Part shown: in pieces, positions 1 to 64,000 of the stretch
Layout: the number at the start of each line of letters is the position of its first letter
How positions within the stretch are numbered: the stretch's first letter is position 1
Assembly (NCBI GenBank): GCA_965202585.1
Contig: OZ241826.1
Span: forward strand, 20,708,001 to 20,772,000
Direction: 5' to 3'
From: Thalia democratica
Lineage: Eukaryota
Length of the DNA stretch: 64,000 bases
Notes under the pieces: model-generated
Databases searched by the model: none
Told to the model about the DNA's origin: nothing
Seen by the model: the letters and a program-made list of their open reading frames with translations, nothing else
Translations under genes and position numbers: made by a program

Positions 1-2932
1 TAATACAATCAGTTTTAACAATTGTAATATCTTATGTAGTACAATAAAAAGGAAATAAGTACATGACTGTACACTTAAAAACATGTATGTAAAATTTGAA
101 CACTATTTTTGTGTTAGAGTGCTTTAGGTAATGGCTTATACTTTTGATAAAAGCAAAAAAAAAATGTATATTTAAAAAAGTTCTGATGGTCATAAAAATT
201 TGAATCTGTTAGATAAAAAACAAATGGATAAATAACTAGTTTTAACAACATGTCTGAAAAACCTGACTATTTTTTTTATATAACTGTACGTGTTAGAGCA
301 TTTTTTATGATTTTTCCATAAAAAAAAGGAATAAATACTCAATTTTTTAAGTAAAAATCAATTTTTTAACAGATTTAAAAAACTTGGTTAGGAAATAAAA
401 AATAAACTTTTAACAACTAAATATAATGAATAACATACTTATTTTTAACTTTTTTGCACTCACTTTCAAGTTTTTTTTTTAATATGCAGTATGTAGCTTC
501 TGTGTTTGAATGTAAGAATTAAATTTATTTAAGTAAATTCCTTTGGGAAAATAAAATAAAAAAAGGCTAGAATTAATTACCCTTATACTTATAACATGTC
601 TGCTCATAAGTATGAAGAAATTAAAAAAATATCAAGAAATTTTAATACTAATTCAATGTTTTTCAAATAGTCGTAAAGTTACTAGAGCAAAAAATATTAA
701 AATTTAAAAAAATTGATTCGAGTAAAGTTCTCTTATCAATTTCTTTCTATAAGTACTAAAGTGCATGCTTGTATTCAGCCGTTTATACTTTTGATTACAC
801 ATTTCCTGTAGATTTTTGTACAATTTCCTAGAACTTTAACTTATAGTAATCAAAATAAATTATGATGTAGAATGTTTCCGCAAACTACTAGAAAGAACAA
901 GCATGACGTTTTTTACAGTTTTAAGCATTGAACTTTATGATTTTAAATTACAGTATTTTTGACTAATATATTAATAAGACATTTACAGCCATCATCATTA
1001 AACTTGACATGTATATAAAACAAATGTTAATTTATGATGAAACAATACTTTAATAATACCAAGCATACCTTTTTTTTTTCTTAGTGACATTTCAATTTTT
1101 ACAAAGTAAAAAAGAACTTAAGCTGATAAATACGAAATTCTTATATGCTTTTTCACTGCTGTTCCATTTAGTTGAACATCAATTATTTTGAATCAGTCAT
1201 GCAGAACGTAAATTATTTTGAAATTTTTTTTACACTTTTAAGATATAGCTATATGAACCAGCAATAGTAAGATTTCAGTAATATTGAAGTCAAGACCTAC
1301 CAAATTTAGAAAAGAACAGAACTATTTTTTTATAATATTGTTTGTTGTTTAGTTCTATTTTAAAGTATGTTTATTTCTGATGATTGACTATTTAAATTTT
1401 TATTCCAAGTAATTAACTTCCAGTTTAGTTATAAATTCTTATGTTATATTCCTGTTAGATTGAAAAGATGAGTAAAAGTTTTGTCCATATTTAGACTAAT
1501 TTAAAAAATATCATGTACTTAATTAAAGTTGTACACAACATTATAATCTTAAACAGCTAATGATATGTAAATATATTGAAAGTCAAGTTTATAAGCAATT
1601 TTAAATGTCACTACAGTAATACATTACAACTTTTAATAATCATAATAAATAATAAATTTTAAGTAAATTACTTAAATGATATATCTATATTAAAATACAT
1701 CAGTATTTTGAAGTTGTAAAGTGTAAAATTTATAATTATAATAAAAAGTTTAAATTTTTATTTAAGTTAGTTTTAAAAATATTAAAGAAGTTAGTTTTTT
1801 AAACCATTGAATTAATTATCACGAGGTTGTCCAACACTAAATTAACTAGAGTTTCTTTGAATGGTTTTAAAATCAGACTTTTTTGATTATACTTAATTTT
1901 TTTAAACTAGTTTGACTTTCCCAAAGGTTTCTTAAAACCTCAGTATATTTCAAAAGGCTTGTGAATTATGGATATTTATGCTAAATCTCAGGCTTTGTAC
2001 TACAATTATGAAATAATATCTTATAATTACAATATTTTTAGCTGCACAAGCCTGATTCACAGTATATTTTTCAGTTTTAACTTTTTGCGTTAATAATATT
2101 TATTTTGTAAACTTAGATTGACTCAGGCTTGTTTATAGTTGTTTTTTTAATGTTTCTTATTTTCATTCACAGGTTAGTTTTTCTGACATCAAAAAACTTT
2201 TTTTTGTAAACTTTAAGGTATAGTTTTTGTCTTCTTTTCGTGTTATATTTAATTAACAAACAACAATATTTTCCTAAGGTTAACAGTCATACTATTTATT
2301 TAATTACATTATTAAAAACTTATGCTGACTAAAGATATTTTGTGTTGTCCAGGCTGGTTTAAAGTCATAAATAAGGCTTATTTAACAGTCATATAAACAG
2401 GTAAAAAATGCCTTATAAAAAGGTTTGTTATCTAAACTCTCTCAATGCTCATGGATGTACTAAAAAAATACTTATTACCTTACTTTACATTATTTATAAA
2501 TAAACAATTATTTGTCATAAGTTAATATATAATAGTATGAATACTAACTTGAGAAACCATAGATATGCTTGTGTTGTAAACTATTCTAACTGATAAATTT
2601 TTAATGACATTCATTATCAGATTTTTCAATATGAATTAAAAGTGTTTTTAATTGAAATATATATAAAAGTTAAATGACATAGTGCTTATAGCATTCTTAA
2701 AAATAAAAATGTATAATCTACGTTTTAGTTTTAATCTTAGACATTTAAATCAAAAACATTCTATGTTTTTTATGTAAAAATAATCTTAAAACTCATTATA
2801 TAGCGATTGAGTATTTTATAAAAATTTTCAAGTAAGTTTTTAAGCTGCAAAAAGTTTTTTTTTAAGAAATAACCTATTTATTATTTTTAAGTTTTTACAA
2901 GATATATTTATAAATTAAAATTTACTTTCACC

Positions 2933-3598
2933 ATGGATATTCAAAAAAGTAACACTAACGATACTTCTAAATACACGAAAGAAGAACTTAATACAGACTC
3001 AGAGGAGTGCAAATTTGTTAAAAGTTTCTTTGAAACGAATTTCATAAAATCTGAATATTTTGCTTCAACTGATTTTTCACTACTAACCGATGTCAAAGTC
3101 TACAAGATGTTAAAAATCAATCCCTTAAAAAAACCAGACAAAAAACACAACAATTTAATGTTGTTTCATGGTACAAATGAAGTTGGAGTAGAGGGAATAC
3201 TAAAAGAAGGATATAAAAATTCTGAAAAAGGCAAGTTTGGTAAAGGTGTGTATATGACGGACTGTTCAGATCGTGCCTGCTTTTACAGTTTTGAACCAAT
3301 GCAAAATGAGTTTAACTATTTTATTTTTGTCAACGAAGTTCTTGAGTCAGAAAAGCTTCAAACATTCGAATACAAAAACTTTCTTAACATAGCATTACAA
3401 AACTTAACACCCGAATATCAATTTGAAAAACATATTCTTGAGGAAAGTAAACAACCTACTAATAATGACTACAAAGAAGATGCTCAAGGAAGAAGATACA
3501 GAAATTTTCCTCACAATTTAGATAGTAGGCAGGATGAATATGTAGCAGATAAAAGTATAACTATACCTCGTTATCTAATTACATTTAGCCAACATTAA
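2933..3598 (+). CDS. Stand-alone PARP-type (ARTD/diphtheria-toxin-like fold) ADP-ribosyltransferase catalytic domain protein, 221 aa, intronless
   Basis: Intact ORF with accATGg start. Motifs LFHGT (His), FGKGVYMTD (Tyr; cf. PARP1 FGKGIYFAD) and DEYV...PRYLITF (Glu; cf. PARP1 NEYIVY...LKYLLKL). No WGR, regulatory or other domain in the ORF; in-frame TAA at 2888-2890 upstream. Confidence 0.85.
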   Translation: MDIQKSNTNDTSKYTKEELNTDSEECKFVKSFFETNFIKSEYFASTDFSLLTDVKVYKMLKINPLKKPDKKHNNLMLFHGTNEVGVEGILKEGYKNSEKGKFGKGVYMTDCSDRACFYSFEPMQNEFNYFIFVNEVLESEKLQTFEYKNFLNIALQNLTPEYQFEKHILEESKQPTNNDYKEDAQGRRYRNFPHNLDSRQDEYVADKSITIPRYLITFSQH

Positions 3599-4747
3599 AT
3601 ATATTACTTATTTCTAAATTTATTTTACTTGTTATATACCTTTGGTTCTATTAAAATGTCATACAAGTTTTAAGACCTGTTTCTTACAAAAATATTGTTG
3701 TTAAATATACTGATAATAGACTACCTATATAAGTTTTTTTGTTTATTTTTTTAAATGCTTAATACTCCACTAACATGTTCATGTTTGTATTAGTAAAACT
3801 AAATAAATACATATATTACATTTTAATTGTTAGTATTTAAGTTATTTTCTCATTTAGCTTACCTTTGTTCAGACACTCTTAGTTCTTTTTTAATATGAAT
3901 TACACTTTCTCTGGTGTTTTTGTAAAGCTTAAATATCAGAAAGTTATCAGAAAGAAATACTGTTCATAATTCTTATCTCATAATTTAATAAAAAAATAAA
4001 AACAACAGCATAAGTTTGCTCTGAAAAGACTTAGTTTATTTTGAAAAGAAAGTTGTATTCGCATTTATTCTTTTGTTTAAACGTATATTTTGTGGTATTA
4101 AAATTTGTGTTTAGTCTCACAAAATACCAACACGTCTCTACATAATTAAACAAAACTAACTATTATTATAAGCTCTTAATATAAAACATTTTCTTTTTCT
4201 ATTAACCTGTGTATATACAAGTATTTTCTTAACCTACATATAGTTCGAATGAATTTTGAATAAGAAAAATAAGTTCCGTCATGAAGTTTAATTATACGAG
4301 TTGAATGACTTTTCTTCAATAAAATTAGCATATTTATTTTAATTATATACTGTATTTTATTAAAAAAATTAAAAAGTTGTATGTTCTAGTTAGCAAAAAG
4401 TCTAGCACAATATTTTAAATGCATTTGTAAATAAATATTATGTTATAGCATAAGAAGGTTTATTCAATATTTAAAGTATTTTTAGAATATAGTTCTAGCA
4501 ATTCCTGCTTTGTATTGTAAATATTAAACGAAATGTTTCTGTAAAAACATTTAAGTTCAAAAATTTATATGTAAATTGATTTGAAAAAAAATAACTGTTT
4601 TCAAATTTATATTATTTTCTTAAAAAGTAATTACCCTTGACATTGCCCTAAGTAAACAAAAAAAAGACTACTATTGCAAAGATTAAAACTAAGTTATAAG
4701 TATAATGAAAAAAAGCTACTTTACTTTACTTTCATCATAATAACTAA

Positions 4748-5300
4748 TTGAATTTTTTATGTGATATCTATTTACCCGAGTTTAATAATTCTTCATTCAG
4801 TATGGGTTATAAAGTGTTTGTAGTTGAAATATACAATCAAGCACGATCTGAGGTATATGGGGACACATTCAAAATCAACCCAGCCAAAATCATCCCAGCC
4901 AAATTCGAGAACCGCTTCCCGATCGGTAGTAAAGTTAAGGATTAGGGGTTACAGAGATAATTAATAAACTAAATTCAAAAAATGTATAATATAGATTAAT
5001 AAGTAAAGAAAACATAAAGCAAAATTAAGAAGATTTTGAACGCTGGTTGATTTTGATAGTATTTCGGTAAATGATGGTGTTTCTAGAAAAAATCGCTCTG
5101 TTCACCATAACTATCTAATTAGTAAAGTCTATCAATTCTACTATAAAATAAAGATAATTTAAAGCATTTGGTGTAAATGATAGTAATACGAGCTTAATTA
5201 TTATGTTAATAACACATATGAAAACAAATTAACACTCAAATGCTGAGCTAGATAATAGTAAATATGGTGTGCAGCTATTAAAAAATACCAAAAATTCTAA
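4748..5300 (+). pseudogene. Kelch-family relic (3' half) interrupted by a 211-bp insertion
   Basis: FLCD...SSFSMGYKVFVVE...SEVY matches paralog FLCDMNKPKFCHSSFSMGNKMFV...EVY. Homology resumes at ~5071 (gatggtgtttctagaaaa, cf. YDxVSRK) and ends aaataccaaaaattcTAA (cf. KYPKF*). Confidence 0.75.
4860..5070 (+). mobile_element. 211-bp MITE/HINE-like non-autonomous insertion
   Basis: Splits the kelch codons for YD. Sub-terminal inverted repeat tcaaaatcaacccagc / gctggttgattttga, short internal subrepeats (aaaatcaacccagcc, aaaatcatcccagcc), a gttaaggattaggggtta tract, and a possible 3-bp ATG target duplication. Confidence 0.6.
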
Positions 5301-5634
5301 AATATCTTGTATTTGTACAGAAAACTTAATTCTATTTACAATTTAAACGATCAGTGATTTTTAAACTCAAAATATTGTTTGTCTTTTATTATATATGTTA
5401 ATTGAAATTGCTTATATGAGTTTTATTAAACTACTTTTGAATGATATGCTGTATGTTTATGTACTTTATATTGTTGTCAGATAAACACCAACAATACAAA
5501 ATATATTTGTTTTCATTAAGTTTAATGGTAGTTTCCTGTCACAAATTTACTAACTTAATTATAGTATTAGTTACGAAGTACATATAACAGCAAAATATTT
5601 ATACTATTAAGTTAAACTGTTCTGTATATTTAGG

Positions 5635-5955
5635 TTACGATGTTTATTTAATTCCACTGATTTAGTGCTTTTTTATACATATAACAATCAATCATCTACA
5701 TACTAACCGCAAATCACATACAAATTTTCAAAAACCAGCAAACACTCTAATACTTTAACTGGTTACAAAACGGTTTCAGTTTTTTCTAATATTTTGCCTT
5801 TGCAGAATACATTTCAAAAAATTATGTCCAATTACACTTTTCATCAGATCTACCAAGAACAAAACTATCAGAACGTATAACAGCTGTTTCGCTAAAACAC
5901 CTTTTACTTAGCATTGGACTTATTTTAACTAAAGTTTTAAATTCAGGACTATTAA
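5635..5955 (-). pseudogene. Kelch-family internal relic
   Basis: Minus strand gives SPEFKTLVKISPMLSKRCFSETAVIRSDSFVLG...FEMYSAK, homologous to KGPDFKTxVKxSPML...TAVIGSDIYVLGG...FEMYSAK, with stops. Confidence 0.7.
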
Positions 5956-6004
5956 ACTTGAAAATTTTATTTAAAACCGATATTGAAATATCGAAAATTG
6001 AAAA

Positions 6005-9000
6005 AACGTCAAATTACAGGCTTTAATATAAAAATAAATAGAATTTACAAAAATGACTACATTATACATCAACTTATTTTCTAAATTTTATTGCATTGCG
6101 TAATAAACTTTCAATGACATTTAGTCAATAAAAAAAAAAAATTGGTAGGATACTCACAATTATTTTTTAAATGACTAGATTTCTAATTAAAACATCTATT
6201 CATTAGATTATTTTTAGCTGTAACTTAACACTAAATGACCAAACTCATTTTAAACTAAAATTTTTATTTATTAATATATTAAAAATTTTTAAATGTTTTA
6301 GAGATAATTATAAAACTTTTTTTTACTAACAGCGTTTGTTATAATCTAATATAAACTTTATTATTATGTTTTGTTTTATTTATTTAATCAAGTAAGATTA
6401 TTTAATTTTTTTAAACAAAATTTTTGAAACATTTACTTCTACTTTACACTAAACAGGGTTTATCTAAATATCTAAAATATCAAATTCAAAATGTCACCTA
6501 CATCTTATAGTGTAAGATCTAAAGTTTTGTATGAAAATCGTTATTATAATCAGGATGAATGTTATTTTGTTATTTGTGGGAAAAAAAAAACAATTATGTA
6601 ATTACAAATAAAGTTTTCAAGTTAAAAGGTCGCGATTTTCAAACTACTGTCAAAATAAGCCCAATGTTAAAAAAAAGATTAAAGCAAAATAGCTGTAATT
6701 AGTTCTGATGTTTATGCTCTTGGTGGATATAATCAAAATTATATGTGGATTTTTTTTTTTTTGAAACGTAGTCTGCAAAGAAAAAAGTTTGGAAAGAATT
6801 GAAACAAACTCCTAGTGTGTTAAAATACTATAGCGTCTGTTCATTTATGAAAAGTATCTATCTAATTGGTGGTAGGTATGATAATTGTGATACTACAGAT
6901 TGTTTCAAGTATGATATAAAAGACAACAAATGGTATCATGTAGCAAGCTTACAAAGAGAGAGGAGTAATTCAGCTTGCACATTAATTGAGAAAAAATTGT
7001 TGTTACTGGACGGAATAAAATGTTTTATAGTAGATATTCTAGTTATTGTAATAAGTTGAAATCGGTAGAATCGTATGACCACCATGATAAAAAATGGACC
7101 TTTCTACGTGATATGAATGAACCAAAGTCCTATCATTCGTCATTTAGTATGGGTAATAAAATGTTTGTAAATGATTATACTAATCTATCAAATTTCGAGG
7201 TATATGACAATGTTCTAAAAAATTCACAATGTTATGTTTTAATCCCTCAATTTCAAAACTTCTGAAGATTAAACCATTTGGTGTAAATGATATGATTTAT
7301 ATTTTTGATTTTGACTTAAACATGTATGCTTATAACATGAGCGAATACAAGTTAAAAACAATTAGCTCTGTGCTTAAGACTGGGTTGACTCGTGCAGCTT
7401 TACAAAAATATCCAAAATTCTGAACTGACTAGCTAATGTACGAAAACTTTAGTTGTGAGGATAGAAATTTAATATTTGTTCATATCTATTTAATTTTGAT
7501 TTTGAAATATCTATGTACTTTTGTTTTGAAATGTGATTTGACTAAGTTTACTTGTTTCTTGTTTTAGTCTTTATATATGTTTTGATAAAATTTGTTGTAC
7601 TTTATTTTTAATAAATTACAACATAAACATTCGATTTAAATTACGTAATTCGATTTAAAAATATAATACAACAGTAAATAACTATAAACAAAAAAAAAAC
7701 AATTTTTTTTATAAGCTATCGAATTAAACTTTCTTTTAGAATTCTAAGTACTATATGAATAGAGCATAAAAAATGTAATTTAAAAAAATCGGTTGCTATC
7801 TTTTTTTTTACTATTTAGTTTAGTTATAATACGTTCCTTGTTTAATCTTTTAAATACTTAAATGTATTACCACATAGAAAAAAATAATTCGGTAATAAAC
7901 TCAAGTTGTACCGCAATGAATTATATAAATGACAAACTAATTACATCCCTTTAATTACAGTTACGAACTAATTAAAAGTGTTACGTCAACTATAAATTTC
8001 AGTTAACTAAGTTTATAAAAGCGTCATTAATTTTTTTTATCACAACACTTTGAACATTAAGTATTTTTAAAAACAAAAATAGCCTACCTTGCATTTCATT
8101 TAATTAAAAAAAAATCTCTAGTTGTTTAAACTTTAAGATATTATGCTATTGTTGAAAGAAGTTTATCAAGAAAATCTAAAAGTTATATTTAAAAAAAAAT
8201 ACTAATGAGATAGATGTTTTATTTATTATTAATAGACTCAACTTTGAGTGTTTTAAAAACATGTTTAGTAGCTTAATTACTTGTGTGTTTTTATATGTGT
8301 GTCATAATTACAATTGTGATTTTAGCATAAACAATAAAACTTGTTTTTTTTTTAACATATGTTGCGATAGAAAATAGTAAAAACTTTCTTTTGTATTTTA
8401 AAGAGCATTGTAATTTTCATTTATTACTGTATTTGTGTACAACTGGTTCCACTTTAGCTATATTTTTTTTTGTCATTCACTATATTCAAAGATAAAACAA
8501 ACTGTTTTTATAGACTGAACAAAATATTTTCCAAAAATTTAAAGTTATTAGTAATCTTTATACAAATTTTCTTGTTTAAGCTTAATTTATATAAAATTAG
8601 TATTTGAAAAGGATTCAGCAGAACGTTTTAAGATAATATTTTTTTCTCTAGACATGTTAATCTGTAAATTAGTATCATAAGTACAATGTAGTAGTAATTT
8701 TATGAAACTACTTATAACTTGATTGAAATTAAGTTTGACTAGTCTAAATTAAATGTTATCTAAAAATTTAAAATAAACATATTATAAGTATATTAACAAG
8801 AAATTAAAAAACAAATTTTCTTTTTATTATTAAGAAACAATTAATAAACATATTATTAAGAAAGTTATGTATTTCATGTATCAAAATATAAACTTATATT
8901 CTTAAATAAAATAATAGTACGCTATAGAGATCGTCAATTTTATAAATCCGAATAAAAAAGTAAACATGACAGTTTTGAAATAAATTCTTTATAACAACTT

Positions 9001-9080
9001 TTTATTACCATCAAAAGAGCTTTTTCTCTTGGATTTCTTATTTAAATGCATTATATATACATTTATACTTTAATTATATA
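6005..9080 (+). repeat. Kelch-containing segmental unit; inverted copy at ~17770-21215 and further homologous copies at ~46500-49380 and ~56400-59560
   Basis: Flanks align by eye, e.g. 6050 aaaaatgactacattatacatcaactta vs reverse complement of ~21135-21165, and 9015 aaagagctttttctcttggatttcttatt vs reverse complement of ~17815-17845. Roughly 80% identity. Confidence 0.75.
6491..7423 (+). pseudogene. Kelch-repeat gene copy, frameshifted, with stops
   Basis: caaaATG start, YENRY, KGRDFQTTVKISPML, YSVCSFMKSIYLIGG, KSVESYDHHDKKW, SSFSMGNKMFV, ends KYPKF*. Split over ORFs 6799-7059, 7020-7265 and 7229-7423. Confidence 0.85.
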
Positions 9081-9105
9081 CAAATAAATATATATATATA
9101 CAAAA

Positions 9106-9200
9106 ATTGTTGAAAATAAATGGATACTAGAAAATCTTTTTTTAAAAGATAACTTTGTGCTTACGGGTTGTTCTACTTTTCAAAAATATTCAAAAAATAA
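9106..9200 (+). pseudogene. Kelch-family extreme 3'-end relic
   Basis: IVENKWILENLFLKDNFVLTGCSTFQKYSK matches the C-terminus of the 14330 copy (IVKNKWTLENLFFKDNFVIAGYSTFRKHPKT). The downstream flank 9230-9620 matches the reverse complement of 13930-14290. Confidence 0.75.
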
Positions 9201-10840
9201 GAAAATGATTATGCATAGCTTTAACGAATGTTTCCTTAAAGAGGTAATAAAAAGTTTTTTAAAATAGTTTATTTTCATTTTAAATTTATATTACTTTATG
9301 TTTGTTCGTTGAATATATTTTGTTGCAATATAAATATTAAGCTAAGACTTATACTGTGCTCTATTGTGACAACTAGAATAGTTATTAAATCAAAGCTTTA
9401 TTATTATAATTAAAAAGTAATAGTGTTAATATGTGTATTTTTTTAAGTTTGACTAAGTATAAAAAAAAAATTTCCGAATAAATTTAACATTTTAATTTGT
9501 TTTTGTAAAAAAAATTAAAAAGCTTAGTTAGGTTAATACAGTTATTTAATCAAACAATTCAGCTACTTTTAGACAAACTTCTCCGTGTATCTTTCTTATA
9601 CAAATGCTTCTTTTATTCAAGTTTAAATGTTATGTATTAAGAAAAAAGAAACTTTCATTTCTTAAAATTTTATTTAAGAATTAAAAATTAAAGTTAGCAT
9701 GTCTTTGATTAGATAAAAAAATTGCTCTTAATATATCATTTTCAATCTTAGTTAGAAGTTTTATAATTATAATAAGCCTGACGAAAACTAAATATTATTT
9801 ATAAAAATATTATTCATATATATTTTTAATGTCTATTTAAAATTTTGAACTTTAACATTTAAACTTCTTAGTTCTTCTTTGCATAGCTCACTGGAAAATA
9901 TTAATTGAAATTTATTGCAAAAATACCAGTACACTATAACTCAGTTCACAATCAAGACATAAGTTTAATAGTAGTATCCGACCAGAAATTTATATAAGTT
10001 TGTATATAATAAAAATATTATTGAAAAACTATTTAAAATAATATCTGTAGAAAAAGTAAAAACTATTTAACTTACTTTAATTATTTTGTTGTTTGTTTCG
10101 AATTTTATTCATGCTTACTTTAAAAACCACAAAAATAATACAAGTGATAACTGTTTTTATTGATAAAAAGATTTAAGTCTTTGAGATACAGTACACTTAA
10201 ATACACTAAACCGATGTTGTGTTGTTTTTCTAATGAATTTTGATAAACGACTATTAAATACTCACACAGATCATTAAACTTAAATTAACTTTATTTTTAT
10301 TGGTATGTCGAAAATGCTGAAATAAATCAGTTAATACTGTAACAGTAAGACATAAATCTATAGTAGACCAATAACAAACCCGTCGTATCAATATCAATCT
10401 AACTTTTAACATTGCTTAGATAAAAAAACTATTGCAAACACAAGATGAAAAAATAATTAGTGTCGTTGACTGAATAAAAAATTTATTAGAGGTCTATTTT
10501 TAAAGCAAAATATTTCAAAGTCTTTACATCTATAACTATTAAAAAACTTAATCTAATGGACTTAGTGCTATTAAGAAATATAATTAAATCAAGACTTAAG
10601 TGCAAAAATATATTCTCCATTAAAAAGTAGTTTTAAAATAGTTCAAGTTATATAAAGGAAAAAATCACTAAGATATAAAAATCACTTTAAACTTAGGCGT
10701 TTTTGTTACAACAGAATTATTTCTATAGGACAAAAATTGTTTACGATAAAAATATAAATCAACTCAGTTGTCAATTTTATTATAAAACTTAGTTTAACAC
10801 AACAAATATAAAAATTATTCATTCGTTTTTGGGTTTTGCG

Positions 10841-11215
10841 TTATAAGTTTAGATGTTTTTCAAAGCTACAAAAAGCCTAAAACATAAAACTATTGTTCAT
10901 TAAATTAACTTCAGAAATCCATTTATTCTCAACGACATTTTAAACAAACAAATTGAGTCTGCGATCTTTATCTACGTTAGATATTACGATCAATATAATA
11001 GTAAAGCTAAGTTTTTTAATAAAAGACTGCTAAGTTGACTTTTAAGTGGTTTAATTTTAAACAGCGTAATTTTTTTACAAATCTTGTCATACATTTCAGA
11101 ATGTGCTAAACAGTCTCTATCTATCACAAAAAGTTTATTATTCATACTAACTGGAGAATGTTCACATCTAGGTTCAATTATATCAGAAAACTCAAGAAAA
11201 ACTTTTCATTATCAT
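10841..11215 (-). pseudogene. Kelch-family 3' relic (not in ORF track)
   Basis: Minus strand reads SDIIEPRCEHSPVSMNNKLFVIDRDCLAHSEMYDKICKKITLFKIKPL and, after a frameshift, NVVENKWISEVNL...FEKHLNL*. Confidence 0.75.
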
Positions 11216-12072
11216 TAACAGTCTGACCATGTCTGCAAAACTGAAACTTCACTCCCAAACCCGAAATATTTTTATCTCCGCTAATTATTTTCAACCTTTC
11301 TTAAGAAATATCGTTAAGTAAAACCAAATGATTTTTTTTGTGATTTCTATAGTTTGTAGAAATTGATTTGATTAGCTGTGAATACTTGTGCTGTAAAAAA
11401 CAACTTACCGAGTGAACATACATACTTTATCCGTTTGATTCGTAATATAGTGTATTTAATCGCAGTAGAATTAAAAGATTATCCAGATTTGAGAGTTAGG
11501 GGTATTTTAATGGAATTAAATTATAAAACAATAAAACGATTAAATTTTTAATGTAATAAGCACAAATCTGATCAAAATTCGTTCTACTCAAATATTTTCT
11601 ACTTGTCTAATGCGCCAGAGAGGCTTGCTAAAAACTCCGTACTAAAAACTGTCAAAAGTTTTTCTTTTTGTTTCTACAATACATTGTTGTGATGTGGTTG
11701 ATATAAATAAACTTCAACGGTTGTTTAGAATATTCTAAAAACTTCTTTGTAAAAAATACAATCATCTAACTACAAACAATACAAACAAATAACTAATATT
11801 TAAAATACATATATGTGTTTTTTGAATTGAACTAGACACCGATTTAACTATATGTAATAAGCTGCTTTTGGTGCAAAATTTATTAAATAAATAAGTATAT
11901 ATAACAAAACAAAAACAAAACTTATACAAAGACTAAAATAAAGCTCATAGAAACATGTCAACTTCATTATTTGAAAAAAAAATAAAAATGAATTTTATAA
12001 TATACAATAATCTGAAGTTTGGTTGCAATTTTTATACACACGGCTGAAGTATTAAAGTATTTATATATTTTT

Positions 12073-13018
12073 TTAGCATTTCGGGTACTTATGATAACCT
12101 GCACACGAAAAATTACCATTTAGCACTGCACCATTAAACACAAACTGATTTTCGTTTATACTAAAAATAGTCAAATTTAGCTCGGAATCAAAAATAAAGA
12201 TTTTATCATTAACACCAATGGCTTCTAAATTATTATTTAGTGATGTGAATAGATCAGAGGAAAACAATGTAAATTTTCTAGAAACGCTGTCATACACTTC
12301 AGAATCTTCAATATTTTCTCTTGAAATTACAAACAATTTGTTACCCATACTAAATGAAGAATGATAACGTTTACCTAAAATCAAATCTAATAAGAAAGTC
12401 AAATTGATTACATGATCATCATAAGATTCTACTGATTCCAATATGTCATATACATTTTCACCTCCACTAGCAACAATTTTGCCTTCAAAAACTGTACAAG
12501 CTAAATTCCTTTTTTTCTGTTTGTAAAGTTGCTACTTTAAACAACTCATTGTCTTTTATCTCATATTTATAACATAAATTTTCGCGGCTCACATACCAAT
12601 ACTCGTCATAATACTCGCTAGCAGATACTATCTTGTCAAAACGACCGCCAACTCATAGATATTTTTAATGAATGAACAAACACTATAGTTTTTAAATTCA
12701 GAGAAATCTGGTGATATTTTGAAAGATTTTTTTTCCCAGAATACATTTCAAAAAATATGTTCGATCACGATTTATACCAGAGCCAATCAAAACATAAATA
12801 TCAGAACCAATTACAGCTGTTCTGCACCAATATCTTCGTATCAACATCGTAGTAAGTTCAACAGTAATCTTAAAGTCAGGACCTTTTAGTTCTATAAATT
12901 TCCTTGGATCATCTTTTTCATTGTAATTGTAACAAGAAACAATGTAAAATTCATTTTGTTTGCATTAACGGTTTTTATACAAGACTGAATATTTTATCCT
13001 TTGAGATAAAGAGTTCAT
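12073..13018 (-). pseudogene. Kelch-repeat gene copy with stops and frameshifts
   Basis: MNSLSQRIKYSVLYKNR* (TAA at 12965-12967 where paralogs have Tyr), ELKGPDFKITVE, then ORF 12073-12441 ESVESYD...HSSFSMGNKLFV...KYPKC*. Confidence 0.85.
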
Positions 13019-14329
13019 TTTTGAGCAAAACGATCCGATAGTTAAGTTTAAAACCTTGTATTTTGATAAAAATCGAAATTTTTGTCAATACGTAAACTGG
13101 TAAACGCTTTAAAAAAAAACAATTAAACAATGATTGATTATCATAAATTTGACATAAATATTCATTTTTATAAAACTAACCCTTAGTCTAGATATATTAT
13201 AATTTATCTCTGACTGTTTACAAATTAATATTAGAACTAATAAAAAATAGCTAAGAAGTTATTTTATTAACACTTAAAAAAATGATAACTAGTTATAACT
13301 CAACTTAAATAAGGGATTAAAATAAACTAAATTTTCTTTTATTTAACTAAATAACAAAAACGGATCAGCTTTAAACTTCGATCTTTGTTACTAAAACTGT
13401 AGTTTTTTCTTAAAACAACCTTAAAATTTCTATAAACCCGGTCTTTATTAAAATATTCTATTAATTTTTTCATTAATTTGAATTAATTAATGTATAGTAA
13501 GTTTTGTTGTTTAAATATATTCAAATCAGTAAATAAATAAAACAACCTTTAAATAAATTTTTGGTTAGTTTAAAATAAACTAATGAACAGTTTTAGTACT
13601 TTTTTAGATGTATTGAATTGTGTTTTAAACTACTTTTGAATAAAGCAGTAACTATTATCAAAAAGAAATAAGTTATTGTTTACAGATTACAGTTTAAGAA
13701 CTTTTTCATTTAGCATAGGTTTCAATACAGGAAACTTAATGTTTTACTAAAAGTCAATAATTAGTTATTTTTATAAAACTATTTAGTTTCCGTTAAGCTA
13801 CTTATAATTATAAAACTGCTCACTGAGATTAAACATGATATATATCGAGCAAACTTTTTTAATTAATCAAAGACATAATTTCAATTTTTAAATGTAATTG
13901 TAAGTAAAGAAAGTGTTTTGTTCTCTTAATACAAAGCATTTAAACTTAGTTTAAGAAGCATTTATATAAGAAAGATACATGGATTAGTTAGTCTAAAAGT
14001 AGCTAAATTGTTTGATTAAAAAACTATTTTAAACTTACTCACCTTTTTAATTTTTTTTGCAAAAAAAAAATGTAAATCTCATTTGGAAACAAACTACTTG
14101 GTCAAACTTAGAAAAATACACATATTTATATTATATTTTAATTAAAAATATATAACTATTTTTGTTATAACAATAAAGCACCAGTAGGTTTTAACTTAAT
14201 ATTTATATTGCAACAAAATATATTCAACGAACAAACGTAAACTAATATATTGAAAATGAAAATTAACTGTTTTTAACAAAATAAAAAATCTTAAACATAA
14301 CATCTGTTTAAACTGTTATAACCATTTTC

Positions 14330-15301
14330 TTATGTTTTGGGATGTTTCCGAAAAGTAGAGTAACCGGCAATAACGAAGTTATCTTTAAAAAAAAGATTTT
14401 CTAGTGTCCATTTATTTTTAACAATGTCGTACACATGAAATTTTAACTCATTAGATTCAAAATTGCTACAAAAATATACGAGTTTGTTATTTAAACTGAT
14501 AACTTTAAACTCGAAACTGTCATACATTGAACATAATGGTTTAGCATTCAACTTAGTAAATTTCCTAGAAATGTTTTCATACACCTCAGAAAAAGTAGTA
14601 TTATGTTTATCAATTACAAGTAATTTGTTACCTATAGTAACTGCAGAATGATCACATCTTGTTTTGATCATATCAGCAAATTTACTCCATTTGTTTTCAT
14701 GATGATCGTATGCTTCTACTGCTTTCAAATGTCTTCTTTTATTGTAACCTCCAGTAACAACAATTTTACCTTAAAAAACTGTACACGCTGAGTTACTTCT
14801 CTCTACTTGTAAGCTTGCTAGAATACTCCACCTGTTTTTTCTTGTTTCATACTTATAAAAACACTTTACAAAGTACTCAGAGTAGGCATTGTCAGAATCA
14901 TCATAGTATCGTCTAATAGAACCGCCAATTACATAAGTGCTCTTCATAAATGAACATACACTAAATTCCATCATATGATAATATGTCGTTTTCAGTTCTT
15001 TCCAACATTTTTTCTTTGCGGAATACATTTCAAAAGTTGACAACCAATTTTGTTTTTTATCATAACCACCAAGAACTAAAATGTCTGATCTAATTAAAGC
15101 TGTTCTGCATGACTTTCTTGCTGTTAACATTCCGCTCATTTTGAAAGAAGTTTTAAAATCAGGACCTTTTAGTTTTATAACTTCATTTGTAAGAACATCA
15201 TTGATTTTTACACCTCCACAAACCACAACATCAAACTCATCCTGATTGCAATAACAATTTTCATACAAAAATTATGGTATACATCGAAGATGTGTAATCA
15301 T
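14330..15301 (-). pseudogene. Full-length Kelch-repeat gene copy (~323 codons) with two in-frame nonsense codons
   Basis: One continuous frame from ATG 15301 to stop 14330. TAA at 15272-15274 (Gln position) and at 14771-14773 (VF*GK for VFEGK). No frameshift. Confidence 0.9.
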
Positions 15302-18161
15302 TTTTAAATAACTAACAAAATTTTTTCTAAACCTAAAAAAAAAATTTGAACCATATAAGGAATAAAGTTTTCATTATTTGCTTGTTATAAATAAGTTTTA
15401 AAGAAATAATTCTAATGCAAAGAAGCTTTACAAATATATATTCAATTTGACTACGTTATTTTTCTATATTAAATATGTAATTATTAGAATTGATATTGTC
15501 GATTAATTATTTCCATTATCTGTATTTTTTTATTATTTTTTTAAGAAGAAACTTAAGACTACACTTGTGATAAATAAACAAGCTATTTGATATTAAACAA
15601 GCATAGTATCTTGATAAAATGTTAAGGTATTTTTATTTTGAATTTTAAATACTTCAAGTTAAATGTATATACTTACAAGCTATTATTGGAATACGAAACT
15701 ATATATAGGATAAGAAGCTTACTTTACATATTTTCTTTATTTTCAAAACGTTTATTAATTTTATAGTAATAAAATATAAACTGTGAATATCAAGTTACAC
15801 CAAACTAAACTATTTAAAACATATATTAAAAAAATATTAAAATCTATAAATCGTCAACTTTTTTTAATTTGAAAATATTATTAGATACAGTGTAGAAATA
15901 GTAAATTTAGTTATTTATATTTACTTAACAGTTTTTTAAAAGTCTTGTTTTTAAAACCTAAACTTAAAGTTATATTTTAAGTTATTTTATTTCTATTATA
16001 GTTTTATATGTTGTTTTTTTAAAAATTAGTATTTTTTAATTATAAAATATTAATATTTACAAGTAATTATTGTTTGAAAATGATGTTTTATTGCTGACGG
16101 AGAAACAATTACCATGTTTTTATAACTTGTTTCTGTTTTGATAATTTCTTATATGTTACTTCTGAAGTTTTTTTACTTATTAATAGTTTTATAGTTAATT
16201 TTTGCTACTTAAATGTTTCAACCAGAATTTTTTTATCTGCATTAACCAATGTTAGATATTAAAATAAATATTGTGAAATGTTAAATACAAATTCATTATT
16301 ACACATAATTTTAATTATTTCATTTTAATACTTGCAGTATAGCACTTTAAAAGATTTTACTAATATGAATATGTAAAAATAATACATTTAGAATTAATAA
16401 AAACAAAGTTTAATTTTTTCCTTTTTTTCACATAAAAAGTTTATAAAAACGACTAGTTTTTTAAAATTTTAAAATAAATTTCGCACCTATGAATGAATTA
16501 AATAAATATTTGAATATAAACTAACTAACATAACTATATAAATTGCTTTTTATTTTTTCAATTCATTAGTTTTAGCTAAAAGTATACTTTTGTTATATAT
16601 CTCTTTTGAAGTACATTTTAAAAATGAATTAATAATTTATCAAAAAAAAAACTTTATTTTAGTCTGTTCTATAAATAAGTAACCTTACTTTACGTTCATA
16701 CTGCTTTAAGTGAACTGAAGTTCTGATAAATCTTATTTTGGTTGTATACGTTTTTGCAAATATAAGCACTTAAAAAAGTATTTTAAGGGTAAGATAAATT
16801 GATTTAAGTTTAAAATTTATTTTATTTAAAACAAAGTTAGATACTTTGCGATAGAATTTAGAAAAAAAAATTTAATTAGCTTTTACAATTATGTTTACAC
16901 ACTTTAAGGTCTTGCATCATATGTTTTAACTAACAGATTAATTAAAATTAAAAAAAATTTAAATTGTTGAGTTCCCAACCTTCAAACGTTACCTTACTTA
17001 AATTCTAGTTTTAAGCAATAACCTTTTTTTTTGTGTATTTATAAATTAAACGATTATATATAAGAATTTGAACTTCTGATAGTTTATAAATTAGTTTTAT
17101 ATTACCTTTATTTCTTTTTTTTTAGCTAGATATTAAACATTAAAAAAGTTATATTTCGTTTCTGGTATTAACAGTTTACTTGAGTTATACAGTATATAAT
17201 TTATAAAAAGAAGCATAAAGTTGATTTGTTTGATGAGTAATACTATTAAACATCTTCCGTTATTTTATATCTCTTCCTATTTTAAACTTGTAGTTAGTTG
17301 TTTGTGTTCTGTTGGTATAATCATCGTTATATTATAAGTGTTAAGGTTTAGTTTGACATTTTACTTATATCTTAAAGTTGTTTCGACTACTTAAAACTTA
17401 AACATTATATGTAAATTAATCAAGAAATTATATATTTGCCATAATAAAATATAATAAAAGCCATAAAAGTATATTTGTTAAAGCCATAATAGATTTATAT
17501 AAATTTTTTTGCTTAAAACTAGCAATAAAAAAATCACTTAGTATTCCTTTAATCTTTATTATCTAACTTTTACTTTAAAGAAGTTGTTAAAATAAATTTT
17601 AGTTCATCAAATTATACAACTGCTTTTTCTTTTATAAGAATTTGAAGAGGTCGAGTTTTGAGTATAAAATAAAACCCGTTTTATATGTTAATTGAACATA
17701 TGTGAATTTTAGATGTTTAATATTTTCAAATCAAGTTAATTTTTTTCTCTGATTAAAAAAACTACAGTATGTGTATATAATTAAAATATAAATGTATATA
17801 AAATACATTAAAATAAGAAATCCAAGAGAAAAAGCTCTTTGGAAAGTATTAAAAAGTTGTTAGAATGATTTTATTTTAAAACTGTCCTTGACGGATTTTA
17901 GAATTTATAACTCACGGTTTTTTTTGCGTAAAATAATTTAATTTAAGGTTATAAGGTTATATTTTGATACATGTGATACAGAACTCTCTTAATTATATGT
18001 TTCATAAATGTTGCTTCTTATCAATTTAAATATAAAATATAAAGTAATTTTTTTAATTTCTTATTAATATAATTATAATATATAATTTTTTGAATTTTTA
18101 AATAAGCATTTTATTAAGACTAGGTAAATTTTATTTCGTTCAAGTTATAAGTAGTTTCGTA

Positions 18162-18571
18162 TTTTTTTTAAATTTTTTAAAAGATGTTTTGAGCAGCTAA
18201 AATTTTAATAACTGATATCTGCTCTAGTAAACTAGGCTTTATTTTTATTAATTTGATCATTAGACCACAAGACTTCGGTAAACTGATACAGGTTTAGTCC
18301 TTATTAAGTAACAACTTAAAGAACCCATGTACAAACGGCTTTTTGAGATAAATTATGAATCGGCCGTTTGCTGTTATTAATCAGTAACGACAACATTGTT
18401 TTTTTGCTGCGCAACATTTAATACCATATCCACTATTATTGAAAATAAAAAATAATTGTTAAATATTTCTAGGTTTTTATAAGCATACTCTTTATGTAGC
18501 TCTTAATATCTAACACATAACATCTAATCTAGTAAAAATAGAAAATTAATTTGTATGTCTTCTTACCTTGC
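18162..18571. other. ~410-bp insertion relative to the homologous kelch-flank copies
   Basis: Sequence gtagtttc...ttactac is contiguous in the copies at ~8690-8715 and ~48960-48985 (reverse complement) but split here by GC-richer DNA. No clear TIR or TSD seen. Confidence 0.45.
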
Positions 18572-19796
18572 TTACTACTACATAGTACTTATGATAATAA
18601 TTTTTAAATTAACATGCCAAAAAAAGAAGTAACCTACTATCTTGAAATTTTCTGCTGAATCCATTTCAAATATATATTTTTAATAGATTTAGCTTATGTA
18701 AGAACATTTGTTTATAAATTAATTTTTGTGTTACTTTTCTTAAGTTTTAAAAAATATTTGTTTTTACCTTTGAGTATAGTAGATGAGTGGAATAAAGTTA
18801 TAATAAATATAATATAAAATTTTACTTATGTATAATAATATCATGAAAATTACAATGCTCTTTGAAACTTTTTACAAGTTTCTATCTAAACAAATGTTTA
18901 TGTTTAAATCTCAATTATAAAAATCAATAGTAAAAATACACTAGTAGCCAAGCTAGTTAACTTGTTTTACAATACTTAAGTTGTTTTTTAAATTACAAAT
19001 AAAACATCTATCTCATGTTTGTTAATTGCTATAACTTTTCTTTGATAACTTTTTTGAAACTACCTTAATGTCTTCAATTTAGACAACTAGAGACTTTTTA
19101 TTAAAATTTAGAATTTGCAAGGTCGGCTATTTTTTGTTTTTAGGACAATTTAATGTTTATTTTAAACTTATTGATGTGTTAGAAAACAATGTTTTATGCC
19201 GTTTTAAACTTAGTTTATTGTAATTTATTACTTTATATAACATAATGAGTTAATTTAGTCATCGCTGTAACTAAGTAGATGTAATTAGTTCGTCGCTGAT
19301 TCATTTCATTGCGGTTCATCTTATGTATATTGTTTTTATTTTTATATGTATGTCTAATGTATTCAAGTATTGTAAAAGATTAAGCAAGGAAACGTATTAT
19401 AACTAAACGGTAAAACCATAAGATAGCAACAGTTTTTTTAATATATATTACTTATGTTCTAACCATAAAATACTTCTAACACCAAAAAGTGAGTTTAATT
19501 CGATAATTAAAAAAAAAAAGTTGTTATTTATGTTTATAGTTATTTACTGTTGTATAAAAATTTTAGACTCGAATCCTCTTTTAAATTTTTTTTGCATATT
19601 GTAATTTATTGAAAAGAAATTACAACAAATTTAACCAAAACAAATATGAAGAATAAAACAAACAACAAGTTAACTTAGTCAAATCACATTTCAAAACCAA
19701 AGTACATAGGTATTTCGAAAGAAGCATTTAATATATATGTACAAATATTAAATTTCAATACACACAACTGAAGCTTTCGTACATTACCTAGTCACT

Positions 19797-20727
19797 TCAA
19801 AATTTTGGATACCTTTGTAAAGCTGCACTTTTCAAGCTTTCAAGCACAGAACTATTAAATAATATCTGTATTCGCTCATGTTATAAGCATACAGGTTTAG
19901 GTCAAAATCGAAAAAAATAATAAAACCAATTACACAGAACGCTTGAATTTTTGGAAGTTTTGCAATTGAGGGATTAAAATAAAACATTGTAAATTTTCTA
20001 GAAACATTGTCATATACCTCGCAGTTTTTTGGATGACTACCATCAATTACAAACATTTTATTACCCATACTAAATGATGAATGACAGGACTTTGGTTCAT
20101 TCATATCACATAGAAAGTTCCATTTGTTTTCAAAATGATCATACAATTCTACTGATTTCAACCTATTACAATAACGATTATATCTATTATTAAACGTTTT
20201 ATTCCCTCCAGAAACAATAACTTTACCTTCGAAAACTGTGCAAGCTGAGTGACTTCTTTCTCTTTGTAAGCTTGCTACATGATACCATTTGTTGTCTTTT
20301 ATATCATACTTGTAACAATCTTTAGTAACACATTCATCATACCAACCACCAATTAGATAGATACTTTTCATAAATGAACAGAAGCTATAATGTCTTAACA
20401 CACCAGGAGTTTGTTTCAATTCTTTCCAAACTTTTTTCTTTGCAGAATACGTTTCAAAATAAAAAGTCCATATATAATTTGATTATATCTACCAAGAACA
20501 TAAATATCAGAACCAATTACAGCTGTTTTGCTTGAATCTTTGCTTCTTAACATTGGGCTTATTTTGACAGTAGTTTGAAAATCAGGACCTTTTAACTAAA
20601 TAGCTTCATTTTCAATTACATTATTACTTTTTCTTCCTAAACAAATAACAAAATCAAATTCATCCCGATTGCAATAATGATTTTCATTCAAAACTTGAGG
20701 TTTTCTTCTAAAAGGTGTAGGAAACAT
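19797..20727 (-). pseudogene. Kelch-repeat gene copy with one stop and two frameshifts
   Basis: MFPTPFRRKPQVL...AI*LKGPDFQ (TAG at 20596-20598), 1-bp loss in an A-run at ~20478, ORF 19832-20419, and a homologous QRYPKF* end at 19797 in another frame. Confidence 0.88.
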
Positions 20728-22689
20728 TTTGGCTTAGATATTTAAATATTTAGATAAACCCTGTTTAGTGTATAGTAAAAGTAAATATTTCCGACATTTT
20801 GTTAAAAAAAAATTAGCTTATTTTACTTGATTAAAAAGATATAACAAAAAATATTTATAAAGTGTTTGTTATATGAACTCTATTGGTAAAATAAAAGTTT
20901 TAAAATTATCTGTAAAACATTTAAAATTTCTAATATATCAATGATTAAAATTTTAAGTTTAAATGAGTTTAGTCATTTAGTGTTTAGTAATGAATGAAAA
21001 TAATCTAATGAATAGATTGTTTAATAAGAAATCTAGTCATTATAGAAAAATTGTGAAGAATTCTAAGAATATTTTTTTTATTGACTAATTGTCATTGAAA
21101 GTTTATTGCGAAATGCAATAAAATTTTGAATATAAGTTGATCTATAATGTAGTCATTTTTGTCAATTAGTACTCTGTTGTCTTTTTATTAAAGCCCGTAA
21201 TTTTATGTTACTTTAACGTAAGAATTGTTTTTGATCACATTAAAACTAGTACTTTTACATTAATATAAGGCTAAAACCACTAATATATATAGACATAAAA
21301 TGAATTTATAAAAAGGTTTTTTTAAGATGTAAAACTTTAATAACTCGAGTTTTGTACTTATGCACTCATCAGCTTCAAAAAAAGTTCAAAATCTAATAGT
21401 TTATATATATATATACATGATATTAACTAAACAAGAACATACTAAGCTCAAAATAATTGGTTGTAGTACATCCTCAATTAAGTTTAAGATCTTTATAAAT
21501 TATTATTTTGATAAAGCATGCCTAAGATTAAATAAATGCTAAAGACTACTGAAGAATTTTCATACACACCATAAATTAAAAAACTGTAAGCTTAGATTAA
21601 TAATAATACAAGTGCGCTATACTCATTAGTACAAGTAACAGCAATTTAAAAGTATGATTTAAATTGTCTCTTTTAACTAAGTTAAGACTTTATATATTGT
21701 TAGTGAAGCCGTGAATTAAATATTTTCTATTAAAAAATAGAAAAAAACGAATTTTTGCAAAATTTGTTGTGAACTTGCCTAGAAATTGTAGCCAAAAACT
21801 TGACATTTTCAAATATCAAGTTAAAACTATTATTGTATACAAAAAATTTGTAAAAATTTTCTATACTCAGAAAATAATACAAAGCATAACTACTTTAAAG
21901 CTGCTATAATAATATAGTTTTATCAGTAAGTAAATAAATTTAAGTTTTATTTATTTTGTTATTAAAAAGTTTTTTTTTTAAAGTGTCCTCGGTTTAAAAC
22001 TGTAGATTCTTAGATCTAAATTGAAAACTATTTTTTTCTTAATTTTTTGCTCATTTTTGCTTAAGTATAAAGTTACAAAACTATAAAACAAAAACTTATA
22101 ATTGAATATAGGTATAGATAAGATTATATTTTTTTATTTATTTAAGTTTAGCAATTAAGTCTATATTCATAAGACTTCTTTAATATAAAAATAATTATTT
22201 TTTACAAAATAGCTTTTAAAATGTTAAAAACTAGTAAAACTGAATTGCTATTTTTATTAATAAAAAATGTTTTTTGTTGAAATTATAAATCTTCATTAAA
22301 AAAAAAAAAACATTTAACTAGTATATATTTTCAAATTGAACAACAAAAATAAGAATTTTATTTTATAGTACATGTTTAAAAGTGTTTTGACCGCTAAAAA
22401 TTAATTTAGTGATATGTTATTTGCTTAATGTTTTCTACTTTACTATATTTTTTAGACATGACTTCAAACTGTATTTCTGGTGAACGACTCGTTAACTGGT
22501 AGATTTTTAGTACACTAGGTTGTTAGACCAATCATTTTAAATAATTAACTTTATTAATTTTATAAGACAAAAAATATTACTCATTAAAGTATAATTTATT
22601 TTTAAATATCTTTTTGTAAAAGTTAAAACTTATTAAAAAGAGTAGTTTAATTTTTTATTTATTAATTTATTTACCATTTTTTAAACAAT

Positions 22690-23178
22690 TAATACCTCAC
22701 CTGTTTTGTATAACTGGTTTACCAATAGTTTGTTAATAACATTATTTTGTTTATACTATGAAGGATAAATAACAATAACCATTTAACTCGTACATTTTAA
22801 TACTACCGCCAATTATATAAATACTTTTCATAAATAAGCAAGCACAATAGTTAACTAAATTACCAAAAATAGGTTATAATGGTTTCCAATGTTTAGTCTT
22901 TGCAGAAAACATTTCAAAAGAAAATGTCCATTTGTTTTTGTCATCATAACCATCAAGTATATAAATCTCAGAACCAACTACATATTTATAGCTTGAAAAC
23001 CTTGGTGTTAACATTGGACTTATTTTGACTGAAGTTCGAAAATCAGGACCTTTCAACTTGGTTGCTTCATTTGTAACTGCAAAATTGTATTTCTACCACC
23101 AATATTAATAATATTAAATTTATTCTGTTTGCAATAACGATTCTCATATAAAACTGAATATTTACCATTGTTAAACAT
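22690..23178 (-). pseudogene. Kelch-family 5' relic, 3'-truncated or decayed
   Basis: MFNNGKYSVLYENRYCKQ..., KGPDFRTSVKISPMLTPRFSS...GSEIYILDGYD...FEMFSAKTKHWK. Left boundary approximate. Confidence 0.75.
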
Positions 23179-23270
23179 AACAAATTTTACAGATAGACTG
23201 AATTATGTTTAAAGTAATACTCTAATAAAAATAATCAAATAGTAACTTTGGTAAATGCTTTTTCGTAATT

Positions 23271-24204
23271 TTATATGCCAAAGCTTTTAAAATTTACAAA
23301 ACTTGAAACAACAAATTTACATATAATATGTTTTTAATTATGTACAAAGACTACTGTGATGTGTTAGTTGTATTGTTCCAATCAACTGTGATGTGATCGT
23401 TGTATTGATTTAGTCTACAATGAAGTAATAGTTGTATGGTTTCAGTCTACTTTGATGTGATAGTTTTATTGATTTAGTCTACTGTGATGTGATAGTTGTA
23501 TTGTTGCAGTCTATTGCTTTATGATGTATCATTTTAGACTACTGTTATGTGACAAATGTATTATTTAAGTATACTGTGATGTGATAGTTGTATTACTTTC
23601 GATAACAGTGATGTTATAGTTGTATTGTTGCAGTCTTATGTATTGTGATACTTGTGTTATTTTAATTTACCGTGATGTGGTAGTTGTAATGTTTTCGTCT
23701 ACTGTTATGTGGTAGTTTTATTTTTGCAGTCTATTGCTTTATTTTGCGTCATTGTAGTCTAAAGTGATGTGATAGTTGTACTGTTTAAGTCTATGGTGAT
23801 GCAATAATTGTATTGTTTAAGTCTAATATAATAAATAAAAAAATTATAAAAATACAAAATAACTTTAAAAGTACTAAATTTAAGTTTGTATGAAGTATTT
23901 AAGGTAATAAAAAAATATATATAACGCGCCTAAGTTTGCTAATTATTAACTATATAACATATTTATATACTACTCTTATATTTCATATTAAAGTTATATA
24001 ATAATACAAAATATCATGTTAGTTGTAATTTTCTTATTTATTTTCAAAGACTCGGTATTAGTTAAGTGAGTTTTTTTTTTAAAATAAGATAAATAAAATT
24101 CAAAAGCTATATGTTCGTTTTACATCTTTGTACATAATTAAAAAAATATTATATGTTAATTTGTTGTTTAAAGTTTTGTAAATTTTAAAAGCTTTGGCAT
24201 ATAA
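23271..24204. repeat. 80-bp inverted repeat pair (23271-23350 and 24125-24204), 3 mismatches
   Basis: tctttgtacataattaaaaa...gctttggcatataa at 24125 equals the reverse complement of 23271-23350. Confidence 0.85.
23349..23824 (+). repeat. 32-bp minisatellite, ~15 degenerate units
   Basis: Consensus tactgtgatgtgatagttgtattgttgcagtc. A 28-bp variant starting tattgcttta recurs as unit 6 and unit 13. Confidence 0.9.
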
Positions 24205-25519
24205 TTTATTTTTTGTACTAACCAAGTTTCAAAACAATGCATTTACACAACTTAAACAAAAAATAAAAAATTACTTTATTATGTCTTTCGTCTATATATA
24301 TTCTAATAATAGTTTTTTAGCTACTTTCAATTAAATAATCAAGTAACAAACAAAATAACATTTTTGATTTAAATAAACGTTTTTGGAATTAAAAAATCAT
24401 TTTGTCTCAAAAAATGTTTTCATACGTAAAACGATTTATAAGCATAAAATTAAATTGTTTCCATGTAGTTTTTAATGCATCACTGAGTCTTATCATATTT
24501 AATTCAAAGGAGTTTTGTTTTAAATGTTGCCTAATTTTTTCATAATGTAAAAAAAAAACATACTGTGCAACTATCATAAATAAACTTATAGAAATTTATG
24601 TATAAAACAATAGTTTGTATAAATCGTATAGAAAATTTTAAGCTGTTGACTAAAATTTGAAAACATTTAAAATAAAATAACTGTTATTACAATTAACTAT
24701 ATAAATTTTATAATCTCCTTTATAGTGAATAAAACTAAAACTTGTGACTTATAATTATCCCCTTATGAATTTCTTTCAAGTTTATAAATCACTTGTATCG
24801 TATTTTTAATTAGTCAAAACTTACAGTTTTTAAATCCAATTTATGTTTACAAATATAATTTTTAACATTGTTTTTAATGTTTATCTAAGTCAAGGCATAA
24901 TTAACTTTAAATTAATTTTCAAAGAACTTTAGTTAGTAATTATTGCTTTATATTTATCTATTAAAACCAGTATAAATAAGATTATTACTTATTAAAAGAC
25001 TCTAACATTGAAACAACAAAGTAACTATACACTTTAAATAGATAAGCTAAAGAAAATATTTGCTACTAAAATGATATTATCAAAAGCATTTAGTTTCATT
25101 ACATTTGAATAACTGAGACATTCAAGTAATACTTCAACTACTGTACTGAGGATTGTAACCTGAACTTAAAGTGTTCTCATTGAACTAAAAACCTCTTATA
25201 AAGATATTTCTTTAATCTACATTAATTACAAGATAATATATCAAAAGTAAATTAATTTTTATTATTTATTTTCAGCATTGTATAATAACTAAGTATACTA
25301 AATTTATATGAGCATTAATTTTTAAAACACTGATATAATAAAACAACTAGTAAAATTAATAATTTTTTTGTTTCTCTTAATAACTTATATTTAAATGATC
25401 ATTTAACATTAATTTTCTTCTATTTTAATTGTGCTAAACTAGAATGGTTTTAATCAAAATCTGACTATAATTAACACAATACAGGGATTTATATATAAAT
25501 TCAAGTTGTTTGATCAAAA

Positions 25520-26482
25520 ATGAGTTCTCTAATATATAATTCTTCAGTTTTATATGAAAACCGTTTTTGCAAGCAGGATGAATTTGATATTGTTGTTGTT
25601 GGAGGTAGGAAAGGTGGTGGTGTTACAAATGAAGTTAATAAATTTATAGGTCCTATATTTAAAACTTCTGTCAAATTGAATCCAATGTTAACACCAAGAT
25701 TTTCATGCAAGACAGCAGTTATTGGTTCGGATATTTATGTAATTGGTGGAAATGATGTAAATTGTCGTTGGACATCTTCTTTTTAAATGTATTCTGCAAA
25801 GACAAATACTTGGAAGCAATTAAAGTCTATTTTTAATGAATTAACTGAATATAGTGTTTGCTCATTTATGAATAACATTTATGTAGTTGGCGGTTGTATT
25901 ACTTATTATTTTGATGAAGAGTACTATGATATATTTCACACAAATAAATGTTATAAGTATGAAGTAAATGATAATAACTGGTATCCAATTGCAAACTTAC
26001 AAACAAAGAGAGGTAATTCTGCTTGTACAATTTTTGAAGGTAAAATTTGTGTAACTGGAGGTGAAAAATATATTTCCGATGATAATCCTTATGGAGGACA
26101 TTATTATAACTTATTAGAATCGGTAGAGTCATATGATCATCATGATAACAAATGGACATATTTATCTGATATGGTTGAACCTAAGTCTTGTCATTCTACA
26201 GTTAGTATTGGTAATAAAATGTTTGTAATTGATAGCAACTATCTCAAACACTCCGAGATATATGACAATATATCCAGAAAATTTACTATGTTTGCTTCTA
26301 AACTATCTGATACAAAATTAGGCTGTGTTGAAGTATTTTGCGTAAATGACAATATTTATATATTTGATTGGAAGCTTAAATTGTATGTTTACAATATAAA
26401 CGATAATAAGTTGTTAGTTAATGGTGTTATGCTTAATGATAGTCTGCAGTGTGAAACTTTGCAAAAGTACCCGTACTTATAA
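25520..26482 (+). pseudogene. Full-length Kelch-repeat gene (~320 codons) with one in-frame TAA (25784-25786) followed directly by ATG
   Basis: ORFs 25520-25786 and 25787-26482 are in the same frame (SSF*MYS for SSFEMYS). Six blades recognisable; blades 5-6 lack the GG dipeptide. Confidence 0.88.
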
Positions 26483-26618
26483 GATGACGTGTATTTAGAC
26501 AAAAACTCAGTTGTGTTTATACAAATTAAAAATAAACTTTAGTTGACGGTATGTTTCGACTTTGTTTTTGTCTGTAACTTTGAATATATTTGGATGAGAT
26601 TTATTTAAGGTAGTTTCA

Positions 26619-26662
26619 GTAACGACTAAGTATCGACTAAGTAACGAGTAAGTAACGACAAT
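26619..26662 (+). repeat. 11-bp tandem repeat x4 (gtaacgactaa-like)
   Basis: gtaacgactaa gtatcgactaa gtaacgagtaa gtaacgacaat. Confidence 0.7.
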
Positions 26663-27082
26663 CTATGCTGTCCAGACTTTAAGATGGTAGATGGCCAGTC
26701 ATAATTTCAACCAAAAATGTTTAACAAAGAAAATGACAAGTAGCGATTTGGAGCAGACATTTTTATTGGAACAAACACCCAATTAAATATCACAAATATG
26801 ACAATTAGCAGCTTTATGCCAATGCGTCATTCAGGAGAAATGAAAACTTTTAAGAGAAAATTGTTCAACTTGCAAAACCAACACGAAAAGGAAGGCAACA
26901 GAGAAAAATTTTAAGTTTAACGGTTTGCCCGACATTTGCACTCAAAGTATTTTTAACTTCTTTTGTCTAAATTAATATACATAAACTACATCAGTAAAAT
27001 CAGTTTTATAGCTTGTTTATAAACTTTTACTACAGCAAGTTTATAAAAGATTAGAAAAAAAAAGCTTTAGTTTTCAATGCAC

Positions 27083-27633
27083 TGTAAGCAGTGGATGTTG
27101 GTGCCTCATGGCCCAAAGGTTCAGAGAGATCAGGTTGACCGCCAGAGGGCGTATTGTCAACCTGACCTTTTTCCTCATGCACCTGCTGTAAACGTGCAGA
27201 GGCCCTAGTCCGCTTGCGCTTTGGGGATAGCTTAACAAGGGGCTCGTTATTACTGCTTAGGTTTATTTTTCTCATAATTATTTAATATAAGAATAGACAG
27301 GAAGTTGAAAATGGTACTATTTATATAAAAATTAAAAACACACAATAAATACTGCGACACTATTTAAAAATATACTTACTAACAAAACACCTGGAAGGTG
27401 TCAAACTGAACAAGTAGTTAATATGTTTATAAACACCCAATAATTTAAATTACTTGAAATACCAAATACAAAATACAAGAGTCAGACTATAATGTATAAC
27501 TCTTTATAGAATAGTTTATCTAAAACACAGTAGATTAAATAATTTAATTCTACTAAAGAATTATAAGCTGGCAAACACAATTCAATAATGCAGCTGATAC
27601 TGAAAAAGCAAACAGAATATATATATTTTGTTA
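27083..27633 (-). repeat. 3' LTR of the gypsy element
   Basis: Roughly 94-95% identical by eye to 33730-34280; ends ...gcttaCA on the minus strand. Confidence 0.8.
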
Positions 27634-29202
27634 GGAAAAACAATATATATACTAACACTAATTACAATGTATTTGTCTATTAGTCACGCTTGACTGCACT
27701 AAAGTTGCAACGTGAAATGTTCATGCTTTATAACAAACACAAAATCCGCAAGTCAGGGTTAGTGTTTGTTACACTACCCTTCCTTGCAGATTTTTTTTTT
27801 GAAGAGGATCTTCACCTTACCTCCTCCTGGCTGCTCAAAAATTGTGTCACTCACACCCGCCGCCGAAAATTTTCTTTGCAAGGGTTATCTTCCCAAGCAC
27901 TGCAGCATACACCTTTCTTCAGGTGGGCAAGTCAACGAACTCCTCATTGGTGAAGTAAATGAGGTCGTGGGGAATGAAGACTTGTTCAAAATTTGCAAAC
28001 GACAAACTTCCCCCTCCACTAACATGGGGTGGCACTGCAAGAAAAACATCCTGGTTGACTTTTAGAATGTCACGAACTGGACAACGATCAACACACCATC
28101 AACGATTTGGTGGCACTTTGTTTGACCAGGGTAACTCCCTCTCATGGTGATGATGACCTTGCAGGTGGCTTGGGAGGTGATACGGGCTGCTGTATTTTGT
28201 ACAAGAAAAGGCCACTCAGATGCCCTTTCCAAGTCTTGACATGGTGCTTTGATGAATCATCGAGCAACAATTTCATTAAAATTAAAAAAAAATTAGTCAT
28301 GTCAAAATAGGTTTTTTTCTAATTAACTTAATTGCAAAGTTGCCACTCTTTGTGTGAAAACTATCATGAGTTATTCAAATTTTTCTTTTTTTTTTTTTTA
28401 AATTCCCACAAAAAATTTATATGATAATTTCTAAAACTAATAAGATTAAATTATTAATTTATTTTTTTAATTCCCTTTAACATATGTAAAACTGGCTTGA
28501 GTGTGTGGCAACTTCCAATTGTCTAACAATAAAATGTACACACATTTATCAAATAATCTCTACATAATTCAAATTAGTAATAAGGTAAACTTAAAGTAAT
28601 ATTTAAATTTACTGCCCAATAAAGGTGATACAACAATAAAAATTCAGTTTTTTTCAAATACTTTATTTAAAAAAAAAACCTGTAATACTTAAATCATAAA
28701 AATATTAAAGCAAAAAAAATCTTAAACAGTTTTGTAAATGAAAATTGGTCATATCATTAAAATATTTGGCAATGCACTAAAAAAAAACCTCCAAGTGTCA
28801 AACAATTTTTATATATTCTTTTATCATATTGATATCACTAAAACAACCCCAATAAGTACTTAGTGTCATTTAAGAAAAGTAAGGTTGTTCAATTTGATGT
28901 AATAATTTTAAAAAAATAGGCTAGTTGCTGCAATGTAAAAGTACTTAAATTCAAATCAGCTCAAAATTCAAAATGTGCATAATTGCTCAAAAAGTACTAG
29001 TTCAACAAAAAAAAACTTGAAATGTGCAAATCTGTATTAAAAGTTTTTAGTACGACATCAAGCATAATAAAGGTGGCCAGTCTATAAACAGAGATAAACT
29101 AGCAGCAAACACCTTACAAAATACAGAAACATTACCAACTGTGCTGTCTGATCAAGCCCTATAATACAAGGGACTTAAAAAAAATTGTTATACTTTATGG
29201 AT

Positions 29203-32200
29203 CACGAATCTTCAGAGCTTGATGTTTCAGCGTACTTTACTTGATTTTTACGTTCCCTTAAGTTATAATTGCCAGAAGATGTAACCCGGGGAATATATGC
29301 TTTTACATTTTGCATAGAAACTTTTACTAATCCAGAATTTTCTGAATTATCATGCTGTTCTCTGAGCGTGAGTGCATTTTATACGGACCGTAATATAATG
29401 AACTAAGTTTTCTTTTATTTTGTCTTCTAAACCATACCCATTTGCATTCAAATATGTTTGGTTCGTAATAAGGCTTATTATTATAGCGTTTGAACTCTCT
29501 TCCAGTTTTTGCCATGTGTTTAAGAACATCTTAGTATTTAAGCAATTGGGTGTACTAACAACTGAGCTCTTCTTAACTTCGTCAAACATCTCACTTCCTG
29601 AAATACTTGATGATGCCCCTAGGGCATATTGTGATGGGGTATAGGGCGAGCCTTCCACAAAGGTATTATTGACGGCTGCTGTTATTATAGGCAAATGTAG
29701 AGCCCATGTTGTCTTATCTGTTAGAGCGCGAAGTGCTACATTGAGAGTTTTATGTTGTCTTTCAATAAAGCCATTTGTTTGAGTGCTGTATGGGTTTACT
29801 AAACGATGTTATACTCCTAATTGTTCAAATGCTTCAGTCAGTACAGTATCTAAAAACTCACGGCCATTGTCTGAGACAACTATTTGGGGAACGCCAAAGG
29901 GACCAAACCAGCATTGGAAAAAAGCATTTCTAACCGTTATAGCTTTTTTATCTGGAATTGGCATGGTCACAAGAAAACCTGTGGCCCGGTCTTTAGCTGT
30001 TAAAATAAGTTTATTCTTACATGAAGCTTCATTTAAGGGACCAACAAGATCTATATGAACAAACTGAAATCGTCCAGTGTTGTCTGGAAAAAAAAACCTT
30101 TTTTTGGACGATTATATCTGGTAACTTTTGTTGCTTGACAAACAACACAACTTCGGATGAAATCAGTTACATCTTTTTTTAAAGTTGGCCATTAATAGTC
30201 GTTTGAAATGGCTTCAATTTTTTTGTCAATACCCAAGTGTAATCTATCATGAATTAAGTTGAAAGCTGTAAGACGCAATGTTTCGGGAAGAATTACTCTT
30301 TCATTGCCTTCATCTATAATCACTGCCAAATTTTCAAGTTTTACATACACAATTTCTTCATCCATATTACATATGGCCTCTATCAACCCTTTTTCCTTAG
30401 CTTGTAGTGTCGCGATTGCCTTCTTATCTATCATCTTAGAGCTAATATCATCTATTTTCATATTGGTTTCTTCTGTGCTAAAAATTTGGGGGCTTATAAG
30501 TGGCTCTTTGTCAACAATACTATAATCCTCTGAATTATTGCTACTTTTGTCAGACTCAGATGTGTATACATATTCTGAATTTTCTTTGCACACCTTTGCA
30601 TACATCACCTTGGCTTGTAGTGGTCGGCTCAAGATATCGGCTACTACATTTTTTTGCCCGTCAGTATGTCTAATTATTGGGTTAAACATCTTTTTAGCGC
30701 ATATCCAGCGCTGTTCAGCTGGAGATTGATTACCAATTTCATTTATAATGGCCCTTTCTACAGATTTACTATCAGTTCTTATAATTAAAGTTTTGCCTAA
30801 CACTCTGCTTAGAAAATGCTTAAGGGCGAAATACACCCCACGAAGCTCTTTATAAAAAGTGAAACGTACCTGCTTGGTTGGGGGAAATTTTTTTGAAAAG
30901 AATGCCAGGGGTTTCATCTGTCAATCTTTCCCTTCTTGTTCTAAAACTGCTCCAACATGACTATCTGAAGCATCAGTAAACAGGGTCAGAGGTTTTGATG
31001 GTCTTCAAAACTTATTCTTGCTGCCTCAGCCAACAGAGCTATTGTGTCATTATAAGCTTTGATTTGTATGTCCGTTTGTTTTATAATTTTCCTATTGCTC
31101 TTTTTAGGTCCCCCTGAAATTTATGTTAGTGGTGACATTACTTTTGCTAAGTTTGGAATTAGTTTATGGTAATAGCTGACCATTCCAATAAATCTTTATA
31201 ACTCCTTTCGTGTTTTTGGCAAATTTAACTTTTTGAATGCTTCGACTTTAGATTCCATGACATCAATGCCGTCAACACCTACAGTATGTCCTAAAAAGTC
31301 TACCTTAGATTTTGCAAAGGAACATTTTGTTTTATTTAAAAAAAATCCGTTTTTTGATAATGTTTCTAAAACCTGTTTTAAATGTGCAATATGGCTGTCC
31401 TCAGAATCTGAGAATATAAGAATATCATCTAAGTAGATAAAAGTAAAGGCTCTACATGATAACAATATACTATCCATAAATTGTTGAAAGCGTGTTGGTG
31501 CATTTCGCAAGCCAAAAGACGTTACCTTAGGAACAAACACCCCAGAATTAGTAATAATTGCAGCTTATTTTGTGAGTTTGGGTGAAGGGGTAAACTGTAA
31601 TAAGCTTCTTTTAAGTCTAATAGGCTAAAAAAACGAGTGCCTCCAGGAATTTTTTCAGAGAGTGAGTCTATACGAGGTAGCGGATATGAAAAAGGGTGTG
31701 TGTGGGCATTTAGAAACGTATAAACTACACAAATACGCAAATCCCCATCTTTTTTTGGTACTACTGTGATTGGTGACGCACACGTTTTAGCATTACCTCT
31801 TACAACTGCTCCTCTAGTAATGAAGTCTTTAAAATTTTCATCAACTTTTTTTTGACATTTTACATTACATCTACGTGCCTTGGTCTTGCGGGGTGTATAG
31901 TTATCAACTATAATTTCTAAGGAATGGTTATGTTTTCTGGGAGCAGAGTAATTAGGAATTTTAGTAAGTTCAGGGTAGTTTGTTAGTAATTTTTCACACT
32001 TTGCCTCTAAGGTTGTACTGTTGTTTGCTTTAGCTTCTGCTGTATTTATTGCTAAAACTACAGGTGTAGGCAAGTTTTCAGCTTTGAACAATTTAGTTGT
32101 TCTGTTTGATGGATGATGTGACATTTTCAAAGCAAATGGGCATATTGTCAACTCATTAGCCATTAAAATGTCCATACCTAAAATCCCATAATTTCTAAAT

Positions 32201-32500
32201 TCTTGTATGACCCACAAGTTATGTTTTATAGTTTCTAAACTACCTAACATAAGTTTCAAACATACACTTCCTATTGGGTGAATTTTGTTATCACCTATGC
32301 CCTTTATAATTGTACTAAACGGTTTAAAATAGTGGTTAATGCCATTTGTTAGGTTTTTTGGCAATATTGTAACCTCACAACCTGAGTTAACTAAGAAAAG
32401 TACATTAGTTTTTTTATCTATAACAAATAATAGACTTTGGGGTAAACTTTTTGGGTCAATAGATGGGGTTTTTGTAATAGAAAATGACCTATTGGTTTTG
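29203..32500 (-). pseudogene. pol: pol region: aspartic protease, RT, RNase H, integrase (disrupted)
   Basis: Protease FLVNSG (catalytic Asp to Asn, 32386-32388). RT SPITVVPKKDGDLRIC, FGLRNAP, YLDD (31424-31435). RNase H TDASD...AFFSKK. Integrase HHCC-type region, VHIDLVGPL, SDNGREF, NGFIERQH, C-terminal VSMQNVKAY; last stop at 29203. Confidence 0.92.
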
Positions 32501-32629
32501 ATATTTTGACTTGCCCTATTATTATGACCTAGTTCAGCTTGAATATTTCCACCCTGCAATGGCTGATAAGACCTCCTTAGGTTAATAGCGGAACGTGAAT
32601 AAGCTGATTTAACAGACCTAGTAAGAGGT

Positions 32630-33923
32630 TTATTGTCCCCATATTCTTGCCCTCTTACTGATGTGAAGACGGGAGTTCGTTTTTTTTTTGTGATCATGCC
32701 TGTTGATATAAAGTTTTTGGTCAAAATTTCTATTTTGGTTAGGACCTTCTCCTGAGTACCCCTGATAACGGTTATGCTCATAATTCCGGAAATATTTCTG
32801 TTTGTTTCGAGTATTTTCATGCCATCTCTGTTTGTTAAAGTACTGCCTGTTGTTTTTGAAACGTTGAGGTTCATATGCAAAATTTTTGGCTTGTTCAAAA
32901 ACTATATCTTCTTCTATATCGCATATCAATTCTGTACGTTTAAGAAATTCATCATATTTAAGTCCAAAACACTCTTTAATCTTTTTCTTCAAATTTAACC
33001 CTATCCTCCTCTTTTGCTTTAGCCCATTATTTGGCTGACAGAAATAAATCTTGGAACTTTACTGGCTCCGACCATGATGGACTTGCGCCTAGTATACGAG
33101 GCAATTTACTAATTTTGCCTTGTAAAATTTTTTTTTAAGACTTTTGTACGTTCTGTCTTCATCATGTGTTTCTATAAAATCTATGAAATCTGAGCGTGGC
33201 CATATTCTCTGAAGAATTTCAAATTTTTCATTGTTATCTGTGATTCCATAAATTTTACATCTGTCATTAAAAAATTTTAATTCCAAAACAGGATCCCTTA
33301 CATTTTTTATTTGTGAAAAAAGTTCACAATTTTCTAGTGTCTTCTGTTTAAAACTTTGGCTGTATGCAAAATTTTCAGTTTGTGAAGTGTTATTTAACAG
33401 ACTGCCACTATTGTGTTTTTGTTGAAGTTTGGTTTCATTTTCCCCTATCCTATTGTAAATTGAGTCAAGTTCTTTTTTTAGTTTAGACTTTTTCTCTAAT
33501 AACTTAGCTTTTGCTACTAACTTTGTCAGTTCTTTAATCTCTAAATCTTCTGTTTCTAAAGAACTGACATCACTTAAAGACTGGTTTTGTTTATTGTGTT
33601 GAGTATAGGGGGCGTGAGGTTTTTGTAGGCCATAGTGTTCTTCATTAGGGATGTTTAAATTATAATTAGTTGTCTTTGGTTTATTCAACTGTTCGAAAGG
33701 CTGGTTATTTTTCCCCTGAGAAACGCCAATGTAAGCAGTGGATGTTGGTGCCTCATGGCCCAAAGGTTCAGAGAGATCAGGTTGACCGTCAGAAGGGGGT
33801 ATTGTTAACCTGACTTTTTTCCTCATGCACCTGCTGTAAACGTGCAGAGGCCCTAGTCCGCTTGCGCTTGGGGGATAGCTTAACAAGGCGCTCGTTATTA
33901 CTGCTTAGGTTATTTTTAATCAT
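32630..33923 (-). pseudogene. gag: gag-like region of the gypsy element (frameshifted)
   Basis: ORFs 33089-33886 and 32630-32992 lie upstream of the protease; capsid-like segment ELKFFNDRCKIYGITDNNEKFEIL. The inferred ATG at 33923 lies inside the LTR. Confidence 0.6.
33711..33728 (-). promoter_or_regulatory. Putative primer-binding site TGGCGTTTCTCAGG...
   Basis: Starts 1 nt after the LTR-terminal CA with TGG (complement of tRNA CCA) and is absent beside the other LTR. Cognate tRNA not identified. Confidence 0.65.
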
Positions 33924-34280
33924 AATTATTTAATATAAGAACAGACAGGAAGTTGAAAATGGCACTATTTATATACAAAATAAAAACACACAAATAATAC
34001 TGCGACACTATTTAAAAAATACTAACTAACAAAACACCTGGAAGGTGTCAAACTGAACAAGTAGTTAATATGTTTATAAACACCCAATAATCTAAATTAC
34101 TTGAAATACCAAATACAAAATACAAGAGTCAGATTATAATGTATAACTCTTTATAGAATAGTTTATCTAAAACTCAATAGGTTAACTAAGTTAATTCTAC
34201 TAAAGAATTATAAGCTGCCAATAACAATTCTATAATGCAGCTGATACTGAAAAAGCAAACAGAATATATATATTTTGTTA
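33730..34280 (-). repeat. 5' LTR of the gypsy element
   Basis: Direct repeat of 27083-27633; ends in CA and is followed by a TGG-initiated PBS-like site. The outer end lacks a canonical TG. Confidence 0.8.
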
Positions 34281-35129
34281 TGTTTTGTTCTTTTAGAAGC
34301 GTGGTATGTAGACACTTATAAGATTTATGTCTAACATACTATCTATTAGTCGAGTATAAATAAAAAAGTTTAGTAATTAAATACTAAGTTATTTTTTTTT
34401 GGATATACAAACTAAACAGTAACTTAAACATAAAATGTGGTTTAGCTTTAAGATCTTTCCACTAAAATCTACCTAATAACACTAAAAACAAAATTGCAAC
34501 GAACAAGAGCATTTTTAATCAATAACATATAGAATTAAGCTATCAGTATTTAACATATGTCTAAAATATCTAATAACTTGAAACAAAATGAGTTAATTAA
34601 TCCATTTGACTCTCGATCAAAAGCTAACCTGTTGAAGACACTTGTTACCTATTATTTGTAAATTGTAAGAGGTCTATTTAAAAATCTTGTATTTTTTTGT
34701 TATTACATAATAATTTATAAGTTTGACGAAAATTTTGTAATAAGTTTTAAATCAGGTTTAAAGCTATTTTTGTTGCATTTCGCATGAGTTTTATCCCACA
34801 AAACTAGTTTATCTATCTAAACAATGATGAACAAATAAAAAGTTGTTATAAGTTAAACAAATTACCAGCTAAAATCTGATCAAGATGCTAACTACATTAA
34901 AAAATGATTAAAATTCACAAATTTGAAGTTGCACAATATTTTTCTGCAGTTTTACAAAAAATGACAGAAAATTCGAAAAGAAATCAACAAAACTAAAGTT
35001 AATTGCCGCATTATCTTGATATATCTTCGGTAAGTTAGTTACCTTTAAAACATTTATTTCTGAATATACATTATTTTATCAATATTAAGTTTTTACTATA
35101 AAGCTAATTAAAAACATTTTATTATTTGA

Positions 35130-35580
35130 CTTGATCTTAATAGAAGACATAGGAAAATTAGCTAGACAAAAAGAATAAAGAACAGCTTTGGATAATTGAC
35201 CGTGGATATCCGTTCTCAGTGACGGGATGGAAGAAAGTGAAAAAAAAGAATAGCTTGTTAAAGAAGAGGTACTGCAGTAAAATCGCAAATTAACATTGAC
35301 TGCGTCATGAACAAAAGCGATTTCGAGAAACGACATTTTAGTGGTAATAAAGATGATTGTAGAAAAGCTAATCAGATATCATAAATCTTACAAACATGGC
35401 AGTTAGCAGTTCTATGCGCCGTTTAAAAGAAACGAGAAACTGAGTGAAGAAAGCGGAAATTATTTGGTTGGCAAAAGCAATATGGAGAAGTAGGGAACAA
35501 AGGAAAGTTTTTTTGTTGTTGAAAGTAGACTCCTCTGGCGTGTCCGTTTTTACAAAGGGATAGAAAGACAATTTGCATAC
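35130..35580 (+). other. GC-richer decayed coding-like fragment, possibly a DNA-transposase relic
   Basis: Stop-interrupted plus frame contains PWISVLSDG...SEKKE*LV, weakly resembling the first catalytic-Asp region of hAT/ZNF862-type transposases. No other motif confirmed. Confidence 0.22.
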
Positions 35581-36623
35581 TAATTTGTTGAATGTAGGCT
35601 TTACTAGAGTGTTTAAATTTTATTTAAGAGCAGTTCTGTATTTTTAACATTGAAATAAAAAAGTATGTTATATTACGCTTCTCTACTTATAACTTTTAAT
35701 TCATACATAATAGCTGTTGATTAGATATAAGATTAAGTACTTAACTTTGTATTGTCGATTGGTTTCTAACTTATACAATAGCTGAGTTAAGATAGGGATT
35801 TTAGTGATCACAAAATTGTGTTAGAGTTACTTACTCACTTTAACATACATAATAGTTAAGTTTAAGCATGTCTATCTTAAGATATTTAGTAATTACTACT
35901 TAGTTAGTATATCAAGAATATACATTAGTTTAGTAAGCATAACAATATTATTTAAACATAGTTTTGCAAGGCGTTTTCTAATTATATTTAAGTAAGCAGA
36001 TAAAAGATCAGACTGAAAAAAAAAGTGACAGTATTTAACATTGATTGTTTTATACCAGTAGCTAATAATATAAAATCTTATCATTTTGGATATTAGTTTT
36101 ATATCGTATGGTTTATGATTGTTTGTTTCGTAAGTAATCGTTAATTTTCTAAATTTTTTTTCGTCCAATTTGATTTTTTTTTAATGCATAAAAAGTAAAA
36201 AAAAGTACAATTAAACACTTATTTACAGATTTTTTTGATATACTCTACATAAAACAGTTTTTTTTTTCTTAACTTAACTAGTTTTGTTAATTTAGTTGGA
36301 GCTAGCAGTATGTTCCTAAATAAAACAAAATAACAAGTATTCTAACATTAAAATTTAAGAAAGTATGCTAATGACTGTTTTTATTTAAAGTAGTCAAATA
36401 AAATGTTAAGGTGGATAAAATACTACAATTTCATCTCTTAGTTATAACTTAAGAATTCTTATTGCAACAAAAAACCTCATAATAAAGAAACAGATGAATT
36501 AGTTTAAAAAAAAAATCTGTTGTCCAAACTATAGAAATTATTGAACAAAACGTATATAAACATTTTACTAGTTTCACTTTTTGTGTTAGGCTGCACAATG
36601 AGCCTGGAAGTTAATACTATCAT

Positions 36624-37501
36624 TCAAAAAAATGTCTTTGAAAACCCATCTATTTTATCAACGTTGTACACATAGAAATATAGTTTACTATAAGAGTAAG
36701 AAAACACAAATAGTTTGTTACTCATACTAAATGTTTTGAAGTGAGAATTGCTTAATGAAATTTTTCTAATATGATTGTCATATACTTCAGAACGTGATAG
36801 ATCATCTACAGTAATTACAAACATTCTATACCCATACTAACTGCAGAATGAAAACATTTAGCCTCAATCATATCAGATAAATAAGTCCATTTATTTTGAT
36901 AATAGTCATATGATTCTACAGAGTCTAAACTCCATTCAATTTCTTTTCTTCCTCCAGTAAGAACAATTTTACCTTCAAAAACTGTACAAGCTGAATAAAT
37001 TCTCTTTGTTTGTAAGCTTTAAACTTGATACCACTTATTGTCTTTTGGTTCATACTTGTAACTATTATTTGTATAAATAGTATTTATATACACATCATTA
37101 GGATAGTAAATTCTAAAACTACCGCCAAATACATAAACACTTTTCATAAATGAACAAACACTATACCTATCAAATCCTGAATGTATAGGTTTTAACTCTT
37201 TCCAGTGTTTCGTCTTAGTAGAAAACATTTCGCAAGAAGATATCCAACCATGATTAGCTTTATATCCACCCAGTACATAAATATCAGAACCAATAACAGC
37301 TGTTTTGCTTGAACATCTTGATTTTAACGTTGGAACCAATTTAACCGAAAACTTAAGGTCAGGATATATCAAATTAGTAACTTCATTTGTAGCAGTAATA
37401 TTCTTACTGATGCCTCCACAAATAACGACATCAAATTCATCTTAATTGCAATAACGATTTTCATACTAAATTCGAGGTATATCACGACAAGGTTTAGTCA
37501 T
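36624..37501 (-). pseudogene. Kelch-repeat gene copy with stops and frameshifts
   Basis: MTKPCRDIPRI*YENRYCN*DEFDVVICGG, ORF 37019-37372 (TAVIGSDIYVLGG, SVCSFMKSVYVFGG), ACTVFEGKIVLTGG, ORF 36624-36824. Confidence 0.85.
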
Positions 37502-39277
37502 TTTTTTAATGATAGTTTAATTAAACCTTATTAGAAAGTACTAAAAAACTGTTTTATAAAGACATAAAACAATGGGTTACCAATGGTAAGTCTCACAGAA
37601 ATTAAACTTTATCTATTAAAAAATAGTAAAAACTGTTTTCTTAATTTAATTAATTTTATATTAATTGCCAAAATATAAAGAATGTCATAAAATATAGATT
37701 CTTAGTTAGTTTTCTATATTGTTTTTATTAAAACACAATCTCAGCAACTGTCTCACTAAAATATTCTATTGCAGAATAATCGAATGTTAAAAAAAGTTTT
37801 TACATATAAAAATATTATAATTTAGACGATAAGGTTATTATATCTTCCTATTTTATTTTGACAAAATTTTACTTAGATTGAAGTTTATAGAAGTTTTCGA
37901 TAATATATAAACTTACATTAGACTACTAAGTTCGTTTTACAGAAAGAAATAACAAAGTCTAAAACAAGTTTTAGTAGTTAATCAAATAAACCTCTGATTA
38001 CTAATAACAACATAGCTATATATGATTATATGTTTTTTAACGGATTAAGTTTTTTTATATAAGTTTTGGTTTGTTTTCAAAAAAAACTTTTCAATATTAA
38101 AAGTTATATGTTTTATCTAAGTTAACAAATGTTAAGGAAACTAGAAATAGTTTTCTAAAACTGTGTTTTCAAACTATATTAATTAGCATAAATTTTTAAT
38201 TGTTTATAAGTATAAACTCTTAAACTTAAATATTTTTCAAGTCTTAAGTTTTTTTTTATTAATGGTTTTTATGTTAGTTAACTAGCAAACACATTTTTTT
38301 TCTTTTACTTAACGTATATAGTTAAGCTACTTTGTATTCATGTTTCACAACTTTAAAAAAAATTAAGATAATTGGTTCGGCATCCCACTGTATAACGCAA
38401 GTAAAATAACAAATAAAAAAGCAAATAACTTGCAAAAAAGCAGTTTGATAATTATGTTTTTTAATCAAATCTAGTGTATTTATAATTTTTTTTAAGTCAT
38501 TAATTGAACTTTTACAGTCAAAATTTATAAAAAAGTTAGTTGTTTTAAATGTTTTATAACCTTTTACTTATTATTAAAAAACACTTAATTGTTTCAATCA
38601 GACAAAAAAAACATTTACTTTTGTTGTTTTTATTTTAGAATTTGGAATACATCTAACTTTTCTTAATATAAAGTTTAAACTTGCAACTTGCTATCTAAAC
38701 TCAATCTGTTTGGATTTTTTGAATTGTGTTTTTTGAAGCACTTTTGATTTTATAAAATGCTATATACATGTAAAATTCTCATAATAGTTTTTGAATAAAC
38801 AACTTTCAAAAAGAAGTAGAGCCGTACTGAAACCACAACATTTTATAAATATATTTTTATTGTTATACTGTGCATACTTTATAATAAAGAAATTGTTATA
38901 AAATAATTGTGAAAATTGTGATGTGATCTTTTTAAGTTTGCAATTAAACATAAACTTTTTAACAATGATGAAATGTAAATATTTGAAAAAATGATAAAAA
39001 ATTCAATTAATTCTGTTGATACGTTTTTATCACTCGCATATTTAATGCTAAATCTCTACATTTGTAATATAAAAATCGTGTTATAACTCGCTCATAAGAT
39101 AGTGTAATTTAATTTTTTTTATACTTTGAAACATTTTTAAAAATTATGTTTAGGTGAAGATAAATACAAAACAAGAAATACAGTAATAACTTTCAAATTA
39201 ATCAAAATTACATTGGAATAAATTACCAGACGATAGTAAGTTATGTTGTATATTTAAAATAAATTTATTAACGGTTT

Positions 39278-39710
39278 ACTATCATTTCTAACCCGATCAC
39301 TTCTAACCCGATCACTTCTAACCCGATCATTTCTAACCCGATCACTTTTAACTCGATCACTTCTAACTCGATCATTTCTAACCCGATCACTTATAACCCG
39401 ATCACTTCTAACCCGATCACTTCTAACCCGATCACTTAATACCCGATCACTTCTAACCCGATCAATTCTAACCCAATCACTTCTAACTCGATCATTTCTA
39501 ACCCGATCACTTCTAACCCGATCATTTCTAACCCGATCACTTCTAAACCAATCATTTCTAACAAGATCATTTCTAACCCAATCACTTCTGACCCAATTAA
39601 ACCCGATCATTTCTAACCCGATCATATCTAACCCGATCATATCTTACCCGATCATTTCTAATCCGATCGTTTCTAACCCGATCATATCTAACCCGATCAT
39701 ATCTAACCCG
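39278..39710 (-). repeat. 15-bp minisatellite (tttctaacccgatca)n, ~29 units
   Basis: Direct reading; source of spurious ORF 39254-39640. Confidence 0.95.
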
Positions 39711-41681
39711 AGATTTATTTAGCCGATCTGTATTAGTATATTACTTTTTTTTTAATATAAGAATTTGTTTTAAAAACAAATTAGTCTCAAAAAAAATTTT
39801 TTTTTTTTGAAGTTTAGTTTATTTTGTTTAAAATCAAACTTAATGTTCAAATAGCTTTTGTTAAAATTTAGTTGTTAATTCTAATCGGTTCATTTATTGT
39901 TTTGACAATAAGGTTTTTAATTGGATTATTTATTAAGTGTAGTTAATTAGTTTTAAAAAGCATTAGGAAAAGTATAAGTCTTTTGTATTGTAAAGAATAA
40001 ATATTAAGTTTTGATAGTCGTCAATATAAGAAATATAATGAGTATCGGAGCGGTTTAAGTCTATTCTGTACTTCCTTTTGAAATGATTCTATATGGTTGA
40101 TGTATACTTTTAACTGTAGAAGCCATATTTAGGGAGAATTTATATGAAATACAATTTTTTAAAAATATTAATATCAGCGTTTATGAACTTTAAATAATAC
40201 AGTTAATAAAATTTAGTAACTGTAATTATAATGGTGGTTTCATTTAGAATTAGTATCATTAAATTCTAAGTTCTTTAAACGAAAGTGTATACTGTTTAAT
40301 ACAAATCCAAAAGTAGAGATAGAAGTTTTTTTAAACAATCAGAACTTGTCATTTACTCGAGCTTTAATTTAATTTTAATTCTTAAATCAATTGATAAATT
40401 GCATATAAAGATTAACTGTAATTAAGTATAATTAATTATGGTTAACTTTACAATGAAAGTTTAGTGTCGAAAACTTATTATTACGCATTTTTTCTTTTTC
40501 TTTTGAAATAAAATGTATGTAGGGCAAAATAAATTTACATTTTTTGTAAAATTTTAAAAGTTTTCAAAATTTAGAATTGCAAAAACACGATTATTCTCAC
40601 GATTAATAGTAGATATTTCTAAAATCATTTTCTTGATATCTTTTGAAAGTTATTGTTTTACAGGTTTTCAAAAACACAAAAATGTTTTGTGTAATAATCT
40701 TCTGGAAAAAAATTTGATTTAAAAGAAACAGAGAACTTATAGAGTTTTATAAAATTCTGCTACTAATTGTACTTAATTTAACTATAATTAATTTATTATT
40801 CTATATCAAAATGTTTTCTTTTTAATACTTATTTTGTATTTACTTACGTTACTTCAACTGCTCATAATAAAGGAACTTATTAATGATGTGAAATCTAGAC
40901 GGTCAATCGACATAACAACTTTTGCGGTTTAGTTTTATGACATAACTGTTTTAATAGCTAGTTTCTATTAAAAGCAATGCTTTTCCACTTATTATAACAA
41001 ATTTTATAACTTCTTCTAATGTTTGTTTGAATTCCATTATCTTAATAGAACTATTAAAGTTGCATAACAATTTGCATAAGTTGTTAAGATGAAACTTAAA
41101 ACTACCCAACTATAAAAGGTTAATACATTAGTATGCAATAATATAACATTTCCGTCAGACTTTTAATGTAGTTTTTAAACCGTAATATAAATTTTTTGTA
41201 TCTGAATATTACAATTGTAAGAGTTTACTTTTTAAAATTTGCTTATGTTAAAACTATTGTAGTCACGTTAATTACAATAAGATGAAACTAAAATGTAATT
41301 ATCACTGCTTATTTTAAAATCCTAAAAAGAAGAGTTCAAAATACTTTAAAGTAAACAATTTATTTAGTAAATTGTATATGATTAACGAAAAACGTCTCTT
41401 AAAGTGTATTGAAAAAACAACAAAAAAAAAATATAGAAAATACTAAAATTATGTGTAGGATAAAAAATCATTAACTTAGGTAATAAAAATATATTAAGAT
41501 TATGTTAAGTTAATTTTAAAACTGAAATTTATACTAAAAATATTTTTACGTGACACATTAAAATCATTTTGTTTTAAAGTAACTAAAAGTTAATATTTTT
41601 TTGTTTTAATAACTTCATTATAACTAGTTTGTTTTTGCATGGAATCTAGATTAAAAAATAAAAACGTAACATAAGTAAAAT

Positions 41682-42084
41682 GGGTTAGAAACGATCGGGC
41701 TAGAAATGATCGGGTTAGAAGTGATCGGGTTAGAAATTATCGGGTTAGAAATAATCGGGTTTAATTGGGTTAGAAGTGATTGGGTTAGAAATGATCTTGT
41801 TAGAAATGATCGGGTTAGAAATGATCTTGTTGGAATGATTTGGTTAGAAGTGATCGGGTTAGAAGTGATCGGGTTAGAAATAATCGGGTTAGAAGTGATC
41901 GGGTTAGAAGTGATCGGGTTAGAAATGATCGGGTTAGAAGTGATCGGTATACAACTGATCGGGTTTGAAGTGATCGGGTTTGAAAAGATCGGGTTAGAAG
42001 TGATCGGGTTAGAAGTGATCGGGTTAGAAGTGATCGGGTTAGAAATGATCGGGTTAGAAATGATAGCGGGTTAGAAATGATCGG
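41682..42084 (+). repeat. 15-bp minisatellite (gatcgggttagaaat/gt)n, ~27 units
   Basis: Direct reading; inverted relative to 39278-39710. Confidence 0.95.
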
Positions 42085-43015
42085 CTCCCGTTGTCAATAT
42101 ATCCAGCTACTTTATCACTAAACCTTAACTACTTGATTCAAAACCATTTTATTCACTTACAACCTACTGTTTAACCTTTAAAACTGATGCCAATCTTGAA
42201 CTAAATTAAAATAAAAAGTATACTAAACTATTATTTTTAAGTTTCTTTTTTTAATATTTAGAAATACTTTTCAACAATTGGTTAAAAATATGTCATATTT
42301 ACATATAATAAAATATGCATTGGACAAAATTAGTTTATTTTTCTTAAAAACTGTGAAAATATAAGATACCTCGTTTATCTTTGTACAATTAAGAACAAGT
42401 CAGAGGCTGCTTATTTTAAAAGAGTATTTAGTTATATAAAAAATTGAGCTTATTTTGTGTCGTTCTATATATTTTGTTTATTGAAGGATAAAAAAGCACT
42501 AAAATAAGTTTAGTCTAAGGACCTGGCGTATGATTAACATTATATATGTAAATATTGCCTATTTTAGTATTTAAAGTTTTTACTATTTTTTGGAGTGTTT
42601 CTTTTCGTCATTATAACAAAAATATTCATATTAATATTTTGCATTTGTTCTTGATGTACTTAACATATTTTTTTTTAGTTTTAGTTAACATTTATTTTAA
42701 AAGAATGGCCAAGTATATTAAATGTGCACAACGTTGCCAAAATGTACAGGAGTTTTTTAAACTTTCTATTTTATTTTTGACAAAGCTATGTTAATTAGTC
42801 AAAAAGAGTATAACAAAAAAAAACGTTTTAATTCTTACACAAGTTTCATAACAAAATGTCACTTCAGAATTTTTTTCTTTACAACAAAAATGTTTTGTCA
42901 AAATTAAATACAATAAAATTTAAAAAAACTCTGTATTTTTTGTGTAAATAATTTCGAAAACTAAATTGTCAAAACTGCTATTAAATTTATTCGTAAATTT
43001 TTAAACTTTTGTTAT

Positions 43016-43980
43016 TTACCTTGGAATGTTTTCCGAAAGCGGAAAAAGTGAGATGCAAAAAACTATTTTTTTCAATACATTTTCGGAGACCCATTTGTTC
43101 TCATCGACGTTGTACACATACAATTTTAGTTCATTATAGCAGTCTATATCGCAAAATAAAAACAAATTGTTACCGATACTAAATGTTTTAAAATTAGAAT
43201 TTGTAAGTTTCCTATCCAGGTAAGTTATATTAAGCATTGCAAATTTTCTAGAAACTTTGTCATAAACATCAGAGGTTGCTATATTCCGTCCATCTATTAC
43301 AAACATTTTATTATACATACTAACTGAAGAATGATGTTTTCTAGCTTGATTGATATTAGATAGAAATGACCATTCATTTTCGTGATGATCATATGATTGT
43401 ACTGATTTCATTTTTCGGTTTATATTTTTACCTCCAATAACAACAATTTTTCCTTCAAAAGCTGTACAAGCTAAACAAGCTCTTCCTATATTTAGTTTTG
43501 CTATCCTTTTCCAGCTATTAAGTTTTTTTTTTAAATTTATAACGATCTTGTTTATGTTTGTACTCTTCAATACAACCGCCAAACACATAAACACTTTTCA
43601 TTAACGAGCAGACACTAAAACAATTCAACTGCTTAGAAATGGGTTTCAATTCTTTCTAATGTTTTGCCTTTGCACAATAAATTTCAACAGAAAATATCCA
43701 GTTACGCTTTTTGCTATATCCACCCTAGTACATAAATATTTGAACCAATTGCCGCTGATTTGCATGAGAACCTTGGTGTTAACATTGGACTCATTTTGAC
43801 AGAAGTCTCGAAGTCAGGACCTTTTATTTTAGTAACTTTGTTTATAGCAGCACCATAAATATTTTTACCTCCACAAATAACAACATCAAATTCATCTTGA
43901 TTGCAATAACGATTTTTATACAAAGTTAAAGGTATACCACGATAAAGTAAGGTCGTTTTCGTACAACTAATGAATAACAT
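43016..43980 (-). pseudogene. Kelch-repeat gene copy, frameshifted
   Basis: ORFs 43714-43995 (YKNRYCNQDEFDVVICGG, KGPDFETSVKMSPML) and 43016-43594 (ACTAFEGKIVVIGG, KSVQSYDHHENEW). Confidence 0.87.
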
Positions 43981-44244
43981 TTTAAACCTTAGCAAAAAGA
44001 TATTGATATACCATTTAGGAAAGATACAAAGTAAGGTTTGATTAAGTACAATATAAAGTTTTTTTTATTTCTACAAAAATTAAACAAAAGTTTATTTTTA
44101 ACTTCCATTGTTATAATATTTAAATTTTAAAACAATCTTTCTCTCAAATTAAGAAATCATTAATTAGTAATAAAACTTAGAAAACAATATGGTTAACACC
44201 TTTGAAGTCACTAAAATTTAGCTTAAATTAAAAACTGTCATTGA

Positions 44245-44320
44245 GGTTTTAATAACATTTAGTTCATCCTTATCGCAAAAACGATTCTCATACCAAGTTG
44301 AAGTTTAACATTAAAAATTG
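44245..44320 (-). pseudogene. Short Kelch 5' relic
   Basis: Minus strand tggtatgagaatcgtttttgcgataaggatgaa = WYENRFCDKDE (cf. LYENRYCNQDE). Confidence 0.6.
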
Positions 44321-46764
44321 TTAATATTACTAAGTCAAGTTAAAAACTTACTTGAAATAATATTTTTCTATTTAACTTTAAATGGACTAAGCTATTTTTG
44401 TAAAAGTATCAAATAACTACTGTGCAAATTTTGTAGTTGATTTTATTTTAATTATTAGAATAGCTAGTTTCAAGTTAATTAAAGTATATATTTACACATA
44501 GCTAAATTTAAACTTAATTGTAACACCATTTAAACTGAATGCATTTATTAAGTACAGTATCTACTGTTACTGTTTTGAGAAAGTAAAAGTATATTCTATA
44601 TTATTACTTATCATCCAGAATATTTTGTTATTGAAAATGAGAAAAAATAAATATATCTTTTGATATTAAACATTATAAATATTATTTGTTTACTTTATCG
44701 AATAATTGAGTAAGATAGAAGATAAATATATTACATATTCGTGTCGATAAGCTTTAAAAGTTTGTTAAACAAAAAACAATAAAATAGTCTCTAAATTTTT
44801 CAAGTACACTAATTAATATTAGTTACTAACACTAACTTAATAATTATGAAAACCTAATTGTTTCAAATTATTATTATTATTTTTTGATTTAGTATTTTTA
44901 CAGTCTTTTTATAATTTTGAAATTAGCATACAGCTTTTCAAAAATATTTTCAATTTTAACATATCAATTAGTAATAATATATCAAATTACTATATTAATA
45001 TGAACTAATTACATTAATTATTATCATGTCAAGATGCTTACCGCGATGTAATTTTTAAAGAAAACACTTGCAGCCCTCGGACTAAAACACACTTAACTAG
45101 ATCAAAAAAAAATAAATTGTGATTACGACTAATAGTTAGGTTCAAAATTTAACAATTAATACTCACTATTGTTTTATTACTGCTTATCGTATTATTCTTA
45201 CAGTTTAGAATAATATTGTCAGAGCGTTTTATACATTTTTTAAAATAATTGTAACCTGTTAGTGATTTCTTAAACGAAATTGTCAGTATATACAATTGCT
45301 GATATTTGATTCAGTAGAAAAAGACATGGCTATTTATTTTAAACACATATTTCAAATTTAGGACATTTATCAGCTCAAATACTTTATTTATAGCTATAAT
45401 AATTATAAAATAAGATTTTTTTATAAAAATTTTGTAACTTACATAAAATTATCAAGTGAGGTGACGTACGTCACATTATAATAGAAAACTAAAATTAAAA
45501 TGTATTTTTAATTTCTAAGTTAGTTGTACTAAAAATTAAATAAGTAGAATTAGAAATTGTACAGAAATAATGTTTTTTTTTATTTGTTTCCGGATGATCA
45601 AAGGCAAGAGTAATTCTTTTTTAAGTTAGCGCGTTTAAAGTTTTGTGCAATTTGTAACTTTTTTTAGTTAACCACAGAAAGTTCTGTCAGTTTGCGCCAT
45701 TAAATGGTTTTGCACAGGTATAGTTTACCCTAAATGAAATAAAGAGTGATTAATTTTCGTATTCAATATTAAACATCATACATTGTTTGTATTGTATAAA
45801 CCAAAGGTTATTCTGTTTTGTTTTTCATAGTTAATATTTTTATATAAACAATTTCAATGCACCTGTATGACTAAATTTTTAATAAATACCAAACCTCAAA
45901 TTGTATTTGCAGTGTAAGTTTTTTCTTTTTTTGTATTTAGCTTTTATTCACAAGATACTATTTTTCTTTTACCTTTAATAAAACCTTTAATTTTAATATA
46001 ATAGATTGAAGGTTATACGAATTAAATTAATTAATAAAAGTTTGTAACTCAAAAATCAGTAAGCTTTATGCTTCTACGAACATGCCGAAGGTAAATATGG
46101 CTTGCAAAAGAAAAGCTTGCAATAAAAACAACAATTAAGGAAGAGACATAAAGTAAAAAAAAAATATTCATCTGTAATGAATAAAATTATAGAAATTAAT
46201 GTTAAAACGAGCGAAAGCTTCTTTTCATTTATATATGATAGAGTAGCTATTGACTTTTATTTATTAAAACAACTCTTACATTGTAAAACCAGAATGTTAC
46301 AGATTTTTGTTAGAAAAGAACAAAATACTACGTTTAAATAATATTTTATAAAAAAAAAAGAAATTAAATAATGTTATTAAGATTGTATAATAAACTTTTA
46401 ATGACAATTTTCATCGAAAATGTACTTTTGTAAGGATAATTTGGATACTAGATTTTCCATTAGGTTGTTTTCAGCTATTATTAAAAACTAATTGAAGAAA
46501 ATTTATTTTAATCAAAGTACTTGTTATTTAAATATAGTAAAATAACTTTAAGACATTTTCAGAACTTTTTTTTTTAATTGTTGTTAATTTTGTTGCTAAC
46601 TTAATTATGAACTATTAGCTATTAAGACTAAAAGCTTTTATGATATTTTAGCATTTAATTTGGATTTTTCTGTTTTATCTTTTTAATAAAATACTTGAAA
46701 AGTACTATGACTATCATGCACTATACAGGACTTTATATCTAACTTTTTAGTTTTCAAAGCCAAA

Positions 46765-47736
46765 ATGTTTTTTACACCTTTTAGACGAAGACCTCAAGTT
46801 TTGTATCAGAATCGTTGTTGTAATCAGAATAAATTTGATATTATTATTTGTGGTGGTAGAAAAAGAAATTGTGTATCTACAATTGAAGTTATAAAGTTAA
46901 AAGGTCCTGATTTTCAAACTACTGTCAAAATGAGCCCAATGTTAAGAAAAAAAAAATTAAGCATAACAGCTGTAATTGGTTCTGATATTTATGTTCTTGG
47001 TGGATATGATGAAAATGGTATAAGGAATCCTTCTTTTGAAACGTATTCAGCAAGAAATAGAAATTGGATAGAATTGCCACAAGCGCCTAGTATAATAAAA
47101 TATAATAGCGTCTGTTCTTTTATGAAAAGTATCTATCTAATTGGCGGTTATTTTAAAAATTATCATTTTGGTGATGATGTCTATAACGATGAATGTTATG
47201 CTAATAAACTTTATAAGTTTGAGTTAAAAGAAAACAAATGGTATCAAGTAGCAAGCTTACAAACAAAGAGAAATAATTCAGCTTGTACAGTTTTTGAAGG
47301 TAAAATTATTGTTACCGGAGGTGATATAACCTTTGTTGATAGACATTACTTAACTTATCGTACAACATTTAAATAAGTAGAATCTTATGATCACCATGAC
47401 AACAAATGGACCTTTTTATGTGATATGAATAAACCCAAATTTTGTCATTCGTCATTTAGTATGGGTAATAAAATGTTTGTAATTGATGGTAGTCATCCAA
47501 AAAACTGCGAGGTATATGACAATGTTTCTAAAAAATTTACAATGTTTTATTTTAATCCCTCAATTGCAAGACTTCCAAAGATTCAAGCGTTCGGTGTAAA
47601 TGTTATAATTTATATTTTTGACTTTGAGCTAAACATGTATGCTTATAACATGAGCGAAAACAAGTTGATATTTAAAAGTTCTGTGTTTGAGGGTAGCTTG
47701 GAACGTGCAGCTTTAGAAAGGTATCCAAAATTCTGA
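46765..47736 (+). pseudogene. Full-length Kelch-repeat gene (~323 codons) with one in-frame TAA (47374-47376)
   Basis: ORF 46765-47376 continues in frame (FK*VESYDHHDNKW, cf. LKSVES) to ERYPKF* at 47736. Confidence 0.9.
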
Positions 47737-49381
47737 AGTAGCTTGGTTGTACGAAAACTTCAGTTGTGTGCATAGAAATTTAGTATTTGTACAAATCTAT
47801 TTGATGTTTTTTTCGTAATACCTATGTACTTTCCTTTTGAAATGTGATTTGACTATATTTACTTGTTGTTTGTTTTAGTATTAATACTTGTTTTCATAAA
47901 ATTTGCTGTATTTTTTTTTAAATAAATTACAAGATGCACAAAAAACTTTAAAGAGGTTTTGATTTAAAAATATAATGCAACAGTAAAAAACTATAAAACA
48001 TAAGACAGTTTTTTATAAACTATCAAATTAAACCACTTTTTGGTGATGAAAGTACTTTATGAATAGATTATAAATAATATAAATTTAAAAAAAAAGCGGT
48101 TGCTATCTTTTGGTTTTATCGTTTAGTTTATTTGTAATGCGTTCCTTGTTTGATCTTTTAAAATAATTAGACATATTATCACACAGATAAAAATATAGTT
48201 CGGTAATAAACACAAGATTTACCGCAATGAAATACAACGAACGATTAGTGACGAACTAATTACATCCACTTTGTTACAGTGACGAGCTAAATAAATGTAT
48301 TACGTCAACTAATAAATATCAATTAAGTAAGTTTACGAAAGCATCATAAAACATTTTTTTTTAACACAACTCTCAAAACATAAAAATGTTATATTATTTT
48401 AACATAAAAAAATTTTAACACATAAAAATTAAGTTTTTCTAAAACAAAAATAGTCTACCTTGCATATTAATTTAATTAAAAAAAATCTTTAGTTGTTTTA
48501 AGTTTCAAATTTAAACAAATACTAACGAGATAGATGATTTATTTATTATTTATAGATTCAGCTTTAAGTGTTTTAAAAACATGTTTAGTAATTTAGTTAC
48601 TTGTGTATTTCTATATTTGTGTCGTAGTTATAATTGTTTATTAAGCATAAAAAATAAAACTTGTTTTCTTAACATATGTTGAGATAGAAAGTTGTAAAAA
48701 GTTTTAAGCATTGTAATTTTTATTTTATTACTGTATTTTAAAAAATTGGTTCCACTTTAGCTAATATTTTTTTGTTGTCATTTACTATATTCAAAGATAA
48801 AACAAACTGTTTTTATAGACTTAACAAAAGAAATTTCAAAAAATTTAAAGTTATTTGTAATTTATATACGAATGTTTTTTTTGAGGACTCAGCAGAAAAT
48901 TTTAAGAATTTTTTTTTTGTGGCACGTTAATATAAAAACTGTTATCATGAGTACCATGTAGAAGTAATTTTACAAAAATAACTACAACTTGATCGAAATG
49001 AAGTTTAACTAGTCTAAATTAAATGCTTATCTAAAAATTCAAAACAAACATATTATAAGTATAATCATAAGAAATTGAAAAACAAGTTTATCTTTTTATT
49101 TAAATTAATAAGAAGTAATTAATAAACATATTATTAAGAGAGTTCTGTATTTCATGTATTAAAATATATGCTTATATTCTTAAATAAAATAAATTTAAGC
49201 AAAAAAAATCGTCAATTTTATAAAACTGATTAAAAAAGTAAACATGACAGTTTAAAAAAAAAATCGTTCTAAAAACTTTTTATTACTTTCTAAAGAGCTT
49301 TTTCTCATGTATTTCTTATTTTAATGTGTTTTATATTCATTTATGTTTTAATTATATAACATATAATATATATATTACATT

Positions 49382-51965
49382 TAACCCAATCACTTCTAAC
49401 CCAATTAAACCCGATCATTTCTAACCCGATCATATCTAACCCGATCATATCTTACCCGATCATTTCTAATCCGATCGTTTCTAACCCGATCATATCTAAC
49501 CCGATCATATCTAACCCGATCATATCTTACCCGATCATTTCTAATCCGATCGTTTCTAACCCGATCATATCTAACCCGATCATATCTAACCCGAGATTTA
49601 TTTAGCCGATCTGTATTAGTATATTACTTTTTTTTATATAAGGATTTGTTTTAAAAACAAATTAGTCTCAAATTTTTTTTTTTTTGAAGTTTAGTTTATT
49701 TTGTTTAAAATCAAACTTAATGTTCAAAAAGCTTTTGTTAAAATATAGTTGTTAATTCTAACTGGTTCATTTATTGTTTTGACAATAAGGTTTTTAATTG
49801 GATTATTTATTAAGTGTAGTTAATTAGTTTTAAAAAGCATTAGGAAAAGTATAAGTCTTTTGTATTGTAAAGAATAAATATTAAGTTTTGATAGTCGTCA
49901 ATATAAGAAATATAATGAGTATCGGAGCGGTTTAAGTCTATTCTGTACTTCCTTTTGAAATGATTCTATATGGTTAATGTATACTTTTAACTGTAGAAGC
50001 CATATTTAGGGAGAATTAATATGAAATACAATTTTTTAAAAATATTAATATCAGCGTTTATGAACTTTAAATAATACAGTTAATAAAATTTAGTAACTGT
50101 AATTATAATGGTGGTTTCATTTAGAATTAGTATCATTAAATTCTAAGTTCTTTAAACGAAAGTGTATACTGTTTAATACAAAGCCAAAAGTAGAGATAGA
50201 AGTTTTTTTAAACAATCAGAACTTGTCATTTACTCGAGCTTTAATTTAATTTTAATTCTTAAATCAATTGATAAATTGTATATAAAGATTAACTGTAATT
50301 AAGTATAATTAATTATGGTTAACTTTACAATGAAAGTTTAGTGTCGAAAACTTATTATTACGCATTTTTTCTTTTTCTTTTGAAATAAAATGTATGTAGG
50401 GCAAAATAAATTTACATTTTTCGTAAAATTTTAAAAGTTTTCAAAATTTAGAATTGCAAAAACACGATTATTCTCACGATTAATAGTAGATATTTCTAAA
50501 ATCATTTTCTTGATATCTTTTGAAAGTTATTGTTTTACAGGTTTTCAAAAACACAAAAATGTTTTGTGTAATAATCTTCTGGAAAAAAATTTGATTTAAA
50601 AGAAACAAAGAACTTATAGAGTTTTATAAAATTCTGCTACTAATTGTACTTAATTTAACTATAATTAATTTATTATTCTATATCAAAATGTTTTCTTTTT
50701 AATACTTATTTTGTATTTACTTACGTTACTTCAACTGCTCATAATAAAGGAACTTATTAATGATGTGAAATCTAGACGGTCAATCGACATAACAACTTTT
50801 GCGGTTTAGTTTTATGACATAACTATTTTAATAGCTAGTTTCTATTAAAAGCAATGCTTTTCCACTTATTATAACAAATTTTTTAACTTCTTCTAATGTT
50901 TGTTTGAATTCCATTATCTTAATAGAACTATTGAAGTTGCATAACAATTTGCATAAGTTATTAAGATGAAACTTAAAACTACCAAACTATAAAAGGTTAA
51001 TACATTAGTATGCAATAATATAACATTTACGTCAGACTTTTAATGTAGTTTCTAAACCGTAATATAAATTTTTTGTATCTGAATATTACAATTGTGAGAG
51101 TTTACATTTTAAAATTTGCTTATGTTAAAACTATTGTAGTCACGTTACTTACAATAAGATGAAACTAAAATGTAATTATCACTGCTTATTTTGAAATCCT
51201 ATAAGGAGAGTTCAAAATACTTTAAAGTAAACAATTTATTTAGTAAATTGTATATGATTAACGAAAAACGTCTCTTAAAGTGTATTGAAAAAACAACAAA
51301 AAAAAACTATAGAAAATACTAAAATTATGTGTAGGATAAAAAATCAAAAACTGAGGTAATAAAAATATATTAAGATTATGTTAAATTAATTTTAAAACTG
51401 AAATTTATACTATAAATATTTTTACGTAACACATTAAAATCATTTTGTTTTAAAGTAACTAAAAGTTAATATTTTTTTGTTTTAATAACTTCATTATAAC
51501 TAGTTTGTTATTGCATGGAATCTAGATTAAAAAATAAAAACGTAACATAAGTAAAATGGGTTAGAAACGATCGGGCTAGAAATGATCGGGTTAGAAGTGA
51601 TCGGGTTAGAAATAATCGGGTTTTATTGGGTTAGAAGTGATTGGGTTAGAAATGATTTTGTTAGAAATGATCGGGTTAGAAGTGATCGGGTTAGAAATGA
51701 TCTTGTTGGAATGATCGGGTTAGAAGTGATCGGGTTAGAAATGATCGGGTTAGAAATAATCGGGTTAGAAGTGATCGGGTTATAAGTGATCGGGTTAGAA
51801 ATGATCGGGTTAGAAGTGATCGGGATACAAGAGATCGGGTTTGAAGTGATCGGGTTTGAAAAGATCGGGTTAGAAGTGATCGGGTTAGAAGTGATCGGGT
51901 TAGAAGTGATCGGGTTAGAAGTGATCGGGTTAGAAATGATAGCGGGTTAGAAATGATCGGCTCCC
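49382..51965 (-). mobile_element. Left-truncated duplicate of the foldback-like element (arrays 49382-49593 and 51558-51960)
   Basis: Same loop and right arm as 39271-42089, with a different number of repeat units. Confidence 0.7.
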
Positions 51966-52898
51966 GTTGTCAATATATCCAGCTACTTTATCACTAAACC
52001 TTAACTACTTGATTAAAAACCATTTTATTCACTTACAACCTACTTTTTAACCTTTAAAACTGATGCCAATCTTGAACTAAATTTAAATAAAAGTATATAG
52101 TATACTAAACTATTATTTTTAAGTTTCTTTTTTTAATATTTAGTAATACTTTTCAACAATTGGTTAAAAATATGTCATATTTATATATAATAAAATATGC
52201 ATTGGACAAAATTAGTTTATTTTTCTTAAAAACTGTGAAAATATAAGATACCTCGTTTATCTTTGTACAATTAAGAACAAGTCAGAGGCTGCTTATTTTA
52301 AAAGAGTATTTAGTTATATAAAAAATTGAGCTTATTTTGTGTCGTTCTATATATTTTGTTTATTGAAGGATAAAAAAGCACTAAAATAAGTTTAGTCTAA
52401 GGACCTGGCGTATGATTAACATTATATATGTAAATATTGCCTATTTTAGTATTTAAAGTTTTTACTATTTTTTGGAGTGTTTCTTTTCGTCATTATAACA
52501 AAAATATTCATATTAATATTTTGCATTTGTTCTTGATGTACTTAACATATTTTTTTTTAGTTTTAGTTAACATTTATTTTAAAAGAATGGCCAAGTATAT
52601 TAAATGTGCACAACGTTGCCAAAATGTACAGGAGTTTTTTAAACTTTCTATTTTATTTTTGACAAAGCTATGTCAATTAGTCAAAAAGAGTATAACAAAA
52701 AAAAACGTTTTAATTCTTACACCAGTTTCATAACAAAATGTCACTTCAGAATTTTTATTCTTTGCAACAAAAATGTTTTGTCAAAATTAAATACAATAAA
52801 AATAAAAAAAACTCTGTATTTTTTGTGTAAATAATTTCGAAAACTAAATTGTCAAAACTGCTATTAAATTTATTCGTAAATTTTTAAACTTTTGTTAT

Positions 52899-53844
52899 TT
52901 ACCTTGGAATGTTTTCCGAAAGCGGAAAAAGTACGATGCAAAAAACTATTTTTTTCAATACATTTTCGAGACCCATTTGTTCTCATCGACGTTGTACACA
53001 TACAATTTTAGTTCATTATAGCAGTCTATATCGCAAAATAAAAACAAATTGTTACCGATACTAAATGTTTTAAAATTAGAATTTGTAAGTTTCCTATCCA
53101 GGTAAGTTATATTAAGCACTGCAAATTTTCTAGAAACTTTGTCATAAACATCAGAGGTTGCTATATTCCGTCCATCTATTACAAACATTTTATTATACAT
53201 ACTAACTGAAGAATGATGTTTTCTAGCTTGATTGATATTAGATAGAAATGACCATTCATTTTCGTTATGATCATATGATTGTACTGATTTCATTTTTCGG
53301 TTTATATTTTTACCTCCAATAACAACAATTTTAGCTGAACAAGCTTTTCCTATATTCAGTTTTGCTATCCTTTTCAAGCTATTAAGTTTTTTTTTAAAAT
53401 TTATAACGATCTTGTTTATGTTTGTACTCTTCAATACAACCGCCAAACACATAAACACTTTTCATTAACGAGCAGACACTAAAACAATTTAACTGCTTAG
53501 AAATGGGTTTCAATTCCTTCCAATGTTTTGCCTTTGCACAATAAATTTCAACAGAAAATATCCAGTTACGCTTTTTGCTATATCCACCCTAGTACATAAA
53601 TATTTGAACCAATTGCCGCTGATTTGCATGAGAACCTTGGTGTTAACATTGGACTCATTTTGACAGAAGTCTCGAAGTCAGGACCTTTTATTTTAGTAAC
53701 TTTGTTTATAGCAGCACCATAAATATTTTTACCTCCACAAATAACAACATCAAATTCATCTTGATTGCAATAACGATTTTTATACAAAGTTAAAGGTATA
53801 CCACGATAAAGTAAGGTCGTTTTCGTACAACTAATGAATAACAT
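52899..53844 (-). pseudogene. Duplicate of the 43016-43980 Kelch pseudogene with an extra 18-bp in-frame deletion and a 1-bp 3' deletion
   Basis: ACSAKIVVIGG versus ACLACTAFEGKIVVIGG in copy A; ORFs 52955-53458 and 53578-53859. Confidence 0.87.
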
Positions 53845-54104
53845 TTTAAACCTTAGCAAAAAGATATTGATATACCATTTAGGAAAGATACAAAGTAAGG
53901 TTTGATTAAGTACGTTATTAAGTTTTTTTTCTATAAAAACTAAACAAAAATTTATTTTTAACTTCCATTATGATAATGTTTAAATTTTAAAACAATCTTT
54001 CTCTCAAAATAAGAGATCATCAATTAATAATAAAACTTAGAAAACAATATGGTAAACACCTAAGAACACACTAAAGTTAAACTAAAATTAAAAACTTTCA
54101 TCGA

Positions 54105-54175
54105 GGTATAACATTTAATTTACCCTTATTGCAATAACGATTCTCATACCAAGTTGAAGGTTTATCATTAAAAAT
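54105..54175 (-). pseudogene. Short Kelch 5' relic (counterpart of 44245-44320)
   Basis: Minus strand KPSTWYENRYCNKGKLNVI. Confidence 0.6.
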
Positions 54176-56630
54176 TTACAATATCAGTAAGTTAAGTTTA
54201 AAACTATTTGAAATAATATTTATGTATATAACTTTAAAATGGACTAAATTAATTTTGTAAAAGTATTATCTTTATCAAATTACTACAGTGCAAATTTTGT
54301 AGCTGATTTAATTTTAACTATTAAAATAGTTAGTTTTAAGATAATAAAAGTATATATTTACATAAAGCTAAATTTAAATTTAACTGTAACACCATTTAAA
54401 CTGAATGCATTTATTAAGTACAGTATCTACTGTTACAGTTTTGAGAAAGTAAAAGTATATTCTATATTATTACTTATCATCCAGAATATTTTGTTATTGA
54501 AAATGAGAAAAAATAAATATATCTTTTGATATTAAACATTATAAATATTATTTGTTTACTTTATCGAATAATTGAGTAAGATAGAAGATAAATATATTAC
54601 ATATTCGTGTCGATAAGCTTTAAAAGTTTGTTAAACAAAAAACAATAAAATAGTCTCTAAATTTTTCAAGTACACTAATTAATATTAGTTACTAACACTA
54701 ACTTAATAATTATGAAAACCTAATTGTTTCAAATTATTGTTATTATTTTTTGATTTAGTATTTTTACAGTCTTTTTATAATTTTGAAATTAGCATATAGC
54801 TTTTCAAAAATATTTTCAATTTTAACATATCAATTAGTAATAATATATCAAATTACTATATTAATATGAACTATTTACATTAATTATTATCATGTCAAGA
54901 TGCTTACCGCGATGTAATTTTTAAAGAAAACACTTGCAGCCCTCGGACTAAAACACACTTAACTAGATCAAAAAAAAATAAATTGTGATTACGACTAATA
55001 GTTAGGTTCAAAATTTAACAATTAATACTCACTATTGTTTTATTACTGCTTATCGTATTATTCTTACAGTTTAGAATAATATTGTCAGAGCGTTTTATAC
55101 ATTTTTTAAAATAATTGTAACCTGTTAGTGATTTCTTAAACGAAATTGTCAGTATATACAATTGCTGATATTTGATTCAGTAGAAAAAGACATGGCTATT
55201 TATTTTAAACACATATTTCAAATTTAGGACATTTATCAGCTCAAATACTTTATTTATAACTATAATAATTATAAAATAAGATTTTTTTATAAAAATTTTG
55301 TAACTTACATAAAATTATCAAGTGAGGTGACGTACGTCACATTATAATAGAAAACTAAAATTAAAATGTATTTTTAATTTCTAAGTTAGTTGTACTAAAA
55401 ATTAAATAAGTAGAATTAGAAATTGTACAGAAATAATGTTTTTTTTTATTTGTTTCCGGATGATCAAAGGCAAGAGTAATTCTTTTTTAAGTTAGCGCGT
55501 TTAAAGTTTTGTGCAATTTGTAACTTTTTTTAGTTAACTACAGAAAGTTCTGTCAGTTTGCGCCATTAAATGGTTTTGCACAGGTATAGTTTACCCTAAA
55601 TGAAATAAAGAGTGATTAATTTTCGTATTCAATATTAAACATCATACATTGTTTGTATTGTATAAACCAAAGGTTATTCTGTTTTATTTTTCATAGTTAA
55701 TATTTTTATATAAACAATTTCAATGCACCTGTATGACTAAATTTTTAATAAATACCAAACCTCAAATTGTATTTTCAGTGTAAGTTTTTTCTTTTTTTGT
55801 ATTTAGCTTTTATTCACAAGATACTATTTTTATTTTACCTTTAATAAAACCTTTAATTTTAATATAATAGATTGAAGGTTATACGAATTAAATTAATTAA
55901 TAAAAGTTTGTAACTCAAAAATCAGTAAGCTTTATGCTTCTACAAACATGCCGAAGGTAAATATGGCTTGCAAAAGAAAAGCTTGCAATAAAAACAACAA
56001 TTAAGGAAGAGACATAAAGTAAAAAAAAAATATTCATCTGTAATGAATAAAATTATAGAAATTAATGTTAAAACGAGCGAAAGCTTCTTTTCATTTATAT
56101 ATGATAGAGTAGCTATTGACTTTTATTTATTAAAACAACTCTTACATTGTAAAACCAGAATGTTACAGATTTTTGTTAGAAAAGAACAAAATACTACGTT
56201 TAAATAATATTTTATAAAAAAAAAAGAAATTAAATAATGTTATTAAGATTGTATAATAAACTTTTAATGACAATTTTCATCGAAAATGTACTTTTGTAAG
56301 GATAATTTGGATACTAGATTTTCCATTAGGTTGTTTTCAGCTATTATTAAAAACTAATTGAAGAAAATTTATTTTAATCAAAGTACTTGTTATTTAAATA
56401 TAGTAAAATAACTTTAAGACATTTTCAGAACTTTTTTTTTTAATTGTTGTTAATTTTGTTGCTAACTTAATTATGAACTATTAGCTATTAAGACTAAAAG
56501 CTTTTATGATATTTTAGCATTTAATTTGGATTTTTCTGTTTTATCTTTTTAATAAAATACTTGAAAAGTACTATGACTATCATGCACTATACAGGACTTT
56601 ATATCTAACTTTTTAGTTTTCAAAGCCAAA

Positions 56631-57602
56631 ATGTTTTTTACACCTTTTAGACGAAGACCTCAAGTTTTGTATCAGAATCGTTGTTGTAATCAGGATAAAT
56701 TTGATATTATTATTTGTGGTGGTAGAAAAAGAAATTGTGTATCTACAATTGAAGTTATAAAGTTAAAAGGTCCTGATTTTCAAACTACTGTCAAAATGAG
56801 CCCAATGTTAAGAAAAAAAAAATTAAGCATAACAGCTGTAATTGGTTCTGATATTTATGTTCTTGGTGGATATGATGAAAATGGTATAAGGAATCCTTCT
56901 TTTGAAACGTATTCAGCAAGAAATAGAAATTGGATAGAATTGCCACAAGCGCCTAGTATAATAAAATATAATAGCGTCTGTTCTTTTATGAAAAGTATCT
57001 ATCTAATTGGCGGTTATTTTAAAAATTATCATTTTGGTGATGATGTCTATAACGATGAATGTTATGCTAATAAACTTTATAAGTTTGAGTTAAAAGAAAA
57101 CAAATGGTATCAAGTAGCAAGCTTACAAACAAAGAGAAATAATTCAGCTTGTACAGTTTTTGAAGGTAAAATTATTGTTACCGGAGGTGATATAACCTTT
57201 GTTGATAGACATTACTTAACTTATCGTACAACATTTAAATAAGTAGAATCTTATGATCACCATGACAACAAATGGACCTTTTTATGTGATATGAATAAAC
57301 CCAAATTTTGTCATTCGTCATTTAGTATGGGTAATAAAATGTTTGTAATTGATGGTAGTCATCCAAAAAACTGCGAGGTATATGACAATGTTTCTAAAAA
57401 ATTTACAATGTTTTATCTTAATCCCTCAATTGCAAGACTTCCAAAGATTCAAGCGTTCGGTGTAAATGTTATAATTTATATTTTTGACTTTGAGCTAAAC
57501 ATGTATGCTTATAACATGAGCGAAAACAAGTTGATATTTAAAAGTTCTGTGTTTGAGGGTAGCTTGGAACGTGCAGCTTTAGAAAGGTATCCAAAATTCT
57601 GA
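56631..57602 (+). pseudogene. Duplicate of the 46765-47736 Kelch gene with the same in-frame TAA (57240-57242)
   Basis: Only two amino-acid differences from copy A in the ORF track (N/D, F/L); shared stop. Confidence 0.9.
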
Positions 57603-60261
57603 AGTAGCTTGGTTGTACGAAAACTTCAGTTGTGTGTATAGAAATTTAGTATTTGTACAAATCTATTTGATGTTTTTTTCGTAATACCTATGTATTTTTC
57701 TTTTGAAATGTGATTTGACTATATTTACTTGTTGTTTGTTTTAGTATTAATATTTGTTTTCATAAAATTTGCTGTATTTTTTTTTTAAATAAATTACAAG
57801 ATGCACAAAAAACTTTAAAAAGGTTTTGATTTAAAAATATAATGCAACAGTAAATAACTATAAAACATAAGACAGTTTTTTATAAACTATCAAATTAAAC
57901 CACTTTTTGGTGATGAAAGTACTTTATGAATAGTTTATAAATAATATAAATTTAAAAAAAAGCGGTTGCTATCTTTTGGTTTTATCGTATAGTTTATTTG
58001 TAATGCGTTCCTTGTTTGATCTTTTAAAATAATTAGACATATTATCACACAGATAAAAATATAGTTCGGTAATAAACACAAGATTTACCGCAATGAAATA
58101 CAACGAACGATTAGTGACGAACTAATTACATCCACTTTGTTACAGTAACGAGCTAAATAAATGTATTACGTCAACTAATAAATATCAATTAAGTAAGTTT
58201 ACGAAAGCATCATAAAACATTTTTTTTTAACACAACACTCAAAACATAAAAATGTTATATTATTTTAACATAAAAAAATTTTAACACATAAAAATTAAGT
58301 TTTTCTAAAACAAAAATAGTCTACCTTGCATATTAATTTAATTAAAAAAAATCTTTAGTTGTTTTAAGTTTCAAATTTAAACAAATACTAACGAAATAGA
58401 TGATTTATTTATTATTTATAGATTCAGCTTTAAGTGTTTTAAAAACATGTTTAGTAATTTAGTTACTTGTGTATTTCTATATTTGTGTCGTAGTTATAAT
58501 TGTTTATTAAGCATAAAAAATAAAACTTGTTTTCTTAACATATGTTGAGATAGAAAGTTGTAAAAAGTTTTAAGCATTGTAATTTTTATTTTATTACTGT
58601 ATTTTAAAAAATTGGTTCCACTTTAGCTAATATTTTTTTGTTGTCATTTACTATATTCAAAGATAAAACAAACTGTTTTTATAGACTTAACAAAAGAAAT
58701 TTCAAAAAATTTAAAGTTATTTGTAATTTATATACGAATGTTTTTTTTGAGGACTCAGCAGAAAATTTTAAGAATTTTTTTTTGTGGCACGTTAATATAA
58801 AAACTGTTATCATGAGTACCATGTAGAAGTAATTTTACGAAAATAACTACAACTTGATCGAAATGAAGTTTAACTAGTCTAAATTAAATGCTTATCTAAA
58901 AATTCAAAACAAAAATATTATAAGTATAATCATAAGAAATTGAAAAACAAGTTTATCTTTTTATTTAAATTAATAAGAAGTAATTAATAAACATATTATT
59001 AAGAGAGTTCTGTATTTCATGTATTAAAATATATGCTTATATTCTTAAATAAAATAAATTTAAGCAAAAAAAATCGTCAATTTTATAAAACTGATTAAAA
59101 AAGTAAACATGACAGTTTAAAAAAAAATCGTTCTAAAAACTTTTTATTACTTTCTAAAGAGCTTTTTCTCATGTATTTCTTATTTTAATGTGTTTTATAT
59201 TCATTTATATTTTAATTATATACACATACTGTAAATTATATTATCAGAGACAAACATTAACTTGATTATAAAAATTTTAACATCTTATAATCACTTAAAT
59301 TTCATTAAAATATAAAACGGGTTTTATTTTATACTCAAAACTCGACCTCTACAATTTTTTATAAAAGAAAAAGCAGTTGTATAACTTTATGAAGTACAAT
59401 ATATTTATTTTTAAATATTCTTGCTCTCCTTAGGTATATTTCTAATAACTTTTTTAGCATAAAAATTAGATAATAAAGATTAAAGGAACACTAAGTGATT
59501 TTTTAATGCTGGTTTTCAGCAAAAACAAATAAATCTAGTAACGCTTTTTCAACCATTAAGATGTAACTATTAATTTGTAAATACTATCAACTTTTTTTTT
59601 TTATTTTGTATAAGTATAATATTAAAAAAAATTCGTAATACATGACAAAAATATAGTTTTGAATGTCAATTTATTAACTGTTTTATAAAACCTAATGTTT
59701 TATGTTTATAAAAAAATTTAAACACTTACAAACAACTAACACAATGTTCTTAAGTGTATAAATAAGCTATGAATTCTAAACTTCGGTGTTGTAGAATTTA
59801 GTCGTTTTTTTTAATTGTTAAAGGTATAAAATTTTTGGCTTTTATTTATTTTTATAGTCAGAAAAGTTTAGTATAAATTAAATGTTTTATTTTAATTACC
59901 TAGCGTTTTATTTAAATATTTTAAAATTTAATGTTTTTAAATCTTAAAATTCAAACTACTTTAATAGAGTAAAAAATGATACATTTTATTATTCTATGAA
60001 ATTAATATTTTACCTACTAGTTATATTAAAACAAACTTTTACCTTCAACTGGATGTTTCTTATGAAATTTTATATAAGTATTATTTAGGTTTTAAATAAA
60101 TAAAAGTACTGTATAACTAAATCAGAATATTTATTACAACAAAAGATGTTTAAATAACGTTTTAACGTTTTAAAACTTGAAAATTAAAATAAGTAAAAGA
60201 ATCTAGTAATTTATTGAACAAAACTAGTTTAAAAAACATCCATACTGCTTTAAGTGTTACT

Positions 60262-60915
60262 TTACATTTTAGGATATTTTTCAGTAGCTTAACAAACTGC
60301 ATGCATGAACTTATCTTTTATAAAGTTATTTTCAGAAACCCGTTTTTTCCCATTTACGCTGTACAAATACAGTTTCAGTGTATTATAATTGTCAAAGTCA
60401 GAAAATACAACTAATTTGTCACTAAAACTGAGTATTTTAAAGTTAGAACTGCTAAGTTGATTTTCATATGGATTGATAACATTTTGAACTTTCTAGAAAC
60501 ATATATCATTTCTAGAAATATACTTCAGAGCGTGTTAATCACCATCTGCCTACTACGTTTAATTTTTACCTACCGTAACTACAGAATGGTTACAATTGGC
60601 TTTATTCATATCAGACAAATGTTTCCATTCATTATTACGATGATCATATGACTCTACTGATTTCATGTTTTTTCCACAATATTTACATCCAGTAACAACA
60701 ATTTTACCTTCAAAAACTGCACAAGCTAAATTACTCCTCTGAGTTTGTAAGCTTGGTAATTTATACCAGTTGATTTTTAGAATTAACTTATAAAAATCAT
60801 ATTGATATTGTTCCAAATCAAATTCTCAGGTACCTTCTAAATATACATTCGCCAATTACATAAACACTTTTCATAAATGAATATACACTATAACTTTCTT
60901 GTCGCATGTAGTCTA
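60262..60915 (-). pseudogene. 5'-truncated Kelch relic
   Basis: YSVYSFMKSVYVIG, SLQTQRSNLACAVFEGKIVVTG, KSVESYDHRNNEW; ends EKYPKM* at 60262. Confidence 0.82.
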
Positions 60916-62119
60916 AAAGTTAGTTTAAAGTGTCAAGCCAGTATAATTTTACATTTATTAATGACTAGTTTTATGCATTTTAGAATAAAACATTTTTTAA
61001 CTATTTTTTTTATTATTTGAACAAAATTGCATTTAACTTTATGTAACTCAACTTAACATATTGTTATATCGATAAAATTCTAAAAGTGACGTATTATTTG
61101 AAGTTTTAATAGTTTGTTTATTTCGGTATATTAAAAGATAAATCCTGTTAAATTATTTATATTGATGATATTTTTTATGTATTAGATCAATAATTACAGA
61201 CATAAAATATTGACATAAAAATTTTAAAGATTCTTTTTAACGTAAAAAATAAGCAAATTTTCTACAAAATCAAAAGCATTAGACATAAACATTAAACATT
61301 TACGTTATGAGTACTTTTTTTCAATCATTATTACTTTTTGTTAAAGTGTGGTTTAATCACTATTAAGTTGATAAAACTTATGTGTATGTTTTTAAATTTT
61401 TATTATTTATATTTTAAGGTTTTTTATAATCTCAGAAAAAAAAAGTTTATAGTATATATTTATTTTACGATCAAGACTTCAAGTTTTGTAGTGTTTTTAA
61501 CTAATTTTTTACCAGAACAAAAACTAGAGCAAATTTATGCGTAAAATTTTAAAGTAAAGTAAAAATCTCTTCATCAATTACTAACACTATGCTTATGAGG
61601 TTTTATTTAAATGTATTTATTTTTGCAACCACAATTACTTTAAACTAGTTAAATAATTGAAAAAATTTTTATAAGGTTTTTTAGTTTTTTCTAAATATGT
61701 AGTCTTATTTTTCACTCACTCAAAATAAAATATTGTCTTAATCTAGTTTTTTAAACTTTTGTTTGTCAACAACTTGTTTATGCATTAAAATACCGAAGCT
61801 CAAAAAAATTTCAATATAATATTTTTTCTTAAATTATTGCTTTATTCTTTAGCGAAAAATTTGTTATAAATGATTTATTTTACTAAACTAAGAAGATATA
61901 TATTTTTCCAATAAGTTATAAATTAATCAAAGAATAACTAGTTCATGAAACAAAATGCATTGACTAATATTATGTTTAGAAAAAACGTTAGAATATAAAA
62001 ACTATTTTTAAACTGAGGCATTTTTATATAACAAAAATATCTTGGTATATAACAAAAAAACATATACAAGTTAAAAATAAAAGAAAAACCAATTGGTAAA
62101 TGTAATATAAAGTTAAATG

Positions 62120-63105
62120 TTAAAAAAGCTTGTCTGTAAAGTATTTATACATTACACAGCTTTTTTTAATAATTGGAAGTTTTTCAATTGTTGAAAAACG
62201 CTGAAACATAAAGCTATTTTTCGACAAAATTTTTACATAAACCCATCTTTTCTCATCGAAGTTGTAAACACACATTTTCAGTCTATATGAGTAGAAGCCA
62301 GAAATTATAAACAATTTGCTATTGATACTTAGTGCCTTTTAGTAAAATTGTTAGAAAGACCGATCAATGGCTGATTGATACTGAAGTAAGAAAACTTTCT
62401 AGACACACTGTCATATACTTCAGAATGTGTCAGATTATTTGTATATACTACAAACACTTTATTACCCATACTAACTGCAGAATATTTACATCTATTTTCA
62501 ATCATATCTGGTAAAAATGTCCACTTGTTCTCATGATTATCATATGACTCAACTGATTTTAGCTTTTTTTTATTATGACCTCCTGTAACAATAATTTTAC
62601 CTTCAAAAACTGTACAAGCTGAATCTTTTCTCTCTGTTTGTAAACTTGCTACATTAGTCCACTTGTTTAATTTTGATTCATATTTATAACAGTCATTAAC
62701 GTCATATTCATCAATAAAGTCATCAAATTCGTAAATTTGAAAACAACCGCCAATTACATAAACATTTTTTTTAAACGAACACACACTATAGTATTTTTGC
62801 TGTCCAGGAACATTTTTCAACTCCTTCCAACTTTTAGTTTTTGCAGAATACATTTCAAAAGAAGATATCAAATTATCTGTATTTTCAAATCCACATACAT
62901 AAATATCAGAACCAATTACAGTTGATAAGCTTTCATGTCTTGGTTTAAACATTGAATTCAGACTGTCAGAAGTTTTAAAATCAGGACCTTTGAAAATATT
63001 TACTTTACTTGTGTCTCTACAAATAACGACATCAAACTCATCTTGATTGCAATAACGATTTTCATACAAAAATGTAGGTTTCCTTCTTTGAGATGATGAA
63101 CTCAT
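62120..63105 (-). CDS. Least-damaged Kelch-repeat gene copy: 258 codons open from ATG 63105, then a single frameshift in an A-run near 62340
   Basis: MSSSSQRRKPTFLYENRYCNQDEFDVVIC...SRKFSYF...NNF, then KALSINSKLFIISGFYSYRLKMCVYNFDEKRW in the next frame (ORF 62120-62314). Could be intact if the indel is a sequencing error. Confidence 0.6.
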
Positions 63106-64000
63106 TTTAGCTACAATCAACTTGAATATTTAGATATAAAACCCTGAACGTACTAAACAGTTATAATACTTTTAGGGTTTCAAACTTAATAAAGATTTTT
63201 AATAAAACAAAAAGTTGATTTATATAAAATTAAAATTGCATTTTATGAGTAGCATAATATTGCCAAAAAGTTCGTAATATATATTAGTCTGTAAATTATA
63301 ACAAACAATAAAAGTAGTTATTTTATTATTTTCAATGTCAAAGTTTTTTATTTTGAAAGGAACAATAAAGTTAGAAAACTGTTTTAACAAGTTTAACTAA
63401 CTATTATAACGAGTAAAATATGAAAACTTTAAATTTTGAAAAAAATTTTGAAAATTTTAAATTTTGAAAACTTTTGAACTTTAAATGTTAGACTTTTATA
63501 GACAGCATTATCTAATCAATGGTATATATTCTAAATGTTCTATCTACTGAGTGTTTTAAAGTAGAGTAAACTAAGGAACTTCCACTAGTATAAAAATTAT
63601 CTTTTTAATTAAAAACTGTAACTCTTTTATTTAACTTAAATAGAATTTTTGGCATTAAATATATCTAATAAAAAAATCATTTTTCGAAATAAAAAAGTAA
63701 TAAAATTCAATAATACCACATTCTCATAAAATAAAGTAGGTTTACATCAAAAGAGCGATTTGATATTTTACAAAAAACAATTGTGAAAAATGTTTATTCA
63801 ATAAAATTTAAATGAACAAAAGGCCATAGCGTGTGTAGAGAATCAATAACTTTTTTTTATCTTAATTATCGACTATAATTTTCCATTTACCGATTTTAGA
63901 TATTTAGCTTTGTTTGATAATAATTATTAAGATCACTTCAAAACTATTTGAAGGTTATATTAAAAACATATTATCATTATATCTTTTAATTACGTACTTA

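Follow-up and report, generated by a model that had tools for sequence, protein, structure and literature searches.

Kelch loci in the window and their decay

We searched the six-frame translation of the window, this being the whole 64,000-nucleotide stretch of DNA analyzed here, with a family HMM. At a domain E-value of 0.01 or less, 16 Kelch loci were found on the two strands, and relaxed thresholds gave two to three more weak fragments, for a window total of 16–18 within positions 4727–63108. This total is near the figure of approximately 19 copies given in the preliminary description, but only 12 loci are near full length, the remainder being fragments. The fragments represent blade 4/5 (4727–4864, forward strand; HMM positions 193–238, E = 1.4e-6 by hmmsearch of the six frames), blades 1–3 (5642–5980, reverse strand; HMM 40–157, E = 1.5e-16 with the family HMM, also found by tblastn), the C-terminal region (10868–11193, reverse strand; HMM approximately 202–310), and the N-terminal region (22787–23172, reverse strand; HMM 9–138), the last two identified with the family HMM. 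The relaxed search also yielded a weak N-terminal fragment at 44227–44319 (reverse strand; HMM 8–38, E = 0.037), which is duplicated at approximately 54107–54172.

Lesions in the near-full-length copies were mapped by frameshift-aware alignment, and none of the 12 copies was intact, all copies in the window being broken by stops or frameshifts. The full-length copy at 14336–15301 (reverse strand) lies in a single frame and contains TAA codons at 15274 and 14773 (family HMM and frameshift-aware alignment); an independent listing of family candidates also shows two TAA codons at the same place. The copy at 25520–26476 (forward strand), which has long blade-3 and blade-4 loops, is likewise full length and in a single frame, with one TAA at 25784 (family HMM and alignment), and its inactivation is recent. 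One TAA, at 47374, interrupts the single-frame, full-length copy at 46765–47733 (forward strand). The copy at 6491–7420 (forward strand), aligned to the intact L033 ORF, carries TAA 6680, TAG 6769, and approximately five frameshifts, all at or beside A/T runs. On the reverse strand, the copy at 12079–13018, with a long blade-3 loop, has TAA 12967 and approximately four frameshifts; that at 19800–20727, with a short blade-3 loop, has TAG 20598 and two frameshifts; that at 36589–37501 has three stops and two frameshifts; and that at 43019–43959 has TAG 43658 and two frameshifts. Also on the reverse strand are a heavily degraded copy at 60265–61143 (three stops and approximately five frameshifts; family HMM and alignment) and a copy at 62174–63105 with one frameshift near 62340 and zero stops, the longest ORF of which has 263 aa (62329–63120).

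Self-BLAST and TRF analysis revealed a tandem segmental duplication at 39499–59228. Its two units, 39499–49363 and 49382–59228, are 97.5% identical across 9.9 kb, and each contains two dead Kelch copies together with inverted 15-mer arrays. The copy at 52903–53823 (reverse strand) is a dead duplicate of that at 43019–43959, having three frameshifts and an internal deletion, and a frameshift at residue ~80 is common to both. The copy at 56631–57599 (forward strand) is a duplicate of that at 46765–47733, with the identical TAA (57240) and with two nonsynonymous and zero synonymous differences. The two genes within the duplication were thus already dead at the time of copying. Since dead genes were copied as well, the duplication is mechanical rather than selected. 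Rapid duplication and decay of the array, as suggested in the preliminary description, is therefore supported by both the self-BLAST duplications and the lesion mapping. The array was also put forward there as a candidate diversified recognition repertoire; with no intact copy among the 12 and with dead genes copied in the latest duplication, it cannot be a working repertoire.

Many of the inferred frameshifts lie at A6–A10 or T9–T11 runs, several of those at homopolymers could be assembly errors, and the copies at 62174 and 52903 have frameshifts only. This raises the question of whether the copies are truly intact, the breaks being due to homopolymer assembly errors or to stops that are read through. 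We consider this exceedingly unlikely. In-frame TAA, TAG, or TGA substitutions are found in 10 of the 12 copies, and lesions are common to the members of the 97.5%-identical duplicate pairs. Furthermore, the standard code gives open frames for about two thirds of the family members located elsewhere (approximately 86 of 126 scored hits are stop-free, with open frames of 300–350 aa), so that no code change is needed.

The cluster also contains an LTR retrotransposon at 27080–34280 (reverse strand), identified by self-BLAST for the LTRs, by Pfam for the RT and RNase H ORFs, and by its GC content of 33% as compared to 24%. The LTRs (27080–27633 and 33727–34280) are 94.6% identical. The local Kelch cluster extends over approximately C1:20.61–20.80 Mb, in the whole of which three to four intact ORFs were seen, the flanks being read in alternate 10-kb blocks. 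This cluster probably evolves by birth and death, through DNA-level tandem and inverted duplication of 2–10 kb units, each carrying a gene with its flanks, through recombination among paralogs that yields mosaic genes, through inactivation by stops or A/T-run frameshifts, and through transposon insertion. The contribution of the window is mainly a view of how Kelch clusters die.

Fold, domain content, and extent of the family

A gene of this family encodes one six-bladed KLHL-type propeller of approximately 305–340 aa following a short conserved leader (LYENRYCNQ), and is intronless; the intact ORFs begin approximately 20 aa ahead of blade 1. An AF2 model (pLDDT 89.6) has six four-stranded blades and was matched by Foldseek to KLHL17, KEAP1, KLHL12, and KLHL20 at TM 0.72–0.75. 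Pfam matches were to Kelch families only (Kelch_1, E = 9e-24, and related models), and a profile of 57 members matched IVNS1ABP (1.6e-56), KLHL3 (1.3e-48), KLHL20 (approximately 1e-47), and also KLHL12 and KEAP1. These data confirm the initial assignment to the KLHL/KEAP1 type of propeller.

No Pfam match to BTB was obtained in any window ORF or intact L033 ORF, nor any to BACK in the window. When the BACK part of the relative P0055 was used in tblastn searches of the window and 41 loci, it matched a 15–20 aa linker only. The N-terminal NRYCNQ motif of the family corresponds to this BACK-Kelch linker of P0055. BACK-bearing Kelch relatives are present elsewhere in the genome (2,854 candidates, most of which are intact ORFs 470–510 aa long). 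The family probably descends from BACK-Kelch genes, themselves massively expanded in the genome, and appears to have lost the BTB and BACK parts, which link KLHL proteins to Cullin-3. It would then derive from ubiquitin-ligase adaptors from which the ligase-docking parts have been stripped away.

First looks at the extent of the family gave 5,637 and 5,299 candidates, and its clusters span megabases across many chromosomes. If there are thousands of intronless propeller-only genes, as is possible, the family would rank among the largest of the genome. When three sequencing runs were mapped on L033:4200–10000, summed depth over the blade-4 segment was approximately 50-fold higher, with unitigs of 170–330 bp and with paralogs cross-mapping at 90%; this is consistent with a blade-4 segment that is near-identical in many paralogs. 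The family is specific to the tunicate lineage. In the literature we found no paper naming both Kelch and thaliaceans, and no Kelch expansion described for tunicates. Membership in a huge lineage-specific family lacking BTB and BACK sets these genes apart from a housekeeping KLHL gene, in agreement with the preliminary description. Minimal PARP-domain genes are also expanded in this genome and are partly interspersed among the Kelch clusters.

The absence of introns, the AT-rich composition, and the very high copy number could also be explained if the genes were transposon cargo or had been left behind by a large DNA virus after its integration. Large DNA viruses often carry Kelch and PARP-like genes, and retroelements lie nearby. 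Such an origin is extremely improbable, given that the GC content of the genes equals the genomic background and that the clusters span so many chromosomes. Homology among copies reaches approximately 0.9 kb upstream and 0.2–1.7 kb downstream of the ORF; it fades gradually without fixed termini, and terminal repeats were not found. Neither spliced-leader nor poly-A relics, which would be a sign of retroposition, were detected at the copy ends. The flanking GC content is approximately 25% and the ascidian spliced leader is present in 1,299 copies in the genome as compared to 9 for a control, indicating that the cluster belongs to the host genome and is not a foreign island; the spliced-leader copies also mark this genome as that of a tunicate.

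Loop variation, recombination, and selection

Scaffold and loop identities were determined from nine non-redundant window copies. The blade scaffolds are well conserved, as noted previously; the motifs listed in the preliminary description are present, and identity reaches 0.91 for b3A, 0.84 for b4A, and 0.86 for b4C. The loops that follow the GG of blades 3 and 4 had been singled out as hypervariable. They do vary strongly in sequence (identity 0.27 and 0.31, with 42–49% gapped positions) and in length (7–21 aa in the window and 3–27 aa across the family), but they are not uniquely variable in sequence. Divergence is equal or greater in the b2 and b5 BC loops, in the 2–3 and 5–6 DA loops, and in most of blade 6, so the blade-3 and blade-4 loops are distinctive mainly by their length range and because the blade 4 around them is so highly conserved. 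The description of the loops as Tyr/Asp-rich applies, to a modest extent, to blade 3 but not to blade 4: the blade-3 loop contains 10.4% Tyr and 9.8% Asp, the corresponding values being 6.2% and 4.5% for the remaining parts of the protein and 7.9% and 2.5% for the neutral expectation in AT-rich sequence. The long loops of blade 3 align with one another and have in common an aromatic/acidic pattern that is also present in a homolog from a different sample. They thus represent a single homologous loop that has diverged and not independent inventions, contrary to the proposal of CDR-like variation. The placement of the B-C loop on the substrate-binding face agrees with Canning et al. 2013 (PMC3597819), in which BC loops line the substrate face of Kelch domains; Kelch families in general have BC loops that vary from paralog to paralog (PMC3597819).

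Recombination between paralogs is demonstrable. The intact gene at L033:8985–9953 is 65–88% identical to the dead copy at 46765–47733 over nucleotides 1–680, which include both variable loops, and 92–98% identical from nucleotide 685 to a point 600 bp into the 3' flank. For this gene pair, dS differs between the two halves (0.28 as compared to 0.08). The copy at 19800 shows a different mosaic pattern relative to the same intact gene. These mosaics could be taken to indicate that the dead copies are maintained as a store of loop variants for gene conversion into the few intact genes, and parallels exist in the pseudo-V genes of chicken immunoglobulin loci and in the silent antigen-gene archives of parasites. 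We regard such a reservoir as very unlikely. The homogenized or exchanged tract is the conserved 3' half rather than the loop-bearing part, and in any tandem array ordinary unequal crossing-over should by itself give rise to one or two mosaics.

For the analysis of selection we used 23 intact paralogs of a different cluster (C1:13.4–14.9 Mb), which belong to a short-loop subfamily rather than to the long-loop subfamily of the window. Omegas and site models were obtained with purpose-written GY94/F3x4 likelihood code. The overall omega was 0.45, with values of 0.26 for strands, 0.19 for the termini (for the most part the N-terminal leader), and 0.6–0.7 for BC loops. For the blade-3 and blade-4 loops together it was 0.66, below 1 and no higher than in other loops or bottom turns. 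Nucleotide identity is also higher in the ORF (0.82–0.91) than in the flanks (approximately 0.76). As judged by purifying selection, the intact ORFs may be functional. Searches for RNA sequencing runs turned up DNA-type runs only. Comparison of M1a with M2a on a single tree gave 2dlnL of 36.3, with approximately 5% of sites at an omega of 2.8. Sites with P > 0.9 were in the b3, b4, and b5 BC loops, three of the four best sites were in the BC loops of blades 3–5, and 10 of the 13 sites with P > 0.5 were on BC or DA loops. Recombination is known to inflate tests based on site models. With segment-specific trees, 2dlnL was 2.7, 3.7, and 12.0, the segment with both loops being that at 3.7, which is not significant. 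The M2a signal obtained on one tree falls below significance, in this other subfamily, for the segment bearing the b3 and b4 loops, and the signal of positive selection mostly vanishes once recombination is allowed for. The b5 BC site survives the segment-wise test. Because of this site and the single-tree M2a sites, some adaptive diversification may have taken place in the family; positively selected sites are probably a few at most.

These results bear on the proposal that the family is engaged in an arms race, with the blade-3 and blade-4 BC loops giving specificity toward pathogen, selfish-element, or self/non-self targets, or with the proteins acting as ubiquitin-ligase decoys, and with the array reflecting fast turnover. 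Consistent with this proposal, the family is huge, clustered, and lineage-specific with birth and death, its scaffold is conserved while length-variable loops lie on a known substrate face, M2a is favored over M1a on the single tree, and the co-expanded PARP-domain genes are partly interspersed with it. PARP-domain genes are often linked to antiviral conflict. We nevertheless consider an arms-race repertoire unlikely: omega for the two loops does not exceed 1 or that of other loops, the support for M2a in the both-loop segment drops with segment-specific trees, recombination is demonstrable, the long blade-3 loops keep a common pattern across copies and samples, and all window copies are dead. 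An arms race is accordingly possible, if weakly supported, for the family and inapplicable to the window array.

The intact members elsewhere may be cytosolic target-binding modules, in which the conserved blades 4–5, along with their AB and CD turns and the N-terminal motif, would bind a partner common to all members and the variable upper-face BC and DA loops would determine which target is recognized. A broader and distinctly improbable extension is that the Kelch-only, BACK-Kelch, and minimal PARP families make up an undescribed intracellular variable-recognition system of pelagic tunicates, in which a constant face (blades 4–5 and the N-terminal motif) would dock a common effector, variable loops would bind diverse targets such as viruses or selfish elements, and decayed arrays would supply sequence by recombination. 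If intact members are expressed, they would provide a natural library of many binding faces on one scaffold, as well as a clean system in which to tell adaptive diversification apart from neutral 'genomic drift'. For the window itself, it is likely that we are looking at a local cluster, now mostly dead, that belongs to a very large family of intronless, propeller-only Kelch genes and evolves by birth and death, its loop diversity presumably owing mostly to weak constraint, indels, and recombination that built up before the copies died.

Relation to known Kelch and adaptor families

Animal genomes contain tens of KLHL genes. The window family shares with the BTB-BACK-Kelch (KLHL/KEAP1) adaptors of Cullin-3 the six-blade propeller and the repeat signature of GG, Tyr, and Trp, and IVNS1ABP, KLHL3, KLHL20, KLHL12, and KEAP1 are its nearest solved relatives. 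In both, the BC loops of the upper face, to which substrate binds, are variable (PMC3597819). In contrast to these adaptors, the window family lacks BTB, 3-box, and BACK, is intronless, and has thousands of candidate loci; because these three parts are absent, it has no known route to Cullin-3 or to dimerization.

The MATH-BTB and F-box families of nematodes and plants, and the plant F-box-Kelch family, are likewise large, clustered, and lineage-specific, evolve by birth and death with many pseudogenes, and combine a conserved scaffold with variable target surfaces. Such traits of expanded adaptor families were reportedly described by Thomas in Genome Research in 2006. They differ from the window family in that they retain the ligase-docking BTB or F-box, whereas here there is only the propeller, and positive selection is not established in the window family. 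Expanded F-box and MATH-BTB adaptor families are described in PMC3030570 and PMC4091423, and PMC3030570 argues for neutral 'genomic drift' in such families.

A stand-alone six-blade Kelch propeller of similar size is also found in KLHDC2, KLHDC3, and KLHDC10. KLHDC genes are single-copy and conserved. The family differs from them in that, among solved structures, the profile search places it closest to KLHL proteins and not to KLHDC. Pfam PF24681 (KLHDC2/KLHL20/DRC7 Kelch repeats), a generic Kelch-repeat model, matched at 57–62 bits against a cut-off of 50.

Kelch loci of the window and their decay

We ran a family HMM, built from 53 full-length homologs, on the six-frame translation of the window and identified 16 Kelch loci on both strands, with 2–3 further weak Kelch fragments appearing once thresholds were relaxed. 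This is close to the approximately 19 copies counted between 4748 and 63105 in the preliminary description. Pfam models matched by ORFs of the window were of Kelch type only, with no match to BTB or BACK. GC content is 20–26% across the window except at 26–34 kb, where it reaches 33%; this stretch corresponds to an LTR retrotransposon whose LTRs, at 27080–27633 and 33727–34280, are 94.6% identical and which has ORFs for reverse transcriptase and RNase H. Upstream of the window, but still within the Kelch cluster, an ORF of 498 aa encodes a reverse-transcriptase domain, possibly of a non-LTR or Penelope-like element (L033:104–1600, plus strand). A tandem repeat of approximately 15 copies, with a 32-bp period and a higher-order period of 220 bp (68–76% match), occupies 23351–23825, close beside a truncated Kelch fragment at 22787–23172.

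For assessment of coding integrity, each locus was aligned, allowing for frameshifts, to the nearest intact relative, a Kelch-only gene of 322 aa located approximately 90 kb upstream of the window (L033:8985–9953). None of the 12 near-full-length loci is intact. Three distinct copies retain one frame interrupted by stops alone: 25520–26476 (one TAA), 46765–47733 (one TAA, with the same stop in its duplicate at 56631–57599) and 14336–15301 (two TAA). The copy at 62174–63105 carries a single frameshift, and the remaining near-full-length copies carry 1–3 stops and 2–5 frameshifts each. Many of the frameshifts fall in A/T runs, where slippage or assembly error is possible; in-frame stop substitutions are found in 10 of the 12 copies. 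Protein divergence between copies is 25–50%, yet each has only one to a few lesions, indicating that most of the divergence accumulated while the genes were functional and that their inactivation is comparatively recent. The local cluster (approximately C1:20.61–20.80 Mb) is unusually decayed, with only 3–4 intact ORFs observed among approximately 28 loci. The array itself had been recognized essentially correctly but is not a working repertoire. It represents one cluster, now in decay, of a tunicate gene family that is remarkable and apparently has not been described.

Duplication and sequence exchange

Self-comparison of the window revealed a 9.9-kb tandem duplication (39499–49363 and 49382–59228, 97.5% identity) as well as older duplicated units of 2.3–2.6 kb, direct and inverted, with approximately 80% identity, each covering a gene plus as much as 1.7 kb on its 3' side. 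In each pair of young duplicates the two copies have a lesion in common, in one pair the TAA at residue 203 and in the other the frameshift at residue 80, indicating that genes already dead were duplicated. Duplication thus reflects the mechanics of this region and gives no reason to infer selection for a higher copy number. Retroposition was ruled out as the source of the copies, since homology reaches into the flanks and neither spliced-leader nor poly-A relics were detected at the ends of the copies; both point to duplication at the DNA level.

The self-comparison also revealed inverted arrays built from the 15-bp unit GGGTTAGAAATGATC, in which a telomere-like GGGTTA is contained. These arrays (39281–39711, 41682–42084, 49408–49594 and 51558–51960) form inverted pairs approximately 2 kb apart within the 9.9-kb duplicated unit and generate long spurious ORFs; a foldback element or a satellite are candidates for their nature.

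Identity between the intact L033 gene and the dead copy at 46765 is 65–88% over nt 1–680 but 92–98% from nt 685 through 600 bp of 3' flank, and dS drops from 0.28 in the former part to 0.08 in the latter. The copy at 19800 is a mosaic of another pattern with respect to the same gene. These mosaics indicate sequence exchange between paralogs.

Propeller structure, loop variability and selection

AlphaFold2, run with an alignment of 57 family sequences, confidently predicted a six-blade propeller (pLDDT 89.6, pTM 0.88), in agreement with the blade numbering proposed from sequence. The top Foldseek matches were designed Kelch proteins, and the best natural ones the Kelch domains of KLHL17, KEAP1, KLHL12, KLHL20 and KLHL3 (TM 0.72–0.75); a sequence profile matched IVNS1ABP, KLHL3, KLHL20, KLHL12 and KEAP1. 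The loop after the GG of blade 3 was poorly predicted (pLDDT approximately 60), and that of blade 4 was modeled as an extended hairpin. The substrate pocket lies on the upper face, formed by BC and DA loops, and the BC loops of ordinary KLHL and KBTBD paralogs range widely, from 3 to 20 residues (Canning et al. 2013, PMC3597819), so that such variation is not diagnostic of an arms race.

The preliminary description had singled out the BC loops of blades 3 and 4 as hypervariable, Tyr/Asp-rich and suggestive of an arms-race family. Among the 57 family members, BC loops span 4–22 aa in blade 3, 3–27 aa in blade 4, 2–15 aa in blade 1, 2–17 aa in blade 2 and 4–16 aa in blade 6, and the 5–6 DA loop spans 10–38 aa. 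Column entropy of the blade-3 and blade-4 loops (2.6–2.8 bits) is not higher than that of other loops (3.2–3.5 bits); the striking feature is the very low entropy, 0.1–0.9 bits, of the blade 4/5 strands and bottom turns. Nine non-redundant window copies gave the same picture. The Tyr/Asp enrichment was found in blade 3, where it is about twofold, and not in blade 4. The long blade-3 loops, including that of a metagenomic homolog, can be aligned and have a common aromatic/acidic pattern, which favors a conserved type of loop over unconstrained variation.

Because divergence and lesions make the window copies unsuitable for codon tests, selection was analyzed in 23 intact genes of the C1:13.4–14.9 Mb cluster (pairwise protein identity 71–96%), with omega determined by GY94/F3x4 likelihood in our own implementation on a fixed tree. 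Omega was 0.45 for the whole gene, 0.26 for strands, 0.19 for the termini (mainly the N-terminal leader), 0.59 for DA loops, 0.66 for the blade-3 and blade-4 BC loops (not different from 1, 2dlnL 2.2), 0.71 for other BC loops and 0.94 for the bottom turns (AB and CD). The flanks are less conserved than the ORF. These data indicate purifying selection on the intact genes, with the blade-3 and blade-4 loops weakly constrained. On the single tree M2a was better than M1a (2dlnL 36.3, approximately 5% of sites at omega 2.8), the best sites being one each in the BC loops of blades 3, 4 and 5 and one in a blade-1 bottom turn. Since recombination is demonstrable, we divided the gene into three segments, gave each a separate tree and repeated the test; 2dlnL dropped to 2.7, to 3.7 in the segment holding the blade-3 and blade-4 loops, and to 12.0 in that holding site 223 of the blade-5 BC loop. 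Evidence for positive selection in the blade-3 and blade-4 loops is thus weak: the single-tree comparison favors diversification, and the omega of 0.66 and the segment result stand against it. The arms-race interpretation is a hypothesis for intact members elsewhere, neither proven nor refuted by these data. Among sequencing runs, a search for the window copies and the intact L033 neighbor returned DNA-type runs and no RNA run. Mapping of three such DNA-type runs to the L033 neighbor yielded only short unitigs, with paralog cross-mapping.

The family in the genome and its origin

With two family members as queries, the full 802-Mb assembly yielded 5,637 and 5,299 first-look candidates; among approximately 125 scored per query, about two-thirds are uninterrupted intronless frames of 300–350 aa. 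Family clusters occur on many chromosomes, the largest at C1:13.4–14.9 Mb. The DNA flanking the window has a GC content of approximately 25%, indicating ordinary host DNA. The 16-nt spliced leader ATTCTATTTGAATAAG, of the ascidian type known from Ciona, is scattered over the chromosomes in 1,299 copies, some of them in closely spaced inverted pairs, whereas its reversed control gives 9; this abundance identifies the genome as that of a tunicate. The nearest outside homologs are from a Tara Oceans marine metagenome and match genes of the present genome at up to 81% identity. This points to pelagic tunicates and shows that a related organism still carries intact family ORFs.

One metagenomic relative, P0055, has a BACK domain ahead of the same NRYCNQ linker and propeller. 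When its BACK part was used as query, 2,854 first-look candidates were found in the genome, mostly intact intronless frames of approximately 470–510 aa, with a giant cluster at C1:114.5–116.3 Mb and many other sites. This expansion is similar to or larger in scale than that of the Kelch-only family, which, taken with the architecture of P0055, suggests that the Kelch-only family is a truncated offshoot and the equally expanded BACK-Kelch family its likely parent. The N-terminal motif VLYENRYCNQ(D/E)EF (residues 13–23, for example in L033:8985–9953, minus strand) is a remnant of the BACK-Kelch linker. It ranks with the best-conserved regions of the family proteins, with R17 and C19 invariant in 57 sequences and an omega of 0.19 for the termini that contain it; its model is of low confidence (pLDDT approximately 54). 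By analogy, the family may be viewed as being of the expanded adaptor-like type, alike in conserved scaffold and variable binding face but differing in its reduction to the propeller alone.

An intact 221-aa ORF at 2933–3598 (plus strand) of the window encodes a PARP catalytic domain alone (Pfam PF00644, E 3.5e-12). It belongs to a further large family, also without introns, with 1,054 first-look candidates; the 150 scored are mostly intact frames of 210–280 aa, some lying inside much longer ones. This Kelch cluster has five copies within it or next to it (C1:20588158, 20597432, 20683160, 20695084 and that of the window), and other copies sit near other Kelch clusters.
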